Assembly (NCBI GenBank): GCA_000708835.1
Contig: DF237261.1
Coordinates: 41,865-105,864, forward strand
Direction of reading: 5' to 3'
DNA: 64,000 nt
From: Klebsormidium nitens
Taxonomy: Eukaryota > Plantae > Klebsormidiophyceae
Within the stretch, counting starts at the first letter, position 1; each line of letters begins with the position of its first letter. Position numbers and translations under genes: made by a program. The notes below the pieces were generated by a model that had not been told where the DNA came from, did not search any database, and saw only the letters and a list, made by a program, of their open reading frames with translations. Below, in pieces: positions 1 through 64,000 of this stretch.

Positions 1-1053
1 TGAGCTAGTGCGTAAAGTGAGAGGTGCTGATGCGTACGGTGTACAATCAAATCTGACGTAGTGCGTTCACAATTACGTGTTAATGGTGGGTGCCGTCACC
101 GTGTAGTACGTAGAACGTAGATAGAGCGTGCGCGTGTTGAGTTGTGGATACAGATAGGTTAGTTGAGTAACCTCGACAATGATTTCTCTGTTCTAATTCT
201 TTAAGCTGCAACGGGTGGGTGTTGATCTGGCACGACCGAGGGTTCTCTTCTTTTTGGTAGATTGGATTGCTAGCTAGTAACCGTTGCATTGCTAGCTAAA
301 CATCAGGATGTCACCATCATCAACCAAGTGACTGCCCACGTGGATAAGCTCCGGCTGGGCTAGCTAGATTGAACTCATCATCGATCTGCTTTTATGAGCC
401 CGCAATGATCCAATTGATTGTTATGGCATTCCGATTTGCGGTTAGTTGGACATGCATGTAAGGTGATCACCACAGCCCTGCAATCTCAGCAATTGTGAGC
501 TGTAAATTTCTATACGTGGTACGAACCACAAGAATTGAATTGATCAAAATAAACCAATCACAAAAGGGTCTCATCGTCTCAGAATGCATATTTAAGAAAC
601 TGCACCGTTATAAAGATCGTCGATCATCTGATTACGTGCCGTTAGCTTGCCGCCAATTTTAGAATGTTGCATACGAGATCCGATCCTGGCCTAGATCGTC
701 CTTATCGGAGTCCTTTCAAAAATCTTGTGCATATGGCGGTATATAGCTAGCGCTGCCGCCACTTGCAGTGATTGCATACATACTAAACTTAACTAGCATA
801 CCGTTAGCTGGAACGAGGCTGGTGGAACTTACTTAATCATATTGTCGGATCGCAGCTCTATACCCGCAATGATCGTTGGCTTGCGCGCGGGCGGGCTCTA
901 TCGCACTATTTGAGTGGAAGCTGGCGGGATTGTGCATTAATTTTCATATAGTACAACCCTTTCAGCAAGAAATACTAAAACTGAAAAGGAAAGTTCTAAC
1001 AAATATACAAGATGAAACATTCATGCTCCCCTCAGAATGTTTAACCCCGCAAC

Positions 1054-4000
1054 TCACACCCCCTGGTCACCGCTCTCCTTATCCCCGTCTCCATCCCCTT
1101 CCCCAAACATCTTATCCATCAGCCGGTCCGAGTTGCTCATCTGCGGCCTGACGTTTGCCCCGTGGCGCTCCGCGCTTAGATTCAACCCGTCCCCGCTCCG
1201 TGAGGCCGCCTTTTCCGCTTCCGTTTCCGTTTCCATCTCGACGGTGAACGCCTCCATGACGAAGGAAACGAAGACATTCATGACCAAGCCTGTTCCCAGG
1301 CACATGAAGGCGAGGAAGAAGGTTCTGGCGGCGAGCGCGCGGTGGCCCAGAATGGCGTAACCCTCCATCCAATCCTGGAGGAAGTGAATCGACGGGGCAC
1401 CGACCGTTAGAAACTATCACGACAGTGCAAGCATAAGGCCTGGGCACTCGTTGATTGCTTGGTTCGAGCGGCAGCTTTTCTGGATGGCGCGGCATAAAAT
1501 GGATGTCAACAGCTACAAAGGGGGAAATGGATTGGGGCAAAATCCGAGCAGGAAGCTGCTCGTAGAAACGCGGCTGGAAGGGCCGTGATGGACACGCCAC
1601 CCGGAGCACGAGTGTTCGCGTTACGCTCCTGTTCGCTTGTCAGCCAAAGACTTTACCTGCCAGCTGGCAGGCTACAACCGCAGGTCACTAGAGCACGAAA
1701 CGCTGACGGCTTGCTGACGTCACTCACCTGCCAGTCGGCCTCCGACAACAGGTTGAAGAGTGTGACCATGCCCGTGGAGTAGTCGTTGAAGTTGTACGGC
1801 TTGTGGTCGCTCAGGGGGGTCGACTTCAGCAGCGGGTTGCTCTCGTAAACCAGCCCCCCGAAAAGATGAATTCCGAGGCTGCGGATGTGGGGGGGAAAAG
1901 TCAGGCGAGGGTGGAGAGGGGGGAAAGAAGACGGAGAATGGAAGTACAATCAGGATTTTAGGAAGAAGAATAGACCTCTGGCTACGAAAGCGGACGGAAA
2001 ACCAAGATTCGAAGGGAAGAGGGTTTGGTGCTACGGCCAACTGAGACTTTGAAGGCAATGTTAAGGGTATGCAACTCGTAAATGGTACTTGCTATCGACT
2101 GACTTGCAAGACCACGCAAACGGGGGATGCTAATTGGCGTTTCACTAAGCTGGATATCCACCTCAAAAGCAGACACCTACTGACCAGCGGACCGATCTGA
2201 ATGTGCAGGGAGCTTCACTTTGACGGATCTAATCTGTGCTTCGCCCACGTGATTGCATAAGATGTAAGCTTTAGGACTACTAAGCTCTAAAAAGGTGAGG
2301 CAATCAGCGAAGCTGAGGGATTGCTCGTCATGTTTGCGAACTCGTGGAGCAACCATCTAGAAAGACTCGAATGCCCGACGTGAGGGAAATGAATTGCTTC
2401 CAAACGACGTTCAAGCGTGAAGAGAACAACGGTAAACGCCTGATAAATTAAGACGAGAATGATGAGAGAAAGAGAAAGCCGTTGAGAACTGAAACGAAGA
2501 TAAGTAATGACCGAAACATCAAGAGCACATAAAGCCACCAACGAAAACTGGACATGAAGGTCCGGGCTTACCTGTTGAAAAGCGAGACGAAGCCGAAGAG
2601 GACTCCGAAGAGGGGACCCATTGCGGGGATGAGTTTCAGGAACGTCTTAACAATTGCGCGGTACCGCTCGACGTACGTCAGCAGCCGCAGGAGCCGCAGC
2701 ATACGGCCGATCAGCAAGTAGCGGATCCACTCCTGCAACACGAAAATGGCTCAGACGTCGGCGCAAGTGAAAGACCACTACCTTGAACGTTGTTTTATTC
2801 CATGAGGTGAAGACGCGGCTTTGACGCTTCTTCTAGCCTTACGTCGGTTTACCGACAATCCAGGGGGAAGTACAAGGATAGTTTGACACCGAGACCATGT
2901 ACTCAAGAACAGTCAGCAGATTGCTTGGAGTAAGCGCGAAGCATTCCACTTCTGCAACAGTTCACGACTCGAGGATATGAGAACCAAGTCGCTTTTTCAA
3001 ACTATGCCGCAGGACCGTGCAGCTTGAAGCAGAGCACAAAGTGCGTTGGGGAGGAAATCCGAGCTTCTAACCATTCTGGATGATGAAGGTCCATTTCAGG
3101 TCAAGCAGCAAGCGGGCAAGCCGCACTTCGGAATTGCTTTCTGTAATGCTCCTACTATGCACGGAAAACTCAACGGCCGACGTTGATGTCGAATATCTGG
3201 GAAGTAGTTCTCTCAACGTTGATGTTAAAGTGCTGGAAAGTGGTCTTCATGAGAAGACGTCACAAAGAATCTGAAGTGAAACGAGAAACTCACAGACAGG
3301 CGGAACTGACAAGAGAGAGTCATGGACAATCAGGCTCGACCATCAAATGAACCAATACGACCCTTTCTTAAGCCTTTGTCTGGAACACCCTTCCACCGCT
3401 AGCCATGGCTTTCCTTTGCTCAATAGGGTTAGGCCTTGACCAAGCACGGCAACCTCTCAGATTTCCACCCCAAAAACAAAGAAAAAGGGAAACAGAAACA
3501 AACCCACGCCTCACCTTGTTGGCGACAGTCTGGTTCGGGTCCAGGATGAGCGCGGTCTGGCCAATCAGGATGGTCCACGTGATGAAGAAGTCGAAGCGGT
3601 TGGCGGTCTCCCGCCAATAATTGCTGAAGCCGAGAACGCTGACCTTCAGCAGAGCCTCCAGGACGTAAATCCACCCAAACACGTACTCAATGTCCTGCCG
3701 GAGGGTCAAAAGTTAAGAAACGGGAATGAGGGGTTAAGGCTTGGGTTGTATTCAACGGTTAGAGGTAAGAGTTGGAGGGATCGCGCCAAATTGCCCAGCA
3801 CTTTCATTGCAACACAAGGGAACTGGTAACTCTAGCCGGTTCATCCCACCCAAGCGCGTGCGAGAGCAAGAATTAGAGTTCAGACTTTTGGTTGAAATTT
3901 CAGACTAAGGAGAATTCTAGAGGTTTGGTCTCACAACGTTTTCCATGCCAATCTGAGACGCCGAGAGGCGGGAAGCAGCTCTGAACGGTGTCCAGAAAGT

Positions 4001-7000
4001 CGCCTTCTACTGTTGAGAGCGATAGAATGATTGGCATTTGCGGGAAGGGACCTTTTACGAGGCCATTGCAGTAGTCAACCCGAATGTGGAGACAATCGGA
4101 GCGTTAGGAAGAAAGGATACTCAGTTGATAAGCTCCTGCGCGAACATTCTTGCGGGTAGAGATGCAGGTCTGCAATTCCGAGCTTCATCTGTCGCATTGC
4201 TCGCACCAGGACCCACTATCCGCCAACTCGAAGCCTCTCACAGCCAATGTGGACTTCTGAAATAGGATTGGGCGTAGAAGTGCAGCTTACGTTTCGGTCT
4301 ATGCCGGCGGCTCAGTTGAAGAAAAGAGAAGGCAATTCACGAAACCCGTAGAGCTTCTGGCGCATGACATGAAGATCTAGCAACCGCACGAACCGGAAGA
4401 GTGTCCCACCTGCCAGAGGGCCTGCGAGGGCAGGTTCCTCATGTCGAGTGCCGTCTCGATTGCCACCGTCACTAGGTTGGCCAGCAGGATCGACGTCATC
4501 ACGTACCGGTCGAAGCGGGGGTCCTTCACAAAGTCTCGCACCGCGGTGAATGCGCGGCTGTTGAAGATGCCGGGCGCCACGATCTAGAGGAAAGACGAAC
4601 GAAGCGAGTCAGAGTGCGCGAACTGTCACCCCTCGTAAAAACGAAGCGGGTCAGAATGCGCGAACTGTTCCCCTCGTAAAACTAAAGCGGGTCAGAATGT
4701 GCGAACTGTTACCCTCTGAAAGTTTCCACCAACATCGTGCAACTGAGACCGGGACGTTCGAAAGAACGACGATGAACAAGTCCCGTTCAATCCAGGAGGA
4801 TGCGAGTTGGCGCAGTCCATACTGTCAGTCAAAGCGGGTGCTACCAATGAGAGAACGAGGAGAACTACGTCTCAGTGTGCATGGCTTTCAACGCATACTC
4901 TACGTTTGGCTTCTCAGGCAATGATTTTCTTGCGGTTCGGAGCGAGACCCTGGGAAAAATGGCAAAGCGTTCACAAGGCCATGTGCTTGGGCGGTCTGGG
5001 GCTCGCCTCAGAAGCAAATCCCGCTAGGTTGCAAATAAACCAAGAACAAAAGAAATCTGGTGACCTGAATGCTTCGCATATATCTGATCCGGAATGTAAG
5101 CATCTGAAACCGAAGCGCCTTCCATGGGAGAAACTCGTATATTCTCGACACCAACCGGGCGAGCAAAGCAGAGGCAACACTACAAAGGCAAAGGCGATCA
5201 AAGGTCGACATCAAGGTCAAGAATGACCTTAAAGAAAATTATTTCACATTGTTTTGGCCTCGTGAAACACTTTCAAATCGTTCTGATTGGAAATGTTGCA
5301 TTCTACACCTTAAAATCAATCTTAAAGCGGCGTATCATGTTTCGTGCAAGGTACGCACCTTCAGAAAGGGCGGCTCGTCGAGCTTGATGAACTTGGTCCC
5401 GATTGCGTCGCACAGGTCCGAAAACTCGTCCTCCTGGATTTTGTAATCGCCGGAGTCGTCTAATGCCAGGAAGATATGGCGCATGTCGTCCTTCTCGATG
5501 TGAGGCACTGCCCGGTACAAGTTGAGGGCGTGCATCAGCCCGGTCAGCTGGTCGCTGCAACCGGGAAACGCGGGAAGTTTTGGCCCTTAACCCATGGGTG
5601 GTTATGGGCTGGCTATGGGCTGGTTCGAAAGTGGTTGACCGTCCAACAACCAGAATGGGCGGTAACCAGCTCTTGAACGAGGTTAGAGCCCGGTTAGTGG
5701 TCCAATAACCCGAGACTAAGTCTGCTAATCAGCCTGGTTAGCAGCCAACATTCCTATGAAACGCAGTCGGATCCTTTGCTGCTGAAAACCTTGATATCGG
5801 TCTTCAGAAAGCGGGCTAGCTGTGCTGACCTGTCGATGTAGCCCCGGTTGTCTCCGTCGACGAACGCAAAGGCGCGGGACAGCACACGTCGCTTGTTCGC
5901 TTCCTTGGCTTTGCGAGCTTGGCCCAACTGTTTCTGGAAGCTGGCAAAGAACACGGCCAGAGGCTCTCAGAACGATGCCCCGCAATTGACCTCTTGAGTT
6001 TCTGTGTTGATTGTAACAATCTTGAATGACTGTTGTGCTCTGTAGGAATTTCAGATCTACGTCCTCAAAGGTCTAGCCAGGTCTTGAGCGTCATTGATCA
6101 CGTCATGGAAGGCTTACCCTTTGCTTTGCTAGGCCAGAGGAACCGATTCAAAGCCACACAGACGAAGAAGGTTGAGATTCTTATGAACGGGCTCACACGC
6201 CCTTTTTCTAGGTAGAACCGGTCTTCTCTAGTTCTTCAAGCTGCCTTAGCCTAACCGTATGCAGAGAAGCAGCTTCCAACGAAGATTCGTCACGGAAATT
6301 CGATATTCCCTTCCTAAATCGAAGAAAGTTCTCTCAGCTACCCTCAAGCGACTTGGACCGAGACCTGCAAGCAGCCAGCATTCATAGAAGCAAACCGGAA
6401 TCTGCAAAGAAGGCAGCAATGACAGGGACTCAACCGAAGAAGCTCACCTGTCGAAGATGACAGCAAGAACGAGGTTCGTCAGGAAGTATAGGCCCAGCAG
6501 GAGGTAGACGACGAAGAAGATACTGCAAACGAGAGTGCCAGCTCGACTTTAGTTTGAATCAAAGCTGATGGTGAGAAAGATTGGAGGGCTGTGTTCTGAA
6601 GTTTGATTTGGTTTGATGGTTATGCTTATGCATGATAGGGTGTTCCAATATAACTGTCCCCAATCGGCGACGGTTGGTGCATATTGACAAGACCGTTTGA
6701 GACGAGGAGCTTCAATGATCAAGCGCTAGCTCCTTAAGAGATCTATGCCAGACCTGGGCAATCTGTTGTTCCTGCAAGCCGCCACTAAAAAGCAGATGGT
6801 AATCCTGACTGCGGTTTTTGACCAGAGTCCAACTTTACCCACCGGCTCTTCTTCAAAAGGTCATGATTTGCCATGCACACATTCCACCACAAGCGCTGAG
6901 AGACAAGGATTTGTCGGCATGGTGTAAACACAACACTTTTATTCTACTACACTAGATACTCTGAAACTCCATGAACCTACTTACACAATTATCAAAGGTA

Positions 7001-8373
7001 CAAACTACTACATTAGAATTGGATAGGCTTTGATTTTGGACCTTCGACGAGGAAAGACTAAACCCCAAGAATACGCACATTTGCTTCGAAGCCCGGAGAA
7101 CGCTTACCTGTATGCACGGTGCTCCTCGTAAGCTTTTTGCCAGACATCTGGATTGTTGGAGCCCGTAAAAAGGATGACCATCTTCAGGGAGGTGATACTA
7201 AAAGTGGTGAACTCTTCCTTCCCCTGCAGCAGAATATGGACCAGCTCTGAAAAGATATATAGATATGCGCGGCTGCTCTGTCCCTTCTCATTTTGTTCCC
7301 AAAACTGACAAGATTCTCCAACGAAAGGAAACTCACATTACACCAGATGCACATGCCAGATGGACTCGGTTTTGCAGAGCCTCGCAAAGGCTGACAGAAA
7401 GGCGTTCTGCATTGTCTGTGCGTCTGAACACTGGGCTTTGGGCTTGACTGCAATCATCCTGTTTCTACGCCAGCTTTTGAAAGTCAGCTCAGAATACAAC
7501 CCAGATCTGGTAATGTTGATGCACCTTTTGACACTCTTTGAAGACGCAAGTACTCTGAAAATCGACAGTGAGACAAGACAAGATGAAATGAGTTCTCACC
7601 TGGAGGGTATCCTCGAACAACACGTACGCCAGCCACGAGGAGAATGCCACGTAGACGAAGCCCAGGATAAAGATGTCCATGAAGTTGGGTACTATAGTTA
7701 CGACCGTCCACAGATTGTCCCGCACCTCTTTCACAGAGACAAGGAAGATTAACACGCGCAAATACGGCGCGAGCCGCACTGACTCCAGTTCCACAACCGG
7801 AAAGTCCGTCCACACAAAGAGCATCTGGCGCACGATGTCCAGACCCAGGAGGAGTAAGAGCCCTGTGCTGATTGCATCCTTAGGGCTCTCTTTATACAGC
7901 TTGGGCCCAGCATAGAGGAGTGGAAAGAGGACGTGTGCGGCAAGGAGCACGAAAAGGACGAGCTCAACTATAAGGAAGACGGTGGGGGGCAGGTATGGCA
8001 CGTCACCCAGCCAATACTCTTTAGGGTCCCCGCAGGAGTGCTCGTGCCTGGTGAGACACCAAGAGGGTATCTCTACAAAGTTGAGCAACAGCAGGGCCGC
8101 GTACGTTGCGAGCCATAAGGGCCCAGCAGCATTGTAAAAGAGATAGTAGTCTGCCTTCTCAGAAAAGTGGGGGCTATCCAGAAACGATTCGGGCAGCCCT
8201 TCACCGTCATAGGCTATGTCCACCAGAGCCGCCGCCTGCTGCACTTTGGACCCTGTTTTGAATGCCTTTCCTCTCCGATCTATCGAGAGGGCATTGGGAG
8301 AGGATTCACGGCCAGCACTTTGATTATTGCCGCCAGGCGAGTTGCGGTGGCTGTCAATGAGCGGACGCTCCAT
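1054..8373 (-). CDS. TPC1: Two-pore calcium/cation channel (plant TPC1 family), 10 exons: 8373-7600, 7223-7108, 6522-6448, 5940-5830, 5554-5359, 4583-4410, 3694-3515, 2732-2572, 1878-1728, 1374-1054
   Basis: GT-AG-bounded exons join in frame. Pore I reads [12 protein letters not shown] and S6 reads [25 protein letters not shown]. Two EF-hands ([22 protein letters not shown]), domain II S4 [18 protein letters not shown] and pore [24 protein letters not shown] all match plant TPC1. The stop at 1054 could instead be a donor site to a further exon. Confidence 0.93.
4598..4720. repeat. Three tandem ~41-bp copies in a TPC1 intron, each holding a branch-point-like CTGAC on the gene strand just upstream of the acceptor
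   Basis: Unit aacgaagcgggtcagaatgcgcgaactgttcccctcgtaaa at about 4598, 4640 and 4681. Confidence 0.85.
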
Positions 8374-10371
8374 CGCTGCTCAATTGCAGCTCAAAGACGT
8401 CGCCGGCCGCCCCGCAAGTTGATTTGCACGCCACCACTCCTGAATCATGAGCGATCTGCAGGGAGAGGTTTTTAATGTGTGGCTTCCTTTCCAGTAGCCT
8501 TGTACCCTTGCAGTGCACTGCAAAGCCTTGATCTGCTCCACATTCACGAACTCGTCAATTTGTCAATGTGGGTTCTGAGTTTCATAGAAGATCTACGCTT
8601 TTGCCGCTTTGCCTCAGCCTCATGGGCGCTTGTAGGATTAGCATGGCAGCGCATGGCGACATCTTCAAATTCTACAAGTGGTCAGATTCGCGGTGCAGGA
8701 GGGCCAGCTCGTGCTTCACAAGACCGGGACCCTCTAGTATATGACTTTGCGCAGCCGCCTACACCCCGTTACAGGCTCCGGGTCTTCAGTGCTAGTGTCA
8801 GAGTACCGGTTTACGTGGGGTTAGTTAGCGGGTCCGGTAACGCGTTCTACTACAGTTCTTGAGGGGGGTAGTCGAAGCTAGTGTGGGTTAGAGGTAGTAT
8901 GAGATGTTTCGATTCTTAATGATTGCTTGCATGCAGGACTATTGTGACCATGTCACAACCCATGTAACACTTGCGTTCGCTTTGCGAACCATTGTAATCG
9001 AGGTCGTATGTGAAAGGAAAAAGGTGCAGTGGCTCAAAACAAAGGTGCAGTGGCTCAATCTGGCATGCACACTGTTATCACCTCGGCTCGACTAGCGTTA
9101 CCGGCTTCCAAATGGCACAATTGGGGCTGTTCACCCAGGATCGACGGTTGGGATCCACCTGATAAATGTGGGGATCCCCCTCACGAGATGCAGGCCCCGA
9201 TTTGGAGGGCCGTCAACGGTCAGAGACCTCTGCGCCATTATATGTGCGAGTGGTCGCACCAATGTGGAGCACTTCGGCACCGTCACTGCCAGGCGCCTTT
9301 CTGCATCAGAATAGCCGGCCACTGCCTTTGCCATCATGGCTTCCGTCATTTATAGAGACCAGCCCGCGGCCACTCCCCTCAGCAAAATCTAGCTTGCAAT
9401 GTATCATAAGCCAGGCTTCACGTAATCCTGTGCCCAGCTGCTAGTTCCGAGCTAGCTTGCACACTGTCGGACATGTGCCGCCAATGATGATGCATGATAA
9501 ACATAGTTGGACCGAGGGCCCCATGCATGCATGATATGCATCTTGTGCCTGCATCATCCAGCAGCAATTAAGTTGAATAACCATGCGGTATAGTTTATAA
9601 CGATGTTGTAACATGACGGCCTACTAATTAATTCGTCTTCATGCCTAGCTAGCACTGTTCGGAGATCTCATGACCCGATTGCATGGGGCTCATGCATGCA
9701 ATCCGGCCAAATACGCACGAGATCTTTCATACGCTGCAGCTGTCGCTACTAGTCAGATTGGCGCCAAAATCATTGAATCCACAACATGATGCACTTGCAC
9801 ACGGTCTGCAGCACTCGCTTGCGTCGTTAAGACGGTAGTGCAGCAGGCCTTGAGTAATCGAGTCTGCAACCAGACCGTTCCGACATGCTTCTTATATGAC
9901 CATGTCACAATGTTGAATGTGCATTGATGAATTTTGGCACCACATTTTCTCTATTGGGCTTCCGGCTTCCGACTGGTTATTATTGTCCAAAATTCTTGAT
10001 CAATATGAGGACACAATAAATGCACGAGGTTGGTCAACTGAGGTGCACCCGGTTCAACTCGGCAATAAAGACCGTCATGAAAGATTGCAGGCATACGAAC
10101 AGGTTCTTTGTAGACTTTACAACAAATCATCACTACAAAATGGTCATCAGTGTCCCACTTTCACTAGACAATTACGTATACAGGGACTACGCGGTTGAGT
10201 CCGTTGTGAAAGGGTCTGTGAGAAACCAAGGCGATAATATGGTCAACAACAATGAAATTCTCGTCGATGGCGGCGCTCAGAGCACCTAGCTTCCCCTCAA
10301 ACAACTCGGGCAGTAATTATCAGATTGAATAAGAGCCCGCTTATGTGAGCGGTCCCTCGCAAACACGATGC

Positions 10372-13300
10372 TCATTTCTTGCCCGCTTTTTCGAAGAGCG
10401 CCCCTAAGAACTCCACGCAGGGCCGCGTCCACCAGACCTATTTACAGGAAAAAGAAAATAGAAATTGAATTACAAGAAGAAGAACAACAACGATAATGAC
10501 AAAAAAAATAATCACGATAGCATCCCAACGAAGGCCGAACCAAATTCACACGATTACCAGGTCTCAAATGGTGATCGCTTGAGCATCACTATGCCTTGTG
10601 CCTGCAACTGTGCTATCGCGAAAGGATCATTGCGACTCACCTGGGTCGGCAGCCACCCCTCGTAGATAGCCAGGTGACCACCCCGGGCGGCAGTCGCCAA
10701 AACGACGTTCGGGTTAAGGCGGATTTCGTCCCGGGGAATGGCCTCTTGAGTGCAGATTGGGTCGTCCAGAGCACTGACGGCCAGAAGGGGCACCCGGATG
10801 GACGTCACGACGGGGGCGCAACTAGACTGGCGGTAGTACGAGTCGACCGTCTGCAGGAGGGGAAGGGTTTTTGAGGAGAGGACTTTGGAAGTGGTTCGTC
10901 GCTGACAGCTAAGTGCGCAGCATCAGTGCGGGGCAGTGCTGCGGACATGTAAACTTACGCCCAAACCAAACCATACAGTTCCGAAATGCAGAAAGTAAGT
11001 CAAGCACTCCTGCCTTCTGATCGAGAAGGAATGTCTTCGTCGACGCTCCAGAATTGAAGGCTGGTTTTGGCGGCTGGATCGCCTTCTGACATTGTCAAGT
11101 CAAGGCCGCGTACCCTCAAACAGCCAGAGTGCGTCATGCATCTGTGCACAAGCATGAGCTGCTACGGTAACAGACTAGGGCCACGAATATCTCAGGCACA
11201 CTCTTGCAGAGTTGCGGAAAAGAACGAGACGCTGAAAGCAATAAGTCGGCCGCAATAAGTCGCTGGGTGAGAGAGACTGAACAAATAAGTCTCTTTTTGG
11301 CGCTCAGATGCCCTACATGCTCGTGATGGATTGAAAAGGAAGGGAACGATTGAAAAGGGATCCAATCCGCAAGCAGCACAGTCCGCTTCCTGGGCAATGG
11401 ACAAAGTAGAACCGATACAAGCGGATGACCGGGAAACGAACACCGCTTGTCTCAACGCACGGTGGACTTGTCCAGAAACGACACCGTATTCCCACAAAGC
11501 GCCGTCACGACGATTTCATAGTGACATGGGTCGGACTTTCATTCCAAGATTGCTCCTGCTTTGGTTAGGGAATTTGTCCTATTCGGCTTGTCTCACAGCG
11601 CCGGACAAATTACACCTCAACCCTTGAATTGTCTGACCGCTGAGCAACTCGAGATCAAATGCAGAACCCAAGAAATCTAGGATGTACGCTCTGCAAAACT
11701 TTATCAAATCCCGCCATGTAACCCAAGAAAACAGATGCAAGTGACGCCTCACCTTGTACTTGGCAATAATCCGCACGCACCCAGCCCTCCGTCAATTTAT
11801 CACAAGACCTCAACCAACGCCTAACCTTGCATTTAGCAATAACCCGCAAGCTCCCTAACCCCTTCTTAACCGACAATCTAACCACAGCCTCACCTCGTAT
11901 TTGGCGATTACCCGCACGACCCGGTCGTCAAACTCGTGCACGGTGCGGCTCGCCATAACATGCGCGCGATCCGCCACCTTCGCGAACGCTTCCCGGTTCT
12001 TCTCCGCGTACTCTTTCATCCCGTCCGCCATGAGCTTGCACCAGATCTTCTGGATCAATTTCCGGTTGCAGAACCGGTCCACGATCAGCATATCGTATGG
12101 GCTGCCGCATGTAAATCCGCCCACGACGGGCGTCTTATCGCCCTCTTCACCCAGATAGCGTATGGTCATGTTGGCCCCGAGACTGCAGCCGACAACCGCA
12201 AGGTGCGCGGCCGGTATGCGTTTCTGGAGCAGCGCGACCACTTCGCGGATGTCGGTGGTCCAGCCGGCGTGGTGGGTTGCGTCAGACTGTGAAGAGAAGG
12301 GCAATTCTTTTTAGTAGAGAAACTCGGCCTTTGGTAAGCAGAATTCCTTGATTTAGGATTCTCAAGCGGCGTTCCTAGAGCGGCGAGGCAAGGGCACGGT
12401 GCTTCGAATCTCAGCTTATTATGGGTTGCGTCAGACTGCGAAGCGAAGGGCAGGTTGTTGTTAGAAGAGAGGTCGGCGATATCATGATGCAGACTCCTTG
12501 ATTCACGATTCTCAGATGGCGTTCCTAGGTCGGGAGAAAAAGGGCACATTAATCTGAATATCAAGTACTCCAGGTTGCGTCAAACTGCTATGAGCAAGGG
12601 CAAGTTGGCACGAGAAGAGGAAAGTCGGCACTTTCAATCAAAGGATCCAACAAAGGAGCAGGCTTTTCGAGCGGCATCCCGTAGAGAAGGGCAAAGCGTT
12701 TTGGGGTCGTGTTTGGGTCGCGTCAGAGTGCAGGAAGAGAAACAAGTTGACCAAGTGCGACGTTGTCCGCTGCGTCGGGACTGCAGAAAGCTTACGCTGC
12801 CAAACCTCTCAACGAGCTCCTGATTGGTCGTGCATCGAGCTGAAAGAAATTCAATTAATATATTTGCACCCAGCAAAAGCTGCAAGCTACTTCATGCAAG
12901 ATTGCAACCACTGATTAAGAGCTGCTTTGCCCCCACATTCTTTAAGTTTTGTATGTCCAAGTCGGGCAAGAAAATTGCATCAAAAGCAGATAGAGACAGG
13001 TTGGTCAGAAACGTACCGTAAAAGAGACGCCACCCAAGCCTCGGTGGTTAATCACGACTGCCCGCCAGCCTTGCTTCACAATGGCGGCGACCAAGTACTT
13101 GACGTATGCTGGCGTGGAATCGCTCGTAAGCCCCGGGGTGATGATGACGGTCGGCGTATCTGGCTTCTCAGCGCCAGCCCAGTCCAGACCCACCGAACCG
13201 CCATCTCGCTGAATGACAACTTCTCTGCACAATATAAGACAAGGAAAATGTCATGGAAACAACTTTCAGTGCGATGGCAGGTGCTCAATCAGTGCAGACA

Positions 13301-14628
13301 GATCTTTGGGGCCCGTCAAAGTGAGTCAGCTGTTTCAAGACAATGCGGAAGTTGGACCACACGATCATTTGTTTTATGAAACACGCAAAATCTTGCGTGC
13401 AAGGTGAACTGAAAGCGTCCTCCGTGCAAGAGGTTCTGTACGCCTTGTTCAAGTCAACATTGACGTTAATCCAGTTGCTCTCGAGTTGACAAATTGGAGG
13501 AGCGGAGTCAAAAAGCGGGGGAGAACGAGGGGTTTGGATACTGACCGTCTGTACGTAACCTTGGGTCCCTTCTCGAGAGCAAGGTAAACGACTTGCAGGT
13601 GGGGGCTGCAGAGGAGGGGTGTGGATCGAAACCTGCACAGAGAAGAGCAAACTGTATACACTCCAAGCGCAGAGGTAGAAAACCGTAGGAGAAGCCATAT
13701 ACACAAGATCATGCTGACGTGGAGAAAGTCTGATTGCAAGTTCTTGAGGTACTGTTTCCTTACCAAGGTTCGGTTGTGGATTGTTTCTGGTGCAACCGGC
13801 TAAAAGGAAGTGAATGCTATCTCCAATGCATTCTGAAGTCAAAACATACTGTTAAAGTGAATACGAAAATCCAGCATAACCTGGGCTTCCCTTTCAAGAC
13901 TGACTTCTGAATGGACTGTTTGGCGTTAAAGCAAATGTGAGCGGTTGCGACTCCCAAGCCGTTCCCTTAGTAGCTCCAAACTATCCACGTGTTGGGCAAG
14001 GACGGCACTCGTGTTTCGATGATGACCAGCGCAACACACGCCCCTACTTTGCAATGACACAGCTCCTTTGCACAAAGATGTGGAGCTTTGCGCTTGATGT
14101 TTCAGAAAAGATCGTAATTGGCATCATCTGTCGCTTTTTGTGATGTAAATGAAGCTCAAAACTAAAGGCCTACCTGCCACGGGTGAGCGACTTGCAGTGT
14201 TTTGCGGCCAGCTTAGTGATGGGCGAATCACGATCCCATTCCACCTCAACCTTGGATGTTCCCAGCAAAGCCTCTAGGAGATAGAAGTCCAGCGCCCAGT
14301 ACAAAAAGGCGCCTATCCCCACCAAGACCGCCACTGCCACCCACACCCAGTCCGGCTGGTGCGAAAAGCCCCCTGGGCAGGTCTGTGAGTCCATCGCTTT
14401 GCTGGCCGCTGGCCGATGGGACAAGCGCCGATCGCTTCGTAGGTGAGTGCCTGATGCGGGAAGTATTCGTTCAAGAGATTGTGAGTAGGGGTACTGAGAT
14501 ACAGTGAAGGACATGGACCTTCCATCGTGTCTTCGTTTCACATTCTGTCGGTGGTTTGCTTTTGCATAAAAGAATGCTGGTCTTTGGCCTTTCATCTTTG
14601 GTACAGGTGATGAGGACTTTTGTCCCAC
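10372..14628 (-). CDS. Alpha/beta hydrolase (EMB8/ABHD1-3/YheT-like esterase), 6 exons: 14628(or ~14394)-14174, 13632-13546, 13224-13017, 12286-11894, 10850-10641, 10437-10372
   Basis: In-frame splicing gives an N-terminal TM segment, RFRSTPLLCSPHLQ, DGGSVGLDW, TPGLTSDS (oxyanion region), NHRGLGG, HAGWTTD, nucleophile GCSLG, acid ALDDPIC and catalytic His in GGHLA. The start codon is uncertain. Confidence 0.9.
11745..11920 (-). repeat. Three tandem degenerate copies (~72-nt period) of the exon-4 end plus 5' splice donor of the hydrolase gene
   Basis: On the minus strand: CGGGTAATCGCCAAATACGAG|GTGAGG (real), CGGGTTATTGCTAAATGCAAG|GTTAGG and CGGATTATTGCCAAGTACAAG|GTGAGG. Confidence 0.8.
12270..12790 (-). 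repeat. Degenerate tandem copies (~147-nt period) of the hydrolase exon-4 acceptor/exon start
   Basis: Plus-strand ggttgcgtcagactg...aagggca recurs at about 12275, 12424 and 12573, and more weakly near 12717. Confidence 0.7.
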
Positions 14629-16578
14629 ATAAAGATGTTAACATTCCCAGGCGGATTGAAACCCAATGATCTGGGTTCTCCCAGATGAGCTTACTGCAGA
14701 AGCTCTTCCACTGTCAACTAATACCAGCTTTTGCGCCTCCTGAATGTGCAGAGGGACGGAGCCAGCGGGCTGACATCAAGATCTGGCATGTCGCATACGA
14801 GTATGGTGACCTGATCAGTCTCGCCTGCAAAAGTGTGCATTTTGATATTGCAGATTTCCGTGACCTCTGATCCCGATCGTATTACGTGCTCTGAAAACAT
14901 GCAGAACCAAAGCCGACAACAATGTGATTTTGCACCACCAGCTATACATCTACCCAAGAGGATTCAAAACCCAATAAGGAGCAACTGCATTCACAACAGA
15001 GATCCACCTGATTATTTGATTTGGCGGCGAAACACACAAGAAGAAGGTTTTCTTGCATGGCCCTTACTTGAATGCAAGCACAGCAAACTAATGGAATGCT
15101 TTGATTGAATTGCCCAAGCACAGCATTCGAGATTGTGAAGAATTAAAAGGTTGGACACAGCTTGTGAAAGACAGTCCGCACAAGCCACAGAAAGCTACCC
15201 AAGCTTACAGATCTGGGCGCATTCAACCACTGCTGATTCGAGATCGCAGCATTCGAATGCTGCATTTAGCGTCTTACTGAAACCATCTATAAACGTTGGG
15301 GGTCAGATTGAGAAAAGCTGACTCCTGGGGTGGGTATCCTCGAGGAGCCATACCTTGAAAAAGTTGCTGCGCTGGGCTTCTTCCAAGTCCACTCTTTTTA
15401 TCGGATTTACGATGTTGCAGAATGCAGGCCTCAACACTCACGGATCGATAGTCAGATGGTGCATGCCACTTGCTGTTTGAGCAACATGAATCAAAGCACT
15501 GATTCGTGGAAGTCAGATTGAACCCCTAAAGCAAGGATGTAAAGCTAACTCTCTCATGTAGCAGACGCTTTGACCTGCACGCTTGCACAATCGCACTTTA
15601 CAGTTGAGCTGCAATGCCGACTCAACGCCGTTTGCAGTCCCACTGCCCTGGCGCCCTTCTAACCTGCTTGGAAGGGGTTTCTGGCTGAATTCGACAGACG
15701 GTACCGAGCTAGGGACAGGGACTACAGGCCACCACCCTGACCATCCTGCAGCACCAGTTTGACTCGCTGGCACAGCTTTCTCTCCTCCGCTTTCAAGCAC
15801 TCAGCGAGATGGTCTGTATCCTACAGTCTACTGCTCAGTGCAAGTGCAGCACTGTGAAGCCTGCCGTGTGCACATTGCAGGGCAGGCTTGGCAGGCTGCC
15901 GTTTACTAGACCGAGAATCTATAAGCTATGAATGGGCTAGCTAGACGATTCAATGATTGTTTCCTGGAGCGGCCCGGCGGCGAAAATACCGCCGCGCCGC
16001 AGTACGTACCTACTTGTAGCGGTGCCACCGTCCGCTATTGAATGCCCGGGGCGCCCCGAGAAACCGGCCCCCGGAGTAAGCTTAAATCCAGGGTCATGAA
16101 CACGTTATTCTTGAACCGGTCGACTAGGGCCGGTACCTATCCTCCTAGGTAATTCCAGATCGCCACCAAGCGGTACTGTACTACCGCGGCGTTTAGGTCC
16201 GTATCCGTCTGCCGCCGGCGCCGAACTGACCAGAACCGGGCGGTGCTCGGGCATCGTGGGCAAGTCACGGTATGAGTGCCCACTTGGCACTGCCTGACAG
16301 TCGCAGGATACGTTCATCGGTCTGGCATGCGTAGGACGCCCAACTTGAAGTAGGCAGTGGCAAGAACTCGAGCTAGCACGTACGTCTCGGTCCAACATCG
16401 CCATAGGTATGCAGTGCGGGCAGAAGTGCACTGCATGCATTGCAATTTAGCAGTTGCACAATGACAAGGATGCAAGGAGTGACACCGACGGAGAGCATTT
16501 GACCGAGATGCTAAATGATATTTACCCCGGATGCATGTCGTATGGGCAATACTATCCAGACGACACCATCCGACGTCT

Positions 16579-19500
16579 CTAAATTTTGAGCCACTTCGGT
16601 TTTGACTTGGGCGCTCTGGCCCCCCCCTCGCTTTCCGTCTGCTTTTTGCCAGCAGCTTGCATGGCCGCCCGTTTTCTCCCCGCCTCTCGCTCGGCCTCAC
16701 CAATTTTTCCTAATCCCGGTGGCTGAGGCGCCTCCTCCCGTTTGTCTGTAACCCACTTTTGGAGGTACGGGCTTTCCGAGTCGGGTACGCTCGGCAAAAC
16801 GGCTTCTGTGAAATCCAGAAAAAGGGACCGTCAGCATCTCCTTTTGGTTCTGCTTTCCACACTGGCAGAAGGACCTTCGAACGGCACTCGCTTCATCATG
16901 CCAACACGAATCTGCGCATCTCGTTTCAATTGACTCGAAGGGCTGGGGTCGTCGTGCGAGTTAGGTGAGCAAGGGGACAGCGATTGCAAAGAGGAACGCA
17001 GGCAAGGGTTTGGAACGAAGTTACTGACTGAGCGCTTTCAGTAGCCTCGCCTCAAAGAGCCGATAGCTGCTAAATCGCCACACGCGAGTAGATGGGGAAA
17101 ATCCGTTGTCCTTCGCTCTGGTCAACGTCTTGCAAACCCGCTGATGATGATTCGCGACCAGCAAAGCAACTGATGTTCAGAGAACTCACATTCGATGAGC
17201 ATTTCTGGGGCGCTTTTGCGCATCCAAGGAACCCCGACAGAAGTAGCCGATGGAACATCATCTCAGCCTGGTCGCCGTTCATCTGACCAAGGCCCTCAGC
17301 AAGCCCATCGTGAACAAAGACGACAAAGGATATGCCTCCAGGGTGATCAAGACCCAAAAGTCAGTAGGATACCCCCACGTGGCACCTGACCTTTGTCATC
17401 GACGGCCCAAAAGACCTGCGCGAGCGGCACTAGCCCCGCCTCCCACAGCGTCCGGCTCCGGTCCACTAGCCGCTGCTTCGGTGGAACCGTGAAGAGATGC
17501 CACGTAGCGACGCCTGGTCGCACGATGGTCGAGATGAAAGCGTACAAGCCGTCGATTGTACTCTCGCTTGGGAAAGATGCCTCGACGACGTACAGATCTG
17601 GAAACTGGACTCTTATTTTTGTCTGCATGAGAAGGGATGTCACGTCAGCGAGGGAGAGTGACGTCCGCGCAAGGGGGCGATCATCGATGTCGGTGCCAAC
17701 CTGAGCGGCGGACGGCCGCCACACGTTCTAGAGGTGCAGAACAGGGCTTCAGTGGGATAAGCGCGTGGTGGGGTGAAAGGATATGAAAGGTTTCTGGCAA
17801 GTCGATGCAGTGTCAATTGAAGAGGCGACTGCGACTGAGAAATTTGGCGATGAATAAGAGGCATCAGACAAACAGGCTCGTGCAGGGGAGATCGCACTTG
17901 GAATGTTGGTAGGACTGTCAGTTTCTGTCACATTTTGTTCGTCTTATCGAGGAAACATCGGGCTTTAAACAGTTTTCGCTTCAACTCTCGACCAGAAACA
18001 GGAGGGCACAAAAGATCAAAGGACGCTCCTCACAGCTTGACCTTAGAGATGATGCTATTGATGAAAACCGCACTACGGATTCTAAGGAGTAGTGATGAGG
18101 CACCACAACTTAGAGTAGGCGCTCGTGATGAGGCACCACAACTTAGAGTAGGCGCTCGTTTCTCTGAAAGGTGCAGTTTGAGAGGGGAGCCTTACAGATG
18201 AGAAGCGCGCACGTCGTTCTCGTTCCTCCTGCTCTCGCATCGCACGAGTCTTGAGCACCGCCTCCCCTGAACCAACGGCAGTACGTTTCTGATAGATGAC
18301 ATAGGCAGGGTGGAGAGTCTACCAATGGATCCCTTCTTGGGGAGACCACACCGAACGCATCGGTAAACCTGACTGTCAGCCTTCACACATCTGACACAAA
18401 CTAAGGCCATTCGTTATATTCAACGGCCTAGTTCCGCAGGCTTTCTGATTTGCAGAATGGTCAATGAGAAATCGGCCAAAGATTCTGTGCGGCTTTTTCA
18501 GTAAGACAAGTTCGCAAAAGAACAGCTTTGATTATGAGCGTTCGAACTCTAGAAAACGTCCAGAAGAGGCTCAAACTCCTGCTGTCTGTAGGGCAACAGA
18601 ACAACTGATGATGACCAGCCCAACGTAGGGACATACATCAACAAGTCAAAAAGACTGGTCTCCTTGAAAACAGAGTGGTTGCGAATGTTGGTATATTGGA
18701 CTTCCAGCGTAATGGGCCACAGGAGAAGGACAAGACATGAACAAGTTACCGAAGAGGGGCTGCGTCAAGCTGTAGATACAAGCACAATTCTGCTGAAACG
18801 TTCTTACAGACCACGATGTTTATGGTCTTACCAGGCCTGTTCCCTTTCATTCTAAAGTAGTCCTCCGCTGTAAACTCATAGAAGTCGTCAGGCAGCTCAT
18901 CTGCAAAGGGCAGCCACACCACTGTGATTGACAAACATGCCTGCATAAACCTATGACCATTCCCTCAATCCTGGCCTGTCTTTTGAAAGCCTCTCATAGG
19001 GGGTTGCCACATCTCCTCTGCAGCTCCTTTGAACATCCTAAACAGGCTGACTCATCAATCAGAAGCAAATCGCCAAGCACAGCCTCCAATGAGTCGAGGA
19101 TCTTTGCACGTTTTGCTACGTCCATGTTCCATTTTAAAGCCACTATAGCCATACATGGTGTTCTTATTGGAGCTAGAAGAGCAAAGACACAGACGCAAAG
19201 TGCAAGAAGAGTCTGATGAAAGATGGACCATTTCTGCATTATTCTTGGAGAAAGCAACTATCAACTGACGTGCTGACTTTACTGGACAACGTGGAAAAGA
19301 AAGAACGTAGAGAAGAAAGAAAAGAGTGGTCACATCGAAAGAAGCGGGTCGCCAGCATTACGGAGACAAACATAGACAAAATCTTTTGAAGATCATCAAA
19401 TTCTTGCCATTAAGACCACCACCTTATAAATGGATTGCAACCTTATCATTCCAATGCTCTCACCTTGCTGGCTGGGACCAGCCGCCTCGTCCGGTGCCCC

Positions 19501-19590
19501 TGTGGTGCGCAGGTTCGTGCGCTGGAACACTCGTTCGAGGTGTCCTTGAAAATCGTTCACGCTCACGTTCACCTCCTTCCCTTCTTCCAT
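16579..19590 (-). CDS. PUX1: Plant UBX-domain protein PUX1 (CDC48/p97 adaptor, ASPL/TUG-like), 5 exons: 19590-19464, 18900-18832, 18266-18196, 17622-17391, 16805-16579
   Basis: Exon phases are consistent. Motifs DELPDDFYEFTAEDY, VLKTRAMREQEERERRARF, UBX KIRVQFPDLYVVEASF...LFTVPPKQ...AGLVPLA and C-terminal KPKWLKI parallel Arabidopsis PUX1. Confidence 0.88.
18092..18159. repeat. Perfect 33-bp tandem duplication in a PUX1 intron
   Basis: gtgatgaggcaccacaacttagagtaggcgctc x2. Confidence 0.9.
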
Positions 19591-19954
19591 TGTGACACTT
19601 CTCCAGGCGCGATAGAAACGATCGAAACCAGGATTGGCCAGAGCTGTCGTTGCAGCTTTGTATTGGCCCGGACGCAGCCTTGATTGTTGTTAGCTGCAGT
19701 GCGGATTCTGAAAGCCGCTGATGTATAAAGAGTAACGACCGCACAAGCAGGAACGGGTAGGTCCTTGGATCCGTGAGCAGCAACTGAACGCCAAGGAGCT
19801 TGTCCTACCGTATGTAGAGCTCTGCTTGATGGCTGCAAGTGCTTGCACAAGTTGGGCGATCGATGTGAAAATTTTACCATGAGAGAATTCTAGATGGGTC
19901 TGGTGCCGTCTTACTGCCGTTTAATAAGAACAACTAACCAACAGGTGAAAGGCA

Positions 19955-21930
19955 TAAAATGGACCAACCCCGTTCCGACACGTGTCCCCCCTGTTCAGAA
20001 CAACTTACGCGCCAAGTCTCCGGTCGCCATCCACCGGCCAGGTTCCGAATCCGGTCAACTTTCCTAACTGGCCGTCCGGTTCCAGTTGCGCTCCGTCCGA
20101 CTCGTCCAGTGCCCAAAGAGCTGCTTTTTGGCAGCTGCTCTTCGGCAGGTGGCCACGCAAGTCTGCCTGTTCTTCAAGACTGAGCTCAGTCAAGCTACAT
20201 AGTTTAGACTTGTCCGGACGGCCAGGCTACGTGGCGCAGACTCCCAGGGAGGTCACAATGGCGTCCCCATCATTCCAAGCAAGCGCAGTAGCCAGCAAGC
20301 AGCATTCTCTCCACTTCATCTTTGCACAACCCAGAAGCACCAGCTCGCTGTTCACCTTAGAAGACCGCGACAAGCTGTCTGATCTGCCACTTCATACGGT
20401 GGCTCAGGGACTGCAGGCTGAGCTGGCCAGACGGTGCCAGAGGGCAGCTACGACATGGCCCAGCAATTGCGAGCAGCTGCAGAATGCAGGGCGTGCTTGC
20501 TATAGCTGCTGGCGTTTAGTTTCAGGCTGCCAATTGTCTAATTCAAGAGTAGTCAATGTCAAGCGGTCAGCAGCTTGCAGCTTGGGAGCACCTTCATCAC
20601 TCTGGCATAAGACAGCTGGCAGCAAAGTACCACTGAGTGACGCTGTACTTTAGAGCTGCTGGCATGGCGTCCGACCTGCGTTTCCGCTGGGAGAGGTAAG
20701 CGATATTCTTAAGTGAGTGTACCACGCATGAGGCAAGGGACGGCTGTTGCAAAGAGCGACTTCTGTCTGAGGGCTGGCAAGCAGGTCGGAGGCGGCCGTT
20801 TTCAGTCAAAAGGGAGTCGCTTTTCCTTTAGAGATGGATGGCGACTTTTGACTGCTGTCTCTGTGATGGCTGTATCGTGAAAGGACTTGATGATCGCTGA
20901 GCTGCTTCGCGCAAACTGTTCCATGCGAAGCTGACTTGCAACTCAAAGTCTCTCCTTTTCAGTGACCCGTCATCTCCTGAAGGATCAGAAGAGGACATCG
21001 AAGGTGTTGAGTATGCTCCTCGCTCTATCGACGGTTCAGATTCTGGACGCTCCCTGGAGGACTTCTTTAGTGATGGAGACTCTGTCAGCAGCCAAGCCCC
21101 GTCGTTCTACAGGGCGATTGACAACGAGAAAAGTCGAAGCCCGCTTCATATTCCAAAAGGTCTCGCTGGTGTTCTGAGCAAGGCTTTGGTGAGCTTGCTC
21201 TGTCTGGTTTTCTACTTCCCTTATAGCAGTGCCCGCCTCTTCTTCTCGAAAGGACTTTCGGATGCTGCTTGCGATGCCGAGCCTCTTGGACACGTTTGAT
21301 ATCTGGGTTGCAAGTCGCACAATCTCCATGAATCGGTTTGAAGGTGCTTTCCGGGCGGAGTTCCTGCTTGTAGAAACCTATATCAGCTGATTAGTCCATC
21401 CACTGGGGCAATGAAGGGACCCTTTGAAGGGGAATCGGACTTGTGCTTGCATCATGAGTTGCTCACCACGACCATGTATGGTGTGCAGGGGTATGTGACT
21501 ACTTCCCCATCAGCTTTTTCCAGCGGCAGCAGCTTTAGAAAGCGGACCTGCTTAACGCCACCAGGCAACCCCCAGGTGAGAGAACAAGCTAGTACAGTTT
21601 CTGGGTGACTTGTGATTCAGGGGTAAGGTACTTTGCAACTGATCCTTGAGTACGAAGAAATCGAGTGATATCACCGCCCTGCCATTGGAAGCTCAGTGGG
21701 AACAAGCAACTGAAGTTCGCTTCGGATGCAGATCGTATCTACTCGGCCCACATCCTGTTCGAGATCTAGATTTGTCCCTCTTTGTGTTCTCAGGCGTCTC
21801 CGCGTTGCTACATCCCAGCTGGTCCTCAGAGCTTTGCGAGCAAGAGGGCTTCAGTTGAAACCTCAGTTGGCGAGCCTAACCTCGGTTTGCCAGTGCGGAA
21901 GCGAGGAGGGCTTGGAAGGAAGCATCGGCG
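19955..21930 (+). repeat. Duplicated block copy A: paralog of 26250-28325, i.e. promoter and first three exons of the primase-helicase gene
   Basis: Colinear with copy B throughout. 20269-20645 is identical to 26573-26949, while the flanks are visibly diverged. Confidence 0.92.
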
Positions 21931-22150
21931 GGTCATCCTCTCGCTATGACTCGGGCAGCGACTTGGATATGCTGACGTCAAAATATGACGACGAGAACGA
22001 GGAGAGCATGCCAGTAGTGGATTCGAGCGCTGAGCGTATCCTGGCCGTTGATGGGAAGGTGCTCCAAAAGGCTGCGGAGCGCGCGCCTTTCTCGCAGCTC
22101 AATACGGCCCCGGACCTTCAGCGCACAAGCGAGGTCTTTGCTAAGGTGAA
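20664..22150 (+). pseudogene. 5'-only remnant of the primase-helicase gene (acidic low-complexity N-terminal exons); TATA lost, stop/frameshift near 21945
   Basis: ATG GCG TCC GAC CTG...GAG AG|GTAAG splices in phase to exon DPSSPEGSEEDIEG...SLEDFFSDGD, then exon ASPRCYIPAGPQ...RKHRRVILS, as in copy B. No catalytic exons follow. Confidence 0.65.
20803..20854. repeat. Palindromic repeat array R1 (1 unit)
   Basis: Arms CAGTCAAAAG...CTTTTGACTG with inner AGTCGC/GCGACT. Confidence 0.85.
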
Positions 22151-23358
22151 AAAGAAACTTGAACGCTTTTCTGACATAGTCTCAATACAGTCTACAAAAA
22201 GACGGCTAAAGATGTGCTGTCAAAAGAAAAGGTGTGGCCCAGAATCTGGAGCCTTCAGAGAGGAGGGTTTTTGAGAACTGTTCTCTGTCAAGCAGAGAGT
22301 TCTAGAACGACAAATGGAGCTTGCTACTTTGAGAACCAATTAGGAGCACAATCAGACGGTGACAGGCTGAGGAAAGACGGCCATCCAAATTCTAATCTAG
22401 CTACGATACAAAAGGAAGAGCGTTTCGTACTTCACCAGAGCCTGACGATCTCAGAGCACATCCCGTAGGAAAGCTGCTGGACTCCTACAGCTCAGGAATT
22501 TCTGTCTGAGCATTTCTAGTTCCATCTGGTGGCTTGGCTGTGCATGGGCATTGCTCCGTAAATGAATCAACAGTGCGGTCGAACAAGAAAAGAGGCCTAA
22601 GGCAGAAGGGGCGTATCGACGTTTTCGCTTTCACCTGCAGTCCCCCAGCCCCATTCCCAAACAAGAGGGACATCAAAGAAGACCGCTGCTTGCCTGCCAT
22701 TCCAGAGAGGCGCATGAGCAGCCGCTGTTGAAGCACGTGACCTTTCCATTGTGGATAGCATATGTGTGCCCTGTATCAAAGCGGATAGCTTGTAGTACGA
22801 ACCGGTTTAAGATGGCAATGAAACTGAGTGGAGACAGTGAAAATCTGGACGACAAGGATGTATCGTAAGCAGTCAAGAAAGCCATGCGTGCACGTTGCAT
22901 CATTGCAAAGAGAAGCTAGCAGCTGGGGAAGTGCAGCAATTTGATATGAGCATTCGAAAAGCTAGCTAGGATTGCTTTGTCCCGTGAGGGACGCGTGCAT
23001 GGTAGCACGAAACTTTCAATGAGTCAAAATATTGCAATTTCGCACTTCACTAGATGCTTCGTCATACAGGAATTATTCCTCATGAATGATGTCGTTGTTA
23101 TGGAGCAGCTCGCAATATTAACGCTGCATCGCTTCACGTCCAAACGATCACCTCTTTTCTTAGCTGACCCCCCTCACCAGCAATGATGCATGCTAATGCC
23201 AACGGTGAACAAGCATCGAGGACTGGCCACAGAGGCAAAATAAGATGACGGTGTTCATGACGTAGCCTGTCAATATAAGGCCAATGCTTACCCAAGATTC
23301 GTCGAGATCTAATTATGGACAATCCAACCTTCAAACCTCGTTGAAGGACACGTGGTAC

Positions 23359-25687
23359 CTAAGCAATGTAGGAAAGACGGTTTGGATCTAATTCTGCCAG
23401 CATCCCTTCTCTGAGGCTGCTAGCATGGGCTTGAGCGCTCCTGTAGCTCGGCAGAGCTTGGCCGCTGTTCCTAGCCATTTCGTTGTAGCAACACTCGTCA
23501 ATGTCCTCTCGTACGGCGGCATCAAGGTCGCTTTGGGCGTCGGTGTGGTGCCAGATCTTGAGTGCGCCGGGTGAGAAAGTGGGGCCAGCCAAAGTCAAAG
23601 ACTTCAGCGCGTCATCAACTGGAAAGGGAGAGGTACTGTATCAGTTGCCAAGTCAGGAACGAGTTTTACCATGATCTTCAAGCCCTGCCATCTTGTTCAT
23701 GGGACTCAATGGATGGCACCACCTATGGCCTATGTTGAAAACAGGGATTCGATGCAAGCACTTAGCAGCGACGTGGCAAAGCACACAGCAAACATGCACA
23801 GAAAACGATCCTTGAAAACAAGTTTCCCTGACTCACAGTCAATCGGTTGAGCCAGCGCCTTCGAAGCTTCTTCAATTAGGCGCCCCAGGTACTTGAAGGC
23901 CTGTGCCTGGTTCTGAAATACCACCTCCTTGGTCAAGAGTTCTCCTCCGCTGGTCTCTTGATGGAAGATGTGGCTGTTGCCGTTGAGATCAGTCATCATG
24001 GCAGGCAGATCACGGCCCGTCCGATACGTTCCGATCGTATACTGGGATAAAACCTGCCCTCTGTTCTTCTTCAGGTTTGGAAACCAGGTTTCGGGCTTTT
24101 TCAGATCCACCATTGTATAGATCTGCACCGAACATGCGTGCTTTGTCAGGTATGTTGTTGAGAGAAACAACAATGCCTAGGAAGCAACTCTCAAGCACAA
24201 TTGGGTGACAGTAGGTTGAAACCCTTACAGTTTTGCCTGATCTTGAAAGTCTTTGCAACCATTGGGTAAATCACAGAGGTGAGAGTGGAAAGCACGAAGC
24301 TGATTCAGAGTCAAGTGCAGCCCGGCCCTTGAGTGCTGTGCACGGGGATGAAAGCCACAAGATTACTTTGTTCAAGCTGCGACTTCCCACCTCATCCAGG
24401 ACACTTTCGGGTTTCTCTTTTGCGGCAGCCTTCCACTCCGGAGGAACAATAATGATGTCTGTCTTGGTCGCTTTTACTGCAGTCCGCTTCTGTGGCGTAG
24501 CCTCGCTCTTGGCAAAGACTTGTAGGGACTCCACCCCCAGCACTTCGACAGGAACACTGCAGCAATCAGCCATAGCGCTTTGGACAAAAGCGACCGCTCC
24601 CTCCATGTTGGAAGAATCATCTTCCCGCGCTGCAAAAACATGATTACGTGTTATTCCAGTTGCTCTCGGTCAGAAAACACCTTACAAGATGTCACTTCTC
24701 GAAGTTCAGCGCACAGAAACCAAGCTCTGCAGCCAGGCAAGAAGGACATGAGCTGGCACACAGTTACACACTCAGTGGAAGACAAATGTTAGAAGATCTG
24801 GCGGAACAGTGAGACACTTGCCAGCAGCGTTCCAGTTGAAACTCTTTTCCAGTTGACCGTCATTCTTGACGAGCTGCCGCACTCTCCGTCCTAGATGGTG
24901 ACGGACAAGAGCTTCATCAACATCCCTCAGGTCAGCACTTGAACCGCCGATAGTTAGCTGGTCGTCAAAAAGCTCTCCTCGTCCCTTCTTCTTTGCGACG
25001 ATGCCTATAGGGTCAATTGAAGTGACTGGTCAGGAAGAAGAACAACTGCGTTTCACCCCTATTAAGGAGATGCCAGGGAACTACAAGTTAGAGGAATATG
25101 GTAGCAACTTACGGAAAGTCTAGACAGGATGCTCAAGAGCAGAGGCAGACAAAGACAGTGCGGTTCAAGGCAATCTAACTTACTCCAGAACTCAGCAGGC
25201 AGGTGAAGCGTTGCAGGAGTGGAGGGACCTGAAAAAAGCACGAGTTCTTTGTCAGCAAACTCCTCAAGGATGATCTGCGCTGATCTTAGCATTTGTACGA
25301 AACCTCTGACAATTGGCATCTATGCGAGCACCAATCTTTGCCAACAAGGTGAAGCAGATTGGTTGTTAACACCTCAATTCAGTCACAAGGTTTTGTGAAG
25401 GACTTCATTGCAATGGGATCACCAACATTAAAGTGCCAAAAACCCGTCTACTTACTAGCTCTTTGATCTGGCACTACCAACTTCAACCGGGCCCCTTCGA
25501 CAACCAATTTCCTGGTGGTGTTGTCCACCTCATTCCAACAATCATGATCCCAAACAAACAACGTTCTGTCAGGAAACGCCTCTTGCAGAGACTGCAATGT
25601 ATTGTCCTTGACTGCTTTCTTGTTGTCGCAGTCTGTTGGCTTTGCCTTGGTCGACAGGCTTGCAACCTCCACAAAACGAACTCTCAT
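23359..25687 (-). pseudogene. Crinkler (CRN)-like protein: putative ubiquitin-like header plus C-terminal PD-(D/E)xK REase domain; degenerate. Exons approx. 25687-25456, 25230-25188, 25003-24772, 24630-24367, 24122-23837, 23618-23359
   Basis: The 3' exons splice in frame to give KTDIIIVP...MVDLKKPE...RGQVLSQ...PAMMTDLNGNSHIF...AQAFKYL, which fits the CRN REase pattern (D, D/ExK, Q, TDL). One exon lacks a usable donor (CAC TGA GT) and one junction is out of phase. Confidence 0.55.
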
Positions 25688-26543
25688 TTTCTGAGAATCT
25701 ATCCGTACCCTGTACTTGACTGTAGGTTCACCTATATGTCATACTCCTGCTCGTTTCTCCTAAGCCGCTCTGCTTTTCCCAGTCAGTATTTTACCTGCGT
25801 GAAAAAACACCTTCAGCGACAGAGAGCAACAGATTGAAGAAGCTACCTGGTGGCCTGTTCCTTGGGCCTCTGACTCAGACTTAGAGTTCGACTCTCAGGA
25901 AGTGCATGGACCTTGCAGCACCTTTATGCCAAAGTAGTTGTCACCTTGGAAGTGAAATGTGTCGACAAGGTACAATCTAGAGATGAGCAGGAAAAGCAGG
26001 AAACGTTCAGCTTACAACATGGGAAAAGCATCTCCTTCCTGACGACGAGTGTTAATGTTGGCTTCGTGTTGACCGGGTATCACTCTCTAAGTCCGAGTCT
26101 CGGACTCGCCCGTGTCAGAAGTCCTGCAGTCGCAGAATCTCGCTGAGCTCAGTCACTTGGCACGATGTCCCACCTCCTCAGTCAACCCACCCAACCTCCC
26201 CTTGGCCCAAGAATCTTTGGGAGCTGGCACCAACCAACTGACCAACGTAACGAGGACCAACCCCGTTCCGATACGTGTCCCCCCTGTTCGGTACGGCTTA
26301 TGCGCGCCAAGTCTCCGGTCGGCCAGGTTCCGAATCCGGACAACTTTCCTAACTGGCCCGTCCGTTTCCTGTTGCGCTCCGTCCGACTCGTCCAGTGCCC
26401 AAAGAGCTGCTTTTTTGGCAGTCGCGCTTCGTGGCAGGGTGGTCACGCAAGTCTGCCTGTTCTTCAAGACTGAGCTCAGTCAAGCTACATAATACAGACT
26501 TGTCCGGACGGCCAGGCTAGGTACGTGGCGCAGACTCCCAGGG

Positions 26544-26550
26544 TATAAAA
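26544..26550 (+). promoter_or_regulatory. TATA box (TATAAAA) upstream of the primase-helicase gene; deleted in copy A
   Basis: Copy B reads cccagggTATAAAAgcaaggtcacaatg; copy A reads cccagggaggtcacaatg. Confidence 0.5.
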
Positions 26551-26967
26551 GCAAGGTCACAATGGCGTCCCAATCATTCCAAGCAAGCGCAGTAGCCAGC
26601 AAGCAGCATTCTCTCCACTTCATCTTTGCACAACCCAGAAGCACCAGCTCGCTGTTCACCTTAGAAGACCGCGACAAGCTGTCTGATCTGCCACTTCATA
26701 CGGTGGCTCAGGGACTGCAGGCTGAGCTGGCCAGACGGTGCCAGAGGGCAGCTACGACATGGCCCAGCAATTGCGAGCAGCTGCAGAATGCAGGGCGTGC
26801 TTGCTATAGCTGCTGGCGTTTAGTTTCAGGCTGCCAATTGTCTAATTCAAGAGTAGTCAATGTCAAGCGGTCAGCAGCTTGCAGCTTGGGAGCACCTTCA
26901 TCACTCTGGCATAAGACAGCTGGCAGCAAAGTACCACTGAGTGACGCTGCAGAGTGGAGCTGCTGGC

Positions 26968-29900
26968 ATGGCGTCCGACCTGCGTTTCCACTGGGAGAGG
27001 TAAGCCATATTTTAAGGTGAGTGCACCAAGCAAGAGGCAAGGGAGGGCTGTTGCAGAGAGCAACTTCTGTCTGAGGGCTGGCAAGCAGGTCGGAGGCGGG
27101 CTCAGTCAAAAAGGAAGTCACTTTTCATTGGAGATCAGATGGCGACTTTTGACTGGGGTCGGCAAGCAGGTCGGAGAGCATTTTCAGTCAAAAAGGAGTC
27201 GCTTTCTTTTAGAGACCAGATGGCGACTTCTGACTGCTGGCTTTGAGATGGCTAGATTGTGTGAGGACTTGACAATCGCTGGGCTGCTTCGTGTAAACTA
27301 TTCCATGCGAAGCTGACTTGTACCTCAATATCTCTCCCTTTCAGTGGCTCGTCATCCCCTGAAGGATTAGGAAAGGGCATCGAAGGTGTTGAGTACACGC
27401 CTTGATCTGTTGATGGTTCAGACTCTGGACGCTTGCTGGCATGCTTCTTCAGCGATGGAGACTCTGCCAACATTCAAGGCCCGTCGTTCTACAAGGCAAT
27501 TAAGAATGAGGAGAGTTCAAGCCCGCTTCATCTGCCAAGAGGTCTTGCTGGTGTCCTGAGCAAGAAGAGGCCTGCTTCGGTAAGCTTGCTCTGTCTGGTT
27601 TTCTGCTCACCTGTGTCCGCCTCTTCTTCTTGGGAGGACTTTGAGATGTTGCTTGAAATGCCAGGCCTCTCGCACTTGAGTGATAGTTGGGTGACAGATC
27701 GCGCAGATTCATGAATCACTTTGAATGAGGTGCTTTGTAGCGGAGGACCTGCTTATAGAAACTCATTCCAGTTAATTAGCCAACCAACTGTGGCAATAAA
27801 GGCACCACTTGGAAGGAAGTCTAAGTGGTTCTTAAATCATGAGTTGCTCACTGCGACCCTGTATGTACAAGGTTATGTGCCTACCTCTCTATTCCCTTGG
27901 TCCTACGGGAGCAGTTTCAGAAAGCGGACGTGCTTAACGCCACCAGGCAACCCCGAGGTGAGAGAACAAGCTAGTACAGATTTTGGGTGACTTGTGATTG
28001 AGGGGTAAGGTACTTTGCAACTGATCCTTGAGCACAAAGAAATCGAGTAATAGCACCGCCCTGCCATTGGAAGCTCAGTGGGAACAAGCAAGTGAAGTCC
28101 GCTTCGGATGCTGATCGTATCTACTCAGCCCACATCGTGTTCGTGATCTGAATTTGTCCTCTTTGCGTTCTCAGGCGTCTCCGCATTGCGGCATCCCTGC
28201 TGGTCCTCAGAGCTTTGCGAGCAAGAGGGCTTCAGTCGAAACCTCAGTCGGCGAGCCTAACCTCGGTTCGCCAGTGCGGAAGCGAGGAGGGCTTGGATGG
28301 AAGCGTCCACGGGTCATCCTCTTGCAAGAGTTGGAGGAACAGCAGCAGCTGCCCCCGCGGCCCTCTCTTGAGGTGGGTCGTGAGCTTGGCACGGCCTCCC
28401 CCGTCTCCATTCTGCATGAAGTTTTCCTGTCTCGATTCTGCGCGTTCAGGACAGCTGTTTCCTGTGTCCGCCTTTTCGCGTGTGCAAGCTCATGAAGTGG
28501 AGTCTTGCAAGACGCCGTAGTAAACAACGCTGTTTTAGATCTCTTGCTCGGACCTTGTCGTCCGATTTGTGGGGAAGGCTAGCATTTAACGGTCACCCAT
28601 TTCTTCCTGGTGCAGGAGGAGAAGAGCCCACAAAGCGGTCTTGGATGCGATCAAGAGAAGGGGTGGGAAGATGATCGGCAGGCCCAGGTACAACGCCCGT
28701 AGTTCAAGAACGATTCTAGATCAGCGCGCAGACCAGTCGACTGAGTAGAAGTCACCATCTATGTAGCAATGATGTGGACATCAGCCTTTGTAGCCACTTG
28801 TGATACGGACCTTTTGCTGGTGCGTGTTCTGATGTAAAAGACCCATATACCGAGCATCTTACAACGATCTTTCAGTCCGGCCCCATCAATTTTGAATCCT
28901 CACTGCATCGCACTTCATTTGCATGAGGCCCCTTCCAAGCTCAGTGTGTGGTTTGAGTAGCTTCTGCTTCCGCTGCTCGTCGGACTCAGCCAGCCCCATT
29001 TGCTAAGAGCATTTTCTGCAACCTAGCATGAGGAGGAATGATGGATGCGTAAGAGGCCACAGCCGCCGTTTTGCTGAAGTAACCTGCGGCTGACCTTGCG
29101 ACCTTGTGACACCCAGACCATGCTCCCCTGTCGAGCTTCGGACATCGGCCAGTCGGTTGTTGACCTTGGAGACAGCCTCCCGCTGGCTGGGCGGTTCGAG
29201 GAAGGGCATGACGAAGCCGTCCCGCTCTCTTCCGCTCTGTACGCCTGTCCAAAACCCATGGCGTCCGAAGTTGCTTCGACAAGCGATGAGGAAGTCCTTT
29301 GTCAGGTGGGTTTGCTGGCAAAGTCATCAGAGCAGCAGTCAAAACTCTCCCTCTGATCTCTGATGATAAGCCACTCCTTTTTGACTGAACTTGCCTCCGA
29401 CCGGCTGCAGAGCCCCAGTCAGAAGTCCCTCTCTGATCTCTGATAATAAGCCACTCCTTTTTGACTGAACCTCGCCTCCGACCTGCTTGCGAAGTCAGCA
29501 GAGCTCCAGTAGAAGTCGCTCTCTTATCTCTGATAATAAGCCACTCCTTTTTGCCTGAATCCCGCCTCCGACCTGCTTGCGAAGTCATCAGAGCTCCAGT
29601 AGAAATCGCTCTCTTATCTCTGATGAAAAGCAACTCCTTTTTGACTGGGCCATCGTCCTTAGTAGCACCCTCTGATTGGTTGATATCAACCTGTCCACTT
29701 GTCACCGTTCACATACTCTCCAATCCCCAACTGCAGGTCGCCGCTGCCCCCGCCTACTCTGGGTGCGACACCCTTCGAGCGACTTCCTGCGTAGACGACT
29801 GTCGGACTGCCGATTTGCTGGTCGTAGAAGACGCGCTCATGGACGACGCAAGCAGTCAGCCGACCGAGTGCTTTGCAGCCCTCAAAGAAGAATGCGAGGC

Positions 29901-32900
29901 GCCAGCAAAAACCATCTTCGCCGCAATCATGAACCTGGCGGTAAGGCATCGTGCGCCCCGTGCATCCGCACTTGCATACCAGTTATGATAGAACTCCTTG
30001 CTCGCAATAAGGAACGTGCTTTCCCTCGAGAGGTTCATTTCATCGATGCCTCACCCTGGTCACCTTGACTTGGGATCTCAGATTCAAACGAAACTGGTCC
30101 ATGCTTGCTCAGGCTACTCCTGCAAAGAGGGTCAGTCTAGATGACAGAAGGTTGCTCCCCAAGAAATCGCACTCTGGCAGCATCTGTCGGATGGAGCAAT
30201 GACTTCTTAGAGGCTTTTGCTGAAGCAATCCGTTTGTGTTCAGGTGTCCCAGGGAGCTCCGTTCAATCTGGACGAGTGGGGCCAGCTGTGGTGCTTCAAG
30301 CTTGCCCCTGTTCTTGCCGCCTTCGAAAAGCACGCCGGACCGTGCCCCGGTGCCTTCATCGCTGCACGTGATGCTGGGGGGAATAAGGGGGCCAAGGGGT
30401 TCACCGTGTTCTTGAGCGCAATGGAGTTTGAGACGTATGTTGCGGGCGTCCAAGCGGCTGGCCTCACGCCGAGCCTGTACGAGGTCCTGCTCTCCTCTGA
30501 AGCATCCTGGCTCTACCTTGACCTCGACTACACGTCATCATCCGAGGTCCCAGGCGACTTTGACGAACGGTGCGAGCATCTGCACCGCCTTCTCGAGCAC
30601 TTTTGCACCCACGTCCTCAAGCTGCCCCCCGGCCAACTCGGCGCCCCTCAGATTGCCGCATCACCCGGAGTCGTTGGGGTTCAGGGGCACTTCAAGAGCA
30701 GCGTTCACGAAGTTTTCAAGGGGGTCTACTTCGAAAATTTGGAGGCGCGTGGAGAATTTCAGAAAGCCTTGCTTCACTTCCTCGACCACCCTTCTGCGAA
30801 CCTAGCGTTTAGCGCCGAGTTCGTGAGGTACACAAAGCCCGGCAGTGAGGTCATTGACAAGATCTGGGACGACTCAGTGTACAGCAGCAATCGGAACTGG
30901 CGCACTCTTGGTTCATGCAAGCTCCATGACCCACGGATCCTCTGCTCAGAGGAGGGCAGCTCAGAGCGCGCCTCAGACCACTTCATTGGCATCCGGGGCG
31001 GGTCCGAATTAAGCGGCGCGCTCCAGGTCGACGTCGATCTGCTGCGGGCTTACAACGCAGCGGCGGGGGTGGCTGGGAAGTCGGGGCTTAGACAGCGGCA
31101 AGTCCCTGCTCGTCGCAAGTGCCCCGACGATGATCTCGAACGGGATGAACCGATGCAGAGGGACCTTGGGCCGGAGGAGAGGGCACGTCTGCTGGAATGC
31201 GCTCAAGCAGACCACCCTGGGGCGACCCTGGGGGCGGAGAAGCAGACCCGCCCGGGCGTCTTCACCGTCAAGATCTGCGCCCCCCCCGGTAGTCGCACCT
31301 GCTGCCTTGCTGGACGCGAGCATGGTAGCGAGGGCAACAGGCAGTACTTGCTTTACCGGCGGGCGAACCCTGGAGAGGTGTTCTACCGCTGCTTCGCCCC
31401 ATCGTGCCAGTGAGTTCATTGGCAAATTTCTGCCTCATATCTGCTCTTGCGCAAGAAAGGCAGTCAGCGCCACTTCGATGTCTTTTAAGGAGAACTTGAT
31501 GATCCATTTTCATCAGAAGGCAGCGCCCTTTTCAGTCAAGATCGCTCCCCTCTTTCTATGATGAGACTTGGCCCGGATTGACTAGGTCTGTTCTCCCAGA
31601 AGCCGCCATGTCAGGGTGCAGTCAGAATTGCTCCCTTGTTTGAACAATGAGAGGCTGCCTTATTGACTGGATCTATTTCCCAAAAGCCGCCACGTCAGCG
31701 TTCCAATCAAAAACCGCTCCCTTGTTTCTATAATAAGAGTCGGGCCGGAGTGACTGACCCGCCCGCTCGAGGCCACCGCCACTTAGAGCCTAGCCTGAAA
31801 CGAACCCTTGAAACACAGGCCATGATCGAAGACTTTCCACTGCGACTAACGCAGGCTGATGTGCTTTGTGCAGGGGTCAGAAGAACGAACGGCTTCTCTC
31901 TCTGCGAGCGACCGACTTCGGTTGGAGCGAGGACTACTCCCTGTCAACGGGGATGCGGCCTTACCCCACAATGGAGATCCGCCCGGACCTCCTCCAAACA
32001 ATGCTAGTGAAGGCGAACAAAGGGATCGGAAAGTCGAAGGCCGGGACTACCTTTCTGGTGGACATGCTCCGGAAGAACCCCTCGGCCACCTGCGTCGTCA
32101 TTGCCAGCAACGTGGCGCTGGCTGACAAGCACCGCGAGGAGCTCCACCGGGCGGGCTTGACGGACTTCGTTCTCTACTCCGATGTGGAAGGCCCCATCAA
32201 GGACAGGAGGGTTGTCGTCTGCATCAACTCGGTGCCACGACTCTCTTCCCTCCGAAAGGACATCGTCTACATGGACGAGATCGACATGACCCTCAGCAAC
32301 CTGAACTCCGACGTCATGAAGGACCGTAGGATGGTCTTCATGGCCCTGCACGCGCTGGTTGAAGAAGCCCGTGTAGTGGTCGGGTTGGACGCCAACGTCG
32401 ATAGCGCACGCGTCCTCGAGTGGGTCCAGAGTATCCGCCCTGAGGCCGCCATGCACGCCATCCGCAACTCCGGAGTCCGCCCATCCAAGCGAACGGTGAC
32501 CATCCGACCGCTGCCTTTCGGGTTCAAGGGGGGCGACCGCTTCGCTCCCGTCATCGACTGGATTCTCGAGAAGGTGGACGCAGGGGAGAACGTTTGGGTG
32601 AGTTTGGAATGGAGCTGGCCGATCAGCTGTAAAGTGCTTCTTACAGACCTCAAACCGTGACGGATTCGCAAATTTTCGTCTCTGCGGGCCGTATCAGGGC
32701 TGAGCACCATCATGGGCAGTCTGCTTGTCATTGAAAAGGTCTTTTGCTTCGTCAAGCTCTTCTGAAGTACGAAGCAGACCTCGTGCCGCTCTTCCGGACT
32801 GCTAAGCCGTTGCCACGTTAGCAGCAAGGGGCCGATCGAAATCGCAAAGTTTAACGGAATAGATGCCCGCTCCTTTTCGCCCTTCAACAGCTGCATCCTT

Positions 32901-34887
32901 ATCGCGACGTCGCTTCTTTTCAGGTCGCATCGGCGAGCCGGTCCTTCATTGAACAGCTCGAGCAGGAGTTCCGGCTGAGATTCGCGGACACAGGCAAAAG
33001 CATTCTCACCTTCCACGGGGGGAAGACGGCATCGGGCGAGAAAGAGCAGCTTCGACAGGCGGTGGCCGACCCAGACAACCGCATGGTCGCCCACTGCCTC
33101 GGTTACTCTCCGACAGTCGGCCCAGGGGTCTCGATAGAGGTCAAACACTACCATCGGGGGGTAGGAATCGCCCTGAACCGGCCGAATGACGGCCCTGATG
33201 TCTTCACCTTCCAGCAGATGCTTCAAAGAGTGCGGGACGGGGGTGATATCGACATCTTCTACCTGGAAACCCCCCCGCCCAAGTTCGTGCCCACGACCAA
33301 AGAGGCCGTGTTCAGGACAATCGAACGGCAAGACGCCCAGCTACACGCGCTCGTGAAGCCATCGGAGGTTCTCGACTTCATGCAAGGGAGGGGCATGCAC
33401 GCTGTCTGCGACCGCACGTCCCCCACCTGCATCGTGTACGCCAACAACGTGCTGGCGCGCTATCGCAGCATGACCGACTACGTTGAGCTTCTGACGGAGG
33501 ACCTTGAGAAACAGGGCCTTTCAGTCGTGCACAGGTTGGGCGAAGTCGAAAGAGAAGAAGACGAGCATAGGCTGCCCGCGAGGCAGGGTCCCGATGCAAG
33601 CGAGAATCCTGACGCACGTCTCTCGGACGAGGAGTGGCGAAAGAAATTCTGCATCTCGCCAGAGCAGAACCGCGAGATTCTGAGCAAACGGGAAGCGCTT
33701 GAGGGTCTGAGCGACCTGGAGGAGAAGCAACGAGAGGTGTACTTCTATGCCAACGAGGTGTATGGTGTGGACTACAACCGTGTCAATCGTGCCTTCTTCG
33801 CGGACTTTTGCGACGAGGAGAAGAAGCACATGTACCTGAACTACAAGCGGTGAGTCATGCTAAATGCAAGCAATGAAGAAGTGGCATCCAAGTGCAATTC
33901 GCTCAGAGCAGCGGATGGAGAGGAGGCTGTGTTTCCTCTTGAGCTTCTGCTGACGTGGCAAGGCTCGGAAAGACTCTGATCCAGTCAATACTTGCCATCT
34001 CATTCATTAGAAGGGAAGTGAGAATTGACTGACCTTCCGCTCACATGGCAAGGGCTCGGAGCAAATCCGAGCTAGTCAAGATTCGCCCTCCCTTCAATAG
34101 AAAGGAAGTGGAGAATTGACTGACGTTCTGTTCTCTGAGCTAGTCAAGATTCGCCCTCCCTTCAATAGAAAGGAAGTGGAGAATTGACTAACGTTCTGCT
34201 CACGTGGCAAGGGCTCGGAGCAACTTTGGCCCCAGTCAAGAATCGCCCTCCCTTCGGATAAAAGGAAGTGGAGAATTGACTTTTCACTCACAGGCTTGGT
34301 AAGATTGAGTTCTATATCGGCCCCTTCCTTCAATGCCCTCTTCTCACAATTTGCCTCTCTTACCGGCCCTTACTTGCAGCTTTCTGCGGACGTCTTCGTT
34401 CGAGGAACTTCAGGGCCGCTTCGAGTCCTCCATGAGCTATGCGAATGATTGCCTCCCAACCAAGGACTACCTGGAAGAACGCAACCGGCCCAAGAACCTC
34501 GTCTTCTTTGCGTTCCGCCTTCTCGCTGCAATGCTCAACGTCGAGCACAACGCTCTTGATCGTTCTGCATCGGGAGCTTCTTATATGGTTGCCGAGAACA
34601 GCCTCCAAAACGCCTACTCCCTCCTCGTTGCCCCCCAATTGGCCGAGGCAAAGCGCTGGTACGGCATCAAGCAGAGCAAGGTCCAAAGGAACGAGAAGAA
34701 CGAACCAATCATGACGGATACGTTGAAGCGCAACGTCGTCAAAGGGATACTAAAGAAGGGCCTCGGGCTGAGCTTCGTGGATGTACCAGGCAAGAAGAGC
34801 AACAACGAGTTTGTGAGGCCCCACGAATTTAGCCCGGAGCTCTATAGAGAGGTCCATGCTACATATGGCAAAGTGCCTAAGTGCTAG
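26968..34887 (+). CDS. PrimPol-type AEP primase + Zn finger + UL9-like SF2 origin-binding helicase fusion, 9 exons: 26968-26999, 27345-27579, 28175-28372, 29117-29305, 29737-29940, 30244-31409, 31874-32597, 32924-33849, 34380-34887 (1394 codons; premature TGA at 27403; alternative in-frame ATG at 29120)
   Basis: All junctions are GT-AG and in phase. AEP motifs: LYLDLD, KSSVH, DDSVYSSNRNWR. Zn finger: C...H...CFAPSC. Helicase motifs: KANKGIGKS, YMDEID, GLDAN, YSPTVGPGVS and GPDVFTFQQMLQRVR, the last closely matching the herpes UL9 motif VI region. Confidence 0.85.
27103..27236. repeat. Palindromic repeat array R2 (2 units), intron 1 of the primase-helicase gene
   Basis: CAGTCAAAAAGG...CTTTTGACTG and CAGTCAAAAAGG...CTTCTGACTG, with linker gcaagcaggtcggag. 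Confidence 0.85.
29336..29647. repeat. Palindromic repeat array R3 (4 units, 80-90-bp period), intron 4
   Basis: cagtcagaagtc...ctgatctctgataataagccactcctttttgactg, with linker ctccgacctgcttgcgaagtcagcagagctc. Confidence 0.9.
31533..31756. repeat. Palindromic repeat array R4 (3 degenerate units), intron 6
   Basis: cagtca...ttgact units at about 31533, 31619 and 31704, with linker gccgccacgtcagc. Confidence 0.7.
33945..34285. repeat. Palindromic repeat array R5 (4 units, opposite orientation to R4/R6), intron 8
   Basis: agtcaagattcgccctcccttcaatagaaaggaagtggagaattgact is repeated, with linker ctgacgtggcaagg (reverse complement of the R6 linker). Confidence 0.85.
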
Positions 34888-34921
34888 ACTTGGACAGTCA
34901 GTCCAAAGAAGAGTAGTGACG

Positions 34922-35392
34922 TCAAAAAGTGTTGCTAGGCTTAGAGGGTCTTTTTAACGGAGTTCTTCGTAGCAAGCCTTTTCCCTCCACGAAACCTAGT
35001 TCAAGAGACCGATCAGTATTTATGCAAGCCTCTTCTAGAGACCCAATCTCCTCGATGTACCCCTTTTGTATGCAACCGTTCTCTTCGAGTAGTTTTCGAG
35101 CAACAGCGAGAACATGTTGCACCTCTTGATCACTATATCCAATCTCAATTTGAGAACACTTTGCACAGTTCAGGTAGCCTGCGAGGTAGCTCATTGAAGT
35201 CATCGATGTTGCTGGGTTCATGTTGCTCTCCAGAAACATGATGATCCCCTTCCGCAATGCTATTGGGTCTTTGCAACCAAGACCCTTCTGAATTAGGTGG
35301 TCTCCGCGCTCCTCATCTCTATCGATACACTCCAATTCATGAAGTAGATGTTGCATGTTGAATTGACGATTGGTCTCTCGGCTGTATTCCAT
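34922..35392 (-). CDS. Intronless hypothetical protein (156 aa)
   Basis: Open ATG-initiated ORF packed between the helicase stop and the MC1-like gene; no recognisable motif. Confidence 0.55.
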   Translation of the reverse strand: MEYSRETNRQFNMQHLLHELECIDRDEERGDHLIQKGLGCKDPIALRKGIIMFLESNMNPATSMTSMSYLAGYLNCAKCSQIEIGYSDQEVQHVLAVARKLLEENGCIQKGYIEEIGSLEEACINTDRSLELGFVEGKGLLRRTPLKRPSKPSNTF

Positions 35393-35492
35393 GGAGCAAA
35401 TATACTTGTCAACCGTGAGAATAATTCATTCGAGCCAGTAGGTAGTCAAGCTGCTGGAATGCATGCACTTAGAAGTTACTTAGAAGTTGAGA

Positions 35493-36035
35493 TCACTCGC
35501 TATCAGATTCTTCTTCAGACTCAGACTCACTAGCGTCAACATGCGGCTTCACTCGCTTTGCACCTTGCCTTGCTGCCTTCTTTGCGCCTACCGCAGGCTT
35601 CTTTGTGACCGGGGCCCGTTGAGTCTTGCGCCCTTTTGATCAAGATTGTCCTGCGAGCTTCGAATCTTTCGGCTGGACCTCGTCAACGGCCAACTTGGTT
35701 GCCGTAGATGTAAAGGTCCCCTTGAATGGCAGATCGTTAGGCTGCTCGCTCTTCTTGATAGGAGCGATGCGAACGGTATAACCATATTGCTTGCTTGCTG
35801 AGCCCCGAGTTGTTTCTTGAAGGAGGACGGTGACATTCAACGGTAGCTTTACCTTCTTGCCCTGACACTTTTGGGTTCTATACAGCTGGGAACCCGCTCT
35901 TGCCCCCGCCTGGCACACACGCCCTTTCGTGGCATTAATCTCAAGTCGTGTGTCTTTGAGCAGGGCAGAAACGTCACTTCCTTTGCTGTCGAACGCAGCG
36001 GCAACCCGAAAGCTTCGCTTACTAAGAGTGTCCAT
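35493..36035 (-). pseudogene. Candidate MC1-like (giant-virus type) DNA-architecture protein with Lys-rich and acidic tail; in-frame TGA at 35640-35642
   Basis: RSFRV...QAGARAGSQLYR...VLLQETTRGSASKQYGYTVRIAPI resembles the viral MC1-domain pattern. The frame continues past the stop as SKGRKTQRAPVTKKPAVGAKKAARQGAKRVKPHVDASESESEEESDSE*. Confidence 0.6.
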
Positions 36036-36214
36036 ACCTCACCCAATGCACTTCCCTTCTTACAAGATTTTTATCAGCCGGCCCGATGCACTTCTAATGC
36101 AAATGCACTGATGACTACGCACAGCAAATCCTACCATTCAATAGAGTCACGAATAGTGCATTCAGCCAACCAATCAGATTGTGACACGTGGCATTTACGT
36201 TAGCACTTATGAAG

Positions 36215-36238
36215 CTTAAAAAAGTCGACTTTTTTAAG
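36215..36238. other. Perfect 24-bp palindrome CTTAAAAAAGTCGACTTTTTTAAG in the divergent intergenic region before the recombinase pair
   Basis: Read directly from the sequence. Function unknown. Confidence 0.9.
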
Positions 36239-36393
36239 ACCAGTTCGGCTCCCGCATGCACTTTATGAGAGGTTACCATAGGGGGTGGTTTCTTGTGACA
36301 CCTTATTCTGACATGGCATGTTGAAATAACTCGTTCGCTTGGCTCGACATATAAAAAATAATCTCCGGCACTGTATTAGGAGCCCACATAAGT

Positions 36394-37227
36394 ATGGATC
36401 GAATTCGTGAAGCGCTTTCTGATGGTATCAGGGGCGAAAGTTCCGTCAACCAATACTGCAATGGGATTGGCCTCTTATGGAAGATATGCTTCGATGACGA
36501 TATGCCAGCCGACCTTTCCTGGCTAAAGACAAAGGCGCGCAAAATTACGGATGCTGTGCTCGAACGGTATGATAATCCAGGCAGTCGGCGAACTCGTCTG
36601 GCGCCTTTTCTTGCGGTTTGTCGTAAGTTAGGCTTCTCAGAAGCCTATTCGATCTACTACGAACCATTTAGGAAGCAAATCACGTCCCTGAAGGCGTTGC
36701 GGACTGAGCGGGGAAAAACTTCGACCGATGAAGATCCAGCTAATGTGAGGAGTGATGAAGTGGAGCGCTATGCAAAGAAAGTGTCACGGAGGGTTAGGAA
36801 AATGAGTCTCGATGGACACGAATTGACCTCAAAGGACTTGAAGATCGTGATGATACACGTTATCCTCGAATGGAACTTGCTCCTAGCTCGAGAGCATCTA
36901 CCACGTGTAAAACTATACGGTGAGAGTGCTCTTCCCATCTTGTCTAAGAGGCAACACCGAAAGGACAAGGAAGACAGAGCCGTTACTCTCGTGCAGACCT
37001 CTCGTTGCAAAGGACAGTACAAGCTCGTATATGACAACGGTGAAGAATACCAGCTTTCAAAGATGTTGTGCAAGTACATTCACAGAACACTAGAATTGGT
37101 TCCGAGGGGATTTCTGGTAACCACGATCAAGCACCCGGAGAGTCCGATGACGGCAAGTAATTATTCTATGTTTTGTAGCAAGATAGGCACGAATGGTAAG
37201 TTTTTAAATCTTGGGAGCTTAAATTAA
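36394..37227 (+). CDS. Tyrosine-recombinase-like paralog lacking the C-terminal catalytic H/R/Y region (277 aa)
   Basis: Same layout as the downstream YR: N-terminal core-binding-like region, DLKIVMIHVIL...LARE vs DKQLVMDHLIL...PLRNE, and LCKYIHRTLELVPRGFLV vs LVNVILRSFNLIPRQYLI. It stops before the LRH/GH/Y motifs. Confidence 0.6.
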   Translation: MDRIREALSDGIRGESSVNQYCNGIGLLWKICFDDDMPADLSWLKTKARKITDAVLERYDNPGSRRTRLAPFLAVCRKLGFSEAYSIYYEPFRKQITSLKALRTERGKTSTDEDPANVRSDEVERYAKKVSRRVRKMSLDGHELTSKDLKIVMIHVILEWNLLLAREHLPRVKLYGESALPILSKRQHRKDKEDRAVTLVQTSRCKGQYKLVYDNGEEYQLSKMLCKYIHRTLELVPRGFLVTTIKHPESPMTASNYSMFCSKIGTNGKFLNLGSLN

Positions 37228-37290
37228 AACGCGCTTTCAATTCGAGAAATAAAATTCTTAGGAGGTAGCAAGGGATCCAAAGCCTAGACC

Positions 37291-38340
37291 ATGGATGGTG
37301 AGATGGAGAAGGAGTTGCGCGCAATTTTGAAGAAGCAGAGTCCAGACAAGATTCAACGTGGAGCTCCTCCAAATCGTGCAGATTCAACGGTAAATAACTA
37401 CATACGAGACGTGCGGCACGTTTTTGTAAAGGGACCCTGGGGGGGGACAATGCATGACCTTGACTGGGTAAGTGATTTCAACGCTGTTAAGAAAGTGCTG
37501 AAGGGGCTGACAAATTCTCGAGATGGAAAACCCTTGAAAGATCTCACTAAAGGGAATTACGCGGCTCCCTTTGCAATCCTTGCGGCCCACTTGCATGATA
37601 ACGAAGCGCACGCTGCATATTCTCGCTTCATACAGAAGATGAAACCCACACAGGAGGATCTGGACCAAACGGCTCAAAAAAAGACCCCAAAAGAAGTAGA
37701 CAACTGGGTGAGTTGGTCCGAGCTGCTCGACAAGCGTAAAGAACTCGACCAACGCATCAACTCTGAGGTGGTGGCTAAATTTCGAGATGATCAGAAGTTA
37801 AATCGGCACGATAAACAGCTCGTGATGGATCATCTGATACTCTGTCTATACACAATGCCTCTTGGACCACTTCGAAACGAATATGCGCATTGTAAGTTCG
37901 TTTTGCAAGAGGAGGACGAAATCGAGATCAAGCCGGGTGACGAAAATCTCTGCGAGTTGAATGAAAATCCCGACCAATGCTTTTTCTACATCGCACGGCA
38001 TAAGACCTTGGAGAAAGATGGAGTTCGAAAGCTTGAAATTCCTGAAAATCTTGTGAATGTGATACTCCGCTCTTTCAATCTCATTCCCAGGCAATATCTA
38101 ATACTCAAGAGACACTATCTTGACTGGAAGGACGAATCGATAGCAAACTTTACCGTTGTCTTGAACGAGTTAGGACAGAGGCACTTCGGTAAGAATCTAT
38201 CTTGCACATTGCTTCGACACATAAGTCATACTGAGGAGAGTCCTCGATTGCATTCACGCGGTGAGATGCGGGCAAAAGCGAAGTATATGGGGCATAGCAT
38301 GAGGACAGCGGACGAGCTCTATAACAGACGATACGGATGA
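37291..38340 (+). CDS. Tyrosine recombinase/integrase of the PLV/virophage/NCLDV type (349 aa), intact
   Basis: Catalytic residues in order: R (LYTMPLGPLRNEY), K (HKT...G), LLRH, MGHS, Y (DELY). Intronless. Confidence 0.85.
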   Translation: MDGEMEKELRAILKKQSPDKIQRGAPPNRADSTVNNYIRDVRHVFVKGPWGGTMHDLDWVSDFNAVKKVLKGLTNSRDGKPLKDLTKGNYAAPFAILAAHLHDNEAHAAYSRFIQKMKPTQEDLDQTAQKKTPKEVDNWVSWSELLDKRKELDQRINSEVVAKFRDDQKLNRHDKQLVMDHLILCLYTMPLGPLRNEYAHCKFVLQEEDEIEIKPGDENLCELNENPDQCFFYIARHKTLEKDGVRKLEIPENLVNVILRSFNLIPRQYLILKRHYLDWKDESIANFTVVLNELGQRHFGKNLSCTLLRHISHTEESPRLHSRGEMRAKAKYMGHSMRTADELYNRRYG

Positions 38341-38407
38341 CAGCTTGGGGTGCGCGTCACCTGTGCCCACAAATTTTCTCAGGCTTGAAACTAAGGAGCG
38401 TACCGCC

Positions 38408-38647
38408 ATGTCGGGCATCCACAATCACTCGAGCTCTTCCCCGTGTCCAGCCTGCTTTGAATCGGCGAAGTACAAGGAGGAAGTCCAGGCAAAAGGCAGA
38501 AAATATGCCAGATCCTATTATCATCTGCATAAGGAGCGGATCCTGCTTAAGAAGGCCCTCGAACGGATAGAGAAGGGTGTCCGAGTAAGCAGATGTACTA
38601 GAGAGCGGTTAAATGAAGCTAACATCTACTCGCTGATCAAGGCGTAG
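38408..38647 (+). CDS. Small basic hypothetical protein (79 aa from GCCATG)
   Basis: Good Kozak context, tight spacing after the YR, and a basic helical sequence (RSYYHLHKERILLKKALERIEKG). Confidence 0.5.
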   Translation: MSGIHNHSSSSPCPACFESAKYKEEVQAKGRKYARSYYHLHKERILLKKALERIEKGVRVSRCTRERLNEANIYSLIKA

Positions 38648-38854
38648 AAGCGCTCATCGGATTGAAAGCCATTCACAAAGGACTGGACCACTTGGTGAAT
38701 GATGCAGAAGTGCAGGCAATCAATACATGCAACTTTTGAAGCACATGAAAGCTTGTGCTTCAAGGCGGCAATCGTGATGCCACTCGCAGTGCGTTTGTCA
38801 ATGTCTATTTTTTTCTCGGCTTGAAAACAATAGGAGGCAAGCGGATTTGGGACC

Positions 38855-41695
38855 ATGGAATCCACGAAGCTGATTGGCGCTCTAGAGGAGTACGCACAAG
38901 AGGGTCTCTATGCTATACCAGCAAAGGCATCCCTTTGGAAAGACGGCACCAAGAAGGTTTTTGGGACCATGCCGCATGCCAACGGAGACTCAGCTATACG
39001 GTCTGGCTCCGATTGGAGTGCTTCTAGGGCAAGAATTCTTGAACACATTGAAACGAGAGGATACAACTTTCTTGCAATCAAGACCGGTGCTATATCCGAT
39101 TGCTTCGTCCTAGATGTAGACGTGAAGGACAAACAAGATGAGGATATCTTAGCTGGAATGCCCTACTGGCAAAGCTTGATCGAGGAGCACGGTGAGCCCG
39201 ACACTTTGAGAGCAACCACTGCCAGTGGGGGCCTCCATTACTACTTCTCGTTTAGTAGCACAATCAAAGAAGGGCTTGAATCCGGCAAGAATTTCGTGGG
39301 GCTGGATGTTGACGGTCAGGTCTACGGCATTGATGGTCGCGGTGAGGGGGGTATAGCATTCGCTCCACCAAGCACTCTTGGTGAAGGCAGGGAGTATCAA
39401 TGGAACATGCCGCCTAAACGGACCAATATCAAGGCCGCACCTACGTGGGTTGTCGACCTTGTCAATGCGTCTGCCATAATTGCTGGTCACACTGGCAGAT
39501 CGAACGCAACCACTCGAAGCGGGATCCAAGCAGTGCATTATCCAGAACCCACTGAGCACCATGATATCGAGACCTTCGCAGATGATGGAGACCTGAACGA
39601 GGAATCATTGGACACTCGAGAGGCTGAAGGGTCTGAACACAAGATTGCTGCTGCAATGATGAAGCTGCTAAGAGATGCTGGGTTAGATGAGAACGTTAGC
39701 TTCTCGGGGAAGGTTTCCTTTCGTGGACCTCTTGGTTCGATTTACTCCTTCACCTGCAGGGGGCCTAGGCGGTGTATTCACGGCCACCGCCACAACGGCT
39801 CAAACAACTTTCGACTCATCAAACGGGGATGGGTCGTGCTTTACCGTTGTTTTGGCGTAGACTGCTCAGAAAAGCCGCTCGAAGAGTTGGGCAATCTCAG
39901 CCTTGCCGACTCACTGCTTGATGCGAATCCCACAAAATTGCACCCAACTTTCGACCGTTCGGTCTTCCCAGACAATTGCAGAGCAATATCACAAGACGAA
40001 TGCGAGTCTTATTTGAATCTCATCAGACGCAACGTGATGCACCGCTACCGGGGTCTTGCGGAAATCTTCAGCGCCATATATGCCGTTGATGGGCGTATCC
40101 TTGCTGAGGGGAAGACTTTCCGGTATTGGAACGGACGAAGGTGGCTACTGGATGGTTCCTTTCACGTGCAATCCGTCTTCTCGAGCCACATCGCAAGGAT
40201 TCTGCGCTGGTACGAGAATCAGAGACTGGCAGCCTTTAAAAGGGAGATCTATAAGCTCGCAAAGGAGTCGGAAGAGTGGGGTTGCATACCGGAGGGATCC
40301 GAATATACGCTTCCGGAGTGGGCAACTCATCCGAAGAGCGAACAAGAAAAAGAAACCTGCCGTTGGGCGTGGAAGGCGGTTGCGACCACTTTGCCATACC
40401 CAACGCAAAAAGATCTCCCGGATCTGACGCGTTGCTCTGAAGTGCGCATCTGCCTTGAGTACGTTGTTAATTCGCTGCAGATTCAAGAGGAGCTTAACGC
40501 CCTGATGGACCTTGCCAACCCCTTTCTATTTGCATGTGCTAATGGCGTGATTGATACTACAACAGGACAGCTGCTCGCACCCCATCCGGCCCAGCTGTGC
40601 TCGCGAGCTTCAACGGTTGCCTTCCGTGGTATGCCAAGAAGCAAATCAAGGTTCGCCAGATTCTTGCTGGATTGCTTCAACGGCGACAAGCAAGTGCTCG
40701 ACTAGTATCAACTCTACCTTGGGTACTGCATGACTGCTGACACAAGCGAGCAGATCTTTTTGGTCAAACAGGGGGAAGGATCGAACGGAAAAACACTGAC
40801 AAAGGTTGCTTCGTTTGAGATCTTTGGGTCCTACGCAGTGGTCATGGACCGAGACGTAATCATCGAGGCTGGCGGCCGACGCAGTGCGGAGTCTGCATCG
40901 TCTCACGTCATGGCCTTAAAGGGGGCTAGATTGGCGGAATCAGACGAATCAGGCGAGAAATCCGTTCTTAACGAATCGACCATAAAAGAGTTGTCCGGAG
41001 GAGGCTCGATCACGGCACGAGAGCTCCAAGGTAGGCAAGAGACTTTCATGGTGACCCACAAGGCAATTCTAAACACGAACTACAAGCCGGTCATGGAGAA
41101 CGCATCATTCAGTCTTATTCGCCGCATGGCCCTTCTTCCGATGATGGTCACCTTTAAGTCTGCCGAGAGTCTGAATCCAAACAAATCAAGAGAGAAGGCA
41201 AAAGACTCCACTCTCGAAGCATACCTCAAGTCTGATGAAGGCCGAGAGGACGGGCTATCATGGATTGCAGCAGGAGCGAGCCGCTACTTCGAAATCAAAC
41301 GGGCAAAGCCAAGCGCCTTGGTTCTCGAGAAACGGCCAAAGGCTATGGAAGACGCACTAAAAGCTTACGTGAATGACGCTGACGTTGCTAAACGTTTCAT
41401 TGAAGAATGCTTGGAGTTCGAAGAGCTGCATCCCGGACAACGGGCAACCTGGCATTTGGCGGGGGGTGAGCGCTTGCAAGAGGCGTTTCAGACGTGGATC
41501 AAAGAAGAAGACGTGTCTAGCTCCATCACCGCAACAGCTCTCAAGAAACGAGTCGTGCTGTATGCCGATGGCGGCAACCATCAAGTTGCGACCGGTCGCT
41601 TCACCGACAAGAAGGTCCAATTAAGGGGGCAATTCAAAGGCCTCAGTGGTGTGCGGCTAAGGCCTGAATTCCTCGACAGCATTTCACTGGTGTGA
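38855..41695 (+). pseudogene. Bifunctional Prim-Pol primase + Zn domain + D5/P4-type SF3 helicase (947 codons) with one in-frame TAG at 40703-40705
   Basis: Prim-Pol motifs AIKTG...FVLDVD, TASGGLHYYF, IDGRGEGG..FAPPS; D5_N FACANGVID; Walker A GEGSNGKT, Walker B LAESDES, motif C LNTNYKP. The two track ORFs are in the same frame across D*YQLYLGY. Confidence 0.88.
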
Positions 41696-42110
41696 CCGGA
41701 GAGACGGGCCAACAGACTTGCAAGACGCTGAGCAGCGATCTGTGGGCGGCGGACCGCATACTTGTCATTTGGGGCCTCTTCATTGCCTTGCAGATCGACT
41801 TCGTCTACCACTAACATTGCAGACCATAAGTCTAAAAGTCTTATTTCTCAACTCTTTTTCTTTCCAGGTTTTTTCCAACCCCCCCTTAGGCACCTATGTC
41901 CTATAAGAAAAAAGATCCGCATTCGAGCTCTTTTGGACTTCTAGGCTGCCACCGGCATTTGCAGATCGGGAGCAGATCACTCGCTCCACTCATCACATGA
42001 TGCATGAGCTAGCTTCCACCAAAACATGTGCGCTATGCAACTCAATATGTAGCGCCAAAGATTGATTGAAGAGAATGGGCCAACTGGCCATGGCACTTGG
42101 CCAAGCAACG

Positions 42111-45100
42111 TCAATAACTTAGGAGGCAGCCCCGCACTGCCGGGGTCCAGGTGTCTGCTCTTCCGGCTATCCGTAGCTTAGGGTCATCGACTCTCCTTAG
42201 CCTCGCATTCCGCCCGCTGATGACGTTGGCTAGAATAACCATGAACGCACTCAAGCCGCTAAACCATGCAAGGACTTTGAACTTTACGAGGAATGAGTTG
42301 CAGCTCTCGACGGCGGACGTGTTGACCCAGCGCATGGCGTCGTAGTAATCTGTAAAAAGGAGACATAAGCAAGGTTGACACGTGGATCAAAAGCACGAGG
42401 CTCGCAAGAAGTAAGGTATGCTGCACATAATCAAGTTGCCTAAGCCTCGGCCACTCGAGTTGGGGGGCACTCAGTGTGCCCAATTCAGAATGAACAACTC
42501 TGGGAGGGAATTCCAGCGGCACACATGCTACACTGATCGAGATCGCTTTCCTGCTGCCCGGCAACAAGGCACGTGCCTTCAAAAAGAACAATCACGCTCA
42601 CGCTTCGCGAGATCTGACTTCGGCCTGCCCAGGTTCTCACCCGGATTAAACCCTGGCCCACACTTGTGAGCCTCAGCATCAGTTCGTTGGAAGTGAAATC
42701 TGCAAGGCAATGAAAAATATTGAAGTGTCCAGCTGCCGTTCGAAGCAGTATGCATCTAAGACTTGTGGCAAGGCGCTCGAGACTGTTCCCATGGACCTCC
42801 TACCCAAAAGTGCTCAGCCTTTTTTCGACCTGCCGCCCCCTGCAGTCTGCTACATTATGTGGCAAAACAGCTGGCGCCTTCTTGCGCAGATCATTCTGCC
42901 AGACCCTAGAGGCACTTGCATTCGAATCCAGGATGGAAGGGCAGCGCAAGGTTTTGCTCACCTGTCCACCAGAAAGCGCACGTCCGCAAAGAACGTGGGC
43001 TCTCGTCTCATGCAGTAAGCCTGGAGCTTGCAGGCGTTGTCGTAAATCAGGAACGCCGGAAGGTTTCGTCGGTGAGCCGCGTGTAGAGCACAGTAAACGG
43101 GTCCCGAGGGGACTCGCCCCGCAGCATCACGTGCCAACCGTAGATCACCCGGTGGGGGCAGCAGAACACAAACCCTCCCTTGGTGTGCTGTCGCAGACGC
43201 TTGGCAGACTTCACGCTGCTCTTGGCAGCGATCTCAGCGTCGAACTCGCCCACTGTGAGCCCGCTTCGGCAGCGATGTTCTTCCCGGCGGTCAACGGACC
43301 TCCCAAGCTCGTCCTCGAACGGCCTGTACTGCGGAAGAGGCCGCTTCTGCTCCCAACCCGGCAGGGGATAGCAACCTAGCTCTCGTTGCTCTTTACAGAA
43401 CGGATGGTCAGGAGGAAGAGCCTCGGCTTCAGAGCCGTCGGTCTCGAGCCCCAATCTGCCGTTCAGAAGCCGGAGCTCCGCCGGAGACAGAGGGTACTGC
43501 TGCGGGGCTGGCGGGGTCAGACTTTCGACTCCGGCCAGCAGGTCGTTGGCACGTGCCTCCCAGAAGCGGAAGACTTCTCGCTGCTCAGCGTTCGGAGGAA
43601 CTCCCTGCGTGCGAAAATCTCGGGCCAGGCTCACGCAGTGGTCTAGCCCTTCGATGGCCGAGAGCGCCCACCCTGCTCGATCCACACCCAGGCCGCACGC
43701 CCCCCGACCGAATAGAGTGAGGCGATAGAGGTGGTGCAGAGCGGGCATGAAGAAGTCTGGGAAGACGTCGCCGTAGTGGTCGAGCAGCCGCCGCAAAACC
43801 GGCGCATGCTCAGCCAAGGTGGCTTTGTCTTCGCCGGTTGCAGCGCCACCGAGGAGGAGCTTTCGCACGACGGCCAGCGCCCGTCCGTGCTGAATGAGGT
43901 TCGAGTCGTCCGAGACGGAGAGAGGGGCGCCCAGCCCGTAGAGGAGCTCCGACCACTTGCCGGGGCAGAGCGGGGGCCAGCGCGGATTCTCACGCAGCGC
44001 CTCCCTCTCGATTCCATCAAGGAGCTCGAACATGGATTGGTTCTTTGAGCGAATCTGGCCGGTCTGCTCCATCAGGATGCGCCGCCTCCAGTGAAGAAGA
44101 ACGGGGTCTGCATCAGCATCATCTGGGTCCGGCACGAAGTCGCTCACTGCTTCGACGTCAGCCCGCTCGAGCGCAACCTGCATGAGACACAAGGTACCGT
44201 CAGTACCCAGCGCAACGTGAGTTAAAAGTTGCTTCATTTGTACATAAGAATTCAGGCAACTTCTGACTGATGTGCCACGTCAGCGCTTCGTGCGACAGAG
44301 TCAGATCTCGCTCGCATCTCTAAAGAAGATCACGCGACTTCTGACTTATCATAGATGCGCGTCACAAAGTGCACTTGTGTGGTCAGGTAGTGACAGATTC
44401 TTGTCTAGCTTTTGTCAGATGTATATATGAAAGTCTGATGCAAAACCTAGATAGAGGAGGCGGCAGTGAGAAACAAGGATGCCGCTCTGGCCATGTACCG
44501 ACCACTTACCAGGAGCTCTTGGTACTCGATTGGAGCCAGGGACTTCCCAAGTTCAGGATCTCTCGGATGATGCCCACTGAAACGCGCAAGCAGCGTCCGC
44601 AGCTCAGGCTGGATCACAAGACGCCGCTTCATCCCCCGCCCCTCCAGAGACGCAGCGCAGAAGTTGACCCCGGCTTCCATGGTCTTCTCCACGTTAACGC
44701 CAGCAGAGTCTTGGCTCGGCGCAGTAAACGGGCGCACAGCTGCTGCGCTGGTCCCTGACAACCCACCCTTCTGCCGCCCCCCATCGGCACAAGCCAGGCC
44801 CGCGAGACCGTCGCACAGAAGTACCTGTCAGGGACAAGAAGGCGAATCGGAATGTCAAGCAGACCTCATGCACTGGTGACCCTAGCAACGCGCTGGCGGG
44901 GGGCTTCAAACTGAAAACAGGGACACGCCCTCTCGATGGGGTCTCCCTCCTCTGCAAAGACCCTGCAAAGCTCAGCGCTCAGTATCTCCGCACCAAGCGA
45001 TGCCTTTGAGCAAGCAAAAACTTCGACGTCTTGAGCAAGGGCACTGACCTTTGGATGCAGCCCACAGATGCTGCAACACTCCAGGATGGACCGTCCGCAC

Positions 45101-48100
45101 AACCTGAAGAAGCCCAGGCTCGCCTTGCGCCAGGTCTCTTCCGAGAGGAGCACCGCACTTGGTTTGTACTGCCGCCGGGCTTCCGCACAGGCAGAGATGA
45201 AGCCGTTGGAAGCTGAGCCAGACTCTTGAATGGATCGGAGCAGGAGTTGGCACGAGGCTTGAGTGACGATGACCGCTCTCGTCCAGGCAAAGAGGCCGAG
45301 GGCTTCACCATTGAAGTGAACCGTGTGTTTCTCGGGGCAGGTGCAGCAGAAGATGCGGACCTTCACCTATGGAGGAGGAGGGTTCTGATCAGAAAAGCCA
45401 GCATCAGAAAAGCGATCAACTTGAATCAAGGCCAGAGGGAGCGCGTGCCCTTTTTTACAAGCCCAAGTCAGAAGTCGCCATCTGATCTCTATAGGAAAGA
45501 GACTCCTTTCTGACTGACAGTGAGCCCGCTTTTCTGACCCGCTTGCCACGTCAGCAGAGCCGCAGTCAGAAGTCGCCCGTAAATTTCTATAGAAGAGCAA
45601 CTCCTTTTTGACTGGGGTCTGTCGCTCCCCGACCCGCTTTCCACGTCAGCAGAGCCGCAGTCAGAAGTTGCCCTCTAATCACTATATAAAAGAGACTCCT
45701 TTTGACTGACAATGAACCTGCCGCCCTGACCCGCTTGCCACGTCAACAGAGCCGCAGTCAGAAGTCGCCATCTGATCTCTATGAAAAGGTGACTCCTTTT
45801 TGACTGAGACCGTACGCTTAGGAGCCGTGACAGCAAGTCAAGCAGGCTTCACCTTATTTGCAACTCCTCCTTGATGCATCAAAGAGCACAGCCTATGCGC
45901 AATTGCAGTGCGGCTCTCTTAGACGTCTGTGCGGCCTCACCTCTTGCGACCACTGCAGGGAGTAGATGTGCGCGGATTGCCAGAGCCTGATCCATTTAGT
46001 CTTGCAGCGGGGAGGCGCTCTGGGGCAAGGGGCTGACAGGCACTCCATCGTGCTGAGCTCCGCGAAGTCCCGCGCTACCAGCTCACTGACCTTCACAGGT
46101 TGGCGCAACAGGGTGACCTCAGGGTCGTGGACATCCCAGCTATCCACCGGGCGCACCAGCTTGGGGATCTCGACCTGGACCGCCTCTGCCTCCATGGGAA
46201 GCACCACCGCAACGCGCCCTGACGCGCCATGGGTGCACGGCCTTGAAGGGCAAGCGCAGCTCGTGCACACCGGGACCATGACCTCGCCACGCCTTCCCAC
46301 GCCGACGCCACTGCAGCCCTCGACTTCTGAGTCCTTGCAGCTGCGCGCACCGTCTGCCACCATCGGCTCTGCTGCGTCGCGCTCTCTGGCCGCCCAGAAC
46401 GCCTTGCTCCTCCGCTTCACCCCTCCCCTCGCCCCACCAGCTTCCCCGCCGTCCACTTGCTCCGACCGAGCCCGCTTCCCGCTTGCAGACGCAGAGCTAC
46501 AGCACCTAGACGCACACGCCTCGCCGCCCAGATCGATGCCGCCAAACAGCCTAGGATGCTGCTTGCAGAAGCAGATTTCCCCCTTGCAGGTCGCCTCGTG
46601 GTGGCCGCCAATGACCAGCTCGAGGAGATACGCTTCTAGCTCTGCAGAAGCATCCACTGAGGGGGAGCCCTGGTCTCCAGCCGGACCTTGTGCACCAGCC
46701 GCGCACCTCTCATGGGCGCCACGCGCTGCCGCCTCCCCTGCCTCAACTTGCACATCACCTTCCCCTCGATAGACGGAAACAAGGGCCCGCTCGAGCTGCG
46801 CCTCCGAAAAGAGACACCCGCTCACCCTGTGAATGCCATCCGGGCGCTGCAAGGCTCTCTTCGCCTCTAGGATGTGGCTGCAGTCAGTTGTCTTTGAGCA
46901 ACCGCTTTGCCTCCCCTCGCAGTACCAGGGGAACTGCTCGCTGGCACCAAAGTGAACCATCGTCCTGTGCGGCGAGGGGGACGCTGCGTTCCAGTAGACA
47001 CCAAAGACTCTCTCTCCAGGTTTAGAGCAAGGTGCCTCAACCACTCTGGCGCCCCTCTGCAGAGAGATGTGGCTCGCTTGCCTTGGCCCCTCCAGCGCCT
47101 GCAGCGCGAGCTTGTGAACGCAGGGCGCTCCAAAGAATAGCCGCCCCCGATCGCAGGTGCAGCTTGCGGCCCCCGAGGTGTCCCAGTAAACTGTCTCTAA
47201 GAGAGCGCGCGCCTTGCTGGGCCGGCCAAGGGGCTTGGGCCTGGCGGCGTTGTGGTCCCAAGTCGTCGCCAGGTAGACAGAGCTGGTGGAGTCCTCCTCG
47301 CCGATGCTGTAGAAGACGCACTGTCCAGCCTTGATGCCCGCGAGGAACTTGGCAGCTTGAGCGGCGATTGTCAGCCGGCCTTCTGCATCGCGCGCGTCCG
47401 TTGACGAAGCACAAGGGGGACTCTGCACAAGGCGCATTGCTCAGTCAACTACTCGATGAGGCGCAATCCACCAGCTTACTGTAGGGCTTCTTTACTGCGC
47501 ACAGCTTCACCTCCAGCCCTGCTTCCCGTTCTGAAGACTTGCATTCAATGAATCAGCCCAGCTCAGCAAGTCAGCGGCAATACGTCTCCAATCTGCACAT
47601 CATTCACAAGAAGACTGCGGGAAGTGATTCACATTTTTGACAGTGAGAGGTGGCTCACCGCTGCTAGTGGCTTCCGTGCCGCCTCTCCCACTTTCCGGCC
47701 CCTGTTCAGTGCTGCTTCTGCTGCAGTACTTGCGCGGCGCCCACCAATTGCAAGCCGCGCCTCCTCCCCCTTGGCTTGCAGAGCGACAACGTCCTCGCCC
47801 AGCAACACCTTCACCTGGCGCCATGGCTCCGCAACTGCTGTGCGCTCAAACCACACCTCTGCTGGACCCACCCAACCTCTTCTTACAACAGTCGCTGCAG
47901 TGCTGGTGGTAGAAACGGGTCCAATGAGGTTCTTCACGCACTCCAAACACACGGGCTGCTCCTTCCTCTGACCTTTCACTCTTGAGCTCGGATCGGACAC
48001 TGCAAAACCCTTGAGCTCCTGACCTTTTCGAAAGTCTAGCTCGCAGCCATTGGCATTGGGCCTTATAAGACTCTGCTTGCAAAGTGCGCATTTGGAGGCC

Positions 48101-48336
48101 AAAGAGTCAAGTGACAGGAGCTTTGGATCCACCACGAAATCACCCCTGCTGATTGCTTTTAGAGTTGCCGGATGAAAGGCTTGCAAGAGAGCTGCAGAAG
48201 GGGTGCCAGCCGCTGGCGCACTTGCTGGTGCCAGTGGCACCTGCTCTCTCCCCCCGTCTGCTGTGCTTGTGCAGGCACTGGCGGACCTGCAGTTCTGGGC
48301 TCGGTACTCCGACTGCACTACATTCTGAGCTCGCAT
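42111..48336 (-). pseudogene. KDZ (Kyakuja-Dileera-Zisupton) transposase with Zn finger, SWIM and CxC-like domains, 7 exons: 48336-47659, 47422-45941, 45366-45049, 44824-44510, 44177-42962, 42699-42641, 42349-42111; 1-bp frameshift near 43065
   Basis: SWIM CTC...CVH; CCSICGLHPKVLLCDG; GGFVFCCPHRVIYGWHVMLRGESPRD; past the shift LPAFLIYDNACKLQAYCMRREP...VDRFH...HKCGPGFNP; NTSAVESCNS. All junctions are in phase once one base is restored. Confidence 0.85.
45466..45806. repeat. Palindromic repeat array R6 (4 units, ~96-bp period), KDZ intron 2
   Basis: cagtcagaagtcgccatctgatctctat...actcctttttgactg, with linker gacccgcttgccacgtcagcagagccg. Confidence 0.9.
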
Positions 48337-48429
48337 GGTTGGATCCTGGAAAGCTTTTGGAGGTCGGGGAATTATGCTGGTTATCGCATTCAGTTGCCTT
48401 GGGGGGTTTTTATAGGCGATTGGAACAAC

Positions 48430-48870
48430 CGGTTGAGCGTTCAGTCGAGACTTGGCCCTTAATGGGCTGAAAGGGCCTTTCCCCCGGTCGCGAACGCCCG
48501 GCTACGTAAGTCGGAAGCCTCCTGCCTGCTTACGTGGTTTGAGCTACGTGGTTTTTCCTAACCGTCTCAACCGCCGGGCCACGTAAGTGGGCCTCCGGCA
48601 CCGACTGAAGGCCCAATATCTAGCAGGGGGCTCCGGCCCCATATTCCTCTACGGCACTTGGTCCCTAGTTCCGTCAGATTGACGGTTTTCGCTGCAAGGC
48701 TCGCCCGCGGCGCTCAATCGACGCCGTCGATGAGTCATTCGGCACAAGCGCGCATCCTGAGCCGTCCAGATAGTGCCGTTCAACTGTTGGTGGCCAACTA
48801 AAAGGGGCGGTCTCGTAGGGTATTCAATCCAAAACCGGCCCGAGAGCGTCAAGCCGGTTCTTTGCCTCCG
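48430..48870. promoter_or_regulatory. Putative divergent promoter between the KDZ gene and the ATPase gene; four ACGT-core boxes and GGCCCA/TGGGCC site-II-like motifs
   Basis: ctacgtaag, ttacgtgg, ctacgtgg and ccacgtaag within ~100 bp; gtgggcc and ggcccaat. Position lies between two divergent starts. Confidence 0.4.
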
Positions 48871-49229
48871 GCATCTTTGCGTCTGTCCACACCAGTCAAA
48901 TATTTGAGAGTTGGGGGAGAGACGCTGTTTCTCAGTTTCTCAACTTTCTGGCTGAGATGTGGTTTCTGGCTCAGGACCCCATTTCAAACATTTGATCCTG
49001 TTGATCAGCTCCGTTCGCTTGCAGCATGCTCTGTAGCCCTTGTTCACGCTTGCTTGAGCAATGCTACTGGTGAGGTCGGCGTTATACTGCTGGTGCTGAC
49101 CATACCCCACCACTTCCTGCAATTCCTGCACGAAATGCTTTGCGAAGTATTAGCGGAAGGCGGCACGGCATACAACGGTACTCCACCATCGATCATCGAT
49201 CATGTAATGCGATTCCCAAAAGCGCTGAG

Positions 49230-52200
49230 ATGCCAGCTCCCACGGATCAGCCAGCCCGCCCCGAAAGGCCCGGCGCCCTTCTTCCGCTCCTAAACGGAGT
49301 TCTTGCCACCACTCTTACTTTCACATTCGGTGTCCTAGGACTGATCAACAACTGGCGCGTTCCGCAGCTCCCCCACTTGTTCTTTGGCCTGCTGACGTCA
49401 TCAGCAGTGTCAGCATTGCTCACGACGCCCCTGGTCTTAGAATGGCTGGGAAGGAGGGGGCGCCGGAGGGCTGCGCCGGTGGCGGTCAAGCGGCCCCAAT
49501 TTGGTTCGCCCCCGGCGCAACAGGTGAGACTCAATGCTTGCCACAGCTTCATAACATTGTGTCCACCAGCATTTGTCCACCAGGTCCCAACAAGGGGCAG
49601 TGTTCTTTCTTTCAACCAGTGGGAATTGCCCCTTGACGAGTTCAGCAGTGGCCGGATTGCCCCTGTCTTTGCCAAGGACCTGGAATTTCTTAATGCTGTT
49701 TGCACGGGCAGCTCCCAAAAGTTTTATGTGAGCTCAAATGCCTTTTGGCCTAGTAGTGTGGGGGCATTGTGGAGGACGAGGCTTTGTATGCAGTCCAGTC
49801 GTTGCTTGCAAGCTGATTATGTTGCAGGCCTGGATAAGCTGTCTTTGGTACGCTTCTCTATTGCTGCACTCGGTCTGCTTCTGACCTAATCAATGACTGT
49901 ATGTCAATATGTACTATCTGGTGAGGACGCCGCGTGCATTTAACTCACCTTGCTGGCTCCGATGGTCCTTTCTCTTGAGAGCAATTTACTCCTCGGGCTA
50001 GCCTTTTGTTGGGGCACTTGATTAAGCAAGCAATCAATCTGATTACATCGACTTTGTCCAGATCAGATTCAAAGCAGATGCTCCACTTCGAATAATCTCA
50101 CTTTATTGACAGACTCGACACCATGGATGGCTATCTAATTCTCTGAGAGGGCCTGATTCAACCCTTCGAGCCTATGCATGGATGTTTGAACGACGAAGTT
50201 TCGATGAAAGCAAGTGCCAGTCAAGTGTCAATCCCTCATCGTCTCCTTGTAGTTGGTCACTGCCGTGTGCGCCTCTCTGGACGTTGCCCCCGCCAGCGGG
50301 CTGCCCCTCTCGGTTGCTGAGGCGCGGTTGCGCGAGTACGGTCCAAATGCGGTGGACCTGGGCAAAGGGCCTGGCTACTGGGCGTTCTTCTTCAAGGAGA
50401 TCTATGAACCGCCTCAGGTAGGGAGTCACAGCACCTTTTGAAGTGCCTGCCAGTTGTAGTCCTGTGCGAGCTTCCGATCTTGAAGCTTGTCGAAAGCCAA
50501 CAATGAATGGCCCGAAGAGCAGCTGGGACCTAAAGATGTTTCTTGGTTCGGTGCAACCCCGTCAGCTTAGCGCAGAGGCTGTGGCAAGGTTCCGAAGATG
50601 TCAACAATGTGACGAGGGTGCCGTCCGAGTTTCCCCATCCTTTTCTTGAATAATTCCTTGTCCCAAAACCAGGCTTTTCTGTGGACGAACGTGAGGAGAG
50701 GCTTTCCAATCTTATGAGTTCGACCTGCCAGAACTTCTCAGCGTGGCGAAGTTTTGAGGTCGTTGAAATCTTCTCCTTGTTCTATTTGAAGCCCAACCAG
50801 CAGAGTGGGCTCCCTTTGAGTTTGGTGAATGCATTCCCCTGCTTGCAATCTATTGTAAGTCTTAAGCACTAACTGGATATGCCCCGTTACCATTGTAGGA
50901 TGTGCTAGGAGCTTCGCTTTGGTACCTTTACACTAAAAGGCCCCCACGTTCGGCTCGTTGTTGGCCCCCTGTTGGAGATCCTGGCCAATCAAGTGGTTGA
51001 AACTCGTAGTCCTCAAAAGCTTTCCCCCTTCGGAGCTCCCATCATTCGTTTGATCAGTACATTCCTGGAATCTTAAAAACGCTTTGTCATGTCGCAACAT
51101 CATCGAAAACGTTGCGATATCTACTTCGCAAACCCTTTGTTTCCAGTTGCTGTCGCTTGATGTGAACATCCTGTCTGTGCTGTGCGGCGGCCTGGCCAGA
51201 GACGCAAGTGGCTTTTGCCGCCATTCCCCTTATATAAGCTGCACAGATCTACACGCACTGGCGTGCAGTTGAGCATGGGCCCGTGAAACGCCAAGACCTC
51301 AACCCCCGAGACGCATAATTTGCAAAGCCAGAAAACTTCGAAGGTTAAGTCCCTTTGAAATTAACAGATATGAAGCCATAAAATTGCAAAAGCCCTTTTT
51401 GCAGCTGCTGCTCCTGGGTGTGGGCGTCCTATACGCGCTGTTCGGCGGGCTGTCCGAAGCCGCCACCGCTTTTGCCGTCATTATCCTCATGGCGACCGCC
51501 GAAGTGTTCACGGAGTGGCGCGCCAAGCGCGCGGTGGGCGCACTCGCGAGCAGCACGCCCAAGTATGCGCGTGTGCGGAGGGGGGGCCGAACGCTGGAGA
51601 TTGGGAGGACGGACGTCGTGCCGGGAGACGTAGTTTTGCTGAAGGCGGGAGATGTGAGCGCTGCTGACGCTGTATGCTGAGTTCAGCAGTTCTGGAGCCG
51701 TTTCCCGGTGGCAATTTGGGATTATCTTTATATTAAATTGGATCTTTATTACGAAGTCCGCTTTGCAAACCCGTACGAAACCTGGGAATCTTTTGAAAGC
51801 CATTGGTGGCATCGGATTGTGGAGTTCAAAAGACCAATTGCGGACGCACAGTGCATCATGCGTTGCTTGGACATCGTTTGTCTTCCCACGAAGACAGCAA
51901 CCCCGTGTAGCAGTTCTGACCCGCGTCTCGTCATAGCCCCTCACCACTCAACAAAATATCCCTGTCCTTAACCCGCTTCGTAACATTTCTTTTAGGAAAT
52001 CCCCGCGGACCTCCGTCTCCTCGACACGCTCTTCCTCGAAATCGACGAGTCGTCTCTGAGCGGCGAACCGGCGCCCGTTCCAAAGGACGCCTCTGCCGTA
52101 CAGAGCCCGGGGGAAGACCCCGGGCTTCTGGACTGCCCAGGTACTTCTCGATCCACCAAAACAGGAAGCCAAGTGAACGGTATACCCTCAACCTAAATAA

Positions 52201-55200
52201 AAGCTGAAGTAGAAGGCTTGGGCAATTCGAGCCACTCCTGTGCTCACTCTAACCCCCTAGCTAACCCCGCTGGTTCTTGCACTGTCTTCTCTTTGGTCAC
52301 TGAATTTATCATCGATTGGGATGTTGCGGAGGGTGGCCCTCGTGTTGACGTTTATTATCCGGGGGAAAGGGACTTTCAAGTCTTAACATAGTTTCCAATA
52401 CTTTAAAACCCTTTTGTGTTGCCCGGGTGTGGCTTTCGTTGGGGACGACAACCCGGGAGAAGAGAGCTTCCAAACCTCTGGATTTCAAGACTTTAAAACC
52501 CTTCTGCACTGCTCAGGGATGGCCATAGCGGGAACGGTGGTTACCCGGGGCAAGGGAACCGGGGTGGCTGTTTCGACCGGGGGAGCGACGGCGATGGGCG
52601 GAATGATGGCGCTGGTCAAGAAGGCGAAAGAGAAGAAAACGCCGCTGCAGGCACTGCTGAAACAGGTGGGCAGGCGGCAGCGGCTCGAACGTTAGGAAAA
52701 TTCGATCAGCATGCCGCACAGTCTAGGCGTCGGTATCGAAACTGGAGTCGAAGGGTCTCCATCTGGGTTTTAAAGGCATGGACTATTCGGAAAGCTGCGT
52801 TGACTAAACTGTGGGCGTGGTGATGCGGTTGGCTACGACAAACTTGAAGATTGGAGCGACTGCACTCTTGCTGTCAGGTCTGATAACAAAGAGAAGCTCA
52901 GATATCTTCAAATGAGGACCCAGGAAGCGCAGGACGGAATCGAGCTGGGAATTGGACGTCCTCTTCTATCCTGCCGGAGACATAAAAGTCAAGAAGTGCT
53001 GATACTCCGTCACGATCCAGCAATGAATCAACATTCTACCTTAACTGTCAGTGGAGAGTCGGAGCTGTGCAATACCTCTGAGAAACGAGTTCCTGCAAAC
53101 GCCGCCCTTTTGGATTTTGGAAAAGAACGAGAAAGGTCTGGAACTTTAAGGTTGTGGGGTTTAGGCCTTTACATAGGGGTTGAAGCTTTGGCGACAATTC
53201 GCTCTGTGCAGGTTGCGGGCACTCTGTCGCTGGTCGCCATCGGGTTGAGCGGCGGCGCGGCACTGGCGGGGCTGGTGCGCGGCCAGCCGTGGGAGACGGT
53301 GCTGCTCACGTTCCTGAGCCTGCTCTTTGCGACGATCCCGGAAGAGCTCCCCATCCTCATTGCAGCCACGTTGGCAGTCAGCGCGCAGGTGGGGGACCCT
53401 TAAGGATTCGTGTGCAGAGGGTTCCCTGTTTTTGACGTTTTGAGCTCTCGACTGAGTGGCATAATAAAGGCTCCGCAGACTCAGACTTTGTGGGCTTTTG
53501 TCAATTCTTCACTCAGAACAAGATGCTTTCGGCCCCCTCTTCGTAGACCTTGGTTTACAGAAAACATATTTATAAGCCTGATACTTCAGAGGCAGTCTGC
53601 CGGTCTCGTTTTGTGACGGAAGGTGCGCGTGAAGAATGAAGTGCGGGTCATTTAAGCAGGGGTGATGCGGTTCTCGTGGTATATTCTTCCGTTCTTTCCG
53701 AAAAGCGGCCTCGGAATCTAGTCAGCACTGCGAGGCAGAGGCGGAGCTCTCAAGCAAATTGTTTGACAACGTACGCCGCAAGCGGATCTTGTCATCTCAA
53801 AACCCTCTTAGGAAATGTTCGCACGCTCAGGAATAGTAGAGTAACTGCACCGAAGAAGAACGCGACGTGTTGAGGTGCGAAGAAGCGAAGAGCAAAAGGC
53901 ACAGCCGACGTCTCCTCTGACGACGTGGATTGAGGAGAAAATTTGCATGCACGGAACATTGTCTCGCATCAGGTCCTCCCAGGAGCTGCAAAAAGGTGCC
54001 TGAAAATCTGCTGGAACCAACAATGAAGAAAAGTGATTCACCTGTAAGATTGAAGAAGCCGGATTGTCAGGATATGAAACGTCAGGTACCGAATCTCCCC
54101 TTTTTCGGAGCAGGCCCTGTCCTCCCGGAACATCTTCGTCAAGAAGCTGCGCGCCGCGGAGAGTTTGGCCTACGTGGACACAATCATCACCGACAAAACC
54201 GGCACGCTCACGCACAACCGGCTGCGCCTCACAGCCGCATGGGCGCCTGGAAAGGGTGACGTCAGCGGGACGTCGATGGCGGGAGGTAACGGAAACGGTA
54301 CGTCCTGGCATCTCGTGTCTTCTTTATATCATCCTCTTTGACCTGTCATATCTAAAAGGATGAGCCGACTGGTAAGTCGTCGTTGCGCGTTGCAGACTGA
54401 CGGCAGACTCTGCGAAACGTTTCTCAAGTTGCGGTAAGTGCAGAGGGCCAACCACGGAAAGATGCACTGTGGCAGCGCAATCCTTCGTTTTGCTGATGTG
54501 GGCAATTATTTGCAGCGTGAAGGTTCCTTTCCTTGCTGTTGCGTAGCCTGTGTTGCGCTCTCTTTAAAGCTTGACGTAAAGCCCACCACGTCTCACCACG
54601 TATGTTTTCAGATGAAGCGCAACGTGCTCGACGTTGGAACTCGGCTCTTTTGTCATCAACAAAATGTAGCGCCCACTAGCCCAACTCAATTTTGTCGAGG
54701 TGAGCTTCTGATTGCACCCACCGGCCCCGTGCAGGCAAGGCTGATAGTTGCGTCACCAATCTGATACGGGCGTGGCTATTCATGGCCGAGATCGGAGACG
54801 AATCTGACCATCTCTCGTCAGCGAATGGAAGTTCTCCTTTCGACACGGCCCCGCTCGAAGACTCGGTTCGAGATGCCGGTCCTCTTGACACTTTCGACTT
54901 GGCGCTGACGAAAGCGCTGAGCCGAGGTGTGCGCGCGAACATGGGCAGTGCGCTTTCCGTAAACAGTGTCGATGTTCAAGAGCTCTGGCGGGAAAAGCGG
55001 GCGGCGAACCTGACGGACGAGACGCCGTTTGACTCTGGGAGGAAGATGTCGTCACGGACGTTTGAAAGTAAAGACACCGAGGTCAGCAACCGTTATGGCC
55101 GTTTCTGGTTCCGTATGCTTGCTTCTTTTAGTTTCTAACGTCCATCGAGTTGCGAGTTCGGTCAGAATGACAAACCGAATCAAGCTTTTGCTGCTTTGGT

Positions 55201-58200
55201 ACCCATCCGACCGAGTTTGCGTACAAGCCGGTCCTTCTAAAAGAACCGTGTCCGTACACTCTTGTGATATTTTCGTTACCGGTAGCTATCTTCCATGTAT
55301 CTTTGCTTGACTCGGTGTGCCAGATTGGTCGTAGGATGCGGAAATGCGCGGAAGGTTGTCCACAGCTTGTCTGCTCTGAAGAAAGCAGATCAACGTCAGA
55401 TATTCCTTCTTCTTGATCCGTGACTGACACTATGTGCTTAGTTGAATAGAAGCCCACCGTATCTTTGCGTTGGCCAGAGCTGCCCGGCCGCTTTGGGCGA
55501 CCGTACATGTCAAAACACCTGATGAATGGTCGCCTTTTCTCAGGAAGGGACGAGAAGCACCGTGTTTCTCAAGGGCGCCCCCGAACGCCTGCTTGAGCGA
55601 TGTCGAGAGATGGCGTCAAACGGGGAGGCAACTCGAGAGATCGAGAGAGCGGCGAAAGCAGGTCAGCAGAGAATCCCCATGCTCCGGTATGGTGAAGTCG
55701 GTAAAGAGTTGGTGTTGATAAGTACCCTGCACTCGACGAGGTTTACATGCTCTGCGTGACGTTTGCATGAGGTCAGCTCAGACGCGGCATGTCTGTGCCT
55801 TTCAAAGCCCCGTACTCATGACGCCGTCAATTCAGCAAATGCTCGTTGACAGATCCACAAGTCCTTTCTTGGAGCAAAACCAATCATTTCCCGCTTCGAC
55901 AGTGCACTGCCGGGTCAAGGAGTCTCCGACCGCGTTCATTCTTACCAAGTTCTCTTCGCTCCCATCCTTTTCCGTCTCAAGGCTTCCTTTTCAAGCGCTC
56001 AAATGCTCTTTTGCTGCGTTTGACACTCTTCCCTCCAACTTTCAGGCCTCCGCCTCATAGGCTATGCTTCATCTGACGTCAGCGAAAACGGACCGTTTGA
56101 TTTCCTGGGCTTCCTGGCGTTCGAGGACCCTGTAAGAGCCGACGCGGCAGCCGCAGTCGCGCTCTGCGAAGGCGCGGGCATCCGCGTCATTGTTGCCAGC
56201 GGGGATCACGTCAGTACGGTCGCGACCGCGGCAGTGCAGGTGGGGGTTTTGAAAACTGGGAAACTCAGATAAGTCGTTGGATTTTGAAATTTGAGTTGCG
56301 TCGATAGATCCGGTAAAACTTGGTCAAGTGTTCGGGTTTTGATGGTCTTGAACCGTGTCAAACAAATCTGGTTATTTTGAAAGCTTCCTCTTGCATGGGA
56401 TAGCGTAGTAGACGTTGCACCGCGCTAGAGAAGTTAGTTCGAAGTCCGTATAGCCTCACATGAGACTCTCTCTAGATGCTCGCCGGCGCTGATCATAGAC
56501 GCTGAGAATATATCTCAGCAAGCAAAACTAGTTCTGCTTACTCCAGTAAACCAATTAGCGGATTGAGAGCAATTGCGAGGATTCTGATGACATCATTCTA
56601 CTGCAGGTGGGCATCGGTGCCCGCTCCGCCGACGACATCGAGTCCGGAACGGCCTGCCCCGCCGTCGACTGCCAGGCCGCTTCTCTGGGCAACCTCTCCA
56701 GTGACCAGGTGCAGGAGTTGGTCGCGGAGAACCGAGTGTTTGGGCGGGCCACGCCGGCCGACAAGCTGAGGCTGCTGACCGCTCTTCAGGAGAAGGGCCA
56801 CGTGGTGCTGACGACCGGGGACGGCACGAATGATGCACCCATCCTGGCCACTGCTGACGTGGGTGAGGATGAAACTGCGTCGGCTACTGAGTGCAACTTT
56901 GCAACGAAACTCGTTTGATGTGCTAAACCGAATTCCCAGGTTTTCTTAGAACTGAGCGATATTCCGACGACCTGGTAACGAGGTGGATTCTCGCCACCCC
57001 ATGATGACGTAGGCGAGAACGAGGTATTGATGTCGGCATGATGCCTCTCCAGGTATCGCAGAAGCCGCTATTGAGTATAGAGACGTTGATTTATCAACGA
57101 TGACTGTGTGCAAACCCTTGCGGCAGACTGCCGCAATCCCTCGCCAGTACGTGGGACCACACACATTTGCCTTTTCGGGAGGGAAGTGAAGTTCTGCCCT
57201 TCAGGAACGAAAGAAGGCTAGGCTTTGAACGGTCCACGATCACCACGGTCCAACATTGAAGAGGTATCCACACTCCGGCACCCTGGAGGGACCGAAGACA
57301 ATTCCCGTACGCGTCAACTCCTATTTCCCGCTCCTGCCTTGGTGTCCTTTCTTGGATGTTTTAACCCGCCCGCTGTTTCCGCTGCAGGCCTGGCGATGGG
57401 TCGCGGCACGGATGTGGCGCGCGCGGCGTGCAGCATCGTGCTGGTGGATGACGCCTTTGCTGGCGTCACGGACGCGCTGCGCGAGGGCCGCCGCATGTTC
57501 GCCAACCTGCGCAAGGCGCTCGCCTTCTACCTGGGCGCCAAGGCGGGGCTGCTCGCCATTTTTGCAGCTGGTGGGCCGCTCAAATATCTGCAACCTGGGT
57601 TTCCAGGTTTCAGCTGAGCTGCTTTCCGTGTCGGATAACGGAAAGTGGACACACTTGGACACCCCAACTCGACCTTTAATCGCTTGAAGCTTAGTACAGC
57701 GGCTTTGCCACGGCTTTGAAATTGATTGAAAGCATTGCTCAGACGTTGGAAGTGTGCCCGTTCCGTTCTGAGCTTCCGTCCTTGTGCTTCGACAAGGGTG
57801 CGCTTGAAAAGCCTTTCCGACGTGGTGTTTGACGCCTTTCCACTTAGAGCTTTGTAAGGACGCACTGCAAGCTCTTTGCTGACAGTGTGGCATCTCGTCT
57901 CGAGCGCCGCGGCCCCTCCTCCGAGCGATCATATGTCATCCCTTTGCGGCAATCTGCAAATCGCCCCCCGCTATCCGCTGCGCCGACTCCCCGGTATTCT
58001 TACCCCCCTCAATGCAAACCAGGGCTCTTATCATGCTCTGGATTGCCCCCTGTTCAACCCAGATTGTTGTCACTCGTTCAGGCAGCCTGGTCTCCCAGTT
58101 TCCGCTCCGCCCTCTCCACGTGATCCTGTTGGAGCTGTTTATGGACTTAGGCGCCAGCACTGCCTTCGTGTTGGAACCCGCCGACGGTGACGCCAAGGGA

Positions 58201-59126
58201 CCGGCCCCCCCAGCGCGCGGCCGCGCGTTTCTTCGACAGGGAGATGCTGACGTGGATTGCGACGTCAGCGGGCTGCATGGCGGGATGCGTGCTTGCGTGC
58301 TATGGCTACGGGCTGGCGCGGGTGAGGGGTTTCGCTTCAGCGGCGGGTTTGTGGGGTGGCACTTTGCGGCTTGCGCGGACTCAAAAGGTCGCGCGAGAGG
58401 GGGAATGCCATGCAGAGTGCATTTTTCGGGCGCAACTTGGCTATTCAGAAGTCGCCCCTGCAAGCGGTTGGGGGCCGGCACGACGATCCTGTCGTGAAAG
58501 CATTTTCTTGGTGTCCACCGCCAACTATTTTTAGGAGCGCACACCCGAAACTTTGCTGACTGGTCTCTTTAAGGGCTTCTTACAAAGTGGGCTCACGTCG
58601 TCTTCATCTAGTCAAATGCGGCGAGACGCCGGGGCGGGCCAAGAGGGGAATGCGAAAAGTCCGTCAGCTGTGTCCGTTGGTGATCGCGGGTCGCTTCGTA
58701 CCTCTTTTACGAAAATTGCGAGCAAACGAATTTGCTCTAACGTCTTTTTTCTCCCCTCTCTAGTTGGACGCCTCATCCGCCCAAACCCTCGCCTTCCTTG
58801 CCTGGCTGTGCGGCCACGTGCTGCTCGCGCTCAACATGCGCACCTTGCGCGAGCCCCTTTTTCTGAAGGGCCTCCTCTCAAACCCGGGCATGGTTCTCTG
58901 GTTCGTGGCGGCGTTTGCGCTTGCGGCGGGGTGCGTGTTTGTGCGGCCGTTAGCGGACGTGTTAAAGCTCGCGCAACTGGATGCTAGGAGCGTTGGAGTG
59001 GTGCTAGGGAGTGCGCTATTGCTGACGTGTTGGATCGAGGTGGGGAAGCTGGCCACGTGGCACCGGTGGCGGCGGGGGAGAAGCGGGGCTGGGCAGGACA
59101 CGCTGAGGCAGCCACTTCTGCAATGA
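49230..59126 (+). CDS. P-type (type II-like) cation-transporting ATPase, 14 exons: 49230-49523, 50253-50417, 51405-51653, 51996-52140, 52517-52665, 53212-53388, 54114-54285, 54735-55081, 55544-55661, 56046-56239, 56607-56862, 57388-57570, 58082-58321 (+1 frameshift at ~58195-58211), 58764-59126
   Basis: GL...[24 protein letters not shown], phosphorylation site [49 protein letters not shown]. Exons are in phase except for the one shift. Confidence 0.9.
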
Positions 59127-60399
59127 AGTGACGGGCTCGGGGGAACCACGCGGCACTTCATCCGTCAGGAACGGGGACACCACTTTTTTGTGAACGATCA
59201 ATCTAGCCTCCGTATATTGAGCGAGCGTGCGCTATTGTGTTGCGCTCGTTTGTCCCTTGATCACGTTCTACGTCAGAAACAGTACCTGGTGAAAGAGATC
59301 AGTCATAGCTCACATTTCTAGACATAGACTCATCTATGCTCGCCGCAACAAGCTTGCTGAGACCGTCACACCGCATGAGAAAGCGTGCACTCACTGAGTC
59401 AGGGTCACGCGTTGTTTGCAAGTGTGCCACGACAAGGCAACCGCGCAGTGCGGCATGCATTCCTGCATGCTTGTTCTTTCGATTATGCATATTGAATATA
59501 CTTGGTGAGGCGGCAGCCCATCCCGCATCAGCCTGTCATTGGCACGAACCCGGCGGGGCCCTCAACCAATTATGATATGCGGGACGGCCTATATCGCTCG
59601 ATGAGTCCGACGCCCACTCAACATACTCATCATGATTGACAACCATCAAAGAATGTGTAACTATGAGTCCGCGATTGCAACTTTCCAATTACCGTTTGAA
59701 GTATTCTAACCACGGCTTGCGGCCGGCCTAGCTACATACAATACTAGCCTGAGGCTAGCCTGCTCACCGCCATATGACATGCAATAAAACCCACTATACT
59801 AAAGGACCGGGAGTACGCGTAAATGTATGCACGCACTGCTTATTGTCTGCCACGATGCCAAGCTAGGACTATGATTTGGTAACGGTAAAGTACCTTGAAG
59901 CTCGCTCATGACCTTATCCTAGATACTAATTGGATATACTCGAACGTACGTACTGCCAACTTATGAGCTGGTTATGATATCCTATAGACAATTAAAGAAT
60001 TAGAGCTAATGTTTTGTCCTGAAGGAGCTAGAGCACCTGTACACGCCTTAAATAGCTAGCCTGATAACCGAAACCGTCAACTCGAGCTGTATATTGCACG
60101 CGATCTATAAACCCGGCATGGTGGTCACGGGCCTAATAACGTTGATACGATTGTTCAAATACCTTGATTTAACAGGTATTTTCTATAGGCACTGGCACAA
60201 TCGCACTTGCCCGTACTTGACGCATTAATATATCGTGATAGACATAACTAAAGTAATACAACGTACCTCGTAATCCAGCTAGCTTGTACACTTTCACCTC
60301 CTCTGCATCCATGCAGTTTCACCTCGTCAACAACCAACACTTATATAGACAATCAATTGGACCTACGCAACGGGACAACGGCGCTTCCCAGATCGAAGC

Positions 60400-61657
60400 C
60401 TACATTTGTGCGTCGAGCTTGAGGCTGCAGCGCGCGCCGGGGGGCAGCAGCTTGGGCGGCACGCAGTACATGACGGGGTGGAACACGGTGCCCGGGGGGC
60501 ACACCATGTCGATCTTGATGCTCTTGCCAAAGGGGCCGATCGGCTGGCACCGATAAAACTTGCTGCACGGACAAAGGAGAGGATTTCAATGTACTGGTGG
60601 ACCAGAACCGAAGTTGGTTACAGGGCAAGATTCGGACGATTTCAATGGATGTTTCCTGAAGTAAGAAGGAATTACGAGAGGGTGGAGGATCGTGAGGATC
60701 TCGTTCGGACTTCAATACTAAGATCAACTCCCTTGCCACCTTTCAAAGTACTTGACGTTCCTGTTCATTGTAGAGAGGAGACACCGACGTTTGATTGGTG
60801 ATACTGCTTCCTGGTCTTTGAGAGAGTAAACTGATGGGGAATCCTGCAAATTGCGTACTCCTTCCAGGCCAGATTTATCAAACTGGCCAGGCAACCTATA
60901 CGGCATGTTCTCGTCTCTGCCGCGGCTTGCTATCAAGCGGACCCATTACGATCTGATTCAAAACAGCGGTCACTGCCAAGAAGCACCTGACGATTTCACC
61001 ATAGCACCCATGAAAACTTCCCCTTGAAACATGCAATGCTGTCCACGTTGCCCTGCTAGCAACCTTAGACACTCAGACCCAAGCTATGCGGCCCGCCCGC
61101 TCAGTGCTTCTTCGATACCTGCTCATAGAGTAATTCATACTCTTCCATTTCAACAAGGCAAGCATTACACGAAAGCTGACTCTAGATTGTCTCGTCTATC
61201 ACGAGTGGGAACGTCTTTCTGACCCGATGTTACCAACAAGAAAAGGGATCAGGTTGCAACCTGTTCTGTCAGATTGGAAGTGATCACAGCATTCGCAAAA
61301 CCCATATTAAAACAGGCCCAAAGCCACATTGCCCGCCTCAGCACAATCATTGAAGTTCTCGATCGATTACCCTTTTCCGCACAAGAACAGAAAAGGATGT
61401 TATGCTCACCGGCACGTTGGATCTGACAGATCTGGGTAGATCCCCATTGCCTTGCCATCGCATGTCTCGGGCGGGGGGATCGGTGCAGGGGCAGGGGCAG
61501 GAATGGGGCCAGGAATTGGGGGCATAGCTGGGCTAAGGTTTTCTAAGAAGGGGCGGGTTTGAGAGAGGCCGGCAGAGCGCAGCGCGGAGGGGGCCTTGGG
61601 CGAGAAGAGGGACAAGAACGAGAGCATAGAGGCGAGCAAGACCTTGATGACAGCCAT
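60400..61657 (-). CDS. Secreted Pro-rich protein with a CBM14 (peritrophin-A) chitin-binding domain, 2 exons: 61657-61410, 60562-60400
   Basis: Signal peptide MAVIKVLLASMLSFLSLF and a PIPAPAPAP linker. Phase-2 splicing gives a six-Cys domain C-DGKAMGIYPDLSDPT-C-RKFYR-C-x15-C-PPGTVFHPVMY-C-x11-C. Confidence 0.8.
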
Positions 61658-62659
61658 GATTGGCAGTCAGCGGGAAACTGTGAGGGATGCGTGTGAGTGG
61701 TTTGATGGATGCCAATGGGAAGGGGCCGCTGGGGAGTATCCAAAGGAGGGCAAATGGGGCTATGTTTGAAGGAGGGCCTGGGCCTGCAAAAACACATGAA
61801 ATGTGACTACAATCAAGTCAAGCTGTCTGGAATGCAAGCATCATTGAGGATTGCATGAGATCTGGACTCGAGGGGTCAATGCTGTTGGTTTGCCCGTTGT
61901 CATTCTGATTTATTCCCAGAAGTGTTGATTCACCTGAGATCTGCATTGCAAGGAGACTTGGATTCAGGCATGAGACATTCTTGAGCCAGCAAGTGACGTT
62001 GTGTGCTAGGGACCCCAGTCAGTAAGTGCTGCCACAAGAAGCTGGTATAAAGACGCCTCCCAGGTACCTTACTACGGAGTTCTTGGCTTTGCTTAAAAGC
62101 ACTTCTCAGCGCCAGCTTTGAACAGCCCCAACTGAGCATGCTCGAAAGGGACTGTGAGCAGAAAGAATACAAAAGAAGAGGACAGAAGAAGAGCTTCCAA
62201 AGTTGGGGCTCAAGCAACAGGACTGGCAGCACGATCTGACTGGGGCAATTTAAACTTTCCACCATATATCTCGAGCAATTGAGGGGAATGGATCAAGAAT
62301 GGTCCAGGTTATTCCAGAGCTGGCCCGAGCTGGCAAAGACGGCTCCCAAGACGACTCAACTACCTGAGGGCTGGCTGCTGATCAGCACTGTTTACCTTCC
62401 TTCTCTTGCAGGCGCACTACTGTTGCAGCGAGTGATCGCCAGTGCAAAGTCAGGTCAGCAAAACTGACCGCATTGGTGATCAATGCTGATGCTCCTCTGG
62501 CTGCCGCGTTTAATAGCAATTTCTTAAGCTGCTCCTGTTTCCAGGTGCTTCGTTGCCAATGCAGCTGGTTGCTCTCTTGAATTGCCGAAAGATGCAGGAT
62601 CTGCACGACTCCACGAGTCGCCAGCGGCACTGCCAGTGTACCTACCGGACCTCAATGTT

Positions 62660-63250
62660 CGTGGCGAAACTAATTCTTTTCGCCAATTTGATTTTCGCCA
62701 GATTTTCGCCATTTAGTGTCTGGGAAGGGAATTTCGCCGGCCTGGCGAAAATGGTCAGGCCGTCAGCCAATTCTTACATGCTCGGGTGCTCCCACCTGCC
62801 TTGACGAATCTTAACCCTGCTCAGAACCCCGTACTTTACCCTTGCCTGCACATTTTCAATTGATTCTCCAGAGACAACGAAAAAACGTGGTCGGTACAAG
62901 AAGTTTTCGTGCCGGGACCCTCTACCGGCCACAACTGCCGCTGGGATTTTCGCCATTAGTGTCATTATCGCCAATTAGTGTCTGGGAGCTCCTATTTAGT
63001 GTACCGGTATTCCAAGATTTATTTTCGCCACGATCACTGCTAGTACCGGTCGGTATACCGTTGAGACATTCCCATTCGCACCAGCTTGGTGCTCGGAATT
63101 ATTATTTTCTAAAGTTCTGGCATTTCGCACCAGCTTATGGGATACTTTTCATTTTTTCGCAAGAGCGCATTTTACACTGTTTTAGGCCTGTTTTGCCCCG
63201 TTTGAGGCTGATTTCGGTTTTTCTTTCACTTCGCGTTTTCGCACCAAGCC
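62660..63250. repeat. Cluster of ~12 TTTTCGCC(A)/TTTCGCA motifs, some inverted, with a duplicated ttagtgtctggga
   Basis: Motifs at about 62662 (reverse), 62678, 62693, 62703, 62732, 62743 (reverse), 62946, 62965, 63022, 63122, 63153 and 63237. Confidence 0.7.
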
Positions 63251-63674
63251 CAGACCATAATTTCAAATTTTTTGCAATAGCCTAAAATGGATTATTTTAG
63301 GTAGTGCGAATGGGAATGTACGCGTCTCTACAGTACGAGCATGCACAGTACGCGGACTACCAGTAGGTACACTAGGGCTACAGCTCAGGACCTACCTACT
63401 CCTATGGTACCGTACAGTGGCAGTGTACCGCAGCCTACTGCTTTAATCGTACTCCTTGCCTCGGTACTCTTAGGGCATGTGACGCGACGCACTCATCGAA
63501 ACAGGATCACGTCGCCGAATCAGATTGCTCCATTCCGTGGCCGGGTACGTCATTCTGACAGCTTCGGGGTCCACTCTACCCGTTATCAATGGCGGTTCTG
63601 ACCGTTACCTGGCCGACCAGGGAGCCGGCCGGCTCGGAGAGTCGGCCTATCCGGTCACGTGTGCGAGCTGAACC

Positions 63675-63875
63675 CCACCCCCCGCGCGACGCCCCCACCT
63701 GGCAAGGTCCGCGGCGAGCTCGCGAGGTGGGGCGTTCGCGAGGCCCAGGGCCAGCTCGCGACACCCCCACCGGGCGAAGTAAAGGGCAAGTTCGCGAGGT
63801 GGGGCCTTCGCGAAATCCAGGGCGAGCTCGCGAGACCCCCACCCTGCGAATTCCAGGGCGAACTCGCGAAGTTGT
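63675..63875. repeat. GC-rich tandem repeat, 36/72-bp period (cagggcgagctcgcga alternating with cccccacc or ggtgggg)
   Basis: The periodicity shows in the frame translation TPPPGKVRGELARWGVREAQGQLA / TPPPGEVKGKFARWGLREIQGELA. Confidence 0.75.
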
Positions 63876-64000
63876 GCGATGGACCTGGAAACCTGGATTG
63901 GGCAGCGAATCCTGGTTGGTCCATCTGGCGAGGCGAACCTGGACGGCTCTGTCGCGAGCTGACCTCATGCTGGCCGCTCAGGGCGAGCTCAACTTAGGCG

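What the first reader, a model, noticed from the sequence alone, without database searches (positions are those of the whole stretch)
26200..48450. Candidate new class of large element: viral replication module + tyrosine recombinase + Zisupton-type transposase, without capsid
Seen: a contiguous ~22-kb block between host genes holds two primases, two helicases (SF2 UL9-like and SF3 D5-like), a YR pair, an MC1-like gene, ORFans and a KDZ transposase. One private repeat family is shared by both ends. Known: D5, YR and MC1-like genes are typical of Nucleocytoviricota/PLV-type viruses; KDZ enzymes are DNA transposases; transposon-virus fusions exist (Teratorn), as do YR-mobilised giant elements (Starships). 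Inference: this is a virus-derived replicon captured by or fused with a KDZ transposon and moving as one unit in an algal genome. I do not recognise this gene combination from any described element.
Basis: partly seen in the sequence, partly recalled or inferred. Interest (0 to 1): 0.92.

Follow-up and report, generated by a model that had tools for sequence, protein, structure and literature searches.

The report
Giant KDZ transposon carrying replication genes
This is a 29-kb jumping gene in the alga Klebsormidium nitens that carries, besides its own cut-and-paste enzyme, plasmid- or virus-type DNA-replication genes and a recombinase but no capsid genes, a combination I did not find in the literature I could search.

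Summary
The gene block is real, but it is the inner part of a larger unit. The window is Klebsormidium nitens scaffold DF237261.1. The element runs from 19931 to 48797 (28,867 bp), not from 26200.

- **Ends:** imperfect terminal inverted repeats match 16/18 in the core and 22/28 overall.
- **Full-length relative:** a 28,161-bp relative has the same ends and a perfect 8-bp target-site duplication, the length reported for Zisupton.
- **Gene content:** a multi-exon KDZ transposase gene, a convergent PrimPol–D5_N–SF3 helicase gene, one complete tyrosine recombinase with a truncated paralogue, small ORFans, and an arm with a UL9/CyRepA1-type SF2 helicase gene whose N-terminal primase assignment is weak.
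- **Conservation:** the KDZ–D5–YR order recurs at five other loci, including a clade only 27–49% identical in protein. dN/dS is 0.09–0.37.
- **Not found:** a capsid, packaging ATPase or PolB gene, or an MC1-like gene.
- **Repeat family:** the "private repeat family" is a set of internal tandem arrays, not the termini.
- **State of this copy:** it has no recognisable target-site duplication and one in-frame stop in the D5 gene.

Best reading: a giant KDZ transposon that carries a conserved replicon-plus-recombinase module. Giant KDZ elements with accessory genes are known; this cargo appears undescribed. It is a new variant of a known kind.

The parts
19931..48797 (.). Whole element, 28,867 bp (DF237261.1:61795-90661)
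   Evidence: Homology to the TSD-flanked relative starts exactly at 19931 (= L007:1183). Homology to three relatives stops at about 48791-48797. The relative is 28,161 bp long.
19931..19964 (+). Left terminus: 6 outer bases plus a 28-nt imperfect TIR arm (core 19937-19954)
   Evidence: The core matches the reverse complement of 48774-48791 at 16/18, and 22/28 over the arm. It is 85% identical over 61 nt to the left end of the relative.
48764..48797 (-). Right terminus: 28-nt imperfect TIR arm (core 48774-48791) plus 6 outer bases
   Evidence: About 230 nt of non-coding subterminal sequence (48559-48793) is conserved with L001 and L002.
19961..21944 (+). Left-arm segment A, one copy of an internal 2-kb duplication
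   Evidence: 82-92% identical to 26254-28325. A 31-nt subterminal motif occurs only at 19961 and 26254.
26254..28325 (+). Left-arm segment B, the second copy; it lacks the terminal 30 nt and so is not an end
29314..29647 (+). Tandem array of about 90-nt units. The same family also lies at 20777-20864 (-), 27063-27245 (-) and 45460-45807 (+). A related 68-nt family lies at 33975-34281.
   Evidence: There is no copy in the 35 kb of flanking sequence. Arrays of other sequence sit at matching non-coding positions in L003. Single-strand folds are not better than shuffles.
29120..34887 (+). Multi-exon gene: putative AEP primase part (about 30217-31413) plus UL9/CyRepA1-type SF2 helicase (about 31866-33853) plus a C-terminal part
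   Evidence: The K. nitens annotation has one 1237-aa model here with Herpes_ori_bp. Two helicase ORFs hit PHROG 4913 collinearly. In-frame GT-AG models exist in both copies. The AEP evidence is weak.
34922..35392 (-). ORFan, 156 aa
   Evidence: No family hit. A weak homologue sits at the same position in L006.
35640..36035 (-). Conserved small ORFan, 131 aa
   Evidence: 63-69% identical protein at the same position in L001, L003 and L006. No family hit.
36394..37227 (+). YRa: recombinase-like paralogue without the C-terminal catalytic part
   Evidence: hhalign against YRb gives E 8.6e-5 over 219 columns. All three copies aligned end at the same point, before the RH..H..Y region.
37291..38340 (+). 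YRb: complete tyrosine recombinase, 349 aa
   Evidence: R195, K238, R309, H335 and Y344 are conserved in 28 relatives. Phage_integrase is found in relatives. The PDB profile hits XerC-like 4a8e at 6e-4. The model has pLDDT 92, and its top folds are XerA, Cre, IntI and Tn1549 Int.
38855..41695 (+). PrimPol - D5_N - SF3 helicase gene (P4/D5 type); broken in this copy by one in-frame stop, with no frameshift seen
   Evidence: Relatives P0001, P0002 and P0005 are single ORFs of 949-971 aa.
42111..48336 (-). KDZ (Zisupton-like) transposase gene in several conserved blocks, with an N-terminal ORF, a SWIM-like finger, a CxC4 cluster, a conserved central region and the KDZ catalytic region. It is convergent with the D5 gene.
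   Evidence: CxC4 2e-4 and SWIM 0.019. The K. nitens models are 1307 aa plus 115 aa. The KDZ Pfam domain is found in paralogues P0053, P0014 and P0048, which align across this region. There are 0-2 possible disruptions that cannot be told from introns.
49230..64000 (+). Right neighbour: host P-type cation ATPase gene (start given; it runs on beyond the stretch seen in L005)
   Evidence: Cation_ATPase_N, E1-E2_ATPase, Hydrolase, Cation_ATPase_C.
7489..8373 (-). Left-flank host exon with an ion-transport domain
   Evidence: Pfam Ion_trans 8.9e-6.

Best explanation
The region is a giant cut-and-paste DNA transposon of the KDZ (Zisupton-like) superfamily, 19931-48797. Its KDZ transposase most likely acts on the imperfect terminal inverted repeats and makes 8-bp target-site duplications. 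That mechanism is inferred from the ends, the duplication and the literature, and was not observed.

Inside the ends, as a stable part of the family rather than a one-off capture, lie three things. The first is a P4/D5-type primase-helicase gene. The second is a tyrosine recombinase with a non-catalytic paralogue. The third is a variable left arm. In this lineage the arm holds a putative AEP-primase/UL9-type helicase gene. In another lineage it holds a second PrimPol/D5_N gene. In a third locus no such gene is seen, but that locus has no identified left end and may be truncated.

My inference about function is that the primase-helicase(s) and the recombinase serve a plasmid-like phase of the excised element: replication using host polymerases, and circle formation or multimer resolution. 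That would let a cut-and-paste element raise its copy number. The tandem arrays in the non-coding spacers are candidate binding sites; this is speculative.

This particular copy looks old. It has no recognisable target-site duplication, a 2-kb internal duplication, and one stop in the D5 gene.
For: - **Unit:** the order KDZ, then convergent D5, YRb, YRa and the small ORF recurs in L001, L003, L004 and L006 at 63-86% nucleotide identity. It also recurs in clade L011/L012, where proteins are only 27-49% identical. L009 keeps YRa-YRb-D5 up to the contig end.
- **Selection:** dN/dS is 0.09-0.37 wherever dS is not saturated, and dN is 0.15-0.5.
- **Ends:** the terminal 18-mer pattern occurs only twice in 64 kb, inverted, at 19937 and 48791. 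My estimate for a 16/18 inverted match anywhere in the window is about 1e-3. Conservation with relatives begins and stops at these points.
- **Target-site duplication:** in L003 the same ends are flanked by a perfect 8-bp duplication at equal offsets. Zisupton is reported to make 8-bp duplications (PMC12730594).
- **Transposase family:**
- **Host setting:** flanks are host genes, namely a P-type ATPase, an ion-transport exon and a TIR-NB-ARC-LRR gene next to L001.
- **Copy number:** there are at least 10 K. nitens gene models of this KDZ clade.
- **Precedent for size:** KDZ elements of 30-31.7 kb with accessory genes are known in algae.
Against: - The window copy has no target-site duplication: 2 of 8 bases match at the expected offsets. 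Only one relative supplies a duplication.
- The KDZ Pfam model does not hit the window's own short pieces. The family call rests on paralogues.
- No near-identical copies were seen; the closest KDZ protein is 88% identical. Recent mobility is therefore not shown.
- One K. nitens locus (L013) has a truncated KDZ remnant without D5 or YR.
- The role of the replication genes and the recombinase is inference only. No polymerase gene is present.
- All relatives come from K. nitens, from metagenome contigs that carry a plant-type resistance gene and a protein clustered at 90% or more with a K. nitens one, or from unnamed assemblies. The sample of lineages is narrow.
Confidence: 0.7

Rival explanations
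1. Passenger capture. This is a giant KDZ transposon that picked up replication and recombinase genes as cargo, like Pack-type or accessory-gene-bearing giant transposons. The cargo plays no part in the element's own propagation. It may instead act on the host or on other parasites.
For: Giant KDZ, EnSpm and Sola elements in algae often carry accessory genes of unknown function. The left arm is variable between lineages. No polymerase gene and no demonstrated origin were found.
Against: The KDZ-D5-YR core is kept in the same order across a clade split with 27-49% protein identity, and every gene is under purifying selection. Random cargo is not expected to persist like this. YR paired with a P4-type primase-helicase is a self-sufficient integrative-replicon pair elsewhere; that statement rests on my own knowledge of P4-like elements and Polinton-like viruses.
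Confidence: 0.15
2. An integrative plasmid- or virus-like replicon whose true integrase is the tyrosine recombinase. The KDZ gene is then a resident or co-opted transposase that is not responsible for the observed insertions.
For: YRb has all catalytic residues and a confident recombinase fold. YR plus primase-helicase alone forms the conserved left half of the core (L009). The window copy lacks a target-site duplication.
Against: The ends are inverted repeats. The one clean insertion has an 8-bp duplication, which is a DDE-transposase signature and the Zisupton length. The right end lies just outside the KDZ gene, and no inner end separates KDZ from D5.
Confidence: 0.1
3. A decayed fragment of an ordinary giant-virus or Polinton-like-virus insertion into which a KDZ transposon later jumped.
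For: K. nitens (as K. flaccidum) is reported to hold Phycodnaviridae-like core genes elsewhere in its genome (PMC5294986). D5-type primase-helicases and YRs are common in such viruses. The best solved-structure match of the D5 gene is a giant-virus primase-helicase.
Against: No capsid, packaging ATPase or PolB was found in the element, in its full-length relative or in the 64-kb window. There are only short ORFs and no family hits in the left arm and flanks. The same compact gene set with the same ends recurs at other loci. KDZ has no ends of its own. Two genes appear spliced. Nothing related is in IMG/VR.
Confidence: 0.05

Closest known systems
Giant KDZ/Zisupton transposons of algae (Zisupton-3_cRei, 31.7 kb, Chlamydomonas reinhardtii; KDZ families up to 30.3 kb in Ectocarpus)
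   Same: KDZ-type transposase gene of more than 1300 aa, terminal inverted repeats, 8-bp duplication (in the relative), size near 30 kb, additional genes inside the ends, and several copies per genome.
   Different: The papers I could read call the accessory genes mostly of unknown function. None mentions a primase-helicase, a UL9-type helicase or a tyrosine recombinase. No held paper contains KDZ, primase and transposon together. I could not inspect Repbase entries.
Teratorn (a piggyBac-like transposon fused with an alloherpesvirus, in fish)
   Same: The ends of a DDE transposon enclose virus-type replication genes, including a primase and a helicase, and the whole moves as one unit.
   Different: Teratorn is about 180 kb. 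It keeps the DNA polymerase and the capsid, terminase and envelope genes of a complete virus. Here there is no polymerase and no virion gene, the transposase superfamily differs, and a tyrosine recombinase is present as well.
Polintons/Mavericks, Polinton-like viruses and Tlr1-type elements
   Same: Integrating eukaryotic elements of 15-40 kb. Many Polinton-like viruses pair a D5-type primase-helicase with a tyrosine recombinase (my own knowledge; PMC4642659 is listed).
   Different: Those families are defined by capsid genes (major and minor capsid proteins, packaging ATPase, protease), and none was found here. Their integrase is retroviral-type or YR, not KDZ.
P4-like satellites and integrative plasmids of prokaryotes (YR integrase plus P4-family primase-helicase); cyanobacterial CyRepA1 plasmids
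   Same: The helicase part of the D5 gene matches the P4-family primase C-terminal domain (5e-28 to 5e-31). The SF2 helicase matches CyRepA1 plasmid Rep (8e-14). The YR plus primase-helicase pairing is shared.
   Different: They belong to a different domain of life and have no DDE transposase. Scores fall just below (TIGR01613) or far below (CyRepA1) the curated cut-offs, so the likeness is at the level of fold and family class, not membership.
Starships and Cryptons (YR-mobilised eukaryotic elements)
   Same: Large cargo-carrying elements (Starships), or elements that encode a tyrosine recombinase.
   Different: YRb has no DUF3435 or other Pfam hit of its own. The ends are inverted repeats with an 8-bp duplication. 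A DDE-type transposase is present and conserved.

Membership tests
KDZ (Kyakuja-Dileera-Zisupton) DNA transposons | Encodes a KDZ-type transposase (Pfam PF18758) | tested here: inconclusive
   Paralogue P0053 scores 33.3 bits against a cut-off of 26.6. P0014, P0048, P0041 and P0019 score sub-threshold. All of them align across window 42117-44183. The window's own short pieces give no hit.
KDZ (Kyakuja-Dileera-Zisupton) DNA transposons | KDZ-associated cysteine clusters (CxC) and, for Zisupton, a SWIM finger | tested here: inconclusive
   CxC4 scores 2e-4 (21.6 bits, cut-off 26.9). SWIM scores 0.019 (15 bits, cut-off 19.6). The same weak hits appear in relatives.
KDZ (Kyakuja-Dileera-Zisupton) DNA transposons | Terminal inverted repeats (Zisupton, Dileera) | tested here: met
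   16/18 and 22/28 in the window; 13/18 and 17/28 in L003.
KDZ (Kyakuja-Dileera-Zisupton) DNA transposons | 8-bp target-site duplication (Zisupton/Dileera; PMC12730594) | tested here: inconclusive
   A perfect 8-bp duplication flanks the L003 element. None is recognisable at the window copy, where 2 of 8 bases match.
Endogenous Nucleocytoviricota / Polinton-like virus | Capsid module (major capsid protein, packaging ATPase) | tested here: not met
   No such Pfam or PHROG hit for any ORF tested in the element, in the relative's left arm or in the flanks. All unassigned ORFs are 249 aa or shorter. Spliced or very short genes were not searched exhaustively.
Endogenous Nucleocytoviricota / Polinton-like virus | Family B DNA polymerase | tested here: not met
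   There is no ORF of suitable size and no hit.
Starship / Crypton (YR-mobilised elements) | YR (DUF3435 'captain' in Starships) as the sole mobilising enzyme; no TIR plus fixed-length duplication pattern | tested here: not met
   YRb has no DUF3435 hit. A conserved DDE-type gene, inverted repeats and an 8-bp duplication are present.
Teratorn-type transposon-virus fusion | Transposon ends enclosing a complete viral genome with virion genes | tested here: not met
   Only replication and recombination genes lie inside the ends. No virion genes were found (same calls as for the capsid module).
Tyrosine recombinase superfamily (for YRb) | R-K-(H)-R-H-Y catalytic set and a two-domain recombinase fold | tested here: met
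P4/D5-type primase-helicase (for 38855-41695) | N-terminal AEP/PrimPol domain, D5_N, SF3 helicase | tested here: met
   Pfam Prim-Pol and D5_N score above their cut-offs. The helicase part matches TIGR01613 at 5.3e-28 (97.8 bits, cut-off 108.7), PHROG primases at 4e-32 and a PDB primase-helicase at 2.7e-18.

The most novel reading that the evidence does not exclude
The family is a previously unrecognised kind of eukaryotic mobile element: a transposon-plasmid hybrid. A KDZ transposase moves it in and out of chromosomes. Its own primase-helicase(s) replicate the excised DNA with host polymerases. A tyrosine recombinase, with a non-catalytic partner, circularises the copies or resolves them. It would be a capsid-less counterpart of Teratorn and of the self-synthesising Polintons and casposons, and it would explain how a 29-kb cut-and-paste element multiplies.
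Probability: 0.3. Interest if true: 0.88.

Novelty: new variant of a known kind. Interest (0 to 1): 0.7.

Why it matters
How giant DNA transposons raise their copy number and tolerate their size is an open question (PMC6431247). Here a DDE-type transposon stably keeps replication-initiation enzymes and a site-specific recombinase under purifying selection, with no virion genes.

That places it on the poorly populated line between transposons, plasmids and viruses in a close algal relative of land plants. It gives a concrete family in which the transposon-to-replicon or replicon-to-transposon transition can be studied by comparative genomics.

It also warns annotators. D5-type and UL9-type 'viral hallmark' genes in streptophyte algal genomes need not mark giant-virus insertions.

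Tried and rejected
- **Left end at 26200:** rejected. That point is the start of an internal duplicate that lacks the terminal 30 nt.
- **The ~90-nt repeat family as termini:** rejected. The arrays are internal, the one inside the KDZ gene is absent from relatives at that spot, and the units do not fold better than shuffles.
- **MC1-like gene:** no hit in any ORF of 55 aa or more that I tested.
- **AEP fold of the first 'primase':** the AlphaFold model failed (pLDDT 37). hhalign against the PrimPol of the D5 gene was not significant. The PDB profile hit to human PrimPol reached only E 0.12.
- **First PDB profile search with three YRb sequences:** gave only chance matches.
- **Target-site duplication at the window copy:** tested for either candidate left end; none found.
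- **Left end of L001 and ends of L011:** not found.
- **Database scans that came back blank:** Metagenome contigs for KDZ relatives and for the predicted empty site of L003. This collection appears not to hold the samples concerned, so these blanks are uninformative. Also IMG/VR for D5, KDZ and two outgroup recombinases. The YR alignment was too diverse for that tool.
- **Look-ups that added nothing:** the exact window ORF and L008.
- **RNA genes:** no Rfam family and no tRNA in the window.
- **Splice model for the helicase gene:** many in-frame GT-AG solutions exist in both copies, so none could be singled out.

Full report
**Origin of the window.** A protein search with the ORF that starts at 38855 returned a K. 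nitens protein (KFL_003120140) at 100% identity. The look-up of that protein returned scaffold DF237261.1. Its stretch 70719-93559 is identical to window 28855-51695, so window base 1 is scaffold base 41865. The window has no N.

- Long ORFs are concentrated between 29 and 48 kb. The flanks have only short ORFs, as expected of intron-rich host genes.
- The gene at 38855-41695 has Prim-Pol (3.6e-17) and D5_N (5.3e-12) domains.
- Its C-terminal part matches the P4-family primase C-terminal domain at 5.3e-28, PHROG primase families at 4e-32 and, as a profile, a solved giant-virus primase-helicase at 2.7e-18.
- Relatives encode this gene as single ORFs of 949-971 aa. The window copy has one in-frame stop and no frameshift that I could see.
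- The ORF at 31866-32660 matches Herpes_ori_bp (5.4e-18) and the cyanobacterial plasmid Rep family CyRepA1 (8e-14).
- That ORF and the next one hit the same PHROG replication family collinearly. The K. nitens annotation joins 29120-34887 into one 1237-aa gene. In-frame GT-AG models exist in this copy and in a relative. I therefore read it as one spliced gene.
- The N-terminal 'primase' of that gene has only sub-threshold AEP hits (0.04-0.09), a weak PDB hit to human PrimPol (0.12) and conserved DxD, sxH and hD motifs. The structure model failed. That assignment stays weak.

**The recombinases.**
- A profile of 37291-38340 found 809 relatives.
- In an alignment of 28 of them, R195, K238, R309, H335 and Y344 are invariant or nearly so.
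- Some relatives carry Phage_integrase, and the profile hits a XerC-like structure.
- A model with pLDDT 92 matches XerA, Cre, integron integrase and Tn1549 integrase. This is a complete tyrosine recombinase.
- The upstream ORF, 36394-37227, is a paralogue (hhalign E 8.6e-5). In every copy aligned it ends before the part that holds the second arginine, the histidines and the tyrosine. It cannot be a catalytic recombinase on its own.

**The transposase.**
- On the minus strand, 48336-42111, lie several conserved coding blocks. One has a CxC4 cluster (2e-4) and one a SWIM-like finger (0.019).
- A search with the central 396-aa ORF found 45 relatives, nine of them K. nitens gene models. One of these carries the KDZ Pfam domain.
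- Rescanning gave KDZ hits in five relatives, one above the curated cut-off. These proteins align over window 42117-44183.
- The window's own short pieces do not hit the model.
- Compared with relatives, the catalytic region shows between 0 and 2 possible disruptions. I cannot tell these from introns without transcripts.
- No MC1-like gene was found.

**Is it one unit?** Look-ups of relatives returned other loci:

| Locus | Source |
|---|---|
| L001 (= L008) | metagenome contig |
| L002 = L003, extended to the left by L007 | metagenome contigs |
| L004, L006, L010, L013 | four further K. nitens scaffolds |
| L009, L011 = L012 | metagenome contigs |

- The contigs are streptophyte genome. L001's neighbour is a TIR-NB-ARC-LRR gene, and its YRa falls in one 90% cluster with a K. 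nitens protein.
- Window 29120-48793 is collinear with L003. Window 35690-48792 is collinear with L001. The corresponding parts are collinear with L004 and L006. Nucleotide identity is 63-86%, and the gene order is the same at protein level.
- L011/L012 keeps the order although its proteins are only 49% (KDZ), 33% (D5) and 27% (YRb) identical.
- L009 keeps YRa-YRb-D5 up to its contig end.
- Pairwise dN/dS is 0.09-0.37 for every gene where dS is not saturated.
- Divergence is mosaic. Between the window and L003, the AEP-UL9 arm has dS 0.4-0.8, KDZ has about 2, and YR and D5 are saturated. This points to exchange between lineages.
- The left arm varies. L006 has a 1101-aa PrimPol/D5_N gene model where the window has the AEP-UL9 gene. 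L001 has neither before a host gene, though its left end was not found.
- L013 is a truncated KDZ remnant next to host genes.

**Boundaries.**
- On the right, conservation among the window, L001 and L002 stops at about 48791-48797. The host P-type ATPase gene starts at 49230.
- It ends in a 61-nt match that starts exactly at 19931 = L007:1183.
- The bases 19937-19954 are the inverted match of 48774-48791: 16/18, and 22/28 over the arm. That terminal pattern occurs nowhere else in the window.
- In L003 the homologous ends (13/18, 17/28) are flanked at equal offsets by a perfect 8-bp duplication. I estimate about 0.002 or less for such a match by chance, given the flank positions I compared by eye. 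Eight base pairs is the length reported for Zisupton (PMC12730594).
- The two elements are 28,867 and 28,161 bp long.
- The window copy shows no duplication at the expected offsets. Together with the internal duplication, this suggests an old or rearranged copy.

**Repeats.**
- The ~90-nt family lies at 20777-20864, 27063-27245, 29314-29647 and 45460-45807, with a related family at 33975-34281.
- It is absent from the 35 kb of flanks.
- The arrays sit in non-coding spacers. L003 has arrays of different sequence at matching places.
- The array inside the KDZ gene is missing from relatives at that spot.
- The units do not fold better than shuffles. Their role is open.

**What is absent.**
- No ORF in the element, in the left arm of L003 or in the flanks matched a capsid, packaging ATPase or PolB family. 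The unassigned ORFs are small.
- IMG/VR scans for D5, KDZ and two outgroup recombinases were blank.
- There is no Rfam family or tRNA.

**Comparison with the literature.**
- Giant KDZ transposons of 30-31.7 kb with accessory genes are described in Ectocarpus and Chlamydomonas.
- The review of giant transposons does not mention KDZ, and it treats a primase-bearing transposable element only as a possibility.
- No held paper combines KDZ, primase and transposon.
- NCLDV-like core genes reported in K. flaccidum are a separate matter.
- I therefore file this as a new variant of a known kind. The mechanism of insertion is inferred from the ends and the duplication. The role of the replication and recombination genes is inference only.

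- One search printed per-piece tblastn coordinates for the window's ORFs against relatives.
- My first notebook entry quotes ORF bounds from the ORF listing that coincide with an interruption of a gene. After that I printed only counts and outer bounds.
- One search used an 18-nt degenerate search pattern made from the two terminal arms.

Noticed in passing
window 20250-20549 and 26554-26853: A 300-nt block is 100% identical between the two copies of the internal duplication, which are otherwise 75-92% identical. It overlaps an ORF with no family hit. This may reflect gene conversion.
   Followed up: partly
L006:11827-12898 (K. nitens DF237433.1): A 1101-aa PrimPol/D5_N gene model sits where the window has the AEP-UL9 gene, convergent with the homologue of the 156-aa ORFan. 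It looks like a non-orthologous replacement of the second replication gene.
   Followed up: partly
L008:12821-15241 (= L001:1-2421): A TIR-NB-ARC-LRR gene lies next to one element copy in a Klebsormidium-like metagenome contig. It confirms that these contigs are host genome. The adjacency itself was not explored.
   Followed up: no
window versus L003, whole element: Divergence is mosaic. The AEP-UL9 arm is 76-84% identical in nucleotides (dS 0.4-0.8), whereas YR and D5 are 63-67% identical with saturated dS, and KDZ is about 70% identical. The window's KDZ is closest to L006 (82-86%) although its D5 and YR are not.
   Followed up: partly
L013:1-2901 (K. nitens DF236987.1): A truncated KDZ remnant at a scaffold end is followed within 3 kb by host genes (a CDK inhibitor and a PANTS-like gene), with no D5 or YR.
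   Followed up: yes
L003/L007 (L3ext coordinates 8642-9040, 11312-11696, 12726-13087, 14161-14453, 21942-22210, 22904-23395, 24654-24979): Almost every non-coding spacer of the relative holds its own ~100-nt tandem array. Two of the arrays are inverted copies of each other.
   Followed up: partly
window 18092-18159, 12273-12629, 63685-63872: Short tandem duplications in the host flanks, unrelated to the element's repeat family.
   Followed up: no
window 36394-38340 versus 42111-48336: GC content differs sharply within the element: 46% for the YR pair and 59% for the KDZ gene, against 51-53% in the host flanks.
   Followed up: no
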